A stretch of DNA of 63,523 bases, counting the filler, from Stramenopiles sp. TOSAG23-6 (Eukaryota), in assembly GCA_900128565.1 (NCBI GenBank). It is 14 parts of 14 records of this genome, joined end to end, with 100 filler letters (N's around TTAATTAATTAA, not from the genome) between each part and the next. Parts side by side here need not be neighbours in the genome. Positions count along the whole stretch, not along the records: positions 1 to 4,468 come from LT637162.1; positions 4,569 to 9,035 come from LT637163.1; positions 9,136 to 13,595 come from LT637164.1; positions 13,696 to 18,154 come from LT637165.1; positions 18,255 to 22,709 come from LT637166.1; positions 22,810 to 27,262 come from LT637167.1; positions 27,363 to 31,814 come from LT637168.1; positions 31,915 to 36,355 come from LT637169.1; 6 more parts are not named here. One strand, written 5' to 3'. Position 1 is the first letter of the stretch. Every line of letters starts with the position of its first letter. Position numbers and translations under genes: made by a program. Below the pieces are notes generated by a model, which was not told the origin of the DNA, made no database searches, and saw nothing but the letters and a program-made list of their open reading frames with translations. Shown in pieces: positions 1-63,523 of this stretch.

Positions 1-1375
1 CATTACCACAATTTGCATTATATTCGGATAAATCAATTTCTCGCATGTAAGATGCAGGCGCAAAACCAGATACATTCGTAGTTCGATCTATCACAATCCA
101 CCACCCATCGCGTCGCTTTGTGATGACTTCAATAGTTTGATTGGCATATATAGACATTTCACCATCACCCTCACCAACAAAAGGAAACATTGCGATAGCA
201 TATGTTTTATCTGAAGCTCCTACTGAGTTTGGTTCATATTCCTTGTCCATTTTTTCTTGTATTTCTGTAGACGACTTTGTTGGTGTATTATTTCGTGATG
301 CATGCTGTCCAACAATTGCATCTTCTAAGTATGGTGCTTCAATTTCCCTTAAATATGCACCAGGTACAAAGCCTGATGAACCTGTTTGTGAGTTTATATT
401 TCGAACAAGCCACCATCCGTCGTGTCTTTGTTTCAGTACAGACAATTTATCACCTTTTTTTACTGACATTTCACCAGAGCTTTCGGACTTAAAATCATAA
501 TCGCACACGACATAAATTATTGCATCTTTTTTTCCTGTACCATTTTTTTTACCTGACGAATTATTATCTTTGGTCTTGGATTGCACAAGAGGAATCTGAG
601 GTATTTCATTAGTATTGTTGCGACGTAAACGACTAGTCAAAGGAATAGATCTTTCACTCAAAGCTGTCGCCACAGTCTTCTTTGAACTCTGAATTTTAGA
701 TTTATTTAAGCTAGCTCTAGACGTGTTAGATATTGTTGGGTTCATTCGAAGGTTTCCCGTAATTTTACCCGTAGACTCAATAGATAATGTTCGAGATGAT
801 CGCCCAAGAGACGATATATGACCGGGGCGTGCAAAACCAGGTGGTGGTCCGTGTGAGTTTGAATGACGCACAATTTTGTTCATCTGACCTTTGGGTGAGT
901 TTCCCGCGACACTGTCGTCTGAAGTGCTATGACGGCGATGAGCAGCAGCCGTTGCTGCACGACGAGTTGGTGAATTCTCATCAAAACTTTCAAACCCGTT
1001 TCCAACGTTTGCCATAATCTGAAGCGAAGAACCACCATATGCTCCAGGAATGAACTGCTGACAGGCAACATCTCTTCGCCTTGGACTATCCATTGATCGT
1101 CCACGCCGTTTCCTTGATTGCAAAGGGGAACAACTCAAAAGTTCATGTGAATCATGAGAATTACGTGATAATGCAGATCTGTATTTTGAAGACTCATCAA
1201 CTTTCAGTTTCGAAAGTGGTGAACTAGGTGGTGTATTCATTCCTGTTGCAAATAGCATCGCGTCTTTGAAAGCCTTTGCATCCATTCCATTCGACTCAAA
1301 CTCACAACCATTCTGTTTATCGATTACATCATGACTACCCTGCTTCTTCTTCTTCTTTTTCTTAAACAGCTTCAT
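1..1375 (-). CDS. 5' part of an SH3-SH3-RCC1-BTB-BTB protein; runs off position 1 and continues at 4413 through the circular junction
   Basis: ATG at 1375 (MKLFKKKK) is in frame with ORF 3881..4459 via the 55-nt terminal overlap. Two SH3 domains are visible (YVVCDYDF...GWWLVRN...GFVPGAYL; YAIAMFPF...GWWIV...GFAPASYMREI). Missing from the ORF track because it has no stop before the edge. Confidence 0.8.
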   Translation of the reverse strand, partial: MKLFKKKKKKKQGSHDVIDKQNGCEFESNGMDAKAFKDAMLFATGMNTPPSSPLSKLKVDESSKYRSALSRNSHDSHELLSCSPLQSRKRRGRSMDSPRRRDVACQQFIPGAYGGSSLQIMANVGNGFESFDENSPTRRAATAAAHRRHSTSDDSVAGNSPKGQMNKIVRHSNSHGPPPGFARPGHISSLGRSSRTLSIESTGKITGNLRMNPTISNTSRASLNKSKIQSSKKTVATALSERSIPLTSRLRRNNTNEIPQIPLVQSKTKDNNSSGKKNGTGKKDAIIYVVCDYDFKSESSGEMSVKKGDKLSVLKQRHDGWWLVRNINSQTGSSGFVPGAYLREIEAPYLEDAIVGQHASRNNTPTKSSTEIQEKMDKEYEPNSVGASDKTYAIAMFPFVGEGDGEMSIYANQTIEVITKRRDGWWIVIDRTTNVSGFAPASYMREIDLSEYNANCGN

Positions 1376-1959
1376 GCTTTCAACAATTAATTTACGAACG
1401 TCTGAACAAGATGACGATATAATGAAAAGACTACTGCGATACGCCTCTGCAGTCTGCTTCAAGTCAGTTCTTTTTGATGTTGACACATCAAGATTTTCGA
1501 GCGATTTTTCTACCTTTTTCTACGTATGAACAAGGTTATAGATTGGTATGAAAAGAAAAGTACTTGTACGGTTGGTACAGTACCATGTGATATGATATAT
1601 CATATACTAGTATATACTCAGCTATCATCATACGTAGGATTGGATAGTCGTTGACATCTAATCGTATAATACTAGTAGGGTCTACGCGTACTAACAGATT
1701 TTGATTTGTATTAGAATAGTCTGCCTTAAATGGTACTAGACTAATTAACAACACTACAATATTATAATAGAGTATATATGAAAGAATGTGACGTACACGT
1801 TCATTTCTTTATAAATAAATAGTATAAATAAAAGTATCATTAATTCGGTTATTAAATAAATAATCGGTAGACAAAAAGCACCTGAAAGAGTTATATGAAG
1901 TCAATACTCTCCACATCAGTAACATATTTATAAATCGTCAAGTGTAACTCGGCCAAGTT

Positions 1960-4468
1960 TCACGTGTAATGCACGTGTAAATGCTTTAGCTCCTCGCCTT
2001 GGTGTAAGTGGTGGTGAATGTGCTTTCCGTATTTTGCTTTAGTATTATATACATTAATATTTGAATATTCTACAGAGGACGCTTCCGCGTAACTATTAAT
2101 TGCAACTAATTCCACAAATCTGTGTAATATGTTTGAAGACGTAGACTTGGCAAGTTTTTTTACGTGAACAGCATTTTCTCGAGTTACACAGTGTTCCATG
2201 ATGAATATTTGTACCAACTGATGCAAGTCTTGTATTCTGTATTGATCACTCGCAACTAACAGTGCAACTGCAGCCTCATAATGCAGGGAAGGACCAACAC
2301 TAGCAGTGTATGTATAATTAATTAAACCTTGGACGGCTGTTGGTGGTAAAACAAGTCCAGAGAGTAATATATTATTGGCAATATTCTTGCTGCCTACGGA
2401 ATCGCAGTTGTTTTCATGGAAACCATTTGATAAACTTTCTTTAGATTTTTCAGATTTTTCTAGTTGAAATTTAAAATTGTTAAATAACACCGGTAATCGA
2501 GTAGCAAGAAAAGCACAATGCAAATTACTTACAGATGTACCTTCTTCTTCATTTTCGCACGATATACGAATATCGTCTAAATCACCTGATAAAGCATATG
2601 AAAGAAGAAGCGCTCGCTTATTCATTTGTTTTAGTTCCAACACTTTATTTGCTTCATTAATTCGTGTTTCTTTCAAATGTTTCTCAACAGATCGAAATGA
2701 TTTTCCACGAGCTCGTGTTTTTTTCATTAGTCGTCTTTCCTTAGCAGTAATTCTACGACGATGCTTTGTTATATTTGTTTCAGGTTTTGATATTTTATTT
2801 GAACAGCTGATGGCTGTACTATTATATAGTTCTGTATCTATTTTATCACCTGTTTCATCACTACTCCAGTCACTATTTGAATTACTTTTCGAATTATTTA
2901 TATTACTATCACGACTCATCATACTTTGTTCTGTTAGGACACTTTTTGAATCATCAAGAAACCAAGAATCATCGCCAAAACCACCAAAACCAAAATTATT
3001 ATACAGCAACTCATTCGTATCTACCATCGAAGAAGATTCCGATGATGTATCGCTGGCAAAGTCTTGCAATTCTTGATCCAATTCTTGATCGAATTCGTCA
3101 CTTTCAGTATTGTTAGTAGATAATGTAGTGTAATGTGATATGTCTGGAATTAAACTTGAAATTGACGCACTAGCCATTTTACATGAGGTTACATGAAGTT
3201 TTTGTATACAGGCATCAGCTTTATCTGGATTAATCATATCTTCTAAATATGCACAACTTCCACTGCACCATGTATCGTAACATGTAGAAATTTCATCATA
3301 GAGGGAAACAAGACTATTTGTTTTTTTATATGTAACGTATGAACCTTTATCGTCTAATTGCGGAGTTAAAATTCCAGAGTAAAAATACCGTAATAGAGCT
3401 TGGCAAACCTGCTTGGATGGTACTACATCTTCACTCCTTGTTTCCGTTATATTGACAGTTGTAGGAATAGACGCAAAAATGTTTTTAGCAATGAGTGCGT
3501 CACCATTTGTAATCTCATTCACATTGTGTTTTTTTAATTCAGTTTCCATTCGATCAAGCAAATGGTTTTTAAATAATTTCCATCGTTTACAAAGAATTGA
3601 TCGATGAACTTGAAATGTATGTTTACCCCATATTAAAGTAGTATCTGGTAGAATAGCTTGATTTTCCAAAGGAGAACTAAGACCAATCATACTTTGCATA
3701 TCTTTACACCAACATCTAATTGTGCGCAGGGAAATCCATTCTGTCATTTTTCCTGTTGCTGCTGGTGATCTACATCCAAACCAAGAAAATGAATTTGAGG
3801 AAAAGGAAGCACAAGTATTGTGAAAAAATATTTTACATTCGAAATTCGTTAAGTACAAAATTTGGTACAAAAAAATAAATTCAAAATTGAAATAATGGAA
3901 ACGTACAAAATACCCACGTATTTCTCATTCGGTCTTTTAGTTTATCTGGAACAGGAATGTGCAATCGAAGTGACGTACTTATAGCAGCAACACCATCTGA
4001 CCTAATATCGACATATTTTCTGTGTTTTCGTTGTCTAGGATGATTGTCGTCGTGAGGAATATTATTATAGCATATACCAGGCAAAAGAGCTGTAAAACCT
4101 TTACAAGCAGATTCCAACATGTCACAAGATATTAATTGTTCCTGCATATATTTTGGGTGTGGTTCAAAATCTGTCTCTCGGCGGTCTGGGTTAATACCTA
4201 CACCCCATCTATATATATATCCACGACGAGTAAGAGCAGAAGCAGCTGATACACCACAAGAAACAGAAATTACGTCGACATTTTGTAGTCCAGTAATTCG
4301 TACGGGATCATACATAAATGGTTGTGCTGCACACATTGAACCCCATTCATATACAGTGCCAGCACCATTACATGCAACAAAATATTCTTCTCCAAATGCA
4401 ACACATCGAAGAGCATTACCACAATTTGCATTATATTCGGATAAATCAATTTCTCGCATGTAAGATGC
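1960..4468 (-). CDS. 3' part of the same gene: RCC1-like repeats, one intron (3813-3906), then two BTB-like domains
   Basis: RCC1-like VISVSCG...ALTRRGYIYRWG. BTB-like FQVHRSILCKR...LLRYFYSG and LHCAFLATR...LINYTYT. Removing 3813-3906 joins WVF-C-ASF in frame. Confidence 0.75.
3813..3906 (-). mobile_element. Introner-like intron, GT...TT, TT/TT flanks
   Basis: TT|GTACGT...GTACTTAAC...CACAATAC TT|GT; removal restores the frame. Confidence 0.75.
4414..4468. repeat. 55-nt terminal direct repeat identical to 1-55 (circular-contig overlap)
   Basis: CATTACCACA...TAAGATGC is identical at both ends of contig 1. Confidence 0.95.
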
Positions 4469-4568
4469 NNNNNNNNNNNNNNNNNNNNNNNNNNNNNNNN
4501 NNNNNNNNNNNNTTAATTAATTAANNNNNNNNNNNNNNNNNNNNNNNNNNNNNNNNNNNNNNNNNNNN
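4469..4568. other. Artificial contig spacer (N-TTAATTAATTAA-N); 13 copies starting near 4469, 9036, 13596, 18155, 22709, 27263, 31815, 36356, 40895, 45430, 49957, 54484, 59005
   Basis: Identical ~100-nt N-flanked linker with stops in all six frames; intervening contigs decrease steadily in length. Confidence 0.97.
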
Positions 4569-4879
4569 TCAGCACATATGTTTTCAATATTGAATTTTTT
4601 TTTTTTTTTTTTTTTTTTTAATAAAAATTTTTATACCTAAAAAAAAAAAAAAAAAAAAGGTACTTATTTATAGGAGTACGTAGTACCTTTATAGGAAGAA
4701 CAGGTTTGCGCCGTGGCCAATCATTCGAATGTAAAAAACGTCTTGCTACCTACACCAACACAATTAGCATCAAACACAATTATGAATCTACCTGACACCA
4801 AGACGCGACACCACACATAGATGACTTAGTCTTGTTGGGACATTAATATTAATCCCACGTATATCGAGGCAGAATTGCA

Positions 4880-6095
4880 ATGCGTAAGGTCTATATAGTA
4901 AGTTTTACACTTGTATTTCTATGTTGTATCGAAGCTTGTTCACCACCTTGTACGGATGGTCAGTACTGTTACACGAGCAAAACAACTAGCAAAAAGAAGT
5001 GTGAGAACAAAAAGGAGAAAGGGGAGCAGTGCGACAAATCATATGACTCGTGTATTGACGATAAATGTATAATCCCATCAAATCGACAAAAATTAGGTTT
5101 TTGTGGGGGTTGCATTTATCACCAAGCCGCTTGTCTTTCTAGTACATTCTGCGAAAAAGAACCTGATAGAACATTTCGAGGAGAAGTTCCTGAGACAAGT
5201 CCTCGGGGAACTTGTCTTCCTAAAATTCGTAAAGGCGGTAACTGCACTCCCAGATATGATGAATCATGCGAAGGTAATCTGGTTTGTGTATTTAATAAAA
5301 AAAATCAAAAGGACGAGTGCCAGAAACCTTGCACTTCAAATGACAATTGTCCAGCACTAAAATATTGTGAACTGACCATTGGTAAGTGTTTCCGGCAAAA
5401 ATATCATGGTGATAAATGCAAACCAACTCCAATTAATCTAAAACAGTGCCATGGTAAGTTCAAGTGTGTTCGTAACACTTGTCGTTTCAATTCGAATCTT
5501 CCAGTGGAAGCCGTTCTTGTTCCTGCTATTTGTACGTTTTCATCGTGAATTTCTGAATTATTTTTTTTTCATACGAAATTTTGTACCTAACATTTTTTTT
5601 GAAATATTTTTTCACAATACATGTGGTGCTTTGGTATTTGTCGTACTTGTATCGCTGCTCTGCAAGTGCAAGACAAAAAAAGTTTCCAGTTTAACATTCA
5701 AAGCCACGACCGAAACAATTAGATATCCCCCCGTGGGACATGAAAGATCTAATAATTTATCTCGTGTTTGCTCTAAAACTGAATTATGTATGCTTGGTGC
5801 AGAAGATACGTTAAAAAGTAGTCTAGTTCAAGCGAATGTCGTGTCGGTTGTACGTTTTCAGAGTTGAATGTTTTACCCTGTATACTATTTTTTATAGAAA
5901 AGTTTGTACCTAACGATTTTTTTTTTTATTTTCGGTAAAAAAACAAAAAAAATATTTTTCACAGAACAGGGTTCAGATAGTCTTGATATTGATCAAGCGT
6001 TAGAAACGGATCAACAGGCGAGTGGAATTACCGTTCTTCAAGAAGAGCAGGGCATTGTTTTTGAACGACGCGAAACAACAAGCATGTGCCTTTAA
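4880..6095 (+). CDS. Cysteine-rich type I membrane protein (signal peptide, Cys repeats, one TM), introns 5532-5622 and 5850-5969
   Basis: Hydrophobic N-terminus, repeated C-x-C/YC units. Splicing gives the TM segment AVLVPAI-CGALVFVVLVSLLC and joins three ORF-track fragments in frame. Confidence 0.75.
5532..5622 (+). mobile_element. Introner-like intron, GT...AT
   Basis: T|GTACGT...TTGTACCTAAC...CACAATAC AT|GT; interrupts a TM helix. Confidence 0.75.
5850..5969 (+). mobile_element. Introner-like intron ending in canonical AG at the ATAC+2 register
   Basis: GTT|GTACGT...GTACCTAAC...CAGAAC AG|GGT, phase 0 on both sides. Confidence 0.65.
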
Positions 6096-6175
6096 TGAAA
6101 TTCAGTATAAATTTTGATATTTTGGAAGAGCCTTTAATGAAATTCAGTATAAATTTTGATATTTTGGAAGAGCCT
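6088..6175. repeat. 42-bp tandem duplication over the stop codon/3' region
   Basis: GCCTTTAATGAAATTCAGTATAAATTTTGATATTTTGGAAGA occurs twice. Confidence 0.9.
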
Positions 6176-6402
6176 ACTTTGTACTATAAAAGTTGATATC
6201 AATCAATATACTAAATAGTAGGTGAATTCCTACCAATAAAAATAAATGGTATGATAATATTGACTGACAATATTGAGTATGCTATTTTTTAGTTATAATT
6301 ATACAATTGAAAATCAAAATATCAAAGAGCCACCAAGCATTTTTAATTTTTTGATTTTATTTTGTTAGGTACAAAATTTCGTATTAAAAAAAAATCAAAA
6401 TA

Positions 6403-8409
6403 TCAAAGAGGATGTTCAAGCAGAAGTTCTATAGGCCACCAAGCACCACCATCAATTACTGGCACTTGTACACTTCGATTTGAAATTGCGACATCTCTAA
6501 TGCGAACACTATCGTCAGATGTATCCACAGCACCATCAGTATACGCAAACAAACCTGCCCACATAGGATACTCTACACGAACTTTATCAGATTTATTTGG
6601 TCCAAATACATGAATCCACCTTTGCTCTGTCAACATTTTCATTATACTTGTATTTGCTATACGAACGCGTGTTCCATCTGGTGTATCTTTGCTTACTTTA
6701 GAAAAGTTTTGCTTACTTTTATTATTTCCTGATGATTTTTGTTTTCGGGCATTTTTATTACTATTTTCAGTATTTTTTCTATTCTTTCCAGATCTAACTT
6801 GTTTTGGTCTCCCAATGACAGGAAAATTGCCTAGTCTTGGCTGTGGCGATCGTAGCATTTTGCCTACCCCACCTGATGTTTTCATTGCATCTGTTTCATT
6901 ATTCACAGTTTCACTATGATAACTTGTGTTCATAGTATGATTGATACTATTAAAACTCAAGGGTTCAACAGTATCAACATTATGATGATCAATAGTATTA
7001 TTAATCAGTGATGATGATGTATATCCTGCATTATTTTTGTCTTCATTGTTTTCTATATCCTCAAATGGTTTTGACTTTTTTTTTTCAAGTACTTTTTTTC
7101 TCGCTATTGTTCCGCGAGCATGTCTTTGAATAACTCCTACTGCCTTAACTTTTCTTTTCTCTTCCTTTTTGACTATAATACGTTTTTTTGCACCACGCAC
7201 TCGAATACGGCTTTGTATTTTTGTTGCTGCTTCATTTTCTGTTTGACCAATAATTAGTTGTATTCCATTATCAACTTCACGAGAATTCTCAAGAGGAACA
7301 GAATCGTTTCTTGCTTTTACTCGATCTTTGTCCGTAGGAAAAGAAAGAGATAATCGATGAGCAATATCAGATAACATTAGTTGTATTTGATCACTTTTTA
7401 AGTGTTTTCCTTGATTTCCTGGTAAATGCAAATGCATCTTATATCTTTGAGCCTTATCGTACGCTACTATAGTTACAACATTTCCTTGCTTTGATGTGGT
7501 TATATCAAGATTGATACCACGAATACAACGTTTTATTCTAAAGGAATTTGAAAGCTCTATTTTTGCTCTTTCCTCAAATTCAGCAATATTGCGTTCTCCT
7601 TGAATATCGATTGGTGCTACATGTTCTCTTTGCTGTCCAAGATTACGTGAATGGGAAACTTTTCGACCAAATCTTCGGTCACCTGACCTAGACGCTAAAC
7701 CTGATCTATTCAGCTTTCTCTCTGCCGCAGCAGTTGCAGCTATTCGACTACGTTCTCGAATGTCCCTATTTTTTGATACTGCTTTTGTACTTCTACTAGT
7801 AGATTCCTTAAATGCTGATTTACCCATTTTTGATAAACCAAGGGTGCTTAAACCAGACGAACTAGAAGTCGTTCGAGGTTTGGAACGTGAGTTTGGAGAA
7901 GGACTTTTTTGTGGTAGATATCCGACTGTAGGGTGTCGCCGCATACGTTTCAAAAATACTTCAATCTTTGCACGATCATCCTCCCATTTTTTAGTTCCTG
8001 CAAGCGTGCCTTTTTGCATTGAAATTGATTCCATCATCTTGATGTTTTCTCTTAGAATACGGCGTTGTCTAAGATTTCGTGCGTGACCAGCTTTTGATAC
8101 AAACTTGTGCTTCTGAGGTTTCATGTCCAAGGCAAATTTCCCGTTGGGGTCTCGTGATTTAATTTCAAAAAGCTTTCGCATAAGTTGCAAATTTTCCTTT
8201 GCCAGTTTCTTTTTACGTGCTTGTTTTTCTTGCAACTTCTTTGGGTTATTTTTTGTACCCAAGTATTTTGGGGGTGTATTGTCACAGCCTAATTTATCCT
8301 TTTGTGTCCTTTTTCTTGTTTTGAGAGCAGCAAGTCTGGATCGGTGAATTTGCTGTCGATGTGCGACATCCTTTGCAAATAAATAACGATTTGCATACAC
8401 TTGTGCCAT
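6403..8409 (-). CDS. CFAP97/Hemingway-domain protein with IQ motifs
   Basis: N-terminal HRSRL...DNTPP...ENLQLMRKL...RRILREN...KWEDD pattern; IQ-like AATKIQSRIR and IQRHARG. Confidence 0.6.
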   Translation of the reverse strand: MAQVYANRYLFAKDVAHRQQIHRSRLAALKTRKRTQKDKLGCDNTPPKYLGTKNNPKKLQEKQARKKKLAKENLQLMRKLFEIKSRDPNGKFALDMKPQKHKFVSKAGHARNLRQRRILRENIKMMESISMQKGTLAGTKKWEDDRAKIEVFLKRMRRHPTVGYLPQKSPSPNSRSKPRTTSSSSGLSTLGLSKMGKSAFKESTSRSTKAVSKNRDIRERSRIAATAAAERKLNRSGLASRSGDRRFGRKVSHSRNLGQQREHVAPIDIQGERNIAEFEERAKIELSNSFRIKRCIRGINLDITTSKQGNVVTIVAYDKAQRYKMHLHLPGNQGKHLKSDQIQLMLSDIAHRLSLSFPTDKDRVKARNDSVPLENSREVDNGIQLIIGQTENEAATKIQSRIRVRGAKKRIIVKKEEKRKVKAVGVIQRHARGTIARKKVLEKKKSKPFEDIENNEDKNNAGYTSSSLINNTIDHHNVDTVEPLSFNSINHTMNTSYHSETVNNETDAMKTSGGVGKMLRSPQPRLGNFPVIGRPKQVRSGKNRKNTENSNKNARKQKSSGNNKSKQNFSKVSKDTPDGTRVRIANTSIMKMLTEQRWIHVFGPNKSDKVRVEYPMWAGLFAYTDGAVDTSDDSVRIRDVAISNRSVQVPVIDGGAWWPIELLLEHPL

Positions 8410-8664
8410 CGATTTGACCCTAGTAACGGGATGACTTGTTTTTAATCAGGATAAAGTGCAGTGTAAATGAGTAGTAAGGCAAACAAACTTTGAGTAAGCG
8501 TCAAAGGTACTACGGAAAGTCTCGTGGAAAGTAACCGTTTTTTATCAGAACAAACCTGCCGCTTCGTAGTAGTAGGTGGGCACAGGTGGTTGCAGGTTAT
8601 TTCATTTCAGAGTGGTTATATAAAAACTTGTAGACCATACACTTCTATAATTAGAAAGGTCAAT

Positions 8665-8953
8665 ATGATTTATCAAAGAAGCATTGTTTTTCTTGTATAC
8701 ATTCTGAGTATATTTATGGTTGGTACTAGTGACTGTGGCCTGTGCACTGCAGGAAGTGGCCAATGGAAAGCAGACATTAGCAACATCAAGCCGGCTGAGG
8801 AGTCCTATACTTGTGCCCAACTCAAAGCTGGAGCAACATCCGAATGTGCTGTTGATAAAGAGAAGTATGATTTGTTTCGATACAGCTGCTGCGATGGCAT
8901 CACCCCTACATGTGGTTGTGGAAAAGACATTTCAAAGTACAAAGCAACGGACA
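8665..8953 (+). CDS. Secreted cysteine-rich protein, first exon (truncated by element and contig end)
   Basis: MIYQRSIVFLVYILSIFMVG signal-like start, Cys-rich; element begins GTACTT at 8954. Confidence 0.55.
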
Positions 8954-9188
8954 GTACTTTTTCAAAATTGAATTTCAAATTTTTTTTTTTTTTAGTTTTC
9001 GTACGAAATTTTGTACCTAACAAATTTCGAATTTANNNNNNNNNNNNNNNNNNNNNNNNNNNNNNNNNNNNNNNNNNNNTTAATTAATTAANNNNNNNNN
9101 NNNNNNNNNNNNNNNNNNNNNNNNNNNNNNNNNNNGTACGAAATTTCGTATGAAAAAAAAATAAATTAGAAATTCATATCAAACGTAC

Positions 9189-12100
9189 ATCCCTCTGCAA
9201 CAATTAATTCATCTTGAGAATTTTCATAAACAATTGTTATATGGATTTCTGGCATTTTGAAATTTGTTAAATAAAGGTCAAAGTTTTCACCCCAATAAGG
9301 ATCTGACATAACTGACATCTTTGTTATTTCGGACATTTTCCTTTTTTCTTCAATTGAGAAGTTCCCTCTTTTGTGTCTTCTAAATATGACGTCATTATTT
9401 ACTAACTCGCCCATTTCTTTTATTGTGAAAAATACTCTCAAATTATCTTCAACTTTTTCTGACGTTGGAAAATGAGATCCCCCAAATACAACAATATTGA
9501 TTTTATCGCTAAGAGTAATAGCTTCATCAGCATCCTCGCTTATTATTTTCTTTGATTCGCGTTTGATCTCAAGTTGTTTTATCGCTGCCTTCCTTGCATG
9601 AAACCTGCTGACTTGTCGCGTGATTGTATCAAATGCTTTTTCTACCCTCCCAGATTCATTCTCCAGACCAAAATATTCCAGAGTCGCACTGCGAGATAAC
9701 TTATTTGATGGGTGGGTGCTAAATGTAATCATTCGTGGTACCTCGGTAGAAGAATTTATCCTATCCAAGATTTCCTTAAATTTCAAATGCCCTATATTTT
9801 CATCGCCATCAAAGTTAATGAGATACATCCCTGGCACTACGCCTGCGTCACCGATTTCATTAATATCTCCAACCCTGGGGGGTATTATAGACACCACACG
9901 ACATCCATTATCCAAAAAACCAGGACAAAGGTTAAGTCCAATTGGGCCTGGAGGCACAGACACTGTTATTTGCCGTAATGAAGTTCGCCTAAATATTGCC
10001 TCTCGATTTTGTTCTCGTGCTAATTCTAGAGGTCTTTCCCATGCTACCCACATGATACCCACATTTCTATTTTGCAGTGTATATAAAGGAACCTCAAACA
10101 ACGAGGTTGGAGGCCTACGTAACATTCCAATCATCGCAGTTCCTATACCCAAAAGGTCTTCAGTCTCATTTACTACTTGAAAAACCTTAAACGTAATTTC
10201 TACCCGTTCAATGTTTTGGGTGTTTAACCAGAAAGTTTCATCACATGGCAAATTCTTCCCGAGATCTCTTGAAACAAAAGCACGTTCCCCCAAAGATTCT
10301 CCAACACCATTTTGTTGAATAAAATGAGCTTTCTCTTCCCATGATAATCCTTGTTCCCCAACAATTGCGTGGAACCTAATATTTTGTTTTTCAAGTGGAA
10401 GGTTTTGTGAAGGTAACCCATTGGTTGAAATCACATTCACTCTTACTCGATGGCTGACGTGTACAGTATTAGATATTGTCTTTTGTTGCGATTCAATATC
10501 AGAGATATTATCCAGGTACAAATATTTACTTTTGTTGCCATTTGATTCTTTCTCCGAATTTCTTTTTTTTTGTACAAATCTACGTACACATCTGGTAATA
10601 ATACCAATATATTTACCTTTCGGGTCAACACTCTTAATCAAAGTACATGTAGCTCCAATTGCAAGCAAATCTTTTGGTAAATTACGAGAAAATAAAAGCA
10701 TGCTTGATGAACTTTTTGATTTTTCCAAAGCCTTCATTGTATTTTCAAATGAACCACTTATCTCGACATCATTAATACTTGACAAATACATACCTAATAA
10801 AACACCTTGTACCTCTAGAGGACCTTTCGTATTGTCAGGTAATTTTGAAAATCCCATAATTCGGGCACCATATCCTCTGAAGCCTGGAGCAAAAATAGCA
10901 ACTGGAGATACTTTTGCTTCGAGTTTGACTTTTACTAAGATTTCTTTCACTTTTGCGCTTGGCAATATTCTCGACATCTCTGGGGTATTATCTACAAATA
11001 TCACTGCTCTATTCCAAATTATAGATAGCTCCCCACCATGAATCTTTGAAACCATACTAGTAGGCTTAAAAGGAATAGTAGATGGTGTTGAACCAGAATC
11101 TCTTTTTTGTGATATTAGAAAATGACACTCACCAATACAAGTAAAAATTTCCTTTTTAGATTCAAGTTCATATATTCTTATAGTTACCTCGGGATTTCTC
11201 AGATTTTCAACATTAACATTTATCGTATCATTGAAATACATATTTTGAGCTTTGACTAGCATCTTTGTATCCAATTTAAGAGATTTACCGGAAATATTAT
11301 CACATTTTGTAACAAATGAAACACCCCTTTCGCCAACAGCAATGCTAAGAAACACATTCTTTTTCTTTCCCCTGGTAAAAACTTCGTTAGGAACAATTAA
11401 GTTTTTCACACTAATAATATTAATTTGAATATCAGATGCAAACACAAGTTCTCGAGCAGCTTTTACACTGTGAATATTCAAGTGACCGCTGCTTCTTTGT
11501 CGCGCTATCCTCGCACGCCACTGAGTTTGCAGTCGAATTGCCGCCCGCTCTGGTGCAGTAACATTAGTATCTTCTGCATCATTCAGAAAACCAAATGATC
11601 TCAAGGTTGCTTTTTTGAGGCTTTCTTTAGTTGGTTGCGATGCAAATAGAAAAATCCTCGACGAAAGCTTTCCGTTTTTAATCTTAAGTGAAAGTTCTAC
11701 AAAATTCATATCCTCAACATTTACTTCATCTATTTCTATCAAATACATTCCGATGTGAACTCCATGGTCTTCTAAGAAGTTAGACCAAGAAGTAGACGAA
11801 GGATCGAACAAACCAGATACTCTTGCACCTCTTTGAAACATTGCCGCACAAAAATTACACCCCATCACCTTTCCTTTTGGAACATGTACTTTCACTTCAT
11901 AATTTTCTTTGTTTATAAGCTGAGGAATCAATGAAGATGCTTTGTTACGTAATAACGTCGATCGTTGCCAAGCAAAATTAATTTTACCAGACATTTTTCC
12001 AAATTCATTAAATACATAAAGATTTTGAATACTATCAGAGCTTCGCCCTTTCACTTCAATAAGACAAGCACCAATCATCCTATTGCCATGAGTTGTATAT

Positions 12101-13595
12101 ATGCGCAATTCAATTTCAGGTTCCTTGAACCGACTGGTGCTCATAATAATTTTTTCATTCCACACAGGGCTTTTTGCTAGACGAACTTGCTGCGATGTTG
12201 CGATATAATTTGTTGTCGGGTCTTTCTGGGATTTTTTAGCTTTACTTCGCCGACTTATTTCCTTATTTTGCCATTGTGTCTTCATAGTTAGTATATGTGC
12301 ACACTTTTTTTCCCAGTCGGTTCCTGCTTCTCCAATCACTAATTGTGCAAATATACCACCAGCGCCTCTAGCGGCTTTTGTAGATTTTCCTTTTCTATTG
12401 ATACCACGAAGTTGTTCCGCTGATAAGAGGATAAATTTTAGATGATTGCCAAACACTATTTCTTCTTCTTCGTGCTTCAGTGTGTTTTGCATCGCCTTTT
12501 GTTTCTGGGCTTCGGTACTTTCTATTAACAGCGTATTCATTTGCAACACAGTAGTTCGCTGTGCTTTCCAACGTCTTGCATGGCGTTGAAGTAAAGCCAA
12601 AGCTCTCTCGCCAGGTCCACCTCGACAAAGTAGATTTGTTGCTGCAAGTTTTAATGTCAACTCAGAAACTCTCGAATTAAAAACTATTACTGTTTTTCTT
12701 CCATTTGAAATATTTTGCTTTAACATTCCTACAACTTTTGAATGGTGCAAATTTGAAACATTCTTGTCATCAACATGTGTAACATACATACCAAGTTTTA
12801 CACCTGAACGTTCAATCGGCCCTCGAATCAAATGACCTCTTTTATGACTGGTCTGTGTCGATTCTACAAGGTAGAAACGTTTAAGTCGACAACCTCGATT
12901 CATGAAACCATGATCGAATTTTACACCGATAGGACCAGGTGGAAAAGATATACGACGAGTCATTGGTTTTGGAAGAATTACTTTCGCATCACCTTTCTCT
13001 ACAGCGGTCAACATATTTTTATCAAATAGTTCTAGCGGCCTCTGCCAGCTTAAAGTAATAGTATGTATTTTGGAAAAATATTTGAAAAAAAAATCGTTAG
13101 GTACAAAATTTCGTATTTGAAAAAAAATAAAACATACACCTTGTGCAATTAATTTAAGACTCGAAGCAGATAGGTTTATATCTATTGGTCCACCAGAAGA
13201 TCGATATTTTGGTATTTTTACTCTACACTGCCCAATGACATTTCGATCAATGCACGCAGCCTCTTTAATAGCTAACTCCATTTTCATTTTATCTACAATG
13301 TTGTTAGCAACATTTGAAAAACTGTCATCAACTTCGACAATTCTAATTGATACTTCAGGCTGTGAAATATTATTTAAATTTAGCCATATCATTTCATTCC
13401 ATTTTGCATCACGTTTCCGGGGTACACTTTTAGAAGAATTTACGTATTTTATATTCCCTGGCGATGAATATTTCGTGGCCAACTTTAATTTTTCTTTAAA
13501 ACCCATTCCTTCTTCCCCTACGACCACCAATACAACACACAAAAGACCATTATCGTCGTCACTGTCACTAAAAATAAGTGTTTCATCTTTTGTAG
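9189..13595 (-). CDS. Large protein with repeated C2-PDZ-IQ modules (partial at both ends), intron 13063-13137
   Basis: Repeated P.W.E...IG.C C2 patterns, PGPIG PDZ loops and LQTQWRAR IQ-like motifs. The element peptide VCFIFFQIRNFVPN...SKIH is embedded in frame. Confidence 0.75.
13063..13137 (-). mobile_element. Introner-like intron, GT...AT, 75 nt, stop-free in frame
   Basis: GGT|GTATGT...GTACCTAAC...AAAATAC AT|ACT. Removal gives QGTITLSWQR, matching the sister repeats GKINFAWQR, GELSIIWNR and GIMWVAWER. Confidence 0.8.
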
Positions 13596-13926
13596 NNNNN
13601 NNNNNNNNNNNNNNNNNNNNNNNNNNNNNNNNNNNNNNNTTAATTAATTAANNNNNNNNNNNNNNNNNNNNNNNNNNNNNNNNNNNNNNNNNNNNAATAA
13701 AACAAACATGCATTGTGAGAATATATTAATTTATTTAATGAAATATTTTTTGTTAGGTACAAAGTGTACTACGATTTTTTTTTCTTTTTGTTCTTTACTA
13801 TACAAAAAATTGTAATAAAAACGTACGTATTTTGGAAAAATAATTCAAAAAAAAAAACTCAAATTTGTTAGGTACAACATTTCGTACGAAAAAAAACAAT
13901 TCAAATTGAAAAAAAATAAAACGTAC

Positions 13927-14499
13927 ATATCGATGATCATAACCTGCCGTAGCAGCAATAAAATCACGACGTTTACTTGGTGGAATTTCAACCCATTCCC
14001 AACACCATGTATTATGTATTTTGTTTTGTGCAATTCGTTAGGTATAACATTTTCAAGGAAAACAAATGAAGGTAAAAATGAATAATGAAAACGAACAAGG
14101 TTCTGTGCATAATAATACTAATTGCTGATAGTCTTGAAGATCTGTAGAGTACATTGATGTCATAACTTTATGAGCTGGTACAACTATATAATTTGCTTCG
14201 TCAGTTTTTAACGAGTAATTACAAAGTAGAGTACACTGTCGACTGATTGGAACCTTGTCAAAATTTAAATGACTATCACTATTAGGATTAAAACCGTAAA
14301 AGCGACTTTGATCCATCCCCAGGGAAATCACTGGACGAGGTTTTCCTGATAGAAAGTGCCCATTGTCTATATTCACATGTTCCTTTAGCGAATCAGATTT
14401 TTTTTTACCAGAACTAAGAGAATCAGATTCCGAGTAGAAACTACTGATAATCAAAATGAAGTGAAAGAAATAATGCATACGCCATTGAAACAATATCAT
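13927..14499 (-). CDS. Hypothetical protein with N-terminal signal/TM, first exons (partial)
   Basis: Hydrophobic N-terminus; removing 14007-14096 gives CTEP-WCWEWVEIPP...DHRY before the next element. Confidence 0.55.
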
Positions 14500-14616
14500 C
14501 GATGCAATTTTGGTACAATTTTATATAGTCTAAAGATAAAGAGCGTTGTATACTAAAATAAAACGACAAGATTACGTCTCAGAGTGTCATCATAGATAAA
14601 TATGTCAAGACCAAGG

Positions 14617-14641
14617 GAGAGAGAGAGAGAGAGAGAGAGAG
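14617..14641. repeat. (GA)n microsatellite upstream of the 14499 start
   Basis: About 12 GA units. Confidence 0.9.
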
Positions 14642-14974
14642 TGTAAACTCAACGTCAAGTTAGTTTCCTTTTTGACCGAAACCAGCTGTTCGCGTTGATG
14701 TTTTTGACATTTTTGAAAGAACAAAAAACACGCTTTCGTTTTTTTTTAGTTGACTTTTTAATTTTTACTCTAATATAAGAATTCTAAAGTAGAACTAAAA
14801 ATATCAACCCACATATACTATTGTTTATTGAATACTGATTTTAAAATATACCTCTCAATGCAAAAGATATTTTTATTTCTGATGTTCGTTTTCATCATCA
14901 TTTCAACTTTCAAAAAAATAATTTTGAATGTATTAAATTTTTTTTGTATCAAATATTGTAGGTAACAAAAAAAA

Positions 14975-16123
14975 TTATGAAGATTGACGACCAGTTGATC
15001 TCTGTCCAGCTACCATCTTCCACATACCAGGTCCTTTTTTCGTAAAGACGGAGGTCCATGTCGTCATATCATCATTTTGTTTTCCATCATATTCGAATTT
15101 GGCGTGTTCAATATAGCGTGCATAAGCGTTAAGTCCACCAGGGAGAACACGAACATCATCAACAGATACCAATTTTTGGAATAAACCTTTCACCATGCCA
15201 GACTTTCTCATAGCAATGAAACCGGCTTTATCCAATGGATTTCCACTAGGTCTGATGAACTCTGCACCATCATCCACAGACTTGTCCCAAGCAGCTTCAA
15301 ATCTTTCTTGGTTAAACCCAAACTTAGCTTCATGATTGTTATACTCTTGCATATCAGTAAAATATGTTTCAATAGAAGCTTTTACCTGTGCTTTGGCATC
15401 ACCAAAAAAACGAGTGTAAGGTGTCTGACCATTTGTTAAACCAACATTAATTTCAGAAACAACATTAACCATTCCAGAAGGTGGACCAAAGCAACTATCA
15501 ATGTATGCTTGCATATCAGCAGCAGTTTTTCCTGGAGCTGTTTCCCAGACACAAAAGCAAGGTCCAACTTTAGAGACAGGATTGAACGAATGATTGAAAA
15601 AACCAAGTGAGTTTGCAGTCTGCGACCATTTCTCCATCGCCCCAGGTGTTCCTGCCAGCTTTGCAAACGTACCCCAAAATTGATCCTCTTGGTTTGGTTT
15701 AAAGTCATGACGTACCATAAAAAATTTAGATGGCTCTGGTCCAGGAGCGACAGTCATTGGCTTTTTGTAATTTCCAGTTTTTTTTCCAGAGAAATAAGAA
15801 GGATAAGGTGTAGCTCCTCCTGTAAGTTCCATTGAGATAGGAAAGACATTATTTACGAAAGCACCCATTGATGGGCCTTCAGGACCATCAATGAAATCTT
15901 GGAAGTTAGCAGCTGTTTTGCCCGCCGAAGCTTCCCAAAAGCACCACGCGTTCGAAGTTAATCCTGTTGGGTTAAAACTATGATTATAAAAACCTAGTGA
16001 CTCAACCTTGGCGTGAAAAGCTTTCATTTGCTGTGCGTCTTTCATCATCTCGGACATTGAAGCCCACCATGCCTCCGATGCATCAGGCTTAAATTTGTGT
16101 TCCACAAGATAGAATGTTGACAT
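14975..16123 (-). CDS. Fusion protein: two copies of a ~115-aa domain plus a C-terminal DUF3804 (NTF2/SnoaL-like) domain; intronless
   Basis: Internal duplication (F..V.H.FKP...GF.NHSFNP...C.WE...F/YID...TPY). C-terminal FIRPSGNP...KF.Y.G..NDD...TSVF...W....QRSTG recalled as the DUF3804 pattern. Confidence 0.7.
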   Translation of the reverse strand: MSTFYLVEHKFKPDASEAWWASMSEMMKDAQQMKAFHAKVESLGFYNHSFNPTGLTSNAWCFWEASAGKTAANFQDFIDGPEGPSMGAFVNNVFPISMELTGGATPYPSYFSGKKTGNYKKPMTVAPGPEPSKFFMVRHDFKPNQEDQFWGTFAKLAGTPGAMEKWSQTANSLGFFNHSFNPVSKVGPCFCVWETAPGKTAADMQAYIDSCFGPPSGMVNVVSEINVGLTNGQTPYTRFFGDAKAQVKASIETYFTDMQEYNNHEAKFGFNQERFEAAWDKSVDDGAEFIRPSGNPLDKAGFIAMRKSGMVKGLFQKLVSVDDVRVLPGGLNAYARYIEHAKFEYDGKQNDDMTTWTSVFTKKGPGMWKMVAGQRSTGRQSS

Positions 16124-16404
16124 TATAGTTTACGAAAAGTATTGCGAGCAAATTAAATAAGAATAAGGAAAGACGGGGTACAAAAACAACTTGCCGCCTG
16201 GCTAAACAAGGAAAAAATGACAGCTACTATAACAGCACACATTTGATTTTTGGAGTGACACCATTTTTTCAGTGACATCGACAATCGGAAATTTCAAATT
16301 TGAAATTCGTCTAAAAATTTGTTTGGATGATAAAAAAATCAAGTTGTTTTATTTTTATTTTTGCAAGACAATTAAATTATAGTCACTTTCCTTGCATTAT
16401 CTCT

Positions 16405-18154
16405 TCATACTTGCATTTGATGTTTTCTTACTTGAGCATGTTTTCTATTCAAAAAAAGATTTACAAGATGTAACTGAGATTTTCGCAAAGTTCGCCCACC
16501 CCAACTTGCAGTTACTAATGTTGCAAATGAATTCCCGACGATAAAATGTATATCTGTTATACGACCAATTGCTCCCTTTCGAATACGCGTATCACTATGA
16601 TCGCAACCAAGAACTAAAGAAGGCATTAATTTTGGAATAAACTCCTCAAGTTTTGTTTTGGAAACTCGTTCAAATAAACTAGATAGAACATCAAGCACAG
16701 TTATCAATAATCCTATATTGTTAGTACTATGTGATTCTTCACAAGACAAGCCTGTTTTATTACTATGAGTATCGTCTGAATGCGGGACTGAACCTAAATT
16801 AAGAAATTTGCACATAGTTTCAAGGCATCTTTCTGGCCGTTGTTGATTTAGTAGAGCTGTAAGAGCCTGTTGAGCGGCATGCTTAATTATATCATTATTA
16901 CTATCAGCTGTTTTGATTCGAATAAGTTTACTTGCTACAACATCAATATAATCAACAAAACCATGTGGTTGATGCAATGCCATATCTCGAAGTACGCTAA
17001 GCGATGATTCCCGTAAAGACATTTCCGATGCAAACAGTGTACAACGGAGAACACAGTCCAGCACAGCCTGAAACCATTCAACCCAATCAATTGCATTTCC
17101 TTCGCGCGCAAATCGAGCAAGTTGGTGGAGAGCATCTGAACGTATCGACAGCGGTAGACCGCCTTTTTTTTCTAGATTGGAAAGTAAAGTAGGTATATCC
17201 TCACCCCAATTTGACGCAAGATTATTTTGCTGTTTTAAAAGTCTCTCTTTCATCTTTTCTTGTTCTTGTCGTACCAACTCTTCTTGCTTTTTTTGTTTTT
17301 GTAGTTCAAGTTCCAAAACTCTCTCAGCTCTAAATTCGTGTTGTTTTCGTAAAAGAATATTACACTTTTTGGCAGATTCAAAATTTCCTTTACTCATGCC
17401 ATCAATTCGAGAGGGACTTTGTTCTACAGGGTAATTTACACTAGGTAAGACATCAGTAATAGGAGTATCGTTTACCGGCGATTCTTGTCGAGAAACATTT
17501 GGGTTTGTGGAAAATTTATTTTCAATTTCTGGTTTATCTATTTTTTCTCGACGACCGCGAGCAGAACTTTTCAATACAACACTTAACTGTCGTGCAATAT
17601 CTGGAACTTTTGCCTCAAGACCTTTTTTCAATTCCTTCTGTTGATTTAATGAAAGCATAAGAGTACCAGCCATAAACTTTTCTCTATCTCTGCGGTATAT
17701 CTCTAACATTGCTTTACTTGAAGCACGACGTAATTCGACACTGCGCCCACCATGACAAGTACATAGACGACTCATAAGCTTTTTCATAACATTGCGATTC
17801 GTCAGTATAGAATCTAATTCACTAAACCAAGGTATCGAAATTTCAAGACAACGACATTGTACACGAGGTTTCCCAACTGAAAGAGATTGTAAGATGGATG
17901 GTAACATAGCTTCAGCTCCAACTTGTGCATGAGCTTGTTTCAATACATCGAGAGCTAGTTGCTGTGTTTCCCTTTTTGCCGCTGGTACTAGTAGAAACAC
18001 AGGTGGAAGTAGTGTTACTAGTGTCGACTCTGCTGCGGTGTATAAATGTTGTACTACTAATGGAACTGCACGTAATGCAGCCTGTGCTACACGGTAATGA
18101 CCATCTCCTAAACGATCTGCCAATATACGTGATACTTTTGATGCCTGCTCTGCA
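16405..18154 (-). CDS. CLASP-like TOG/HEAT-repeat microtubule-associated protein (5' partial)
   Basis: HEAT repeats at both ends separated by a low-complexity/coiled linker; C-terminal D...IRK.A....IH..VG...L..SQL.LV.LF pattern. Confidence 0.7.
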
Positions 18155-18485
18155 NNNNNNNNNNNNNNNNNNNNNNNNNNNNNNNNNNNNNNNNNNNNTT
18201 AATTAATTAANNNNNNNNNNNNNNNNNNNNNNNNNNNNNNNNNNNNNNNNNNNNCAGTGTAGTGGAGGTCAGCAGATTTGTGACAAACGCGTGACGTGTG
18301 ATCAGATTTTCTGAGCGGTTCTCGGCGTTCTCAACGCCGATTAACGCCTATACCTTATATAATCATAATAAAACTTGTTTAAAATTCAAAGTAAAGTTCT
18401 TATTCCGGTTTAATCCCGGTAATTACTACACCAGTCAAATACGAAAACTTTTTGCAACGTGGAGCTGGAGCTGTATTATTAATAA

Positions 18486-18577
18486 TTATTGCACACAGTC
18501 TCTCCTCCTCTATTTCTTTGGTGACTTTGATTATTGCACACAGTCTCTCCTCCTCTATTTCTTTGGTGTGACTTTGA
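18486..18577. repeat. ~45-bp near-perfect tandem duplication upstream of the DnaJ gene
   Basis: ATTATTGCACACAGTCTCTCCTCCTCTATTTCTTTGGTG(TG)ACTTTGA occurs twice. Confidence 0.9.
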
Positions 18578-18648
18578 GAGATCATCTCACTTTATTCATT
18601 TAGATTTAGATACAGATAAATTTATTTCACATAAGCTTCACGTTGAAA

Positions 18649-20103
18649 ATGTTTCTTAGATCTTCACTGCTTTCTTTAGGGTTAATTGCATATTTAGTGC
18701 AACCAGCATCGGCTTTCCTTGAAGATATCCTACGTCAAATGGGCGGGGGTGGTGGTCAGTTCCATTTCGGTGGTCAAATGGGCGGTGGTGGTGGTCAACG
18801 TTCTATATGGCCTAAAGGTCTTAGTGGTGAAATTGGCGAAAACTATAATTGGCTAAAAGGTACAACTTGGGAATGGAATAGTTGGCGAAATGTTCAATTT
18901 GAAGCTGACGGAAACTTCAATGCGCCTACCCAAGAGTGTAGTCAAAAGCAGTGCAAATGGTGCACACACAAGGATAAGGTCTACGTGATGTGGGGAAGAT
19001 CCGGAATCCACATTCTTAAGGCAAAGAATTCTACACCAGAGTCAGGAAATTATCTTTACGGGAAACGTAAAATGGATGGTGAGAAAATTCGAGCAACGTT
19101 CGTTTCCAAGGAAGACAGCGACGAAGAAATGGATCCTTATGAAGTCCTTGGACTTGACTTTGACGCAACTGATAGACAAATCAAGAAAGCTTTCCGTAAG
19201 TTATCTATTAAATATCATCCAGACAAATGTAAAGAAGACAAAGAACTATGTGCAAAGATGTTTGAACGGGCCCGTATTGCTAATAGTCTTTTGAGTGACC
19301 CTGACAAACGTATTCTATTTGACACTGGTGGAATGGAGGCTGTTGAGGCTCACGAAACGTCTGAACAAAGACGGGAAGGTGGTCATATGGATCCTCTTGC
19401 TGCTTTCTTTGGTNGAGGTCGTCAACAGCGACAGTCGAATAAAGGCGATGATTCTCGTATGCAAGTGACTGTTGAACTTGGAGATTTATATAACGGACAA
19501 ACAATGCAAGTGAAATTGTCCCGTCGTATTGTCTGCCGTGGTTGTCGTAAGCGCGATACTGAAAAGTGTAGATCATGTGGGAAATGTCCTCCTGAATTAA
19601 AAATGGTTCAACGAAATATGGGAAATGGTATGATTGTTCAACAGCAAATGCGTGTTGAATCTAAAGAAAAATGTAAGAATGAAGAGACAGCGCTTGACCT
19701 AGTCATTGAAAAAGGAATGGCTGATGGCGAAAGCCTCAAATTTGAAAGAATGGGACAACAGTCTCCTGGTGAAATCCCTGGTGATGTTATCTTCCTTATC
19801 AAAGAGGGTACGCATGATGTTTTTACCAGAGATGGGAACAATCTTAGAATGAAGCTCAAGTTATCTCTAAAAGAAGCTCTCCTTGGTTTCAAGAAGGATA
19901 TTCCTCATATGGACGAACACTCTTTTGTAATTTCATCCTCAAATATTTCCCGTCCTGGGCAAATTATTAAGGTAGCAGGAGAAGGAATGCCAGTGCATAA
20001 TTTTCCTAGTCAAAAAGGTGATTTATTTGCGGAAGTGGAAGTGTTGTTTCCAACATCACTTACAGCTGCACAAAAAACGCAGATTGAAGAATTATTTGCT
20101 TAA
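18649..20103 (+). CDS. ER-type DnaJ/Hsp40 (ERdj3/DNAJB11-like) with an extra N-terminal domain
   Basis: Signal peptide, J domain with HPD, CRGC..CRSCGKC, DnaJ C-terminal GEGMP...GDLF. Confidence 0.9.
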   Translation: MFLRSSLLSLGLIAYLVQPASAFLEDILRQMGGGGGQFHFGGQMGGGGGQRSIWPKGLSGEIGENYNWLKGTTWEWNSWRNVQFEADGNFNAPTQECSQKQCKWCTHKDKVYVMWGRSGIHILKAKNSTPESGNYLYGKRKMDGEKIRATFVSKEDSDEEMDPYEVLGLDFDATDRQIKKAFRKLSIKYHPDKCKEDKELCAKMFERARIANSLLSDPDKRILFDTGGMEAVEAHETSEQRREGGHMDPLAAFFGXGRQQRQSNKGDDSRMQVTVELGDLYNGQTMQVKLSRRIVCRGCRKRDTEKCRSCGKCPPELKMVQRNMGNGMIVQQQMRVESKEKCKNEETALDLVIEKGMADGESLKFERMGQQSPGEIPGDVIFLIKEGTHDVFTRDGNNLRMKLKLSLKEALLGFKKDIPHMDEHSFVISSSNISRPGQIIKVAGEGMPVHNFPSQKGDLFAEVEVLFPTSLTAAQKTQIEELFA

Positions 20104-20189
20104 ACTATTCATTGAAGTAGCTCACTTTTATTGCAATAATAATTTAATATTAATTATATTCCAGTAATCATAGTAGTTCCTTACATGCC

Positions 20190-21547
20190 TTACTCGAAAT
20201 CCTTAAAAGGATTAGTCCATGTAGATTGCTGTAATGGTTGTATAAAAATATGTGATATTTTTTAGTGATAATTCGTGTATATATATTATATTATTCTTGA
20301 TTATGTTTTGTATATTTAACTTACCTGTGTGTTTTTATTGTACCAATACTTTTTCTTGGTTTTTTCTGTACAAAGTGAGAATATTTTTAAATGTTATTAT
20401 AATTGAAAATGATTATGTTTTACATAGTGATATAAGATTGTTACAATAATGGAAAGAAGTAGAAGAATTGTAAATTCAAATTGTACGTACCATCTTTTGC
20501 TTCCATCCATATTGATTTCAAATGTTCCAATTGATTATCTTTTTCAGCCTGTTGTTTTCTTGCATTCTCCTCCGCAGCAGCAGCTTCTTCTTCTACTCGT
20601 TTCTTATCAGCTTCCTGTTTCAGCCACGTTGCATCGACTTTAATATCAGTTGCCATTACCCACATTTGCTGTGAAAAATCAACAAGAAACCAAACACAAT
20701 TTGAATCATTTTCATCAATTCTTTCCTCAAATATTTTAACATATTGTCCACCACTTAAAGACTTAACTTTATTTGCATCACTACTAGGACCATCTAGAAC
20801 ATCAATACTTCCAAGTTCACTTCGAACTGTACCTTCTTTTGTTTTGTTTGCTTCCGCAGCGACTTTTTGCCTATCGAGTCTTTCACCAGTCATAATTAAA
20901 TGTTGCATTTCCAATAAATCAACATTTTTAACACGATTTTTACGTCGCTGAGCAGCTTTTTTCCAATATCGTTCTCCCATAAATTTCCCTTGAAGTTTTC
21001 GACTTAATGTGTGTGCGGGAAACATGAGTGATCTAGAACTTCTTTCCATATTCCGCCATTCTTGTAGTGTAATTTCACCATCACCATCATCGTATTGTTT
21101 GAACATATCTCGTACTTTTTTATCCACTGACTTGCGGCCGTGAATCATTGCAACAACCTTCTTCAACTCATCTTTCCCAATTTTTCCACTTCCGTCATTA
21201 TCAAACATGTCAAAAGCAAACTTAACAAGCGTGCCATGATCCATTGAACAATAATTCCAAGTACCAACATAGAATTCAGCGAAATCCAGCTGATGTTGAG
21301 AGTCTTTTGTCTGGTCTATATCCATTGTGGTAAAGGCGCGCTCAGCGAATAGTGAAAAGTCCAACTCAAAGAAATCAAAAAATTCATCCAAGTTAATTTT
21401 ACCACTCTTATCACCGTCAATTTTTTCATATATCATAAAAGCTCGTTTCAGTTCAGACTTTGTGATATTAAGTTTATCGCAGAATGGTCCGAGAGGATCA
21501 ATGGCATCCTCAAATCGTCGAGCAAATCCAGAACCACAGAGACCCAT
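20190..21547 (-). CDS. N-myristoylated EF-hand protein with C-terminal WW domain; canonical GT-AG introns 20366-20490 and 20229-20324
   Basis: MGLCGS start; EF loops DGDKSGKI and DNDGSGKI; splicing gives WMEAKDEKTKKKYWYNKNTQQSTWTNPF (WW). Confidence 0.85.
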
Positions 21548-21729
21548 TTTTGTAAAAGATCTATCAGTTGGAGATCTATCTATAAGAGATCTATATTATA
21601 GAAGATCTTTTGGAGTTTTTTGACCTTTTTGACCGAGGCGTTCTTTTTTTATGAAACGGTTTTTTCTTCGATTCCTTAGAAGACTTGTTCACTTCGGAAC
21701 GAGCAACTTATTTCAAATGCACCGAATGA

Positions 21730-22203
21730 ATGAACAAATTAGTCTTTGAAATACCAGAATCCAGGGGGAAGCATATAGCTAAGTGTCCTCCCAATATTCC
21801 ACAGAGTGTTTCTATTTCTTCTCCACGCCGCCGTTTGAGTGAAGCGAAATCTTTGGACTCCGAATTAGCAGCAACTCAACCATATTTGGAAAAATCTACT
21901 AGATATAATGGAAGCGATAAAAGAGATGGAGAGAAAGAAATCCTTCGTTTTGGTAAGAAGCTTGGTAATGAATATGCTTTAATTACAGCATATTACCGAA
22001 AACCAAAACTCAGATTTGTCGTTTACATTTCAACAAGTTGCTCAAAATATACTCTCACCTGCATTCACAAGGAAATTGAAGATTGCAATAATGTCAATGA
22101 AAGACATCGCCTAGTCAAAACAACAGCAAACGAACTTCATTTTGATGAGAGTGGGAAACTAACACTTAGTTCTATAGTACCTGCCACATGGCAAACAAAA
22201 TAA
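21730..22203 (+). CDS. Hypothetical protein
   Basis: 157-aa ATG ORF, divergent from the EF-hand gene. Confidence 0.55.
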   Translation: MNKLVFEIPESRGKHIAKCPPNIPQSVSISSPRRRLSEAKSLDSELAATQPYLEKSTRYNGSDKRDGEKEILRFGKKLGNEYALITAYYRKPKLRFVVYISTSCSKYTLTCIHKEIEDCNNVNERHRLVKTTANELHFDESGKLTLSSIVPATWQTK

Positions 22204-22315
22204 TTGAATAAAAACACAAATAACATTTGAAATTAATGTGATTTTATTTTTCTCCTTCCAGAGATTAATCAAAAATTCTAGTATTCACAAAAGAAATTAA
22301 CTCAGAATTATTCTC

Positions 22316-22708
22316 CTAGTATTCAATTGTAAAATTCACAAAAGAAATTAACTCAGAATTATTCTCATACTCTGAAGCAGAATACTCTGGACATCCCATC
22401 TTTCTCAACCATTGTAATACTTCTAAATGACCATTTTGAGCTGCCAGAGCACATGTCATTGAACTCCAAGGACAAGGCGGATTTTGACTTCTTAACCATT
22501 TCAATACTTCCAAGTGACCATTTTTAGCTGCTTCCCAACACGTTATATGATTCCAAGGACAAGGTGGTTTTTGACTTCTTAACCATTGTAATACTTCCAA
22601 GTGACCTTTTTCAGCTGCATTATGACACGTGTCTTCATTCCAAGGACAAGGTGGTTTTTGACTTCTTAACCATTTCAATACTTTTAAGTGACCTCCAAAA
22701 GCTGCCAT
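22316..22708 (-). CDS. Ankyrin-like repeat protein of the GHLEVL.WLRSQ.PPCPW type (5' partial)
   Basis: Four 27-aa (81-nt) tandem repeats. Confidence 0.85.
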   Translation of the reverse strand: MAAFGGHLKVLKWLRSQKPPCPWNEDTCHNAAEKGHLEVLQWLRSQKPPCPWNHITCWEAAKNGHLEVLKWLRSQNPPCPWSSMTCALAAQNGHLEVLQWLRKMGCPEYSASEYENNSELISFVNFTIEY

Positions 22709-22998
22709 TNNNNNNNNNNNNNNNNNNNNNNNNNNNNNNNNNNNNNNNNNNNNTTAATTAATTAANNNNNNNNNNNNNNNNNNNNNNNNNNNNNNNNNNN
22801 NNNNNNNNNTTCTTTCTCGACCAGAAGGGTTTTACCTTGAATGAAAATTCTCTATCTAAATTAAAAAGGCAATGCAGCGTACCGGTGAAAACACGAAATC
22901 CGGATATATATTTTAATTTGGCATTGAACACAAATTCTAATCATTGATGTTATACGGAAAGCTTCTTATAAATATTATTTAGTATAAATATTTAGTAT

Positions 22999-23663
22999 TT
23001 ATATTTTTTTTCTCTCCAAGGTAGAAAAACAATTTGAAGCGCTAGCGTAGCTGCCTCTCATACTGCTTAATATTATGAGCCATACCACACCGATAGCTGA
23101 AATATACGGAACTCGAAATTTGACTGGGACAAAAGCAAAGTTAATAGCATTTGCTGGTATCCAAAAAAAACTACATGAAAGAAAGTCTTCCAACACATTT
23201 GTCCTCCACTTTTTATGTATTGTGAAAAAATATTTGGTTTTGTTAGGTATAAAAGTCGATTTTGTATGAAAAAAAAAATTTAATTTTGAAATTGAAAACC
23301 TACATATACATTAGTTAGGCTAAATTGTCCTTGTACAATCGATTGGGTAGCGTAAAAGCATGGATAGTACAAAAATGGATTATGCAGAACATTTTCTAAA
23401 ACAATTTCTGTGCGCCACGTTGCATTCCACAGACCACGACTTCGTATGAAATTTTTACATGCTGGAAGTAATTTGCTATATGTTCCATACTGAGCGAGGC
23501 CGCACCAGAAAAATCCAAAAGCTGCAAATGTTAGCGTGCGCCAGCGATTCGGTTCTGAACGTTTTTCGACAACTCGTTGTGTAATTTCATCGCCAATCAT
23601 ACATCTAGCTCCACCAGAGGCTACAGCTAAGGAAATAGGCCAATGTGCCAACTTTGTTAACAT
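22999..23663 (-). CDS. Mpv17/PMP22 family membrane protein, intron 23215-23303
   Basis: GD.I.Q...RT..F..FG and FWIPANAINFAFVP..FRV motifs joined in frame by removing TAT|GTAGGT...AATAC AT|AAA. Confidence 0.85.
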
Positions 23664-24061
23664 TTTCAAATCAATTTTAATAGTCAAAACTTTAGAAATG
23701 AAAATCTAAAAAAGATTTAATGGTATAAGGCCACCCATATCTGTAAATGCTTTGTATTTATGATGCAGTCTCGGTTAGCTTCATTATTGGAGAACGATAT
23801 TCTACTTTCTTCGGTTTGAATTGTTTCTTTTTTTTATTGGACTTGATTGATGATGGTACCAGTACCTAATGGAATGCCAAACGCAAAAATGACGCCAAAA
23901 ATGCCGGCCGTTGTTCCGTTCGAATTTTTTTAAAACGGGTGGTACGTTAAAAGGTATACTGGGGACCAAACAACGGATCCAGAAAAGTATCGACTCATAC
24001 GGTTGTGGCAGCATCGTTATATTCCACAGTTTCTGATGGCCCGAGTTTAGCATTGCATAAA

Positions 24062-25843
24062 ATGTCTAAATATGATATATTCAAGGATAAAGCCAGACGC
24101 AGCCCAGAAGAATGGAAAATTGAAAAGCAAAAAGATTCTACCCGCGCTGACATTTTTAAAGGTCTCATGGAAAACAGAGTTTCAAAGTTGCTTCAACGTG
24201 TCCAGCTTTACAAAAATGAAGCTACTGGGCCACACAATATCAAGGAAGTACATTCTATTGAAATTCCCGATGTATCAAAAGTACCTGAGATAAAAAAGCG
24301 CAATAGTAATCTTCAAACAATGCTGAAGGCAAAATATCTGTCGGCATTTGGCGTGAAGAAAGGCGGCAAAAGCGCGTTTGTGAGAAAGGGGAAAACATCC
24401 GTACAGTCTAATTTGGAAAATCTGAGCCAATCACATGATAACTTATTGCGTATGTTTAGTGATGTGTCGTACGATTTACAAAGTGGGGCACCTTTCTTTG
24501 TACCTAAAAAGTTGCTTTTAGAACATGTTATTGAAAAGATGAAAAATGTGCCAAAGACCGTAAAAAAAAGTCTGATACCCTTTTTCCAGGTAGCATCATC
24601 GCGCAATCTTATGGAGAGTATGTTTTGGTATTGTCACTTGCGAATGTTCTTTCCAGGAAAACTGAATGCAATGCAAGCATTACTGGAATCAATGGCATTG
24701 GATTTCATGCAAATTAAAGGTAGTTTAGGCATGTTAGTATTACAAGGCTCACTATCTCCTTTGAAGTACAGATCTGGAATTTCAATGGAAGGTCGGCGAC
24801 CCGCAACGTCGTACCCCAGCTTGGATCAAAATCCACTCAAGAAGAGTCGCGGTATTAGTACCACCAGTGATCTAAAAACAACGAAATCTTTATCAGATAG
24901 TTTCTTTAGTGTGTATCCTGTTTTATTAGCCAACGCTGTGTGTTGGGGAAATCACTATTTATTCCCACAGTCACGCTCGCTTTTATCACACCAAGAAGTC
25001 AAAAATTTTATCCTTAAGGAGGTTTATGGAATATTATTCGGTATGAGTATGTATAAAAAATCTTTGCATTTATTGGCACACAAATTATACCCAAATGATT
25101 TCGTGTCACATTCAAAATTGAGCAACATAAAAGACATACAGGCCATTTGTGATGATATAGATCACATGCAAACTAAAAATCTTTTAATACATTTGCAAAT
25201 GTTGTCTTCAGTTCCTAGAGTAGGCACAATAAATAACGGAGGCAAAATAGTTGATAAAAAAGAGAAAGAATTTGGAGTGCAGTCAAAGGAATCCCCCGAT
25301 AAAAAAAGAAAAACGCTGAAGAATAATCGTAACCGGGAAGCAACTCTATTTAGACAACGGAGACGAGCATTTCACTCCTCGGATATGTCACCATTGATGC
25401 AAAAGTATTTACAAAAACAATATTCAACTCCCATTGATCTCACCGCAGTATGTCTGACTAGAACAGTACCACAGTCAGGAAATCATCAATGTAGAGTTGG
25501 AGGGGAAGAGTATCTTTTGAAAGAACCATCTAGGAAACATATTGGTGTGACTATGATGAATCAATATGAGTTTTCTCGTGCAGACTTTGTACATGAAGAA
25601 GTCTCTAGAAAGAATGAGTATTCAAAAATACTTCGAAATCTGCAACAAACAGAAAACAGTATTTTAAATTCAGGGAGAAAGAACAAATCTAAATTTTGCT
25701 CAGATATAAAGTCTGCAAAAGACTTTCAGAGTATTGTGAAGGTGTATCACAGACCAGAAAATGTCAATTTTAACGGCGATACAAGCAAGAGTGGCGATTA
25801 TTCTCAAAGCAACTCGTCTGTGATTGATCTGCCAATGTTATAG
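24062..25843 (+). CDS. FAM227-like (FWWh domain) protein
   Basis: Long intronless ORF with SMFWYCH and FFSVYPVLLANAV...LFPQS motifs. Confidence 0.55.
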   Translation: MSKYDIFKDKARRSPEEWKIEKQKDSTRADIFKGLMENRVSKLLQRVQLYKNEATGPHNIKEVHSIEIPDVSKVPEIKKRNSNLQTMLKAKYLSAFGVKKGGKSAFVRKGKTSVQSNLENLSQSHDNLLRMFSDVSYDLQSGAPFFVPKKLLLEHVIEKMKNVPKTVKKSLIPFFQVASSRNLMESMFWYCHLRMFFPGKLNAMQALLESMALDFMQIKGSLGMLVLQGSLSPLKYRSGISMEGRRPATSYPSLDQNPLKKSRGISTTSDLKTTKSLSDSFFSVYPVLLANAVCWGNHYLFPQSRSLLSHQEVKNFILKEVYGILFGMSMYKKSLHLLAHKLYPNDFVSHSKLSNIKDIQAICDDIDHMQTKNLLIHLQMLSSVPRVGTINNGGKIVDKKEKEFGVQSKESPDKKRKTLKNNRNREATLFRQRRRAFHSSDMSPLMQKYLQKQYSTPIDLTAVCLTRTVPQSGNHQCRVGGEEYLLKEPSRKHIGVTMMNQYEFSRADFVHEEVSRKNEYSKILRNLQQTENSILNSGRKNKSKFCSDIKSAKDFQSIVKVYHRPENVNFNGDTSKSGDYSQSNSSVIDLPML

Positions 25844-25920
25844 TTGGCTTTCTTCATTGCAATCAAATAAATTTTATACACAATATTTGAGCAAAAGTTA
25901 CTTTATTTTCAATGAAATTA

Positions 25921-27065
25921 TTATACCAAAGAGAACATGTTCACCGCATATTTCAAAATACTTGTAAAAATCTTATTGCATTCTTCTTCATTAGCCAATC
26001 GAGAAGCTGGCTCTCTATTAGACAATGACTCAAAGACACCACAAGCGAGCTTCGCTTCCCGTATAGCATGTATTACCGGTATAACCGAAGAAGATTCTAA
26101 ACTTTTAGTGCATTGAAATGAGTATACTTGGCTATTGAGGGCATTTGCCACAATATTTTCTAATGGCGGATTATCAAAATTGATTAATTCGAGACGTTTT
26201 TCAATAGATCCCATCATAAAAAGAACATTCGACTTTTCTTCCATCGGGCAACTTTTGTTGTCAATAATTTGTGATAATACTTTCGTTAGTTTTGTCCATA
26301 CTTCTTTAGCTGCCAATGTTGCCCTGGAATCATACATTTTCGACCTTTTTGATTCAAGTAAACTTCGAGCTTCAAATTTGGCATTGTATCTCCGAATATT
26401 TATCTCAACGCCTTCTATGCGTCTATAAAGAGGGAGTGATTTCGTAATATCTTCATTGGCATACTTTTTGAGCATTACAAAGTTCTCTAAGAGTAGTTTG
26501 TTCTCGAGTTTTAATGGCGTCTCCATTATGCAATTTATATTAAGTTTCTTTGCAAGCATTGTTAATTGAAAAATACAAACAGAGTTTTCTTTTGTATGAC
26601 ATTCATTATATTTTTGTTCGAACGCCGTGCAAAATTTTTTTTTCATCTGAGAAATTAATTCCGAATCAATTGGGTAAATTACGTATTGTGAAAAAGTATT
26701 TCGAAAAAAAATCATTAGGTACAAAATTTCGTACGAAAAACAAATTAAAAATTTGAAATTGCAAACGTACACCCTGTCAGCTGTTTCACTGTTTGTGAGT
26801 TTACTCGGTGTGTTATATCCATTTTCTTTAATGTAAAACGTATATCGCTCAATTTTTGCTGCGAAACGCTCTAATAGATTAAGATATTCGTCATCTTCTC
26901 CAAGCACGAAACCTTTGTGGTGATAATCTTCATCGCCATTACTTGAAGTCGCCAAGATGAAATCTCGCCTCTGAATTAAAAAACTGGCATCACTAAAATC
27001 TGAAAGATCTGATGTAGTGGAGATAATGCCTCTCGGGGTTTTATCTTGATGCACTTGTGGCATTC

Positions 27066-27100
<35 letters not shown>

Positions 27101-27206
27101 ACAAGTGTTGAAACTGCGTTATTTGGCATATCTGCGACTACATGCTCTGGTTCTGGTTCTACAAGTGTTGAAACTGACTTATTTGGCATATCTGTGACCA
27201 CAGGCG
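25921..27206 (-). CDS. Hypothetical protein, 3' exons (5' partial), PE repeats, intron 26681-26770
   Basis: ORF reads through an in-frame element (YEILYL peptide); removal gives ADRVIYPIDS. Confidence 0.6.
26681..26770 (-). mobile_element. Introner-like intron, GT...GT, GT/GT flanks
   Basis: GT|GTACGT...GTACCTAAT...CACAATAC GT|A. Confidence 0.7.
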
Positions 27207-27467
27207 GCGTATTGTGAAAAAATATTTCAAAAAAAAAATCGTTAGGTACGAAATTTCGTATGNNNNNNNNNNNNNNNNNNNNNNNNNNNNNNNNNNNNNN
27301 NNNNNNTTAATTAATTAANNNNNNNNNNNNNNNNNNNNNNNNNNNNNNNNNNNNNNNNNNNNCATGTATTTTGGAAAAATATTTGAAAAAAAAATTGTTA
27401 GGTACAAAATTTCGTACGAAACGAAAAAATAAATTCGATTTTTTTGTAAAAAAAAAAATAAAACATA

Positions 27468-29553
27468 CATGTACATGTCCTGTACCCCCCCATCGTTCTT
27501 TGCAGGCCATAGGATAACGAGTATTTAATTGTTCTGACGTCAGAGACGCAACAATGTCTAAATGAGCCTTTGCACACTCATTAAGATCCGAGAATCTTAA
27601 ACCAGTCAGTCCAATCTCATCCGAATTGGATAGTCTACTACGTATTTTTGCATTTTCAGCTAGATTGGGTGCAATCAACGAGCCAGGATTGGCAACAACA
27701 GCCCCATCATAATGACGAAGAACGCGTGCACGACAGGGTAGTTGATGTGGATTTGATGCAATGAGATTTTTTTCTTTTACTGAAATACATTTAGATTTTC
27801 CATTTTTTTGATAATTTTGTAAAGCTACAGAATATCTTCCAGAAGTATTATTAAAAGCCTCAACTAATCCTATTTTGCCATTGTATTGAGCTGCGCCTAC
27901 AAGTGAATGCACTTTCACTTCTAAACCATTCGCTAAAGCACCACTGAGCGCATCAGAATCAGGAATATGACGACCGAAACCACTACCAGACATCATACCA
28001 AATAAAGAATTAAAACCCAATGGTCCTGACCCGCCTCCAACCCTTCCTCTTTCAGATGTACTTGAAAAACCAAGATAATTTTTAGGATCACCAGATCCAC
28101 TGACTTTATCTTCTCTTCGACATGCAGCTGCAAGTACAATTCTACGGATTTCTGCATTCGGATGCTTAATTGCAGCACCAACATGAGTTCTCAAATCATT
28201 ACGACCACCAGTGCAATGTATATTGAATGTCTGCGTCATGTCTACAGAATTAGCACAATTATCACGATCTTCATCGAAAAGAAAACGCAGAGCAAGCTCA
28301 GTACCTTCGGAAGCTGTACCTTCTGCAACACACAAAAGCTTCAAAGTGGGATCGGTGCCAGAATTACTTTGAGAATTTACATCTGCGCCAGCGTCTACTA
28401 ATGCCTTGAAAATATTAAATGCATTTATTGGTGTATTTGGTGAATCGCAATCCCTAACCTTAAACCCGAGTGGTGTTCTAGATTTAACAATCCTTGAAGC
28501 ACTGATACAATTTAAGCATGCAATACCTAGAGCAGACATTCCCGTATTGTTTTTCAATTCAAGGAAGCATTCAAGAGTCTTACTATCAAGAGAAAGCAAT
28601 GCGTTGCAAACTCTCAATGAACCTTCACGGGCCGCAGAAATAAGAGCTGTATCTCCAAATTTATCTTTCGCACTTAGTGCTGTGCCAAGCCCATCAGAGT
28701 TGTTTACTTCATAGAGTAACGCACGACATATATCGCTGCGATTTGCATTGGCAGCAAAGTGAAGTAACGTTGACTTCAAGCAAGTGCCACAGAGTGTTTT
28801 AGCCTCTAAAGAATGGCGCTTTGCAAGCTTAACAAACACCTCAACGTCCTCTTCTTTAGTCCGATTATGTGTTTTACCGCGTACATTTCCCTCAATGCAC
28901 TCCCACATAAGTTCTATATCTTCCACAGACATCTCCTTATCGAGTAATCCATGGATTTCATTATCATCGTAGTTTACAAGGCTCATCGTCGCTTTTTCTT
29001 GTGTCATATCAAGGTTAAAAAGTTCTGTTGCTGTAATGATAAACGGCTTTTTATGCAACTTTTGAGCAATTAGTTCATGTTCCTTTGTAGTCTCTTTAAG
29101 TTTCTTAGTAAATGAATCTAGTTGTTCTTTAGCTGCTACCCGACAATTCGTGACAGGCAAAAACCACGAGACTTTCTTTTCGTCTTCGTCTTCGTTGTCT
29201 CCCTTCTTCAAATGAGTCACAAGGGGATATGGTTTGGTATCAGCATCAAGAGCGTTACGTAGGCGATCTAAATGCTTCGAATAATATTGCTCAATATATA
29301 GCATGTTGTCCAATATTCGCTGCCCAGCACTTTTCGCTTCTGAACAAACATAGTCATCGCCGCGGTAATCTTTGTTTGGATCTCCGTCAGGGTTGAAAGG
29401 ATTAACTACAGAATCACCCAAACCTTGATCTGGAGGTGCGCGTGACCTCGGACTCATTAAAAACTCACTAAACAATGCTTCCATCATACCTGGTTTATCC
29501 TGATTCTCAGATAATTGCCGTAACATTTCTTCGAGTTTTTGTTGATCAACCAT
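27468..29553 (-). CDS. Ankyrin-repeat protein, first exon (3' partial)
   Basis: TLLHFAA, GDTALISAAREG and GMSALGIAC repeats; ends at element 27364-27467. Confidence 0.8.
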
Positions 29554-29744
29554 GATATTAATCCCACTGGAGTTAGCTCAGTTAGGTAAATAAATTGACT
29601 GCCTGACACAAGTGACACTATTTAATCGTACCGTAATCTAATCCAATCCAATCAAAATTCAAATGATTCGTTCAGTCATTCTGATTCTGGCCAGCTCTGG
29701 CCAATCAAGACGGCCACGAGAGACTCTTCAAAATCATAAGGAAA

Positions 29745-30554
29745 ATGTCAAAAGTAAACGACGATGTCAATGAGTGTTGTCCAGCGGGTTCTTTTCCTGC
29801 TTTGACTGAGGACAAATCAAGATCTTTGAATGGAACAATTTGTACTTTCGAAACTTTTGGATTACCGATCTACTATTGTCCCCCCCCAAAGCCTTCAAAT
29901 CTCGCTGTGCTTGTAGTATATGATGTCCATGGTTTTAGTGGAGGCCGAATAAAAGGTGTATGTGACCAAATAGCTGCATCTGGATTTCACGTAGCAATGC
30001 TGGATGTATTTGATAAAAGTCAAGGTGTAAATGATTTCGGTGGATTTTCTTCGGAAGCGGGCAAAGAATGGCTTCGAAAATTTAATTGGAATGTTTTAGA
30101 ACCTCCATTGGACGTCGCTATACATTTTCTGAAAGAGAAATCTGGTGCGAAGAATGTTGGAGCTATTGGATTTTGTTGGGGAGCATGGGTTGTCTTCCAT
30201 TTATCTTCAGAGCAAAAAATTAATGCTGGAGTGTGTTGTCACCCTAGCACCCGTGTAGCCCAAATCTTGTATAATGAAGTTGAATTGGAATTGGCAAAAT
30301 CTGTAAAAACGCCGATGCTTTTATGCACCGCAAAAAATGATCCTGAGAATTTAAAATCTGGAGGTGCTGTTGTGAACGAAATTATTAATTCAGGTAACTC
30401 GTGTGAGACAGTTGAATTTCCTGATATGAATCATGGTTGGGTCCCAAGAGGTTTGATTGATAGTACAAATGATAAATGTCCCATTGCTCGTGATGTCAAT
30501 ATAGCATTAGATATGTCATGCCGTTTTTTATTGAATACAATGAATGTAGATTAA
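29745..30554 (+). CDS. Dienelactone hydrolase family protein
   Basis: CCP start, YDVHG, nucleophile motif GFCWG, HPS, HGWVPRG. Confidence 0.9.
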   Translation: MSKVNDDVNECCPAGSFPALTEDKSRSLNGTICTFETFGLPIYYCPPPKPSNLAVLVVYDVHGFSGGRIKGVCDQIAASGFHVAMLDVFDKSQGVNDFGGFSSEAGKEWLRKFNWNVLEPPLDVAIHFLKEKSGAKNVGAIGFCWGAWVVFHLSSEQKINAGVCCHPSTRVAQILYNEVELELAKSVKTPMLLCTAKNDPENLKSGGAVVNEIINSGNSCETVEFPDMNHGWVPRGLIDSTNDKCPIARDVNIALDMSCRFLLNTMNVD

Positions 30555-30758
30555 TTAGCAAATAATATCATAATATATACTATTACTTGGATGTTTTGTT
30601 TCAAATTTTTATTTTTTGTACTATTGAAATTGGACCTAAAAATAAACTTAATGAATAATAAAAACCATCGAATCGATTGACTAAGGACACATTGTTAGAG
30701 TTATATTATTTATTATACTAAATTAATAAATTATTTTCAAAAAAATATTTTTCTTTAC

Positions 30759-31744
30759 TTACATTTCTCTTTCCCTACGTAAACACTCAACAGCTTCATA
30801 AATAGCATTCATATATTTTTGGAAAATATTTTCAAAATTGTTTTGTTAGGTACAAAATTTCGTACGAAAAAAAACATCGAAATTTGAAATTGAAAACGTA
30901 CATACCAAGTTCCATTCCAAATGTTTTTTTTTTGTTTTGTCGTTTTCCAATTTTTACATTACCTTCAAGACAGGTCTGTGCATATATGACAAATGAATCA
31001 GCAGCATCTTCATCTTCAAAAACAAATTGAAGTAACGTTTCTTTTGAATTATTAAGCCCTGAAAGATGGACTTTAATACATTCACCAATAAAACTACCTA
31101 CCTAAAATTGTGAAAAAATATTTTTTTTTACTGAATTTTTTTTGTTAGGTACAAATTTTCATAGTAAAAAAAAAATTCACTTATAGAAAATAACCTACTT
31201 GAAATCGGTCATATGAAATTGTATTTATTCGATTTGCTGGGAATTTTGTATTTATTTTACGTACGACATCATTTTGGTCCTTGTTATACGTATTGTGAAA
31301 AAATATTTCAAAAAAAAATCGTTAGGTACAAAATTTACTATGAAAAAATAAATTCGAAATTGAAAAAAAAATAAATTCGAAATTGAAAAAAAAATAAAAC
31401 GTACGCTGCGCTCCATATTCAAAACCACAGACTTTAGGATTTGCATTTATTAATCGAATAAAACTATCATTTGCACAAAGCATATTACTCCCATCTCTGA
31501 AAGTATCATCATCAGTATATATTGTGAAAAAATATTTTTTTTTTAATTTTTAATTTTTGATTTTTTTTGTTAGGTCTACTATCGTAGTATAACATTTATA
31601 TATTTTCTAGAATAAAAATACAAAAAAAAATCGTTAGGTACAAAATTTCATACGAAAAAAAAAATAAAAATTCTAAATAAAAAACGTACTGCACCTATAG
31701 CATTATCGTCATAAGCTTGATGCCATAATAATTCACAGGCAATG
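30759..31744 (-). CDS. 3' end of an unannotated multi-exon gene split by elements into short exons
   Basis: Manual splicing gives one open frame IACELLWHQAYDDNAIGA/TDDDTFRDG.../NKDQND.../VGSFIGEC.../MNAIYEAVECLRREREM*; almost invisible in the ORF track. Confidence 0.65.
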
Positions 31745-32022
31745 ATGTATTTTGGAAATATATTTCAAAAAAAAAAACTTAAATTTGTTAGGTACAAAAT
31801 TTCGTACGAAAAAANNNNNNNNNNNNNNNNNNNNNNNNNNNNNNNNNNNNNNNNNNNNTTAATTAATTAANNNNNNNNNNNNNNNNNNNNNNNNNNNNNN
31901 NNNNNNNNNNNNNNTTTTGGAAAAAAATTTCAAAATTTTTTTACCAAAAAAAAAAAAAATTGTTAGGTACAAAATTTCGTACGAAAAAAAAAACATAAAT
32001 TCGAAATTAAAAAAAAACATAC

Positions 32023-32916
32023 ATGAAAATTGGAGACTAATTCACAGAGGGCTTTGTTTAGCTTTTGATATGAATTATCTTTAGTACTATGGTTAGGGTT
32101 ATCATGATTGCTATTACAGTCGTGACATTCTTTATATTCTCTAGTTCTATTTGATATAACATTTGGCACAACATTACCCCTAACCCTAACGTTTGGCAAA
32201 ATATTGGGTAACAGACGATCAATGTCATGACCTGAGGTATAAAACTCTAAAGGTTGGTGAAGTGTCCCGTAACTTTCTAGTAAATCCATTTTACTTAAGA
32301 CATTCACATGTGGTAACTCTAATCTAAGCATAGTCGAAAGAGATAACAGTGATGCTGATATGTATTTCGCAGGCTCCGTGCAATAATGTGAGTCAACCAG
32401 ATGGACGGCTACAAGTTGAAAATCAAGATCTCTTTGGAGAGTCACGAGAATATTTTTCAGACTTTGGTGATGTGTTGTTAATTCAACTTGCCCGGGTAAA
32501 TCAAATATAAAGTAAGGTGCACCAGATATTGGTATTGTATTCGTTGCCGCAGCGGCAGTTGTAGATGAAGTTGACTTGATTTTATCAGCAGCATTTTCTG
32601 GATTGTTTGAAGCTTTCGTAGCACTTAATTTGACACTCTGAATTTGTTCTTCCAACCAATCAAAGTTTTCTTCGAGAAATTCCATTACATAAAGCATTGC
32701 TCCATTAGGACCTAATTTCAGTTCATCCATTACATCATCAAGAGAAATCAAATCTCGGATATCAATTGCATATTCGTATGACGCTGTGTCATTAGCCGGA
32801 TCTAAGTTGACTACTGCCACACGACGGCCTATACCACCAAGAAAGTTAGCAGCACCATAACAGTATGTGCTTTTACCTGAACCCGGAGGACCAAGTACAA
32901 CTTGTGCATAAGACAT
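32023..32916 (-). CDS. GPN2: GPN-loop GTPase 2, first exon (3' partial)
   Basis: GPPGSGKSTYC, NLDPAN, LGPNG, DLPGQVELTTHH, LPHVNVLSK.D. Confidence 0.88.
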
Positions 32917-33209
32917 GGCTATATCTATCCGAAAAATAAATTGTCTATGGGCTTTTCAAAATGATCAAATGCGTATAGAATACTTGGTATAGCAAAGTCT
33001 AGTGTAGACAACAACGACTGCAATTTACAACACACGAAGACTGACTGAACTTGTTGATAATAAAGGTCACGTTGAACACGAAATATTGACTTTTTTTTGC
33101 AAGGTCGAAGACTCGAAAGTTTGTTTTTTTCAAATTTTTTTGCGTTTGTTTTCAAAAATTCAAAAAATTCAAAAGCAGGATCAACAAAAATTGACATAAA
33201 AATTTGAAA

Positions 33210-33902
33210 ATGAAATTGGTAACAACAGGGTTTGAGTTATCTATAATGATTGTTTTTCTGATTAGTTTAGGTGTATCAACCTTTACAGGAGCAGTACATA
33301 TGAATGATGCCATGGATATGAGGACTGGGGTAACTACAAAACACACTATAGGCAATGGAGAACAAGTACAAACAACTTCAATTCCAGACTCTGAGAAACC
33401 ACGTAGACTATACTTGAACGAGTTCTCAAGGGTTGGAAATACTTTAGAAAGACTATTTGAATTAAGCTCACCTCTTAAAGATGTTTACGAGAAGATTAAG
33501 ACAGATATTGAGAGACAGTATGATGGAGTACATGAACAAGTGAGGCTTCTCCGAGAAGAAAGACTCCGCCTAAACTGTAGTCAAGTTAATATTCCTAAAA
33601 ATCAGAAAAATCTTCAGACGGATAGTCAAGTTCAGACAAACAGCACATTTATTAAACAAGCTAATAAATATAGATTCCAAACTGATATCATTAGAGAACT
33701 TAATACGAAGCTTAAAATATGTGAAACAAATTTGGAATTTAATAAAAAAAGATGTGAACGTTGTGACGTCATAAACCAACTAAATGAGAATGTAACTGCA
33801 GAAATGTTCCAAGTATATAATACGACAGAAGCTCTAGAGAATGTATTAAAAACTGACCCATTAAAAATTTTTAATAAGCTCAGAGCTTATGCTGGATCTT
33901 GA
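33210..33902 (+). CDS. Hypothetical protein with N-terminal signal/TM and coiled coil
   Basis: ~230-aa ORF, hydrophobic N-terminus. Confidence 0.6.
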   Translation: MKLVTTGFELSIMIVFLISLGVSTFTGAVHMNDAMDMRTGVTTKHTIGNGEQVQTTSIPDSEKPRRLYLNEFSRVGNTLERLFELSSPLKDVYEKIKTDIERQYDGVHEQVRLLREERLRLNCSQVNIPKNQKNLQTDSQVQTNSTFIKQANKYRFQTDIIRELNTKLKICETNLEFNKKRCERCDVINQLNENVTAEMFQVYNTTEALENVLKTDPLKIFNKLRAYAGS

Positions 33903-34223
33903 AAGATAAACTTTTGTGACTTGGATAATTTTTATTTTTTTTTTTGTAATTTGTATTTTCGTACTATTTTTAAAACCACTTGATACAAAAATTATATTAA
34001 ATATATTATGCACAAACGATAAAAATGTACACATATCTTGTATTGCTTACATTTTTCCATTTACGATGAAAACGTTTGATATCGTTATTTTCTCTATATA
34101 TACAATTGAGTCATAGATATCGTAGGTTCAAGAATGTACACACGATGCATGGGACGATGTATGGTATGGATTAGATTGGGATGATGATGAATCATAGATA
34201 TCGTAGGTTCAAGGGAATAGTTT

Positions 34224-35229
34224 TCAAGGTTGTGCACCAGCAACTATTCCCTTGGAGTCAGATGTGTTCCAAATTACAGCAGCTCTTGGTACTGATTCAT
34301 CATTTCCAGCTATACAAGCTGTGGCTGTTATTGGTTTAATTGTGTCTTGATCATTAACAATTATTGGCACGCTTTCCATTCCTTGAAATGGTGGTTGAAT
34401 TGTTGTAACATTCTGCATTGAAGATGCTTTCATCGCATTTCTTGCTTTGCGTGTCCTGTAATAATATGAAAAAGTCAGAGCTCCAATTATAATAACGGCC
34501 CCACAAATTATCAATATGACGTATCCGAGTTTGAGTTTTTCACCCGACTTGACAATTACTTCACAAGTTCCACCTTGAGTACATCTCAAAGGCAAACTAC
34601 ACTGCTCGTCATAATTACGAAATTCATCACAATCATCACCCTGATAAAGCTGATGTGCACAGAATCCTTCGTGACTGTGAACATTTTTATGACAATATTC
34701 CCAATCTTCGCAATCGTTAAAAAAATTACATTTCTTACCATGTGCCTTACAAGTTCCAATGTGACCAAGATCGCCGGAGTTTAGGTTTAGGGAACAGCCT
34801 ATGATTTCCCCAGGACCATTTTTACACTGATTTTTCATGTATGTAAAACATTCTCCGCCTCTTTCAACCTTTTTTTTACATCCTCCATAGTTGTCATATT
34901 TACCTGGCAAGTGACAATATTCACTACTGTGGCAATGATCTAAGTTTTTCGCACAAGTTACCAGACATGCTCCTTGAGAGTCTCCTTCACGGTATTCCAC
35001 ACATTTTACGGTGTACATATTTGGGCTCTTGCACGGATGTGTATCATTTGTGTCACAACTACCACCAATTTCCACCTGTGGCTCACAAGTTCCTTCATGC
35101 GAACTTGAAGCTTTACAATATTGTCCAAAACCGCAACTGTGATCGCGCTTACCGTTACACTTTCTTCCTCCAAGTACTTGATGTTGACTCAGTATGCATA
35201 TGATAGAAAATAGAGAAAGAGATTTCATT
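34224..35229 (-). CDS. Cysteine-rich type I membrane protein, same architecture as the 4880 gene
   Basis: Signal peptide, C...YC...G.C....G..C repeats, TM LGYVILIICGAVIIIGALTF. Confidence 0.75.
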
Positions 35230-35518
35230 GTGATAGTGTAATCCAAATACTTTAGTTATTGAAGGGTTCGGGAGAACTTCTTTTCACGTAGCAAAAGCTA
35301 CTGACTACACTGGCTCGATTTTAAAAATAAATCAAATATATTTATCGAACTCGGAAGCAACTCGGAACTGGACTCATCGTCCCTCCTCCTCTTCATAAAT
35401 ATAATACAGACAGAGTTTACTAATATACTGAAATTCCTGCTCCAACACCGTTTCAGTAAATTCATCGAACAAGCAAATATTACATTACACCTGTGAGCAT
35501 TATCTCGCTTTATAGAAT

Positions 35519-36291
35519 ATGTCATCGTCATCAACTAGTCCAAGAGAATTTTCTTTCCCAAGTAACGAGGGAAAGGAAGGTGGGTATTTTACCGGTAAAG
35601 ACGATGTTGATGGCACCTCAAAAGGGACAGTTAGAACGGACTTGAAACTTTCCAAGCTTGATAATAATATGAAGTCTAATCCGTGTTATCCTGTTGCCAA
35701 TTTGCCTTTTGTTGCAGATGATATGTGGCCAATATCAAAAGAAGGCTCTTTAAAGGCTTGGAGACGAGAACTACTCTCAGGCATTACCGTTGCTCTTGCC
35801 TTGATTCCGGAAGCTGTTGCTTTTTCGTTTGTTGCAGGTGTTAAGCCACTAGTTGGTTTACAGGCAGCATGGATAAATGGTCTATTTGCATCTATATTTG
35901 GTGACCGACCTGGAATGATTACTGGTGCTACTGGTGCACTTGCAGTAGTATTACCAGACTTGATTGAAGATAAGCATATTGGTCTCTTATTTTATGCTGT
36001 AATTCTTCAAGGTTTAATACAGATTGTTCTTGGCTCTTTAAAGATGGGCCGTTTTGTTTCAATGATTTCACATCCTGTTATGATTGGATTTTGTGATGGT
36101 TTAGCCATTATTATTTTTCTATCTCAAATTGTTAGCTTCAAAAAGTGTATCAAAGGCATGAATAATTACGATGCTTGTATTGCTGCACACAATGGACGAC
36201 GTTTAGCTAGTTATGACGTTTTTACTAGCTCTGATCCTTGGGTGGACACAGATGTTCTTGGCTTAATGCTTGGTATTGTGTTTATAACAAT
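35519..36291 (+). CDS. SulP/SLC26 anion transporter, first exon (3' partial)
   Basis: ELLSGITVALALIPEAVAFS...GL.AA...RPGMITGATGA...PVMIGF. Confidence 0.9.
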
Positions 36292-36455
36292 GTACGTTTT
36301 ATTTTATTTTTACAAAAAAATCGATTTTTTTTTTTTTGGTTTTCGTACGAAATTTNNNNNNNNNNNNNNNNNNNNNNNNNNNNNNNNNNNNNNNNNNNNT
36401 TAATTAATTAANNNNNNNNNNNNNNNNNNNNNNNNNNNNNNNNNNNNNNNNNNNN

Positions 36456-37316
36456 TGTATTTTGGAAAAATATTTCAAAAAAAAAAACTTAAATTTGTTA
36501 GGTACAAAATTTAGTACGAAAAAAAAACGAATTTGAAAAAAAATAAAACATACATGCCATTTCCATTGAAAAAAAACAATCTGCACGTTTTTGCTCTAAA
36601 ATTTCCATTCTACGTCGTAAACGGTCTCCTTTTCTTGTTAGTGCTTTCAGTTCACATATTGTGAAAAATATTTTTTTTGATTTACATTTTTTTGTTAGGT
36701 ACAAAATTTTCTTGTAAAAAACAAATTTAAATTAATAAACTCAATGAGGGTTAGGGTTACCGACATATTTCGACAATTCAAAATGTTCTTTGTGAAGCCT
36801 AGACTTTTCCTTTTCCAGAGAGTCCTTTCTACCACTCAATTGGGCAGAAAGTGTTTTAGTGAGTGTATCCTCTGCTGTTTGCATTCGTTTCACTCCATTC
36901 ATGTATTTTGGAAAAATATTTCAAAAAAAAATCATAAATAATTTGTTAGGTACAAAATTTTTATAAAAAAAAAAATTCGATTTTTTTGTTAAAAAAAAAA
37001 ATAAAACATACATACTGTTTAATAGAGTATTTTCTGCACGGCGGAGAATCTTCATTCGACTTTGGATGTCGACGTCAGCACTTTTTACTTGCATTTTCCA
37101 ACTATTCACTTCATGTTGTAATACAGACAATATATTATGAAAAAATATTTAAAAAAAAAAATCGTTAGGTACAAAATTTCGTACGAAAAAAAAAAAGAAT
37201 TTGAAAAAAAAATAAAACATACATGCCATTTCATCTTGTTTCAGGGACTTTTCACGTACAATCTCTGCAGCAAGTAAGGTACGAATTTGTTGTAAGTTAT
37301 TTTCTCTCTGTCGAGC
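36456..37316 (-). CDS. Short exons of a coiled-coil protein, probably a different gene from the adjacent CFAP47
   Basis: Four exons splice into one open frame (ARQRENNL.../LSVLQHEV.../MNGVKRMQ.../ELKALTRK...). Confidence 0.55.
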
Positions 37317-37427
37317 ATGTATTTTGGAAAAATATTTCAAAATTTTCTATAAAAAAAAAATTTGTTAGGTACAAAATGTACTATAAAAAAGGTAAGACAA
37401 AAAATTGAAAAAAAAAATTAAACATAC

Positions 37428-40400
37428 ATGAATTTGAACCTTCTAAAACAGCTCGATAGTGCATTGACTCTTTGGATGGGTTTCGGAGGACAATTTTCTT
37501 TGTTGTTGTATTTCCAAGCATACTTTTAAAGTATATTTTTGTTTTAGGTATATAATTAGGAAGCGTATTGTATAAAGACAGTAACAACAGGAGCATATCC
37601 AGTGGACTAGCATTAATTAAACTTTCCCTTGTTGGAATATATTCTAAATTCAGCGTATTTAAACCTATTAAAAAGGAATCCATATTTGTAGATTGTTGTT
37701 CATAAAAATTTGAAGAAATTTCTTTTTTAGATCTATTAGTAGTAGACATATTGTTATCCGTGGATGATCGTGTCGTTGCTCTATCAGGTTTAAGGATTAA
37801 TTCGGACATTGGTCCACCAAAATCACTTGAAAGATGAGGTGCGTGAGATAGTAATAATGAACACAGTAATACACCATCACTCAAATCTTCATCAAAGCTA
37901 ATTAAGCGCCGACGTGGTTGATCTGGATTAAACTTTGCAAAATGAAATTCAACCCACTTACATAATATATTTTCAGACAAGCTATATACATTACTCTGTG
38001 TCAGTGAAGAATCGATATTTTTCTTTTTCTTTTTTTTACCATTTTTCTTACTATTTTGAAGCATATTGATGGAATTGCTTTTAGATGATTTAGATGATGT
38101 CATCTTTTGTGTTGTGTCGTCCTCTTCGTTAGCAGTGTCACTGACACCCACTACACCAGGTAAGTTCTCGTATTGTTTCAAATGAATTCGTGATAGCATA
38201 AACACCTTGATAATCTGAAGTGAAATAGTTGTCCAAGCTTCGAGAGACTCTTTTTTATATTGTCCATCGATTTTCTTTTTCATTTCAATTGATTCTGGCG
38301 ATGATGTATCAGGAGAAACCTTTTCATTTTCAGCCAATAGATTCATGACATGACGAGTGTATAAGGATTTTGGTAATAACGCTTCAGGCTTAACAAAGTG
38401 TAATAAGGCACCGTACCCTTTCAGCATTGTAAGCAATGCATTATGTATTTTGGAAAAATATTTCAAAAAAATAAAAAAAAATTTGTTAGGTACAAAATTT
38501 ACTATAAAAAAAAAATTCGATTTTTTTTTTTTTCGGTAAATAAAAAAAAAAAAATAAAACATACATACTGTGCTAATAATTTCTCCAAGGCTTCGCGTTT
38601 CCTTTCAATGGTAAAATTTGGTTTCACTTTATTAGTCACATGCTTACCAGATAAAGATTCAACAATGTTTATGACAGGAATGCCATGCTCTGCAACAATG
38701 CCATCTGGAAATTCAGAAATTGATTTTTGAAAAATATTTTGATTCATCCATTTTAACAAAAAAATTGTTCTTTGATTATTCCATTCAGCATTTGCTTTCT
38801 CTACCAAAACACTATTTTGTTTTTGTAGACTTTTTTGATTTTTTGGACTTTTTTGGATGTTTTGGATCTTTTTGATCTTTTTGATCTTTTTGATGTTTTG
38901 GACTTTTTTGATGTTTTGGACTTTTTTGGTTTTTACTTTTTGTATTTTTCCGTGTCTCCTCCAAACTAGAATTTTGTTGAATAAATTGTATTGCGCTAGT
39001 TGATGACTGTGCACTAAACATCCATGGCTTGTCAACATTTCCATCATTTCGTGCATTCCTCACAAATTGGTAATTACTGAGAACAGAGTTATCTGAAACA
39101 CCTGAAATATTAATAGAAAACCGGTTTCCTTCAGTATCCAAAAAATCAACTCGCGCAGTGAATGATAGAGATGTTTTTGATGAAAATGTGACTTTGACTG
39201 GAAATTTTTTCCTTGTTAAACCTACAAGTTTTCCTTCTGGAAAATCTAATTTAATTGGCATTCTTTCATTATCATTTGGTAAATGATATTTTACATCAAG
39301 GTTTTCATATCCAGCATTAAGCACATAAAAGGTTGCTGAAGTTTTCACACCTAATGGTACCGGTGGTAATAACACTTCATCAACATCAAACTCCAATCGT
39401 GGAAAAATCCCACCACCTCGTATATTCAATTCCAAATATGGTCTATCTTTATTTCCGTCAAGAAACACGGGAACAGTATTTTGACATGAAATAGCTCCTT
39501 CAGGTAAGAATGTGATTCGAACTTTACTTGTTGAATCAGGTTCTAAGTGACCATTGGCAGGATCGATCGAAAATGGAGATTTTTGAGATGAATTTCTTCT
39601 ACTCATTAATCCACTCAGTATTGGATTAGGACCTTTTAAATTTGTTTGATCCAATTCCCAACTTAATTTACTTTCAGATGCATTTGTTATGGTAAAATTG
39701 AGGTGGTGCGGTACATGTATTTTGGAAAAATATTTCAAAATGTTTTTTGTTAGGTATGAAATTTCATAGTAAAATACAAAAAAAAAAAAAAATTCAATTT
39801 CAAATTTAAAAAAAAAAAATAAAACATACTTTTTTCATCGGATCTCTAGAGACAACCATCTTTCCAAAATCGACACTAGATGATGACAGAACAATACGTG
39901 GACTTACCCCAGACGCAACTACAACTCTTCTAAGCGATGCTGCGTCTTTTATTCCTACAAAGGTGAGTGGCAATTCAAAAGAGTGTTTGTTTTCGTTTTC
40001 AGGTTTATATAAGATGTCTAACATTAAAGGCATTCCAGGGCGTACTGTTAGCTTAAATTGTCTTGGTCTATGTGTATCTTCATTATTATCACCACCATTG
40101 CTCTCGCCATCCTTCTCGTGAATCGAATCATCAATAGCAGTTAAAACACTCATAGTGGTAGTTGGCCGACCATCAAGACCAAGAGGTGCTGGTGCTTGCG
40201 TAATTGAAAATTCTGGAAATTTAGTCAAATTAATAAGCATTGCCGCTGGAATATTTCCATTATTTAATAATGTTAGTCTTTGTCCAACTGAAGCCCCGAG
40301 GGCTACATCTCCAAAATCAAATTCATCTTCTTGAATTCGTACTTTAGGTACCACTGCATTTGCATTTATACCTAATTTACGGGGAAGTCCACATCGTACA

Positions 40401-40894
40401 TTCACTACAATTAATGATGTTTTTGCATCATACACCCTCGGTTTTAATGCTTCCAAGGTAATAGTCAAGTCTTGTGTTCCACCTGGTAATAACCGGCCTT
40501 TCTCAGGACTACACGAAATCCCAGGAATGACAGAAGATATCCAAAACACAGCTGGAGATTTCCCAATATTTCGCATTGTTATATTTTTTTGATGTGTCAA
40601 GCCTACTGCAACTTCATCGAAATTTATTGTAGAAACTTTTTGTTTAAATCCGATTCGAGCTTCTTCCAGGACACCTCTACAAAATAAACTTTGTGATTTG
40701 CCACCTGAAATTTTCAATTCAAGAGAATCTTCCGCTTTGCCCTTTAATCGAGGGGTAAAAGTGACCCCGACATCTATGTATTTTGGGAAAATATTTCAAA
40801 ATTTTTTTACAAAAAAAAAATGTTAGGTACAAAATTTCGTACGAAAAAAAAAACTCGAATTTGAAAAAAAAAAAAAACATACATTTCTTCAAGC
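37428..40894 (-). CDS. CFAP47: CFAP47-like ciliary protein (ASH/Ig-like domains plus calponin-homology domains), internal exons; apparent +1 frameshift near 38855
   Basis: Repeated FG.V...L.N.G Ig-like units and SNVYSLSENIL..W...FDEDLSDG.LL..LL..HAP CH domain. Confidence 0.75.
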
Positions 40895-40994
40895 NNNNNN
40901 NNNNNNNNNNNNNNNNNNNNNNNNNNNNNNNNNNNNNNTTAATTAATTAANNNNNNNNNNNNNNNNNNNNNNNNNNNNNNNNNNNNNNNNNNNN

Positions 40995-42239
40995 GATTGT
41001 GCTTCAATTACAGTCATTCCAAATGTTTCACCAAACCTTGAGTTAATATATACGTCAAATGTTGATATAACATGATGTACATCTTCACGATTTAAAAAAC
41101 CTGGCATTCTGAGAATTTTATTATTTTTTTTAAATGCATTATTGAATGATTCATTATCATACGGAAATGATTCTTCCAACACAGTAAAGTTAAATGATTT
41201 TGCTAAATCTTGGATACCTGAAGATAAAGGACCACTACCAGCAAATGTAAACTCGATTTGTCGGTGTTTTGGTATTTCAAAATAATTGTCCAACAAAATT
41301 TCTTTTTGTTTTGTTGTTGTTGGAGGTTCAGGATTTAACCAAATTGGCCATGTAATATTTTCAAACCCTGGAGAAGTCATTTTTTGTAAAAGTTCTTCTA
41401 TTTTTTTAATAACATGAATAAATATCCCTGGTGATCGTTCACATGCATGGCGTGCTGCCATACCTATTCGAATAACATCAATGTCATTATTTTCTTTTTG
41501 ATTTTCGTTTTGATTTTCTATTAGATTTTTTGCTACACATTCTGACGGTAAGGAGTCAACAATTGATGGTGAAATGATCTTCATCACAGTTCCAGTATTT
41601 TTTGTCTTAGATTGAATTAGATTGGCAATGATTTTATTACTGACTCGGTGATACCTTGCAACAAATGGAGATGGTACAACAACGGCTGTGATATACATTG
41701 CCCAAATATCATGAGTAAATTGAATATTTGGCATTTCAAGAATTCGACAAATAGTGTGAAAAAATAAGAAATCACAAAAAAAAATGTTAGGTACGAAATT
41801 TCGTATGAAAAAAAAAATTGAAAAAAAAATAAAACATACATGGTATTCCTACCATACTTGCAATTAATAAAATTGTTGAAGTTCGTGGACCTTGTGCGGG
41901 GATACTGACAATATCAAACCGATGTATTTGAGATGCAAAATTATGAAAATTTTGCCAAGTTTTTATTGAAAATCCAAAATCAGACGCTTCCTGTCTGTGG
42001 AGTGAAACAATATATATATTTTTTTTTAGTAAATTTTTTTGTGTTAGGTACAAAATTGTATACAAAAAAAAAATTAAAAAAATCAAAAAAAAAAAATCAA
42101 AAAAAAAAAACAAAAGTAGGGTTAGGGTTATAGTATACTCTGAAGTTGGCCAACAACTAAATTCTTTTTTTTGTGAATTTTTATGTGAGGTATTTGGAAT
42201 ATTATTATATCTACATTGATTATTTTTATTCCAAATTCT
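40995..42239 (-). CDS. GT-B glycosyltransferase (GT4-like), internal exons
   Basis: RHACERSPG, FAGSGPL, PGFL.RE.V, DVYINS..ETFGMTVIEA. Confidence 0.7.
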
Positions 42240-42342
42240 ATGTATTTTGGAAAAATATTTCAAAAAAAAAGTAAAATTTGTTAGGTACAAAATTTCGTAC
42301 GAAAAAAAAATTCGAATTTGAAAAAAAATAAAACGTACATAC

Positions 42343-43011
42343 AAATGCAAGAGATTTACGTTTCTGCAACCGTACCTTCTTTTGTACATCTGGTGGAGTA
42401 ACTTTACCAACTTTAGCGCTATTATTACTATTATTACTATTTTTGGTGAAAGAACTGTATTGTGATTTTGAAGGACGTCTGACACAACAGTACTTTCCTA
42501 CACGAGAGGCTTCTTTCGCTTCTTCAAAAGAAACTGTTGTACAATCTAAGTGCTCCAAATTGGGTAGACACGAAATAACATATAAGCGGTATCTTCGGTT
42601 TGCAGCGGAGTTATCACTAGATATATCGTTATATCCTGGACAAGCCGGATTTCTCATGAGACTAAGCGTAGTCAAGTGGGGGAAACATCGGGACACATTC
42701 TCAATGAAAGCAGGCAAATCAGAAATTTTATTGTTGTTACACCAAAGTGTATGAATCGAATTCATCTTTGGCATGTCATTTGGTATTTCTTGTAATCCAT
42801 TCTTATCAAGGATTAGAGTGGTTAAGCATTCGAGTGTACTCAGTGAGTAACATGAACGAATTTCATTTGAACTAATGTTTAGTGTAGTCACAGACTTTGC
42901 AACTTTAGAATTAGGAGCAGATGGCACAGATTTTAGTCCTTTCTCAACAAGGAGTAAAGCACCTCCAGGTTTCAAACTGTTACTGTCCCAGGTTCCCGTA
43001 CTTTTTATCAT
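42343..43011 (-). CDS. Leucine-rich repeat protein (LRMDA/C10orf11-like), first exon
   Basis: LRRs, TLILDKN, LWCNNNKI, LSLMRNPACP, RYRLYVI..LP.L..LD LRR-cap. Confidence 0.75.
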
Positions 43012-43375
43012 TATCGGTTCTTAGAACCAAAATGTCACACTAAACTTCACAGAGAATTCAGGAAAATGGATTTGACACAAAGTAATTAAGTGTCCCCTCT
43101 CTACTCTATAAATTATAAACAGCTGCCGAGAATCAGAATCTTTTACTTTTTTTTTTGGATATTTTTTGTGTCAGTTTTCATTTTTTTTTTGTTGAAAACT
43201 CCTAACCCGAACCCTAACTAACATTTCAAACAAGTAATTTTTTCGAGTTTTTTTTTAGCTAACTTTTTCCAAGTAATCTTTCAAGTAAATCTTTCAAGGA
43301 AATCTTTCAACTAAAATTTTCTCAAGTAAAATTTTCTCATGTAAATTTTTCAAGTAACAGTCTCAGAGTAAAAAA

Positions 43376-43925
43376 CTATTCTATTTTCTTATTTTTGCCG
43401 TCTCTTCCATCTATCGAACTTGGCGCAACAATGATGTATGTATTTTGGGAAAATATTTCAATAAAAAACCCGTTAGGTACAAAATTCCGTACGAAAAAAA
43501 CATCATACAAAAAAACAAAAATAAAACATACATACACCACAAACAATAAAAATCGCTCCAACGCACCACTGGAATCCCAGACGCTCATTAAATAATAAAC
43601 AACCAAAACAACCACTGGCAAGAAAATTAGTGGAATTACTTAATACCGTAGCTACTGTAGTACCACATTCATGCATACTTTTTACAAATAAACTTATCAT
43701 TAAACCATTAGCAACTATCATTATACATAAAAACGCAAGTCTTACGATCCAAGTTGCGGAATGACATAAAAATGGTGATGGAGACTCCATTTGTAAACAC
43801 TGTGTGTCAATTGTAGTTACAACAAACGTCGAACTGTCAGATGCAAGCTTTCCACAAGCACCAGCCAATGCTGCAACAAGCCCACTAATGAAAGCAGAAT
43901 AATATCCGCCTAAAGTCAAATTCAT
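43376..43925 (-). CDS. TMEM42-like small multi-pass membrane protein, intron 43438-43531
   Basis: SG..AALA...GKLA, N..M..LF.KS, AT......NF..SG..G..LF.E; splicing gives CGVYIIVA. Confidence 0.7.
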
Positions 43926-44245
43926 TGGAAAACTTTCAGGGAAAAAGGCGAGACGTGGTTATAAAACCCTGATGAAGATATGGTTATGAAACTCTGATGA
44001 AGAACTGAAGAAATAATATTATTATATTATAATGATTTTGATTCTGATCTTATATATATTCCATTATAATATTCGGTTGCTTTGGCCAATTCTTGCTTTT
44101 TGTCCACCGAGTCAGCACACGGCACACGAAATCACAAAACGAAAAATGAAGCTTTGTTTGTTTGCAATCGAATCTCTCAGCAAGTTGCTGCACAACAGGA
44201 ACTGGATCACTCACTTCAGGATCTGGAGTGTCTTTTCTGGAAAGA

Positions 44246-45301
44246 ATGTTTTCTTTCATTTATGATACACCTTTGGGTAACTGGATTGCACCACCATATG
44301 ATGCTGCTGATGGGCTCTTTGAAGCTGTGTTTGAAGGTGACGAAGAATCAGTCCACGAAGCGTTAGTTGCGGAAGCAGATCCAAATTGTACGAATGAATA
44401 TGGAAATAAGCCTCTTCACGTGGCTGCTTATCATGGGAATACCGCAATAATGGGTTTATTGATAAATGCTGGAGCAAATGTTAATGCAAAGGGTCGATCA
44501 GGCCAAACTCCCCTTCATTTTGCTGCGAGGCAAGGCCATGTTGTTGCAGTAGATTTACTTATCGACAACGGAGCTTCGACTAACGATATGTCTGATCTGG
44601 GCTACGGTGCCCTTCATTTCGCCTCTTTTAACGGTCATCATGAAGTCTTAGTACCATTATTGATTGCAGGTGCAGACATCAATAAGTGTGGTAAAGATGG
44701 TGCAACGCCATTACATTGGGCTTCTCATGAGGGCCATTTAATGTGTGTAAATATTTTACTACACAAGAATGCGGACACATCCATCAAGGATAAAAAAGGG
44801 AAAACAGCGGCACAAGTATGTGGTGATTTGAATAATAAAAAGTTCGAAGATATAATGGAGGCATTCAAAGGTCATCCTGGGTATATCTCAATGGAAGACC
44901 GGAAAAAAATGATTGATCCACAAGGTAGAGCGGTAGCTGAAAAAGTTCCTTCAGAAGATGCCACAAACAATGAACCACGCAAACAACACGTAAACGGTGT
45001 TCCCTCTGAAAATGCCACGAGCACTGAGCAGCAAGTAAAAAATGTAGCTACTGTTACTCCTGCGGTGAATAACACTTCAGAAGACACAACCAAAAGTGTA
45101 GATAATATAGAAAATATCCCTTTAAAAACAGAAAAAGACGAACGGGATGTCGAACAGGAAGTCGAAGCTCCTTCACTAATGCCAACAGCTGTAAGCAACT
45201 CTAATATCAAAATTCCAAACCCTCAACCACCAGTTCCTCCGTCTGATAGTACACCGGATTCAAATACTTTAGTCTCTGCGACTAGCGGGCCCGACCTTTA
45301 A
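44246..45301 (+). CDS. Ankyrin-repeat protein with low-complexity C-terminus
   Basis: PLHVAA, TPLHFAA, ALHFAS and TPLHWAS repeats. Confidence 0.9.
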   Translation: MFSFIYDTPLGNWIAPPYDAADGLFEAVFEGDEESVHEALVAEADPNCTNEYGNKPLHVAAYHGNTAIMGLLINAGANVNAKGRSGQTPLHFAARQGHVVAVDLLIDNGASTNDMSDLGYGALHFASFNGHHEVLVPLLIAGADINKCGKDGATPLHWASHEGHLMCVNILLHKNADTSIKDKKGKTAAQVCGDLNNKKFEDIMEAFKGHPGYISMEDRKKMIDPQGRAVAEKVPSEDATNNEPRKQHVNGVPSENATSTEQQVKNVATVTPAVNNTSEDTTKSVDNIENIPLKTEKDERDVEQEVEAPSLMPTAVSNSNIKIPNPQPPVPPSDSTPDSNTLVSATSGPDL

Positions 45302-45583
45302 CGTAAAGAAAAAACTAATAGGTTACATCTGTATTTATTTTGGGTTAGGGATACATATAAAAATGTTTTTAAATTCTTTTTTTTTTTTTTTTTTTTTTTC
45401 AGAGAGTTATATATATCCTTAATGACTTTNNNNNNNNNNNNNNNNNNNNNNNNNNNNNNNNNNNNNNNNNNNNTTAATTAATTAANNNNNNNNNNNNNNN
45501 NNNNNNNNNNNNNNNNNNNNNNNNNNNNNTACGAAATTTTGTACCTAACAAAAAACAATTTGAAATATTTTTACAAAATACAT

Positions 45584-48500
45584 GAATTGGATGATTTATT
45601 TGATATCAGTAGCTTTCTTGAATTTAAACAAAAGCAGCAAATATTTTCTTGTGGTCAAAATTCAGATTCTACAATAATTCATGAATATAATAATACTAAC
45701 TCACCTCAAGTGATGAAACAAAAACAACAAAATTTATTTGGACATTTCGGTAAAAAAAACAATTATTCGTACGGACCTGTTTTGCAAAAAATTGTACTTA
45801 CACAAATGTTTTACACATTTATTGAAGAAAGTATGTCTCATTCAGCACATCGAGATTTTCAAGTCCTTTTTTTTGATAATTGTATAACTGCTTTAAATGA
45901 TGTAAGAGGTGGACTTTTAATATCTCTTCCTGGTCAATCTCCAATACGAAGATTATCGAGTAATTCAAGTTCAATAAGTTCAATAAGTTCATCAAATAGT
46001 TTGGATAATCGCGTGGCCGACAATATAACTACTCCAACTAAAAATACTACTACAAAAAAAACAATAAAAACAAAAAAAACAATAAAAAAGTACATAGTAC
46101 TCCATAAACGTGTCCACTACTTTGATTTCCCCCGTGGTAGTAAAATCAAATTAAATGTTGATTTTGTTGAAAAGGGCGATTTTGTACATGCATTGCGTGA
46201 AGATAAAAGCGGGCATTGGATTTGTACTCAGGAAAAAACAAAAAATAGTGATGAAAAATGGTTGCCATTAAAATTGAAAGGCTATGGTAATCTCTTGAAA
46301 ATAGTGGATAATAATGTCATTTCTCTTACTGGCGATTCTTCTCCCCCAAGTCCGCCCAATTGTAATGTATGTTTTATATTTTTTCAATTTCGAATTTATT
46401 TTTCATACGAAATTTTGTACGTAACAATTGTTTTTGAAATATTTTTCCAAAATACATGATACACAGAAAACACCTGTGGTTCAAAAAAGTTCTCGAAATA
46501 TGTTTTCAATTAATTCTTTAAAGTCAATCAAATCAATGCGAAACATTAAGAAATCATTATCTATGATGCCATCTATTTCTTCTTCATTAAGTTTTGTCAG
46601 CAAAAGCACGTCAAGCAATCCCGTAGTGAATGTTTTACCAGAGGATGCACTTGGACTGGGTATATCTCATACATCAACAAAATTGGGTACAAAATTTGGC
46701 AGTATTAAAAAAAGTAATGGTCAAAAGTCCAATACAATTCGTCAAAATAATAGACATACCACTAGTACAATTGTGTATTTTGCACCATCAAAACTAGTTG
46801 ATATAAGTCCTGCAAATATGACAGAGCTTCTATCACCTATAAAGATAAAACCAAACAGTAATATAGTAAATTCCCCTGCAATGACACCACTTGACAAGTA
46901 TATAAGAAATACAGTTGATAATGTACCTGATAATGATGAATTGAATAGATCTAATAAACCACGTGTAGATGAAATTTCAAGGCCCAAATGTTTGGCTTCA
47001 ATGCCTTCTTTAGATACAAGAATATCAACAGTAAAGCCATTGAATCAAACATGGGAATATCCATCATGGCCTAAATTAAAACCTGCTCTATTTGGACCAC
47101 AAAGACGTCATCGGGGCAACGTTGAACGGCGTAGTAATATTCGAAGGTTGCTTGCTGTTAGAACAATCAATGAAACTTTAATTTGTCGTAATAAACTTCG
47201 CGCGGCTGTGGACTTAGGAGAAAATGGGAAATTAGAAGCTTCTGCAACTGCAAAAGTTCGAGTTTTATTGTCTGAAATATATGGTGCTTGGATGTTATTT
47301 GTACCTGCATTAGTATCAAATAGTCAACGTCGATTAGACACAATGGAAATCGCTTTGTCAGTATTAAATAGAGCTCATGCGAATGGTGTGGTTTTAGGTC
47401 AAGCTTCATATCGCGCCTTGATTATTGCAAGTGGTGCTTGTGGTGTCCATGCTCGAGGTATAGCTAATGAAGTGTTTACTAGAATGTGTGAAGTTGGAGT
47501 CATACCCAATGCGCTTACGTACGGACAATATCAAGCATCTCTAGGTGTCGCAATTTCTCTCTCTCCATGGACGCCTCGTGGAAGAAAAATGTCAACTTTA
47601 AGTAGGCCATCCAGTGTACGTTCGGTAAAGAATTTAAGTAGACAATCAAGTTTACATTCGATCAATAATGGTACAAGCAAAAAACATCAAATGACAAGTT
47701 TTACTAAATCTGTTTCTTTCAATACAGATGTAAATGAAAATTCTACTACAAATTCTCCTGTTCAAAATGTTGAAAATGTTGAAAATTCTTCTACAAATTC
47801 TCCTGTTCAAAATGTTGAAAATTCTTCTACAAATTCTCCTGTCCACCAATTAAACATGTCTGATTTAGGTTTAGATGATAAAAATAGTACAAGTATAACT
47901 AAATATGATGATGCATCTACTCCAATAAAGAATAATTCAGCAATTATTGACTCCAAGAGGAGGCGCGTAGGTTATTTTTCCTAGAAATATTTTCAATTTC
48001 GAATTTATTTTTTCGTACGAAATGTTATACCTAACAAATTTTTTTAGATTTTTCCTAGAAATATTTTTGCCTTAACTTGTTTTCGTAGTAAATTTTGAAC
48101 CTAACATTTTTTATTACTAAAAAATTATTTTCCCAAATTACATAATACAAGGGCTGTTCTTGGACAATCACAAAGTAATGATATAAACGAGAACATGTAT
48201 GTTTTTTTTTTTTTTTTAAACAAAAAAATCGATTTTCTTTTTCGTACGAAATTTTGTACCTAACATTTTTTTTTTTTTTTGAAATATTTTTCCAACTACA
48301 TAAGTCGACGAAGGTTTGCGCGTTGTGCCTCTCTTGCCGCGTCTACAAATAGTAGTCGCCAAGGGTCAGCAATTACATCAAATATAAAGAAAAGTGATGT
48401 ACGTTTTGATGATGAATTTCAAATTTATTTATTTTTTCATATGAAATTCCGTACCTAACAATTTTTTTTACTAAAAAAAATATATATTCTTTACAATACA

Positions 48501-49899
48501 TATATGCAATAGTAATACTGAATCCTCACTTTATACCTTTCAAAATAGTTTGCCCACTATTGCAATGTGGAGCCGAACGTGTCTATCTTCTGAAACAAAA
48601 AAAAATGAGATATCTCCTAAACATTCGTCAGGCTTAGGGTTTGATGAAAAATATTCTGGATTTGCTCCATTAGATGAAGAAGTTTTAGCAGCATGGGCAT
48701 CTGGTCTAGAAAACTTCAATTATCCATTAGCTTGTGGATACACAGAATTCGTAGACAAACATGAAGAATTTTCTTTCATACCAAAACTTCATTACGAATG
48801 GTATCAGCAAAGTTGTGTGAACCCTAACCCTACTATTGAATCTGGTGTATTGCAAAAGAAACAGCATTTATCAGCAGCTGTATCTGCACCTGACGTTTTA
48901 AGTACAAGCAAAAATACTCATGTACTTTTTTAATTTTCATTTTTTGTTTTGTTTTGTTTTGTTTTTTTCGTACGAAATATTGTACCTAACGATTTTTTAC
49001 ACTTTGGAAAACTTTTTACCGATATATTTACCCGTACGATCAAGAAGAAGATCAAAGACGAAAACTCTAAATGGTAGAAAAGAAAGAGGTTGTGGTGCTG
49101 TATCATACTTGTCTCCAATGGTAGGTTTTATTTTTTTAATTTCGAATATTTTTTTTTTTTTATACGAAATTCTGTACCTAACAAAAAAATATATTTTTTT
49201 TTTCACAATACAGGTATGTTTATTTTTTTCAATTTGGAATTTATTATTTTCATACGAAATTCTGTACCTAACAAAAAAATATATTTTTTTTTTCACAATA
49301 CAGGTATTACGCAATCGACTTGAGGAAATCATTCAACGTCCTGGAGGCATTGGCGATTCACTAACAGTGGATATGGATGTTTTATTTTTTTTTTTTACAA
49401 AAAAATCGAATTATTTTTTCGTACGAAATTTTGTACCTAACGAATTTTTTTAGATTTTTTTTCAAATATTTTTACAAAATACATGGATTTGCTTGAATCT
49501 ACTGATGATACTCATTCAAACACTTTTGATTCTTTATCTAGTAAATTTAAATTTGATACAAATGCAGACATGTATATTTTATTTATTTTTTTAACAAAAA
49601 AATCGAATTTATTTTTTTATAGGAAATTTTGTACCTAACATATTAAATTTTTTTTTTGAAATATTTTTCCAAAATACATATATTGGAATATGTTATGGTA
49701 TTGTACTCGTCTTCGATTGCCTATGCCATTGCAAATGGAATATGGTGGAAATAATTCGATAAAAATTGAATTTTCTAGTGAAAATCCTCGCATAAGAATT
49801 GGATGGAATTATCCTGGAATGAGTCGAGATACCAGAAATAAGTATGACACAACAAGTGATACTACTAAACTAAATACTTCAAATGGTCTTGGATTAAAT
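45584..49899 (+). CDS. DENND4-like protein (end of DENN domain, PPR-like repeats, conserved C-terminal block), many element introns, partial
   Basis: TQMF..FIEE...LFFD.CI; SYRALI..G...A..VF..M...GV.PNALTYG.Y; DEEVLAAW; YLSPM-VLRNRLE; YWNMLWY..RL.LP. Confidence 0.75.
49121..49303 (+). mobile_element. Two abutting elements (49121-49213, 49214-49303), both GT...AG
   Basis: ATG|GTAGGT...AATACAG|GTATGT...AATACAG|GTA; the 3' halves are identical. Confidence 0.8.
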
Positions 49900-50111
49900 G
49901 TATGTATTTTGGAAAAATATTTCAAAAAAAAAATTTAATTTGTTAGGTACAAAATTNNNNNNNNNNNNNNNNNNNNNNNNNNNNNNNNNNNNNNNNNNNN
50001 TTAATTAATTAANNNNNNNNNNNNNNNNNNNNNNNNNNNNNNNNNNNNNNNNNNNNTTGTACCTAACAATTTTTTTTAGATTTTTTTTGAAATATTTTTC
50101 CAAAATACATA

Positions 50112-51340
50112 CTACTCATTTGGAAAACTTTAAATTAAAAGATGATATGAATGAATGTACAAAGGGACAATATAAAATTTCGGATGTGACAAAACGTAGA
50201 ATTATTAGACACGTGTCAAAGTATGCTAATTCTTCAAGCAATAGAGAAGCTTTCAATGTTCTTTTTAGAACTTTCTTGGGACACGTACTTGTACTGTTGT
50301 CTTCTATTTCAATACAAAATAGTATAGTAAGTCGTACAATTAGTGTATGTTTTTTTTTTTTCAATTTAAATTTAAATTTAAATTTAAATTTAAATTTAAA
50401 TTCCGAATTTTTTTTTACCAAACAAATTTTACAAAAAAAATATTTTTTCACAATATATGTACTTGGATTTGCCCTGTTGCGATTACGGCTCTATATGATC
50501 TTCCATGATTGTGCTCACTGTTCGTTTTTTCCAAGACAAACATCAAAAAAATACAAATCAAAAAAAAAATATAATTCAAGTAAGATGAATGAATATACAG
50601 GTGTTTTAATTGGTGTGACAATATATACACCATATTATATATGGGCTAGAGGTCATCGGTGTCATCATACAAATGTCAATAATATTGATTCCAAACAGTA
50701 TGATGGAATTTCTGCCCCATGGACAACAGTTGATTGGAACGTAGCTAATTATAGTAGTCGTATTTGGTATTTATTCAATTATGGTCCAATTACATATTTT
50801 ACAATTATGCCATTCTTAACTGTTGTGTTTCTACAAAGATTCAGTTGTTCATATATAGAAAATTGTAGTGTTTTAATATGGCTTACTTTAATATATTTAG
50901 CATCGGGAATAGTTGGGGTATATATTGAATTCGCTATTGTATTTTTATTCACTACTATCGGTTATTTGCTGTTTCATGTACAGCATACATTTGAAAATAG
51001 TTACAAAGCAGATAATTGCCATTGGAATTTTATTGATTCTGCTTTATTAGGATCCAGTTTTGCTTTAATCCCAAATTTTCTAAAATATTTTACACTTGGT
51101 ATAGAGTATCATCATATACACCACTTGAACCCACAGGTTCCATGCTACCGTCTACAAAAATGTCATGAAACAGCAGATGAGTTAGATTTACTTCCAATGA
51201 TTGAAAGAGTTAACTTCTCAAAGTTTTTATCTTCACTTGGATTTTCTATATATAACATCTGTAGTAATACATCTGGTAATAAGGGGTTCTATTCAAATGT
51301 TTATATGCATGCCATTTCAAGTTTTATAGATGGCAATTAA
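50112..51340 (+). CDS. Membrane fatty acid desaturase (5' partial), intron 50345-50458
   Basis: Histidine boxes HDCAH, HRCHH and HHIHH, plus LFHVQHTFE. Confidence 0.88.
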
Positions 51341-51770
51341 TGCCATTTATTTTATTTTAATAAATCTATTTCCATCTCTCAGCTCATCTGGAGCTCATCT
51401 GAGATTGATAATATATCAAAGAAACATGATTTTTTTTTTTGAAAAGTAGTTTTTTTTATTTTGTACATTGAATTTTAATGTCTCAATGATTAGATTGCAA
51501 ATTTTACATTTTTCTTGTTTTTTCGTGTTTACGTTTATTACGATTTATATTTAAATAGAATTTCGTGTTTTTTTTGCCATATGGGCGCGTCATTTCCTTG
51601 TTGAAAAATGTACTCCTCTTTTTGAAATTTTGCCATCCCTGAATAATATAAGAAATATATTCATTCATGCTTTCAATGCGTATTACTCTGTGTAAACCAT
51701 ATGTAGTTTGATTAATTCTATTATACATTAATTTACTGAAACTGAGTGTGTGCCAACTGCAGTCAACAGA

Positions 51771-54417
51771 ATGAGACGTCGCAGACAAAATCAAGCTTTT
51801 CTTCACGAAGACAACCCGTGCACACGTCGTTTTCGTCATTTCTTACACCGAACAATGCATACTCGTACATACCTTCTGCTTAATACATGCCTTGTTTTAT
51901 TTTCATGTATTGCTTATGTGGTTGAAACTTATGTAGATGAAGATATTCCTTCTCCAGCCTACGCAACTTCTCCACAGCACTGGGTTACTCTCATTATTGA
52001 TATATTTATTAACTTCGCTTTCGCTGTAGATTTTATATTTTCTGTCATTGGATTCGGGCGCGAGTATATATTTTCTGTATATGCTCTGGTAGACTTTCTC
52101 TGTTTAGTACCCGCTCTACGTCTATTCGTTGAAGGTTCAAAAAACTTAGGGTGGATTCGTTTTTTTCGTGTCTTCAAAGCTGTTCGAATACTCGGACTTT
52201 ATCGTATTCTTGAAATACAGCAGCAAGGAAATATGGTGGATACTGTTTCTCAACAAATAGGTAAGCTGTGCTTTACACTTTGTGGTATAATATTTGTTAC
52301 TACTGGAATAGTACATGCTTTTGAGGTACATAACTATGAGTCGTTCATTGACTCTCATGATTCCAGTGGAGTTGCACGGCAGAGTATGTACGTTTTTCAT
52401 CATGAATTTCAAATTTATTTTCTTTTTCATACGAAATTTTGTACCTAACAAATTTCGAATTTGACATATTTTTTCAAAATACATGCCCTTTCATGAGGCC
52501 TTTTATTTTATAATTGTAACATTTTCAACTGTTGGTTATGGTGATATATCTCCTGCAACTACGGAGGCAAGGATGACAATGGTAGTATCTATCTGTGTCG
52601 CATTTGCAACGATACCTTCAAAAGTTGCGTTATTGTACGTACCAAAAATAACCCTAACCCTAGTCTTTATCAAAATATTCAAAAAAAAAAAAAAAATTCA
52701 TAGAAAATTTTATACCTAACGAATTTTATTACTAAAAAAAATATATATATATTTTCTCACAATACTTGACTACTCAGTTATCAAAACGATCGGTATATCG
52801 AACAAGAAGTATTGCTAGAAGACATAATAGATGTGGTCGATTCCGCTGGCCTTGTCGATGTATGTTTTATTTTTTTGAAAATTTGATTTTTTTTTTTGGT
52901 TTTTTATAAAAATTTTGTACCTAACAAAAAATTTTAGATTTTTTTTTGAAATATTTTTCCAAAATACATGTCCTCGAAATGTCATAAAATGCTTTAGTTG
53001 TTGTTGTATTGAAGATGATACTAGGCAAAAACTACAGCAGAATTCGAATAAACGAAATGTCAGTGGCGAGTTCTATTCTTCAGCTGCTGTGAATAATTTT
53101 CATCTTGCTAGGCAAAATAGAGTAAAAACAAAATGTAATTGTACATTATTTCAACATCGTGATCATGTACGTTTTATTTTTTTTTCAATTTTGAATTTAT
53201 TTTTTTATAAAAATTTCGTACGTAACGATTTTTTTTTACTAAAAAAATATTTTTCCAAAATACATGTAGTGGTGTGTGGTAATATTACTGCAGGTGGTCT
53301 TTCTGTGTTTCTGTGGGAATTTTTACATCCAGATCATTATGTAACTAGACGACATCGTCGTTTAGAAATGCCACGTGTCATTGTTTTAGCCCCGTATGAT
53401 CCTGTTCCAGGATCTATGATTGATATTGTATTAAAACAACCACATCATCGCAATCATGTATGTTTTNTTTTTTTTTTNAANCAAAAAAANTCGANTTNAA
53501 NTTNAANTTTTGTACCTAACAAATTTAAGTTTTTTTTTTTTGAAATATTTTTCCAAAACACATGTCATTTGGTTGACAGGTAGTGCGATGATTGGTACAG
53601 ACCTTACTCGTGCAGCTGTTGATGAAGCACTTGCTATATTTATACTGACAAATCCTGTATGTTTTTATTTCATTTTTGTAACCCTATTTGTTTTTTTTTT
53701 TTAATAGTAAATTTCGTACCTAACGAGGTTTTTTTACATTCAAAAAAAAAGATAATATTTTTTCTTAATAAATGCTTCAGATGATCCTAAAGATGATGAC
53801 TCCCGTGCTGTACTTAGAACACTTTCAGTTGCAAGGCATGATAGTGAAGTCCTCACTTTTGTTCAATTGCATCGATCAAAAACTAAAGATCACTTACTGC
53901 ATGCTGGAGTTGTCCCACAATGCATGTTTTCATTTCAATTTCAAATTTATTTATTTTTCGTACGAAATTTTGTACCTAACAAATTTTAGTTTTTTTTTTT
54001 TGAAATATTTTTTCATAATCCATGCATGTTTTCAAGAGATGAATTGATGCTTCCTCTATTGGCACACGCTTGCCGTTGTCCTGGATTTAGTACGATGATT
54101 AGCAATATAGTTTCCAGTCATAGTATGATTCCAGAAATGAAAAAATGGACTGTCAAATCTATTTATGGAGACACCCAAGTCGAGTGGGAGGAATATGTTA
54201 ATGAAAGTTCGATTAATTGTAGTGAAGTCAATGTTGATATTAATGGAATGAAAAATTATTGCCAGTCATTGGGTGAAGAAGCAAAGGAACCATGGGTGTA
54301 TGAATACTATCGCGGTGCCTCGCACGAAATATATTCTATTGATGTGGGTAGTAAATTAAGTGGATTTGTGTTTTCGGACGTTGCTTTTAAATTATACGCA
54401 TTGTTTGAAGTCGTAAT
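51771..54417 (+). CDS. Calcium-activated (Slo/BK-like) potassium channel, 3' partial, eight element introns
   Basis: S4 RFFRVFKAVRIL, pore STVGYGD, RCK HVVVCG and GSAM..DL.RA. Introns 52388-52484, 52635-52767, 52860-52969, 53167-53265, 53458-53563, 53657-53773, 53922-54023 and 54418-. Confidence 0.88.
52635..52767 (+). mobile_element. Introner-like intron, GT...TT, TT/TT flanks, containing a CCCTAA dimer
   Basis: TT|GTACGT...TACCTAAC...CACAATAC TT|G gives KVALLTTQL. Confidence 0.75.
53922..54023 (+). mobile_element. Introner-like intron, GC...AT
   Basis: T|GCATGT...GTACCTAAC...AATCC AT|GC gives VPQCMFSRDEL. Confidence 0.7.
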
Positions 54418-54666
54418 GTATGCTTTATTTTTTTTTTTAAACAAAAAAATCGAATTTATTTTTCGTACGAAATTTTGTACCTANNNNNNNNNNNNNNNNN
54501 NNNNNNNNNNNNNNNNNNNNNNNNNNNTTAATTAATTAANNNNNNNNNNNNNNNNNNNNNNNNNNNNNNNNNNNNNNNNNNNNTATGAATTTCTAATTTA
54601 ATTTTTTTTTCATACGAAATTTCGTACCTAACGAAAAACATTTTGAAATATTTTTTCACAATACAT

Positions 54667-54983
54667 GTGGCATATTGAACTTTGTTTTTGTTTTATCTCC
54701 AGAGAGTCAAATAGACATTATATTTCGTATTACATTTAGTCTGATACTACAAATCGAAAAGACAAAAAATGAGGTACTTTTGAGGATATATTTGTCTACT
54801 CTTGGACATTTGATTAAGAAAGTATCCCAATTAAATTTAACCTCTTCCGATTTTAAGCAGTTATTAGAAGAGTCTACCTTGTCTGTTGAAATCCAGAAGT
54901 TAGAAGAAAGTGGGAAAGACAAATGCACAAAAATATTGGCGAACAGAGTGGGACAACTGATTCAAAGTATGAAACAACAGTGA
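54667..54983 (+). CDS. Last exon of an unidentified gene
   Basis: Open frame directly after an element 3' end, ending in TGA. Confidence 0.5.
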
Positions 54984-55161
54984 AGAGAACCCTAACCCTA
55001 AGTATGAAATAACAGTGAAGAGAAAAATGCTCATTAGTTTTCGATTTTGGAATAAACTTAATCTACCCATAAAAACTAGCCTCTACAATTTCATACTCAA
55101 CACATACTCTTCTAAAATGTTACCGAACTCTTCCGTACAATATTCACATCCCTAACCCTAA

Positions 55162-55632
55162 TTAGCTTCTCATTTTTTCTCTACGAGTCATCCCACAATA
55201 TTTACATTTTACATCAAGTCCCTCAGAAGGGTAATCACAACTACCACCCATCGTAGCTGCACAAAACTGAGAACCAGGGCCACCGTAATTCTCCATCGGG
55301 TTTGATGTTTGTTGCATTTGCTGCATTTGTTGCATTTGCGGGGGGGAATTATAATTTCGCAAAGCAGGCATCTGTGAACTATTTAAGTAGCCTANATCAA
55401 CTGCTTTCTGAAAAACATGTGCCCAGTCTTGAAAAGATACCGAATGGTTTGAATTTCTATCATCAAAGCCTAACAGCTTTGCGAGCAAGGGAAACTCTTC
55501 CTCGTCAACGTCGCCTGCAAGCTCATTGCGGATTGTGCCCCAGGTATGGGGACCTTCACTGAATGAAACCTGTAATATTTCCTGTGCTTTTGATTCATAT
55601 CCTACCATTTCAGCATAGAGTTCCTCCTCCAT
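55162..55632 (-). CDS. Small protein with a degenerate EF-hand, QQM repeats and a Cys-rich tail
   Basis: FDDRNSNHSVSFQDW; C-terminal C..C...CKYC. Confidence 0.6.
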   Translation of the reverse strand: MEEELYAEMVGYESKAQEILQVSFSEGPHTWGTIRNELAGDVDEEEFPLLAKLLGFDDRNSNHSVSFQDWAHVFQKAVDXGYLNSSQMPALRNYNSPPQMQQMQQMQQTSNPMENYGGPGSQFCAATMGGSCDYPSEGLDVKCKYCGMTRREKMRS

Positions 55633-56017
55633 TTTCTTTGTTTAATTGTTATACTGCTGTTGTTTTGCAATCAAGCACGTGGGGGGGCAACTACACAGTT
55701 GAATTCTTTATTTTTTAAAATTCATCTGTGAAGATTTGATTCAAAGTCGTCGTCGACTGATTTTTGCGCCGGATCGCTCCTCTGTCGGAGCCAAATTTTA
55801 TTGATTTTCATATATATTTGTGCTCCTCAGGCCTTGGAATATATCACTCTAGCAAGAAGTGCAGCATAATATTATAAAAAATGCAGCTAATGACTTTAAA
55901 TAAGATGCTAGTCATATGCCTATCATTTTTGNNNNNNNNNNNNNNNNNNNNNNNNNNNNNNNNNNNNNNNNNNNNNNNNNNNNNNNNNNNNNNNNNNNNN
56001 NNNNNNNNNNNNNNNNN

Positions 56018-57177
56018 AAATATTTCCTGAATATATTCAATAATACTTCTAAAGGTTCGGTTCCTGAAGAGTGTAAAGATATGGCTAAGACAAATCCTTC
56101 ACCTGGATATTCTGTACAAAACGGAAAATGCTCTTGGTTAGCAAAACTTAATACTCAGCAGTGGACTGTTATAGATAAGAAAGACTTTCACAAAGGTATT
56201 GAGCTCACATATGAAGATGGTCCACCATGTGATAGTGGAAACAAACATCGCATCCGGTATCATTTCATTTGTTCGCCAAATGGAGAAAAAACAGCTCCTC
56301 CAATNNNNNNNNNNNNNNNNNNNNNNNNNNNNNNNNNNNNNNNNNNNNNNNNNNNNNNNNNNNNNNNNNNNNNNNNNNNNNNNNNNNNNNNNNNNNNNNN
56401 NNNNNNNNNNNNNNNNNNNNNNNNNNNNNNNNNNNNNNNNNNNNNNNNNNNNNNNNNNNNNNNATAACAGTCCACTGCTGAGTATTAAGTTTTGCTAACA
56501 GCATGTATGTTTTATTTTTTTTTCAAAAGTCGATTTTTTTTTTCGTACGAGATTTTGTACCTAACGATTTTTTTTAAATATTTTTCCAAAATACATGTGA
56601 CTCTAATGCATCCTTATTTGAAAAAACTAAAACTGTAATGTCAATATTATTCGGGAAAATTATCTTTGTCGTAGTAAATACATCTGCATATATCAATACA
56701 TCTATTAATAAACTTAAAGGACTTCGCAATCAAACAGAATATTCATACGAGGGTATTTCAAAAGGCAGAAGTGGCTCATCATGCTCTTCAGCTGGTGAAT
56801 TACAAAACGGAAACAGTATACTTTCAGAAGATGACATTGAGAAAGCCTCAATTGTTAATGATTTTAATTCCAGATTTCCAATGAATCAAGAAAGTTCATA
56901 TGATAAACAAGTTGATGATGTTGCATCTGGTTTAAAAAATGCTCTCGATCTTGGTGAAGACATTGAGACCCATAATACAAAAGCTGTGAGAGAAAGATCT
57001 AAAATTAACGAAAGTGACAGTTCATATGACGCATGTGATGGTATTGACAATCCATTTAACGACGATCTCCATGATGATGAAGAAGAAGATTATAATGAAT
57101 TTGATAATGATGGACCACAAGATGCTTTGCTTGAAATGGCTGGAGAATCAGATGAAGATTTTAGATTGATGAACTAA
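56018..57177 (+). CDS. Mannose-6-phosphate-receptor-homology-like membrane protein fragments with acidic tail; assembly disrupted by gaps
   Basis: GIELTYEDG..C......RYHFIC pattern, then a hydrophobic segment and acidic tail after an element. Confidence 0.45.
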
Positions 57178-57317
57178 AATTTCTAAAGTTTTTTGCTATT
57201 CTGTGATGAGAGTGGTTGCTATTCTATGATGAGAGTGGCGAAGTTTAAAAGGTTTTTTTTTCGGGTAGAAAACGAAATGATTGAGTTGATTATTTCATTT
57301 AAAAATGTTTATTGTTA

Positions 57318-59004
57318 TTATTTATCAGTATTGCTCATTGCAACATTAAAACACATGATCGTGACATTCTTTTTACTTTGATTGCTACTACTAGCAAAAT
57401 CTTGAGTATCATTCTTAGAATTCTTAGCTCTCTGAGCCGTATTTGCAGTAACCATTGCATATGGCATAACGTCCCCAGTCTTTCCTACTATTCCTAGACT
57501 TTGCTGATCTTCTCTATAAAACGGAGTATTCAAAACGCGTCTATCTTTAACCCATGGTGTCTCCTCTTTCAATCTATTTCCTGTATTTGTTAAATGACCA
57601 GTACTACTTCTTCGTATTCTATGAGATCCTTGTCTACGATGTGCAGATTGGGCTCTATATTGTCGTGTTTGAAGCTCCTTTGATGTAATATTAGAATTAA
57701 TTCCAGATATGCCTTTTTCAGGACTACCCTCGATGACACTACTTTCATCTAATTTAAGTACACTGTGCAAATGTCGCGTTTTTTTTCTGTGAGATGTTTT
57801 TGCGCGAGAACTAGTAGACCTTGATGAGTAAGACATTCCGATTGATTTTTGCATTGCAATTGATAATGGTACATCTGGTGTGAATTGCTTTGGGATTTTC
57901 ATTATTGAATTTTGTTTTTTTCGCTTGTTTTTTTCATTTGATTTATTCTTCTCAATTGGTTTTACTAATTTCTTCAGAAGTGACGAAGGGAGCTTTGTCA
58001 ATAATATATCCGTATTATTAGTTGCTTCAAAGAAAGGAGTGAAGGGTTGAGTTGCAGATTCAAAATTTTGTCTTTGCTGTACGACGCGTCTTATATCATT
58101 TCTAAAAGAGTGAGATCTTTCTTCTTCATTAAACATTAATTCTAATTCTTGTTTTGCAATAACAAGCTCTTTCTTTCGAATGACTTTTTGGTGCTCTGCT
58201 TCTTCAGCGTCTTTCAAAACCTGTTGGCGCTCGAGACGAATTCGTTCCTTTTCTTGGATGATCAATTGTCGCTCTTGCTCAATTTCTAATTGAGATTCCT
58301 TTTCATATTCACGAGATATACGATCCTCCAATTCCATTTCGCTGCATCTTACGCGCAATCGTTCCATGGCGGTCAAGCCATCACGATCTGCGCGACGTTC
58401 GGCATCCAGTTGACGTTGGTATTGTACCATTTCATAAGTTGGGTTACCTTGAAGAGCCTTCTTCCGTGCCTCTATCTCTTTCATTTCCCGTTCTGCATCA
58501 GAAAGAGCAAGGCGACGTTCATATTGCATTACATTATACATACGTTTTTCTTCAGCAAACATATCACACCTCTCCCTCTCTTCATCCAATTTAGCCTTTT
58601 CTCTTACTTCATCGCCGTTATCAATGCCTGAGCCGTGTCCAAAACGCCACTTACCACTAAATGGAGCCTGATTAGCGTCTTCAACAAATCGATGTAATTC
58701 TTCAAACTCTACAGCTGCCTTAACTTTTTGAATAGCCCTCGCTAACTTTCGGCGAAGTTTCTTTAAATGTTGCCTACGCTGCTTTCGTGATAACTCAGAA
58801 ATCTGTACGGAGCCTTCATCCTCACTAGATTCGCACAAAACAATATCTCCTGATTCACATACATTGTTATTTTCATTATCCTTTTCAATATCGCTCCCAT
58901 CTTCATCCTCGATTTCTTCATCTGGACCAGCTTCTGCATCCAAGACTTCGAGTTGACAAATTTGGCTATCAATCTCTATTTTTGATACCTTTGTTTTTTT
59001 TTTC
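57318..59004 (-). CDS. Coiled-coil protein, 3' part (5' partial)
   Basis: Long E/R/K-rich ORF of more than 540 aa. Confidence 0.7.
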
Positions 59005-59104
59005 NNNNNNNNNNNNNNNNNNNNNNNNNNNNNNNNNNNNNNNNNNNNTTAATTAATTAANNNNNNNNNNNNNNNNNNNNNNNNNNNNNNNNNNNNNNNN
59101 NNNN

Positions 59105-59137
<33 letters not shown>

Positions 59138-59186
59138 GTCTAACAAAATATTTTTAATTGTTTTGAAATATTGTACAAAAATACAT

Positions 59187-59616
59187 GTCACATGCTTAAC
59201 ATGGCATCCTCATTTTCCTGATTTATTTGCCGTTGGTTTTGGTTCTTATAACTTTATGCAACAAGGATCCGGTTTGATTTATTGTTATTCTTTAAAAAAT
59301 ACATCATTTCCAGAGTTCACGTTTGCAACAGAAACTGGAATTATGTGTCTAGATTTCCATCCTCAACATCATTCTCTAATATGTGCTGGTTGTTATGATG
59401 GAACTGTACTAGTGTTTGACGTACGAAGTAAAAACAATCGGCCTATTTATAAATCGACAGTCAGGACAGGAAAGCATACTGATCCTGTATGGCAAGTGTA
59501 TTGGCAAGAAGAAGATTTATCCAAGGAGTTAAATTTCTTTTCAATATCGTCTGATGGAAAGGTAGCGAATTGGTCAATGACAAATACAGAATTAAAAATG
59601 GAAACGGCAATGGAAT
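59187..59616 (+). CDS. DNAI1: Axonemal dynein intermediate chain (DNAI1/IC78-like), one internal WD40 exon
   Basis: DLFAVG.GSY.F..Q..G....SLKN.SFPE, CLDFHP, GKHTDPVWQV.W, FFSISSDG. Confidence 0.85.
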
Positions 59617-59862
59617 GTATGTTTTTTTTTTTTTTTTTTTTTTTTTTTATTTTTTTTTTTTTTTTTTTTTGATATTTGGTTTTCGTACGGATTTTTATAA
59701 TTGTTGTACTTAACATTTTATTTTTTTATAATTTTTTTTTTTTGTATATTTGTTTTTATGATGAATTTCATTTTTTTTTTTTTTTTCTAGAAAATTTTAG
59801 TACAGAATCAAAAAAAACTCAATTTTTTAATTTTTTAATTTTTGAAATATTTTCTACAACAT

Positions 59863-62800
59863 TTGCTCTCAGTTTAAGTCCTGGCACAGTTACATTATTA
59901 TTCATGCAACTAAAGAGAACATTATTTCGTATTTCATTATTATTATCAAAACCAGAATTAGCCTCAAAATCAAAAAATTCAAAAAATTTAAAAAATTCAA
60001 AAAATGTAAAAAATTCAAAAAATTCAAAAAATTCAAAAAATTCAAAAAATTCAAAAAATTCAAAAAATAAAAAAAATGTAACATTTTGTTCATCAAATAC
60101 AGTTGAGAAATATCCTGTAACAAACATGAAAAATGATACAAAAAATACAAATATTGAAAATATTGAAAATATACAAAATATACAAAATAATACAAATTAT
60201 GCCATCAAAATCACAAACCTGTCTTGCACTTGGAGATATTTTCAAATTCTTCGTGAAAGCGTTAAAAGGAACAAAACTGTTATTAAAACACGAAAACCGA
60301 CACTTTCAGAATGGCTCTCAGAACGACAAAAGAAACATGAAAATCGTGAATTAGCTGCTTTATATGATTCAGGTGTTTCAAGTCCAAAAATAGTCGATGA
60401 AAAAAATTTTGAAAAAAATTCTGAAAAAATTTTTGAAAAAAATTCTGAAAAAATTTTCATGTTAAAAGATATAAATCTTTCAATTGAAAAAGGTTCAATG
60501 TCTGTAGTTATAGGAAATAAAGGTAGTGGTAAAACATCAATTTGTGCAATGATTTTAGAAGAATTAGAAGAATTAGAAAATACACGAAATATATCAAATT
60601 CCCGAAATCCCCGAAATACACGAAATAATGGTCAAATTGAAATTGTTGGTAGTTGTGCATATGTTGCTCAAACAGCTCATTTAAAAGAGGGTACAATTCG
60701 TGATAATATATTATTTGGTTTACCATGGGATGAACATTGGTATAATGACGTCATTACTGCAACAAACCTGCTTGAAAATTTCCAAATTTTTCCATTAGGA
60801 GATCAAACAAAAATTTCACAACATAGAAATTCAATAGGGTTAGGGTTAGGGCTAGGGTTATCTCTTTCTTCAGAATGTCAATTAAAAATTTCATTAGCTC
60901 GAGCTGTGTATAGTAAAGCATCTATTTATTTAATTGATGGATTGTTTGATGTATGTTTTATTTTTTTTTTTTAGATTTTTTTTGAAATATTTTTTTTCAT
61001 ACGAAATTTTGTACCTAACAAATTTTCAAAATTTTTTTTGAAATATTTTTTCAAAAGACATACTGTTGATTCGTTTATATCAATGAAATTATTTGATGAC
61101 GTCATAGGACCAAATGGGCTTTTCTCTCAATCGTATCATGAAAATCATGAAAATCCAAACAAAAATAACAAAAACAACAAAAATAACAAAAATAACAAAA
61201 ATATTGAAAAAACACGAATTATTACATTTGATTCTGAAAATATGAAAAATGTTGATTTTGAATGGATGAAATCGGCTACATCAATTTGGTATGTTGATAA
61301 TGGTACAATTATAGAGAATGGAAATTATAATAGTTTACTACAAAGAAAAGAAGGAAAATTTTCAAAACTTGTGAAAAATTGTCAAAATCAAAAAAAAAAT
61401 AAATTTAAAAATTGGAAAAATGATTTGAAAAAAAAAACGAAAAAACAAAAAATTGAAAATTATAAAAATACAAAAAATACAAAAAATACAGAAAATACAA
61501 AAAATACAAAAAATACAGAAAAAAAATTATTCGATAAATGTAGTGAAAATCCTATAGGACATGAAACATCTCCATTGACACGTGTCACTTCAAATTGGTT
61601 GACAAATGCTGCTGAAGTGTATGATTCACCAGTCGCATTTCAACAATACAAAAAAAAACTTGATTTTGTTCAACCTATAAAAAATGTAAAAACTACAAAA
61701 ACTATAAAAAATGAAAATTTTGATCATTTTGATCATTTTGAAAATAGCCCTAACCCTAGTGAAAATTTTGATACATTTGAAAATAACCCTAACCCTAATA
61801 ATAATACGGATGAAAGTGTACAAGCAAAACTTCTTTTTTCTGATATATCAATACAAAATCAATATAAAAAAGATCAGTATAATAATATTTTTAGAATGTA
61901 TTATAATGCTGTTTTTTTTTCTGAAAATACAAAAAATACAAAAAATACAAAAAATACAAAAAATACAAAAAATTCAAAAAATACAAAAAATTCAAAAAAT
62001 TTAAAAAAATGTTTTTTTTATTGTCATGGAACATTCCTGTTGATTTTTATCATTGTTCTCTTTATTATTCCAGAAATTTCATACATTTTTGTTGAATATT
62101 GGATCGCAGATTGGTCTGAAAATCAACACGAAATCTCAGCAAAATTTTCATCGTCTGATTATTATGAAAATATTTATATAGTATTTGTGAGTATATGTAT
62201 GTTTTTATTTTTAAATTTTTTTTTTTTTTTTGTATATTTTTTTTTCGTACGAAATTTTGTACCTAACAAAAAAATTTAAAAAAAAAAAAAAATATTTTTC
62301 ACGATATATATGTCATATCATTATATCTAACAAAATATAGAGTATCTCTTTTAACATGGTTGGACGTACAAGCATCACAATATTTAAGAACAAACCTGCT
62401 ACGTTCTATTTTATATGCACCTTTATTACATATAGAAAACACGAAATCGGATGATTTTGTACAATGTTTTATTTCCGATTTACCAACAACTTTTGCTTTA
62501 TTAGCTGTTAGTATACAAACATCACTTTTTTATGGATTTCGTGTTATTTCAACATTTTTATTTATTAGTATAACAGTGCCATACTTTTATATAATAAGTC
62601 CATTTATTTTGATGATTTGCTTATATTGTAGGTTTATTTTTTTTTTTCAAAATTTCAAAAATTTTTTTTTTTTTTTTTTTTTACAAATTTCATACCTAAC
62701 AAAAAAAATTAAATATTTACATTTTTTCAACAATGTATGGGGAGTCTATTATTGTAAAACAATGTCACAATTATTACAATTTCAAAAAAAAACAAAATTA

Positions 62801-63129
62801 AAAATTCATTCTCATTACCAACAATGTTTATCAGGTATTGTGAGTATTCGAAGTTATAACGCAGAAAATTATTCATTACTTGTATGTTTTCAATTTTGAA
62901 TTTATATTTTTTTTTTTTCAATTTTGAATTTAAAATTAAAATTTAAAATTTTTTTTTTTTTTCAAAAATTTTAAAGTTTTTTTTTTACTATGAAAATTTT
63001 GTACCTAATATTTTTTTTTTACTATAAACCTATATTTTCATAAAATACATGAACATTCGCAAAAACTTGAAGATTCAAATAAAGTTACATTTTGTGTCGT
63101 TGCTATTGATGTACGTTTTTTTCATCATG

Positions 63130-63165
<36 letters not shown>

Positions 63166-63429
63166 NNNNNNNNNNNNNNNNNNNNNNNNNNNNNNNNNNN
63201 NNNNNNNNNTTTTTTTTCGGTAAAAAAAAAAAAAAATTTTTTCACAATACATGCTTGGATTGAACAAAGATTATCCTTTATATCAACATTCTTATTATTT
63301 TTTTGTACCACTGCAATTGTCATTTGGAACAAAACTGCTTTTGGTAAAATAGGAATGTCAGGGTTAGGGTTATGTTATGCATTAGAATTTTCAAATAATT
63401 TATTGTTGGGTTGTCGTAGTATTGCAGAT
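59863..63429 (+). CDS. Divergent ABCC/MRP transporter (NBD1 and TMD2 exons), partial
   Basis: LKDINL, Walker A GNKGSGKT, AYVAQ...GTIRDNILFG, ISLARAVY, later G...IRSY and W...RL; many 9-nt repeat insertions and element introns (e.g. 60951-61061). Confidence 0.8.
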
Positions 63430-63523
63430 GTATGTTTTTTTTTTTTTGAATTTTTTTGAATTTTTTTTTCGTACGAAATTTTGTACCTAACGATTTTTTT
63501 TTTTAAATATTTTTCCAAAATAC

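What the first reader, a model, noticed from the sequence alone, without database searches (positions are those of the whole stretch)
3813..63523. High-copy introner-like intron family with mostly non-AG 3' ends (GT-AT dominant; also GT-TT, GT-GT, GC-AT)
Seen: roughly 60 related copies, about 1 per kb by manual count. Consensus is GTAYGT-polyT...TTTCGTACGAAATTTTGTACCTAAC...GAAATATTTTTC(C/A)(A/C)AATAC+NN. They lie in coding sequence and are sense to the host gene in all but one case. Removing GT through ATAC+2 nt restores frame and conserved motifs (BK HVVVCG, C2 GTITLSWQR, TM helices, Mpv17). At 3813, 13063, 52388 and 53167 the first downstream AG is out of phase with the donor, so canonical splicing would not rescue the gene. 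Established: GTAYGT and CTAAC are U2-type donor and branch signals; introners are intron-generating transposons; U2 introns almost always end in AG. Inference: a spliceosome that tolerates, or positionally defines, non-AG acceptors has allowed genome-wide intron invasion. Non-canonical introners are known in Fritillaria and Amoebophrya, but I do not recognise this GT-AT type.
Basis: partly seen in the sequence, partly recalled or inferred. Interest (0 to 1): 0.92.

Follow-up and report, generated by a model that had tools for sequence, protein, structure and literature searches.

The report
Mobile introns that end in AT
An uncultured marine microbe's genes are peppered, about once per kilobase, with copies of one short mobile element that looks like a normal intron at its start and branch site but almost never ends in the usual AG, so its splicing machinery probably reads a different end signal.

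Summary
The window is 14 small contigs of one AT-rich eukaryote joined by spacers. It carries about 60 copies of a 75-133 nt element: GTAYGTTTT start, palindrome TTTCGTACGAAA, TTTGTACCTAAC box, conserved 3' block ending AATAC plus 2 nt. Copies lie in coding exons, sense to the gene (15-20 to 0; one antisense copy). Removing GT through AATAC+2 restores the frame in 20 of 21 informative copies. It also turns a seven-fold interrupted K+ channel gene into one 647-codon ORF collinear with a 61%-identical orthologue. Of 31 mapped copies 29 end in non-AG (24 AT, 3 GT, 2 TT). The first AG is in frame in only 6 of 27.

New here: the last two intron bases tend to repeat the two exon bases before the GT. 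The 3' end therefore looks like a 2-bp target-site duplication, as in transposon-made introns. The junctions carry the YAY signature published for Fritillaria tunicates. End-pairing and fixed branch distance are not supported.

Not shown: splicing itself. I obtained no RNA reads and no transcript-derived sequence.

Verdict: a transposon-derived introner family with canonical 5' and branch signals but duplication-derived, mostly AT, 3' splice sites in a probable protist. This is a new variant of a known kind.

The parts
3813..3906 (-). element copy, GT..TT, flanks tt/tt
   Evidence: informative, +2
5532..5622 (+). element copy, GT..AT
   Evidence: informative, +2
13063..13137 (-). element copy, GT..AT, in the C2-repeat protein. 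This junction discriminates the splice register.
   Evidence: removal gives G-x5-W as in 3 internal paralogous repeats. The shifted register gives D. The first AG gives a frameshift.
13825..13926 (-). element copy, GT..GT, followed directly by a second diverged copy (tandem)
23215..23303 (-). element copy, GT..AT, in an Mpv17/PMP22 gene
   Evidence: Pfam profile resumes at position 10-13 of 62 at the predicted acceptor
26681..26770 (-). element copy, GT..GT, flanks gt/gt
   Evidence: informative, +2
30811..30901 (-). element copy, GT..AT
   Evidence: not informative
31288..31404 (-). element copy, GT..GT, flanks gc/gt
   Evidence: informative, +2
36901..37011 (-). element copy, GT..AT, HYDIN/CFAP65-like gene
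37130..37222 (-). element copy, GT..AT
37317..37427 (-). element copy that breaks the rule: the frame needs AATAC+0 or +3
38443..38564 (-). element copy, GT..AT
39715..39829 (-). element copy, GT..AT, flanks aa/at
40776..40882 (-). element copy, GT..AT; upstream exon cut by the contig end
   Evidence: not informative
42240..42342 (-). element copy, donor GTATGTAC, GT..AT
43438..43531 (-). element copy, GT..AT, after an EamA-like membrane protein exon
46367..46457 (+). element copy, GT..AT
48399..48501 (+). element copy, GT..AT
49121..49303 (+). two tandem copies (49121-49213 and 49214-49303), each ending ..AATACAG, with no exon between them
   Evidence: 91% identical to each other
49900..49956 (-). 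the one antisense copy, cut by the contig end. Its reverse complement shows GTATGT directly after an open + strand ORF.
50345..50458 (+). variant copy, GT..AT, in a fatty-acid desaturase gene
   Evidence: the junction is not resolved by homologues
51732..54436 (+). BK-like K+ channel gene (pore TVGYGD, RCK start HVVVCG) split by seven copies
52388..52484 (+). channel intron 1, GT..AT
   Evidence: junction ..ARQSM|PFHEAF.. against orthologue ..TA M AFHEAF..
52635..52767 (+). channel intron 2, subfamily with (CCCTAA)2, GT..TT, flanks tt/tt
52860..52969 (+). channel intron 3, GT..AT
53167..53265 (+). channel intron 4, GT..AT
   Evidence..QHRDH|VVVCGN.. identical to the orthologue around the junction
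53458..53563 (+). channel intron 5, GT..AT (3' block ..AACAC)
   Evidence..HHRNH|VIWLTGSAM.. identical to the orthologue
53657..53773 (+). channel intron 6, diverged 3' block ..AATAA+AT, flanks ct/at
   Evidence..LTNP|ASDDP.. against the orthologue's ..LTDP ASVDP... The shifted register would give H for the conserved P.
53922..54023 (+). channel intron 7, GC..AT, or GT..AT within a 13-nt direct repeat
56505..56596 (+). element copy, GT..AT; upstream exon cut by an N run
60951..61061 (+). element copy, GT..AT, at the end of an ABC-transporter ATPase domain
62197..62309 (+). element copy, GT..AT (3' block ..GATAT)

Best explanation
These are introners: copies of a short non-autonomous mobile element that makes a new spliceosomal intron wherever it lands, sense-oriented, in a gene.

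Each copy brings its own strong U2-type 5' splice site (GTAYGTTTT), a branch box (TTTGTACCTAAC, read as CTAAC with the branch A) and a conserved pyrimidine-rich 3' block (run of T, then YCAMAATAC).

Insertion duplicates a 2-bp target, usually AT. The intron that restores the message is the element plus the downstream copy of that duplication. It therefore starts GT and ends with whatever the target was: AT in about three quarters of copies, otherwise GT, TT or AG.

The 3' cut is placed 2 nt after the AATAC block. It is not placed at an AG and not at a set distance from the branch. The host's major spliceosome (or its 3' splice site factors) must therefore accept a non-AG end, mostly YAT followed by a purine.

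Shown: the family, its orientation, the exact borders needed for a functional mRNA, the flank duplication signal, and the lack of end-pairing.

Inferred: removal at the RNA level by the spliceosome, the DNA-transposon origin, and the changed 3' splice site recognition.
For: Family and density.

Strand bias 15-20 sense to 0 antisense among testable copies. This argues for an RNA-level, strand-specific process.

Frame: 20 of 21 informative copies open at AATAC+2 (p = 4e-9).

Whole-gene test: removing seven copies by the rule gives a 647-codon ORF with 0 stops, collinear with orthologue P0002 (61% identical over the first exon, 1775 aa, EukProt gene model). Five junctions lie in gap-free conserved blocks. 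A first-AG model gives 35 stops.

Register: at 13063-13137 and 53657-53773 the 2 nt before the GT differ from the last 2 nt of the intron. There the GT register gives the conserved residue (G in 3 paralogous repeats; P in the orthologue) and the shifted register does not.

Target-site duplication: the 2-nt flanks match in 24 of 39 rows against a permutation mean of 16.6 (2 of 10,000 permutations reach 24). Among 29 curated copies, 4 of 7 non-AT ends match (p = 0.0012), and 3 of 4 without the tandem cases (p = 0.005).

Signals are conserved above background. Median pairwise identity is 74% (55-92%), but the 5'ss, the box and the 3' block columns are 80-99% conserved.

A degenerate copy lies outside coding sequence (4569-4660). 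17 of 28 contig ends break at copies against 11% of random windows.

Precedent for a duplication-derived non-AG 3' splice site and the YAY signature: PMC11282704 passages and PMC13326754 section 21. Here YAY makes up the last 3 intron nt in 22 of 29 copies and the upstream exon triplet in 12 of 29, against a 7.5% background.
Against: No transcript evidence of any kind was obtained, so splicing, its efficiency and the exact cut sites are inferred.

One well-flanked copy (37317-37427) does not fit the +2 rule.

The flank duplication is imperfect. 6 of 22 AT-ending copies lack AT upstream, so 'AT belongs to the element, with a preference for inserting after AT' cannot be excluded.

Terminal inverted repeats are weak (GTAT/ATAC plus T/A runs). 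No transposase was found among 28 ORFs scanned against Pfam, so the transposon class is unknown.

Where the two flanks share their last T (most copies), the GT..AT register cannot be told from one shifted by a single base.

The orthologue is itself a gene model from an unnamed EukProt dataset, and its own gene structure was not visible.
Confidence: 0.7

Rival explanations
1. AT-AC register. In the majority of copies, which have AT before the GT, the intron really runs from that AT to the C of AATAC. That would be a U2-type AT-AC intron, whose first and last bases (A and C) are a known compatible pair. Only the minority without upstream AT would use GT..NN.
For: In 20 of 29 curated copies the flanks are AT/AT, so both registers give the same mRNA and cannot be told apart from DNA. 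U2-dependent AT-AC introns exist (PMC1557818, abstract in the listing). The exception 37317-37427 needs a cut directly after AATAC.
Against: 9 of 29 copies have no AT upstream and still need exact removal. In the two discriminating cases the GT register gives the conserved residue. An intact GTAYGT, conserved at 90-100%, is the expected U1/U6 site and would place the cut before the G. One rule (GT, AATAC+2) explains 20 of 21 informative copies.
Confidence: 0.1
2. A transformed minor (U12-like) spliceosome removes them. U12-type splicing tolerates non-AG ends including GT-AT, and it has expanded massively in at least one protist.
For: GT-AT is a documented rare U12-type class (7 in human plus mouse), and the U12 machinery splices GT-AT in experiments (PMC1557818 passages). 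The box ACCTAAC is one base away from the U12 branch consensus CCTTAAC (the consensus is recalled). The Physarum expansion is known to me only from a title and abstract in a search listing.
Against: The 5' site is GTAYGTTTT, with G and T where U12-type sites have CC (consensus RTATCCTT, recalled). The branch box lies 27-47 nt from the 3' end, against roughly 10-26 nt for U12-type introns (recalled). No snRNA of either kind lies in the window (Rfam: 0 matches), so the machinery could not be examined.
Confidence: 0.06
3. DNA-level excision. The copies are internal eliminated sequences, as in ciliates, removed from somatic DNA with one copy of the 2-bp repeat retained.
For: The elements are short, AT-rich, about 1 per kb, lie inside coding sequence and are bounded by a 2-nt direct repeat of which one copy must stay. 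This geometry is the same as for Paramecium IESs (recalled).
Against: DNA excision has no reason to be strand-specific, yet the copies are 15-20 to 0 sense to the gene. They carry a conserved splice donor and branch box. The repeat is AT, not TA. The genes read in the standard code with ORFs up to about 1300 codons.
Confidence: 0.04
4. Same splicing, different origin. The family spreads by reverse splicing of the excised intron into other transcripts followed by reverse transcription and recombination, not by a DNA transposase. The AT belongs to the intron, and the upstream AT reflects a preferred insertion context.
For: All copies are sense-oriented. No transposase was found in the window. 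The inverted ends are weak. In the tandem pair at 13825-13926 the second copy follows the first directly after AATAC, without a 2-nt repeat between them. 6 of 22 AT-ending copies lack an upstream AT.
Against: Non-AT ends copy the upstream dinucleotide more often than chance (tt/tt twice, gt/gt, ag/ag; p = 0.0012). A fixed intron end would not do that. One antisense copy and one degenerate non-coding copy exist; reverse splicing into mRNA would not produce these. Sense bias is equally expected from selection against unspliceable antisense insertions in a gene-dense genome.
Confidence: 0.12

Closest known systems
Transposon-derived non-canonical introns of Fritillariidae tunicates (Henriet et al. 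2019, not seen; seen here through PMC13326754 passages and section 21, and PMC11282704 passages)
   Same: Many recent, repeat-derived introns. The 3' splice site is not AG but a copy of the exonic triplet that precedes the intron (a target-site duplication). 3'AT is the commonest end (44% in F. pellucida, 34% in F. borealis). There is a YAY triplet before the 5'ss and as the last three intron bases. Here the figures are 12 of 29 and 22 of 29.
   Different: In F. borealis the 5' end is also non-canonical (AG/AC and AG/AT dominate, only 5% GT/AG). Here the 5' end is a near-perfect GTAYGT and there is a strong CTAAC box. The host here is probably not a tunicate: its BK-like channel matches animal BK structures over only about 25 residues (E about 0.1), and its only close relative is one EukProt model. 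Here a single family dominates. Whether U2AF is duplicated, as in F. borealis, could not be examined.
Classical introners and introner-like elements (Micromonas, Aureococcus, Symbiodinium, Polarella; PMC11282704 and bioRxiv 10.1101/2020.10.14.339549 passages; Huff et al. 2016 recalled)
   Same: Short non-autonomous elements at high copy number in unrelated genes. [quoted passage not shown] There is a sense bias.
   Different: In those families the recruited site obeys the canonical code (TSD such as GHNN or AGGH; 3' AG). Here the recruited 3' site is AT/GT/TT in 29 of 31 copies, and the duplication is only 2 bp.
Introners of Amoebophrya, non-canonical introns of hemistasiid diplonemids, and nonconventional introns of euglenids (PMC7789003 passages; PMC12621601 abstract and section 5; PMC11282704 passages)
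   Same: Non-GT/AG borders, short direct repeats across the borders, and a suspected MITE origin.
   Different: Those introns lack conserved 5' and branch motifs and rely on extensive pairing of the intron ends (8-20 nt inverted repeats; U1 not detected in Amoebophrya). Here the motifs are strong, and predicted end-pairing is no better than a control (0.24 against 0.27).
Rare GT-AT introns of animals, U2-type and U12-type (PMC1557818 passages)
   Same: The same terminal dinucleotides. They show that spliceosomes can ligate after AT.
   Different: Those are single exceptions (one conserved U2-type case, DGCR2; 7 U12-type cases in human plus mouse). Here it is the rule for a family at about 1 copy per kb.
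Ciliate internal eliminated sequences (recalled)
   Same: Short AT-rich inserts in coding DNA, bounded by a 2-bp repeat of which one copy is kept.
   Different: IESs are removed from DNA, are strand-indifferent and are bounded by TA. Here there is a strong sense bias and there are splice signals.

Membership tests
Introner / introner-like element | Many sequence-related introns at unrelated positions in different genes | tested here: met
   About 57-62 copies in 14 contigs and at least 12 different genes. Median pairwise identity 74%.
Introner / introner-like element | Copies are removed from transcripts as spliceosomal introns | not testable with these tools
   Read laying gave no result. No transcript-derived proteins or contigs were found. 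Indirect support only: frame, orthologue, strand bias.
Introner / introner-like element | Transposon hallmarks: target-site duplication and terminal inverted repeats | tested here: inconclusive
   A 2-nt flank duplication is supported statistically but is imperfect. The inverted ends are only GTAT/ATAC plus T/A runs. No autonomous copy or transposase was found.
Introner / introner-like element | Positions are lineage-specific (absent from relatives) | tested here: inconclusive
   The orthologue's protein is collinear across all 7 channel junctions, but the orthologue's gene structure was not visible. The element was not found in JGI metagenome contigs or viral contigs.
U2-type GT-AG intron | 5' GT with U1/U6-complementary hexamer | tested here: met
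   GTAYGT in 30 of 31 copies and GCATGT in 1. Columns are 90-100% conserved.
U2-type GT-AG intron | Branch consensus CTRAY upstream of the 3' end | tested here: met
   CTAAC box 27-47 nt from the 3' end.
U2-type GT-AG intron | 3' terminal AG | tested here: not met
   2 of 31 copies end in AG. The first AG after the box is in frame in 6 of 27.
U12-type intron | 5' RTATCCTT and branch TCCTTAAC within about 10-26 nt of the 3' end (consensus recalled) | tested here: not met
   The 5' site is GTAYGTTTT. The box is 27-47 nt from the end.
U12-type intron | Minor-spliceosome snRNAs present in the genome | not testable with these tools
   No whole genome is held. Rfam found nothing in the window.
Fritillaria-type non-canonical intron | YAY triplet before the 5'ss and as the last three intron bases; 3'ss copied from the exon | tested here: met
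   22 of 29 and 12 of 29 against a 7.5% background. Flank duplication.
Fritillaria-type non-canonical intron | Non-GT 5' ends dominate (AG/AC, AG/AT) | tested here: not met
   30 of 31 copies start GT.
End-paired non-canonical introns (Amoebophrya, hemistasiids, euglenids) | Extended complementarity between the intron ends | tested here: not met
   Mean pairing of nt 1-6 with the last 12 nt is 0.24, against 0.27 in a control with the 3' end reversed (29 copies).
Ciliate-type IES | Orientation-independent DNA excision at TA repeats | tested here: not met
   Sense bias 15-20 to 0. The repeat is AT. Empty-site DNA could not be tested.

The most novel reading that the evidence does not exclude
A marine protist lineage whose major spliceosome has given up the AG requirement. 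The 3' splice site would be specified by a roughly 20-nt signal carried by the intron itself (T run, YCAMAATAC, then two free bases, usually AT, before a purine). A mobile element bringing donor, branch and this 3' signal could then create a working intron at essentially any AT in any gene. This would be an independent, cleaner parallel to the Fritillaria case, with intact U1-type and U2-type signals, so the change in 3' splice site recognition could be isolated experimentally.
Probability: 0.45. Interest if true: 0.85.

Novelty: new variant of a known kind. Interest (0 to 1): 0.7.

Why it matters
Why nearly all spliceosomal introns end in AG, and how far that rule can bend, is an open question. 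The only well-studied large-scale exceptions (Fritillaria, Amoebophrya, hemistasiids, euglenids) change both intron ends at once and often lack clear branch signals.

Here donor and branch are textbook, and only the 3' end departs. It departs in a way that is explained by the insertion mechanism, the 2-bp duplication. If transcripts confirm it, this gives a natural system in which recognition of the 3' splice site (U2AF-like factors, second-step factors, Prp8) can be studied separately from everything else.

It would also show that introners need not wait for AG-containing targets, which raises the ceiling on how fast genes can gain introns.

There is a practical warning too. Gene callers and introner surveys that assume AG (or AC) ends, or that discard families with unfamiliar ends unless RNA-seq supports them (PMC12130899 passages), would miss such families and would mis-annotate every affected gene.

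Tried and rejected
Read laying gave nothing. 

Transcript-derived proteins: searches with the 338-aa exon of contig 9, among near-length and among shorter proteins, gave one weak unrelated hit each (23% and 40% identity).

JGI metagenome contigs gave no relative of the HVVVCG exon (354 pattern matches, none confirmed) and no exact match to a 20-nt element core. Viral contigs gave none. Genome contigs gave one match inside a Bacteroidales gene with no element features, rejected as chance.

Desaturase junction (50345-50458): homologues were found, but their N-termini are too diverged to place the junction.

A first orientation test with 300-nt flanks was too noisy (16 sense, 1 antisense, 16 ambiguous) and was replaced by the abutting-ORF test.

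Rules tested and rejected:
- Hairpin or end-pairing guidance.
- A fixed branch-to-3' distance.
- First YAT after the branch: 1-6 earlier YAT in nearly all copies.

Host taxonomy: the ESM Atlas gave only generic GPN-GTPase clusters. Rfam found no RNA genes. No whole genome is held.

A search for non-family GT-AG introns by frame breaks between long ORFs found none that was convincing.

Earlier notes of this scan hold nothing on this genome or element.

Literature searches for a prior description found none. In one search the 15 papers listed (of 396 holding any term) hold only the 8-9-mers, none the two longer element motifs.

Supplementary tables of the introner surveys (PMC12130899, and PMC9860276, which I saw only in a search listing) were not opened. 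They could list this lineage or a GT-AT family.

Full report
WHAT THE WINDOW IS
The 63,523 bases are not one locus. N runs of 44 flanking TTAATTAATTAA recur every ~4.5 kb and split the window into 14 contigs of 4,468 down to 4,419 bases. It is a size-sorted, spacer-joined fragment assembly. GC is 24-41% per 2 kb.

The genes are eukaryotic and read in the standard code. They include SH3, BTB, RCC1-like, ankyrin, C2, DnaJ, EF-hand, LRR and dDENN proteins, an ABC ATPase, Mpv17/PMP22, an EamA-like protein, a sulfate permease, dienelactone hydrolase, a GPN-loop GTPase, a HYDIN/CFAP65-like ciliary protein, a fatty-acid desaturase and a BK-like K+ channel.

No whole genome is held and Rfam finds no RNA gene. 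A small DNA library holds 0.90 of the sampled words of one contig, and seawater metagenomes and poly-A metatranscriptomes hold parts. I could not lay any of these runs, so I draw nothing from them.

The host is probably a protist rather than a tunicate. The channel's only close relative among 1.84 billion representatives is one EukProt gene model. It also matches solved animal BK channels only over the first ~25 residues of RCK1, at E about 0.1.

THE OBSERVATION
The core TTTGTACCTAAC occurs 73 times (up to 2 mismatches) against 7.9 expected. 59 of the 73 hits carry the neighbouring family motifs, and four more exact-core hits are diverged members. That gives about 60 copies, roughly 1 per kb.

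A copy is 75-133 nt and is built as follows:
- GTAYGTTTT;
- T-rich filler of variable length;
- the perfect palindrome TTTCGTACGAAA (19 occurrences);
- the box;
- more T-rich filler;
- a 3' block: a run of T, then YCAMAATAC, then two bases, then the exon.

In 29 curated full copies the columns of the donor, the box and the 3' block are 80-99% conserved, although median pairwise identity is only 74%. The two bases after AATAC are A (24 of 29) and T (27 of 29), and the first exon base is a purine in 28 of 29.

17 of 28 contig ends lie within 110 nt of a family motif, against 11% of random internal windows. The assembly therefore breaks at these repeats, which implies a very high copy number beyond this window.

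ORIENTATION
I asked on which strand long open frames abut a generous interval around each core. Of 38 testable cores:
- 16 have at least 60 open codons on both sides on the element's strand only;
- none on the opposite strand only;
- 22 on neither.

With one flank of at least 100 codons the count is 21 to 0. One hit (24497+) is a chance match inside an exon, so the real counts are 15:0 and 20:0.

The single antisense copy (49900-49956) is cut by a contig end. Its reverse complement happens to present GTATGT immediately after an open + strand frame.

A degenerate copy (ATATGT in place of the donor) lies upstream of a gene at 4569-4660. Copies therefore do exist outside coding sequence, and they decay there.

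WHERE THE BORDERS MUST BE
Four tests agree.

1. Frame. For 31 mapped copies I joined the best upstream frame to the sequence starting 0, 1 or 2 nt after AATAC. 21 copies are informative, and 20 of them are open only at +2 (p = 4e-9 against one third). Of the 10 uninformative copies, 7 are also best at +2. The other three are cut by a contig end or an N run (two cases), or (53657-53773) are resolved by the orthologue. An earlier, less curated version gave 18 of 21. Two of its three misses were anchoring errors: the donor at 42342 lies 4 nt upstream, and the 3' block at 62309 was anchored 2 nt off.

2. Orthologue. An exhaustive HMMER search with the first channel exon found P0002, 1775 aa and 61% identical. 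tblastn shows every alignment break falling at an element. Removing the seven elements by the rule gives a 647-codon ORF with no stop, collinear with P0002. The sequences around four junctions are identical or nearly so:
   - QHRDH|VVVCGN
   - HHRNH|VIWLTGSAM
   - LTNP|ASDDP
   - QCMF|SRDELML

   Cutting at the first AG after the box gives 35 stops.

3. Paralogues. The contig-3 protein has four internal repeats ending G-x5-W-x-R. The one split by 13063-13137 is restored exactly, with G and correct spacing, by the rule. The first AG gives a frameshift.

4. AG rescue. Among the 27 non-AG copies of the 29 curated full copies, the first AG after the box lies downstream in 22 and upstream in 5, and it is in frame in only 6.

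The resulting ends are GT-AT 23, GC-AT 1, GT-GT 3, GT-TT 2 and GT-AG 2.

One copy does not fit. At 37317-37427 the only open frame of the next exon needs a cut 0 or 3 nt after AATAC. This is either a different acceptor or a 1-nt assembly error.

WHICH REGISTER
Most copies read ..AT|GTAYGT...AATAC|AT|R.., so GT..AT, TG..CA and AT..AC borders give the same mRNA. Where the two flanks differ, the GT register gives the conserved residue:
- G rather than D at 13063-13137;
- P rather than H at 53657-53773.

Nine of 29 copies have no AT upstream at all. An AT-AC reading therefore cannot cover the family, while GT plus AATAC+2 can. A shift by a single base cannot be excluded wherever both flanks end in T.

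WHERE THE ODD LAST DINUCLEOTIDE COMES FROM
The 2 nt before the GT equal the last 2 nt of the intron in 24 of 39 rows, against a permutation mean of 16.6 (2 of 10,000 permutations reach 24).

The informative cases are the non-AT ends. In 29 curated copies, 4 of 7 match (tt/tt twice, gt/gt, ag/ag; p = 0.0012). Without the tandem cases, 3 of 4 match (p = 0.005).

This is the footprint of a 2-bp target-site duplication with a preference for AT. The intron is the element plus the downstream repeat. Six AT-ending copies lack AT upstream, so either one repeat has mutated or AT is partly intrinsic to the element.

No transposase is present among the 28 ORFs scanned, and the inverted termini are weak (GTAT/ATAC). 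The class of the element, and even a DNA against an RNA route of spread, remain open.

WHAT DEFINES THE 3' SITE
- Not distance from the branch. The distance from box end to 3' site is 27-47 nt, spread over all three mod-3 classes.
- Not the first YAT. 1-6 earlier YAT occur in nearly all copies.
- Not pairing of the intron ends. The ensemble probability that nt 1-6 pair with the last 12 is 0.24, against 0.27 for a control with the 3' end reversed.

The site tracks the conserved 3' block. The simplest reading is that a 3' splice site factor recognises that block, or tolerates any dinucleotide two bases after it. This is inference.

COMPARISON WITH WHAT IS KNOWN
Classical introners carry one splice site and recruit the other from the duplication, but the duplication then has to spell a canonical site (GHNN, AGGH, 3' AG). 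Sources: bioRxiv 10.1101/2020.10.14.339549 passages and PMC11282704 passages.

Amoebophrya introners, hemistasiid introns and euglenid nonconventional introns lack conserved motifs and depend on paired ends. Sources: PMC7789003 passages, PMC12621601 abstract and section 5 and PMC11282704. That does not fit here.

The closest match is Fritillariidae. There 3'AT is the commonest end, a YAY triplet precedes the 5' site and forms the last three intron bases, and the 3' site derives from the duplicated exonic triplet. Sources: PMC13326754 section 21 and PMC11282704.

The same signature is present here. YAY forms the last three bases in 22 of 29 copies and the upstream triplet in 12 of 29, against a 7.5% background. 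Both junctions are pyrimidine|purine in 26 of 29.

The differences are the intact GTAYGT donor and CTAAC box, the dominance of one family, and a probable protist host.

GT-AT ends are otherwise rare curiosities of U2-type and U12-type introns (PMC1557818 passages). One rarely spliced Giardia case also appears in a table row (PMC10711314).

Large introner surveys accept only AG or AC 3' ends unless RNA-seq supports an unfamiliar family (PMC12130899 passages). They would therefore miss this family in an unannotated fragment assembly.

I found no description of this family or of its motifs. I opened no supplementary files, and Henriet et al. 2019 itself is not in the library.

WHAT IS MISSING
Direct evidence of splicing is missing. 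The one read-laying run produced nothing. No near-identical transcript-derived proteins exist in the protein collection for the contig known to be held by RNA runs. The JGI, viral and genome collections hold neither the gene nor the element.

The RNA-level reading therefore rests on strand bias, conserved splice signals and the need for exact removal.

VERDICT
The family is real, dense and sense-oriented. It is best explained as transposon-derived spliceosomal introns with a duplication-derived, mostly AT, 3' splice site. It is a new variant of a known kind, closest to the Fritillaria case and not homologous to it as far as can be seen. It is worth confirming with the public metatranscriptomes that already contain the organism.

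Noticed in passing
whole window; spacers at 4469-4568, 9036-9135, ... 59005-59104: The window is 14 contigs of 4,468 to 4,419 bases in falling order of size, joined by N44-TTAATTAATTAA-N44 spacers. Any feature that appears to cross a spacer is an artefact. Two of my early rows (49900+, 50112-) were artefacts of this kind.
   Followed up: yes
16 sites, e.g. 36747-36758(-), 42118-42129(-), 48820-48831(+), 52650-52661(+), 54988-54999(+), 60836-60859(-), 61785-61796(+), 63360-63371(-): The telomere-like 12-mer AACCCTAACCCT (up to 1 mismatch) occurs 16 times against 0.10 expected. Some copies lie near the 5' end of a second intron subfamily. Others lie inside coding exons, where they read as NPNP. 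Dispersed interstitial telomere-like motifs at about 1 per 4 kb, including in exons, are unexplained.
   Followed up: partly
1-55 and 4414-4468: The last 55 bases of contig 1 repeat its first 55, and an open frame (SH3 / RCC1-like / BTB gene) runs through the join. This indicates a circular path in the assembly graph, meaning either a tandem unit or an assembly artefact.
   Followed up: partly
37317-37427 (-): This is the one well-flanked copy that breaks the AATAC+2 rule. The next exon's only open frame needs a cut 0 or 3 nt after AATAC. It is either an alternative acceptor (GT..AC) or a 1-nt assembly error.
   Followed up: partly
49121-49303 (+) and 13696-13926 (-): Two tandem pairs of copies. 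At 49121/49214 two 91%-identical copies, each ending AATACAG, abut with no exon between them. At 13926/13826 a second, diverged copy starts directly after the AATAC of the first, with no 2-nt repeat between them.
   Followed up: partly
6280-6440 (-): A partial copy (palindrome remnant plus exact box, with no donor and no 3' block) sits just past the stop codon of the 680-codon ORF 6403-8445. It lies between direct repeats of about 11 and 20 nt that include the stop codon region. Its origin is unclear.
   Followed up: no
53922-54023 (+): This channel intron is bounded by a 13-nt direct repeat (ATGCATGTTTTCA). Its borders can therefore slide, and GC..AT is only one of several equivalent readings.
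   Followed up: partly
element interior, e.g. 52420-52437 (+): The 12-nt perfect palindrome TTTCGTACGAAA lies immediately 5' of the branch box in most copies (19 exact occurrences). GTAC recurs in the donor, the palindrome and the box. It could be a protein-binding site for mobilisation or a small RNA hairpin. I did not test either.
   Followed up: no
53467-53507: A run of nine single N's lies inside one element copy. This suggests low-confidence base calls in the T-rich filler.
   Followed up: no
18255-22709 (contig 5): Copy density is very uneven. Contig 5 (DnaJ and EF-hand genes) has no copy, while contigs 9, 11 and 12 have 8-11 each.
   Followed up: no

Follow-up and report, generated by a model that had tools for sequence, protein, structure and literature searches.

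The window analyzed here (the whole stretch of DNA, 63,523 nt long, made up of eukaryotic contigs of ~4.5 kb in a row) raises the question of what kind of element places near-identical, intron-sized sequences in the genes of an uncultured marine eukaryote at a density of ~1 copy of ~100 bases per kb, and from where such an element obtains its splice sites. The original prediction had regarded these sequences as insertions bearing transposon hallmarks, i.e., GTAT/ATAC inverted termini and a 2-nt duplication that supplies the acceptor. The window contains an intron-sized repeat of ~95 nt in ~60 copies, with the layout GTAYGTTTT ... TTGTACCTAAC ... T-tract ... AAATAC + 2 nt. Each copy combines a donor of the U2 type (GTAYGT) with a branch site (TACCTAAC) and a T-rich tract, and its conserved 3' tail has AATAC at the end. 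Even in copies in which other parts have been replaced, conservation is strongest in donor, branch site and T-tract. The host genes are ordinary, their ORFs use the standard code, and the repeat always lies in their sense strand, as it does in all copies with a decidable frame. The elements are thus intron-sized insertions in coding sequence, as predicted, and the repeat is an introner family, i.e., short, non-autonomous and high-copy with a consensus of ~95 nt, introners being an already known phenomenon.

An nhmmer search returned 52 matches at E <= 1e-3 across the 63.5 kb, and a search for the branch-like motif gave 84 matches that served as the starting set for delimiting copies. In this way 46 full copies were delimited, with boundaries set by eye and an alignment that could be shifted in some diverged tails (Table 1). 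Left out of this set were ~14 copies truncated at contig ends or by N, a composite copy at 31517-31689, a long T-rich intron at ~59.6 kb and four degenerate fragments. Thirteen of the 28 contig ends lie <=15 nt from a copy, with three more found by eye, as is expected of a high-copy repeat. All 16 positions listed in the original prediction carry the dinucleotide pairs given for them (3813, 13063, 23215, 26681, 31102, and 43438 being on the minus strand), and the family extends past the range considered there, up to 63523.

Table 1. Copies of the repeat in the window; pairs are the dinucleotide before the core/the dinucleotide after it.
Feature	Position	Strand	Pair and remarks
Full copy	3813..3906	-	TT/TT, CACAATAC tail; frame needs core+2
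Full copy	5532..5622	+	TT/AT
Full copy	5850..5969	+	TT/AG, AG acceptor
Copy cut by contig end	8966..9035	+	
Full copy	13063..13137	-	GT/AT
Two head-to-tail joined copies	13708..13926	-	ATAC directly followed by GTACG; single AT pair outside
Full copy	23215..23303	-	AT/AT
Full copy	26681..26770	-	GT/GT
3' part, cut by contig end	27207..27262	-	downstream GC
Full copy	27364..27468	-	AT/AT; contig end 3 nt away
Full copy	30811..30901	-	AT/AT, tail ..ATAT
Full copy	31102..31198	-	TAG acceptor, 3 nt beyond aligned core end
Full copy	31288..31404	-	GC/GT
Composite copy, not in counts	31517..31689	-	CA/AT
3' part, cut by contig end	31745..31814	-	downstream AT
5' part, cut by contig end	31915..32010	-	upstream AT
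5' part, cut by contig end	36292..36355	+	upstream AT
Full copy	36456..36553	-	AT/A then N (contig end)
Copy, telomere-like 5' part (GTAACCCTAACCCT)	36656..36760	-	by frame, intron end is ..ATAT
Full copy	36901..37011	-	AT/AT
Full copy	37130..37222	-	AT/AT, tail ATAT
Full copy	37317..37427	-	AT/AT; exception, frame wants core-only removal
Full copy	38443..38564	-	AT/AT; 0.91 to consensus
Full copy	39715..39829	-	AA/AT
Full copy	40776..40882	-	AT/AT
Full copy	41749..41839	-	AT/TT
Copy, telomere-like 5' part	41995..42138	-	GA/AG, AG acceptor
Full copy	42240..42338	-	AT/AT; core+2 removal gives TAG at junction, core-only open
Full copy	43438..43531	-	AT/AT
3' part, cut by contig end	45530..45583	+	downstream AT
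Full copy	46367..46457	+	AT/AT
Composite copy, ~1.5 units	47967..48143	+	GC/AT
Full copy	48197..48301	+	AT/AT
Full copy	48399..48501	+	AT/AT
Diverged copy	48922..49027	+	AT/AT
Tandem pair TG[copy]AG[copy]AG	49121..49303	+	3' halves identical, local duplication
Full copy	49375..49484	+	AT/AT; GG replaces GT; in-frame GT 6 nt upstream
Full copy	49572..49679	+	AT/AT
3' part, cut by contig end	49902..49956	-	downstream AT
3' part, cut by contig end	50057..50110	+	downstream AT
Full copy, fatty-acid desaturase gene	50345..50458	+	GT/AT; no AG before conserved His box
Full copy, BK-channel gene	52388..52484	+	AT/AT
Copy with telomere-like 5' part, BK-channel gene	52635..52767	+	TT/TT
Full copy, BK-channel gene	52860..52969	+	AT/AT
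Full copy, BK-channel gene	53167..53265	+	AT/AT; RDH/VVVCGN at junction
Full copy, BK-channel gene	53458..53563	+	AT/AT; HRNH/VIWLTG at junction
Full copy	53657..53773	+	CT/AT; retained CT keeps Pro common to P0040
Full copy	53922..54023	+	AT/AT, GC donor
5' part, cut by contig end	54418..54483	+	upstream AT
3' part, cut by contig end	54584..54666	+	downstream AT
Full copy	56505..56596	+	AT/AT
Full copy, closest to consensus (0.93)	60951..61061	+	AT/AT
Full copy	62197..62309	+	AT/AT
Full copy	62628..62738	+	TT/AT; AT...AC register gives in-frame TAA
Long copy	62882..63050	+	TT/AT
5' part, cut by contig end	63110..63165	+	upstream AT
3' part, cut by contig end	63210..63252	+	downstream AT
Copy cut by window end	63430..63523	+	upstream AT

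The length whose removal preserves the reading frame is the core plus 2 nt in 26 of the 30 decidable copies (binomial p = 2e-9 against 1/3), 16 of the 46 being undecidable. The spliced model of the BK-channel gene aligned with its relative P0040 without a gap at 7/7 junctions (60-63% identity over the two stretches that align); at 53167, 53458, and 53922 the residues flanking the junction on either side were identical. The desaturase model likewise aligned with P0001 across the junction at 50345. A search of the protein collection returned no near-identical spliced proteins, and for two young copies (37317..37427 and 42240..42338) removal of the core alone fits. These results bear out the predicted unit of excision: judged by frame and alignment, the mRNA would lose the core together with the next two bases, with one copy of the flanking dinucleotide left in the exon.

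If so, the introns seem to run from GT to a non-AG end, which is AT in about three-quarters of copies, with AG, TT, GT or GC in the others. The first two bases of the core are GT in 44 copies, GC in one and GG in one (n = 46), and the branch site lies 28-56 nt (median 40.5 nt) from the end. In 35/46 copies the interval from the branch site (+8 nt) to the boundary contains no AG, the first AG past the core shows no frame preference (18:12:16), and use of the next AG at 50345 would delete the His box. Since the downstream copy of the dinucleotide stays with the intron, it is supported as the acceptor. We know of no precedent for TT, GT or GC acceptors with the U2-type spliceosome.

In 28 of 45 copies (one of the 46 was dropped for N in its flank), the same dinucleotide precedes GT and follows ATAC. 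Shuffling of partners gives an expectation of 19.8 (p = 7e-5), so that identity is higher than base preference on the two sides would give; omitting the four tandem copies left 27/41 against 20.2 (p = 3e-4). When 12 register offsets were tested on all copies, the true register alone reached significance (p = 0.0005). In the CAC-tail subfamily (n = 16), 8/16 copies match against 3.75 expected (p = 0.008 at the true register), with one off-register control equally significant (p = 0.009). Matches other than AT numbered three (TT/TT twice, GT/GT once) where 0.66 were expected (p = 0.016); the AG/AG match at 49121..49303 is not an independent case because that tandem pair is a local duplication. 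The locus-specific part of the match, which comes down to these three independent pairs, is therefore thin.

Copies with AT/AT are closer to the consensus than others (mean identity 0.81 and 0.72; Mann-Whitney p = 9e-5), and among copies whose flanks can be read, the 12 closest to the consensus are all AT/AT, with AT upstream in each. Of the mismatched copies, nine end in AT and four in AG, with TAG in one more, as had been predicted. The exon's CT at 53657 seems to be the ancestral pair, judging from the Pro that is conserved in P0040. Both the higher divergence of mismatched copies and this exon pair fit the proposed drift of the intronic copy toward better acceptors.

We suggest, at a probability of about one half, that the family is an introner that inserts at the DNA level, that a 2-bp and mostly AT duplication supplies its non-AG acceptor, and that splicing runs from GT to the core plus 2 nt. 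The element would land in a gene and become an intron there; insertion with a 2-bp staggered cut would most likely have produced the matching dinucleotides, the target usually being AT within Y-AT-R, as in the flanks of the copies. The downstream copy of the duplication would then act as acceptor and, in older copies, its pair would tend toward AT or AG. Spliceosomal removal, DNA-level transposition and the type of transposase are what we infer. The predicted duplication thus stands as regards the excess of matches and the role of the downstream copy as acceptor, but downstream AT in 25/25 copies of the younger subfamily fits an AT carried by the element equally well, and more simply.

A possible, though less probable, account is that the same introner, spliced GT...AT, makes no duplication: the mobile unit GT...ATACAT would carry both splice sites and favor landing sites immediately downstream of an exonic AT (Y-AT|R), with TT/TT and GT/GT as coincidences of later mutation. 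Such landing could begin with reverse splicing of the excised intron, with reverse transcription and recombination as later steps, or it could take a DNA route without duplication. In the younger subfamily upstream AT occurs in 19/25 copies with no unconverted non-AT pair, and an AT of the element's own plus a preference for AT sites explains this as well as duplication does. Non-AT upstream with AT downstream occurs in nine copies and the reverse in two; the exonic CT at 53657 looks ancestral, therefore that site was not AT; and all copies are sense and in genes, each with a full set of splice signals. The caveat of Gozashti et al. that a pattern common to all copies cannot separate duplication from insertion-site preference (PMC9860276) applies here. 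However, the excess of non-AT matches and the matches of the CAC-tail subfamily speak against this account, and AT upstream of all 12 consensus-closest readable copies would call for a site preference that is nearly absolute. No simple model explains the tandem at 13708-13926, since a 2-bp duplication does not predict units with no dinucleotide between them and a unit carrying AT would leave AT there.

The proposed inverted termini are weak, and this part of the original prediction is not supported. Perfect GTAT...ATAC occurs in 15/46 copies and GTAC...ATAC in 10/46; the inverted repeat is <=4 nt, reaching 6-7 nt only when the AT pair and a flanking C/G are included; GTAC/ATAC covariation was looked for across copies and none was seen; and a helix of the ends had no significant folding energy. 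Such termini are too short and too variable to be regarded as TIRs of a transposon, and GTAYGT is no more than a 5' splice site. As predicted, no transposase was found among the 39 ORFs of >=150 aa in the window, nor was an autonomous partner element visible there. Negligible inverted termini and a window free of transposase agree with insertion that leaves no duplication.

Introns can begin with AT and end with AC, a combination known to be compatible, and 35/46 cores end in AC. The upstream AT could then be the first intron dinucleotide and ATAC the intron end, with the downstream AT exonic; AT/AT copies give an identical spliced product in both registers, and the copy at 49375 has GG for GT yet keeps its AT. 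Such AT...AC introns are nevertheless quite unlikely. The two informative mismatched junctions favor GT...AT, with the upstream copy retained: at 62628 the AT...AC register places an in-frame TAA in an ABC-transporter domain, and at 53657 it turns the Pro into His. Moreover, the GT...AT register is open in 15/15 readable mismatched copies, the upstream pair is AT in just 26/45 copies while GT or GC begins 45/46, in six AT/AT copies the C of ATAC is gone and the downstream AT is still there, and the register of GTAYGT is that of a U2-type donor. Least likely of all is ciliate-like removal from DNA in a somatic nucleus, by a domesticated transposase acting on internal eliminated sequences with 2-nt pointers; pointer-guided elimination does take out an element together with one of its two flanking 2-nt direct repeats, whatever their sequence, as the AT, TT or GT here, and would account for indifference to the acceptor, but it would not require sense orientation, and the strongest conservation being in donor, branch site and T-tract, the U2-like branch-to-end distance and standard-code ORFs also speak against it.

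U12-type introns can have GT-AT and AT-AC termini, a donor consensus of RTATCCTT and a branch motif 10-15 nt from the 3' end. The present family resembles them in tolerating non-AG 3' ends and in a donor that can start GTAT, but its donor is GTAYGTTTT and its branch motif lies much farther from the 3' end (see the median above). Expansion of U12-type introns has been described in Physarum (PMC11282704).

Like the Fritillaria borealis introns derived from MITEs (PMC11282704) and the introner elements of Amoebophrya (PMC7789003), the family is transposon-like, with direct repeats across exon/intron borders and non-GT-AG ends, and in all three a spliceosome tolerant of odd ends is implied. As described in those reports, the Fritillaria and Amoebophrya introns have variable or AG-AC/AG-AT ends, inverted repeats of 8-20 nt and often no standard donor (PMC11282704; PMC7789003), unlike the textbook U2-type donor, branch site and T-tract found here, where only the last dinucleotide is odd. 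The putative 2-bp AT duplication and the AT-rich, roughly palindromic target recall the ISL2EU group of PHIS (PIF/Harbinger-ISL2EU-Spy), for which 5'-AT-3' target-site duplications are reported (PMC4482050). However, the target reported there is A|AT|T and ours is Y-AT-R, and ISL2EU elements have real TIRs, a DDE/THAP transposase and a YqaJ ORF (PMC4482050), none of which was seen in the window. It is by the duplication itself that the family may be linked to ISL2EU.

Huff et al. in 2016 reportedly described introners with one splice site of their own and the other from a target-site duplication. The idea that such a duplication is co-opted for splicing, to serve as one of the splice sites, has been published before (PMC9860276), and introners of this kind are described from Micromonas pusilla, Aureococcus, Chrysochromulina sp., Symbiodinium, and Polarella (PMC9860276; PMC11282704; bioRxiv 10.1101/2020.10.14.339549). 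The present family is like those described in being short, non-autonomous, high-copy, sense in genes and scarless in mRNA, with a cleaner signature in younger copies, and like those of Chrysochromulina sp. in taking its donor from the element and its acceptor from the flanking repeat. It differs from them in a putative duplication of 2 nt rather than the 3-9 nt given for them, usually AT, so that the co-opted acceptor is non-AG, and in having no clear TIR; it is known from sequence, with splicing predicted. If the suggested reading is true, a 2-bp and mostly AT duplication supplies a non-AG acceptor, which would be new relative to known introners.

Searching both strands of the window with the branch-site-like 11-mer TTGTACCTAAC (≤2 mismatches) yielded 84 occurrences, most of which fall within a single intron-sized repeat with a consensus of 95 nt and the layout (Y)AT, GTAYGTTTTATTTTTTT..CAATTTCGAATTT..TTTCGTACGAAATTTTGTACCTAAC..T-tract..GAAATATTTTTCCAAAATAC, AT(R). 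An nhmmer profile built from three clean copies gave 52 matches in the window at E ≤ 1e-3. The sample analyzed here consists of 46 full copies in 63 kb, with boundaries fixed by eye; not counted are ~14 copies truncated at contig ends or by N, one composite copy, four degenerate fragments and a long, T-rich intron at ~59.6 kb. Identity to the consensus ranges from 0.59 to 0.93, and two tail types occur, with TTTCCAAAATAC nearer to the consensus and TTTTCACAATAC more diverged from it. The host genes are unrelated to one another (BTB, C2, CFAP47, LRR, desaturase, BK-channel, ABC and others). Since near-identical introns lie in unrelated genes and their removal restores the coding sequence, we consider the family to be introners that are presumably spliced.

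The window's 63,523 bases (GC content ~0.24-0.41) represent ~15 eukaryotic contigs of ~4.5 kb each and not a single locus. The contigs are ordered by decreasing length and separated by N44-TTAATTAATTAA-N44 spacers, at 4469-4568 and then every ~4.5 kb, and the linker TTAATTAATTAA stops all six frames. They carry ordinary ORFs for a flagellated eukaryote, with CFAP47/CFAP65/hydin-type domains, CFAP97, a GPN-loop GTPase and DnaJ, in addition to a BK-type potassium channel, an ABC transporter, ankyrin and LRR proteins, and a fatty-acid desaturase; long runs of low-complexity KNSKN/KNTKN repeats occur in the ABC-transporter ORFs. No snRNA genes, and no Rfam family at gathering score, were found in the window. 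Parts of one contig were present in three small DNA runs of coded 'organism A' and in several seawater metagenomes, with 0.05-0.41 of its sampled words in the seawater metagenomes and 0.05-0.07 in two metatranscriptomes, small shares that are not evidence of anything. In metagenome contigs, a 20-nt stretch of the branch region had 0 matches, and the 13 matches of a 20-nt tail stretch were all due to chance, as they lacked both an nhmmer match and any further feature of the family. Contig ends lie ≤15 nt from a copy in 13 of 28 cases, and by eye three more ends are inside copies; the assembly evidently breaks at the repeat, which would be expected of a genome with a very large number of copies. 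Very long T or A homopolymers, within introns or at contig ends, are probably further causes of assembly breaks. A telomere-like dimer, AACCCTAACCCT (≤1 mismatch), was observed at 16 sites within 32089-63371, compared to 0.10 expected from shuffles; three of these sites are just inside the 5' end of family-related introns, and others are in ORFs, where they are read as NPNP or GLGLGL.

Coordinates of individual copies and associated features (positions along the whole stretch)
Feature	Position	Strand	Remark
Degenerate copy	6362-6405	minus	No GT donor; begins right at the TGA stop of a CFAP97-like ORF; flanked by a ~20-nt direct repeat, CTCTTTGATATTTTGATTTT
Tandem pair	13708-13926	minus	ATAT upstream, AT downstream
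Composite copy	31517-31689		Left out of the 46
Young AT/AT copy	37317-37427	minus	Exception in frame test
Young AT/AT copy	42240-42338	minus	Exception in frame test
Copy with GG donor	49375-49484		
TTTTAG past branch A	49431-49455		
TTTTAG past branch A	50057-50085		
TTTTAG past branch A	52915-52940		
T or A homopolymer	45380-45400		
T or A homopolymer	59105-59132		
T or A homopolymer	59620-59800		
T or A homopolymer	63130-63165		
KNSKN/KNTKN repeats	59673-62276		
AACCCTAACCCT, example site	36747-36758		
AACCCTAACCCT, example site	42118-42129		
AACCCTAACCCT, example site	48820-48831		
AACCCTAACCCT, example site	52650-52661		
AACCCTAACCCT, example site	60836-60859		
AACCCTAACCCT, example site	61785-61796		

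For each copy, we determined the removal length that leaves one frame open on both sides. Removal of the GT...ATAC core together with the next two bases (core+2) was needed in 26 of 30 decidable copies (binomial P = 2e-9), with 16 copies undecidable. Among the exceptions, a TAG three bases further on serves as the end at 31102, and the copy at 36656 ends in ..ATAT, its AT having been counted inside the core. Two young copies with AT on both sides (AT/AT, i.e., the dinucleotides before GT and after the core) fit core-only removal, which opens a long frame into clearly coding sequence, while removal of core+2 leads to a stop at or just past the junction; possible causes are the use of an alternative 3' site, the end of a gene or an error in the assembly. 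When core+2 was removed at seven introns, the BK-channel model aligned without gaps at 7/7 junctions to P0040 (a 1775-aa relative from the protein collection), with 60-63% identity over two aligned stretches and identical residues flanking the junctions RDH-VVVCGN, HRNH-VIWLTG and (E/Q)-CMF.RDELML. The desaturase model likewise aligns through its junction at 50345, just ahead of the HDCAH box. Of the genes in the window, only the BK channel yielded a close relative (P0040); the best match of the desaturase was 48%. Near-identical spliced proteins were not found in the protein collection, where a desaturase exon returned only relatives of ≤48% identity and the first BK exon had no match at E ≤ 1e-10.

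The original prediction held that the two bases after ATAC often copy the two exon bases before GT, and all 16 positions it listed carry the dinucleotides it gave. Flanks are readable in 45 copies; of these, 26 have AT as the upstream pair, 33 have AT as the downstream pair, and 24 have AT as both. Identical pairs were found in 28 of 45 copies versus 19.8 expected from shuffling (P = 7e-5), and in 27 of 41 versus 20.2 expected (P = 3e-4) after removal of four tandem-array copies; identity is therefore higher than base preference predicts, although the locus-specific part of the excess is small. When 12 shifted-dinucleotide combinations were compared in the full set, the true register alone was significant (P = 0.0005). 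Much of the excess is AT with AT and could also come from old copies that have decayed on both sides. Matches other than AT, namely TT/TT at 3813 and 52635 and GT/GT at 26681, number 3 versus 0.66 expected (P = 0.016). The AG/AG pair at 49214 reads as predicted but does not count as an independent case, being part of a local tandem duplication in which the 3' halves are identical. In the more diverged, CAC-tail subfamily, 8 of 16 pairs match versus 3.75 expected (P = 0.008), with one off-register control at P = 0.009 in this small set, and the younger subfamily carries no match information because its downstream pair is AT in 25/25. Mismatched copies are more diverged from the consensus (identity of 0.81 for AT/AT copies vs. 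0.72 for the others; P = 9e-5). A drift of the intronic copy toward AT or AG, as originally suggested, fits the copies nearest the consensus, which are all AT/AT, and the exonic CT at 53657, which looks ancestral. The original observation is real, and the way it was interpreted can reasonably be seen as a case of a mechanism already published, with the evidence for a true duplication being suggestive, not decisive.

The simplest account would be that the element inserts at the DNA level through a staggered cut of 2 bp, in most cases at AT within Y-AT-R. The donor, branch site, pyrimidine tract and conserved tail would come with the element, the final dinucleotide of the intron would repeat that of the preceding exon, and the downstream copy of the duplication would become the acceptor. 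The base at position -3 is C or T in 30/46 copies, and that at position +3 is G or A in 43/45. From the ends as read, a TA duplication (the Tc1/mariner register) was rejected, since it would require the constant bases on its outer sides to be part of the target. As predicted, no transposase is present in the window (39 ORFs of ≥150 aa). Terminal inverted repeats (TIRs) of DNA transposons are usually at least 10 nt long. The GTAT/ATAC termini, which had been proposed as a transposon hallmark, did not bear this out: they span 4 nt, are perfect in 15/46 copies and are GTAC...ATAC in 10/46, the terminal repeat reaches 6-7 nt only via the palindromic AT and a flanking C/G, and GTAYGT is simply a good 5' splice site. 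Gozashti et al. set the length of TIRs at ≥6 nt (PMC9860276, available text). The main rival to insertion with duplication is that AT may belong to the element, without any duplication and with only a preference to land after AT. An element-borne AT explains more simply why the downstream pair is invariably AT in the younger subfamily (25/25) and why mismatches are asymmetric (9:2); it also fits the sense-only orientation and the absence of real TIRs, and gains from the point, made in the available text of Gozashti et al. (PMC9860276), that a pattern common to all copies cannot separate duplication from site preference; however, the three non-AT matches count against it. Neither model explains the head-to-tail tandem pair, in which copies of different subfamilies abut (..ATAC-GTACG..) with no dinucleotide between them.

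Matched pairs give the same spliced product whether the intron is read as GT...NN or as NN...AC, and it is the mismatched copies that discriminate. The GT...NN register is open in all 15 readable mismatched copies. At 62628 (TT/AT), the NN...AC register puts a TAA in the membrane domain of the ABC transporter; at 53657 (CT/AT), the GT...AT register gives LTNP-AS, where P0040 has LTDPAS, and the other register gives His. Donors are GT in 44/46 copies, GC in one and GG in one (in the GG copy, an in-frame GT 6 nt upstream could serve instead), and six AT/AT copies without the C of ATAC still keep the following AT. Because of these registers, the GT donors and the retention of AT without the C, the introns are read as GT...AT; their predicted end is AT, with AG in 4-5 copies, GT in 3-4, TT in 3 and GC in one truncated copy. 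AT...AC introns are much less likely, and a U2-type AT-AC intron is contradicted by the TAA at 62628, by loss of the conserved Pro at 53657 and by an upstream AT in only 26/45 copies. We also rejected the possibility that a canonical AG located further downstream is the real acceptor, since the first AG past the core shows no frame preference (18:12:16 in the three frames) and use of the next AG at 50345 would remove the His box. Upstream, 35/46 copies contain no AG from 8 nt past the branch site up to the boundary. Several copies contain a good-looking TTTTAG ~13 nt past the branch A, which by reading frame is not the acceptor used. The candidate branch point, the A of TACCTAAC, lies 28-56 nt from the boundary (median of 40.5), a U2-like spacing. 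In U12-type introns, the donor is RTATCCTT and the branch site, TCCTTAAC, is located only 10-15 nt before the 3' end; neither the spacing observed here nor the donor GTAYGTTTT agrees with this. The non-conventional, structure-defined introns of euglenids and Amoebophrya have stably paired intron ends. On folding, a 6-bp AUGUAU/AUACAU helix closes 5/7 AT/AT copies (z-scores of -2.8 to +0.4), with no helix in the GT/GT and TT/TT copies. Excision of the elements from DNA, as in ciliates, is much less likely than splicing.

Introners whose duplication supplies a splice site have been described in Micromonas, Aureococcus, Chrysochromulina, Symbiodinium and Polarella (available text of PMC9860276, PMC11282704 and bioRxiv 10.1101/2020.10.14.339549), and the accessible part of the last source describes the same kind of conversion of the intronic copy in dinoflagellate introners. 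Transposon-derived introns with non-canonical ends occur in Fritillaria (PMC11282704, available text) and Amoebophrya (PMC7789003), and only AG and AC were counted as familiar 3' sites in the introner curation of a 2025 survey (PMC12130899). In contrast to known introners, the present family has a 2-nt, mostly AT duplication and a dominant 3' end of AT among otherwise textbook U2-type signals. We found no description of this family, or of a GT-AT introner family, in a literature coverage that was incomplete and did not include supplementary tables. The putative non-AG acceptor, as read from the genomic sequence, is the most interesting part of the finding. According to the available text of PMC4482050, the ISL2EU group of PHIS transposons makes a 2-bp 5'-AT-3' duplication at the target A-AT-T; the 24/45 AT/AT copies resemble this, whereas the Y-AT-R flanks differ from that target, and neither the DDE/HTH/THAP transposase nor the YqaJ ORF of ISL2EU is in the window.

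We tentatively propose, with a probability of roughly 0.3, that the major spliceosome of this organism routinely uses a position-fixed non-AG acceptor two bases past the AAUAC tail, mostly AT, with TT, GT and GC tolerated, and that this tolerance enabled a transposon with a 2-bp AT duplication (ISL2EU-like) to seed about one intron per kb of gene space. Among the routes of mass intron gain, introners are the best documented, and the limit on them is whether an insertion can be spliced. The present family would combine an ordinary donor, branch site and pyrimidine tract with an AT, and sometimes TT or GT, end. Gene callers that require GT-AG will, on this reading, mis-predict most genes of the organism, so that published gene sets may be systematically wrong. 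If RNA data confirm the GT...AT introns, the first component of splice-site recognition to yield when transposons invade would be the 3' dinucleotide rule, and a burst of introns would be tied to a specific transposase target (AT). Should the proposal be true, the target specificity of a transposase, and not the AG rule, would have set the 3' splice site of most introns in a free-living marine eukaryote.
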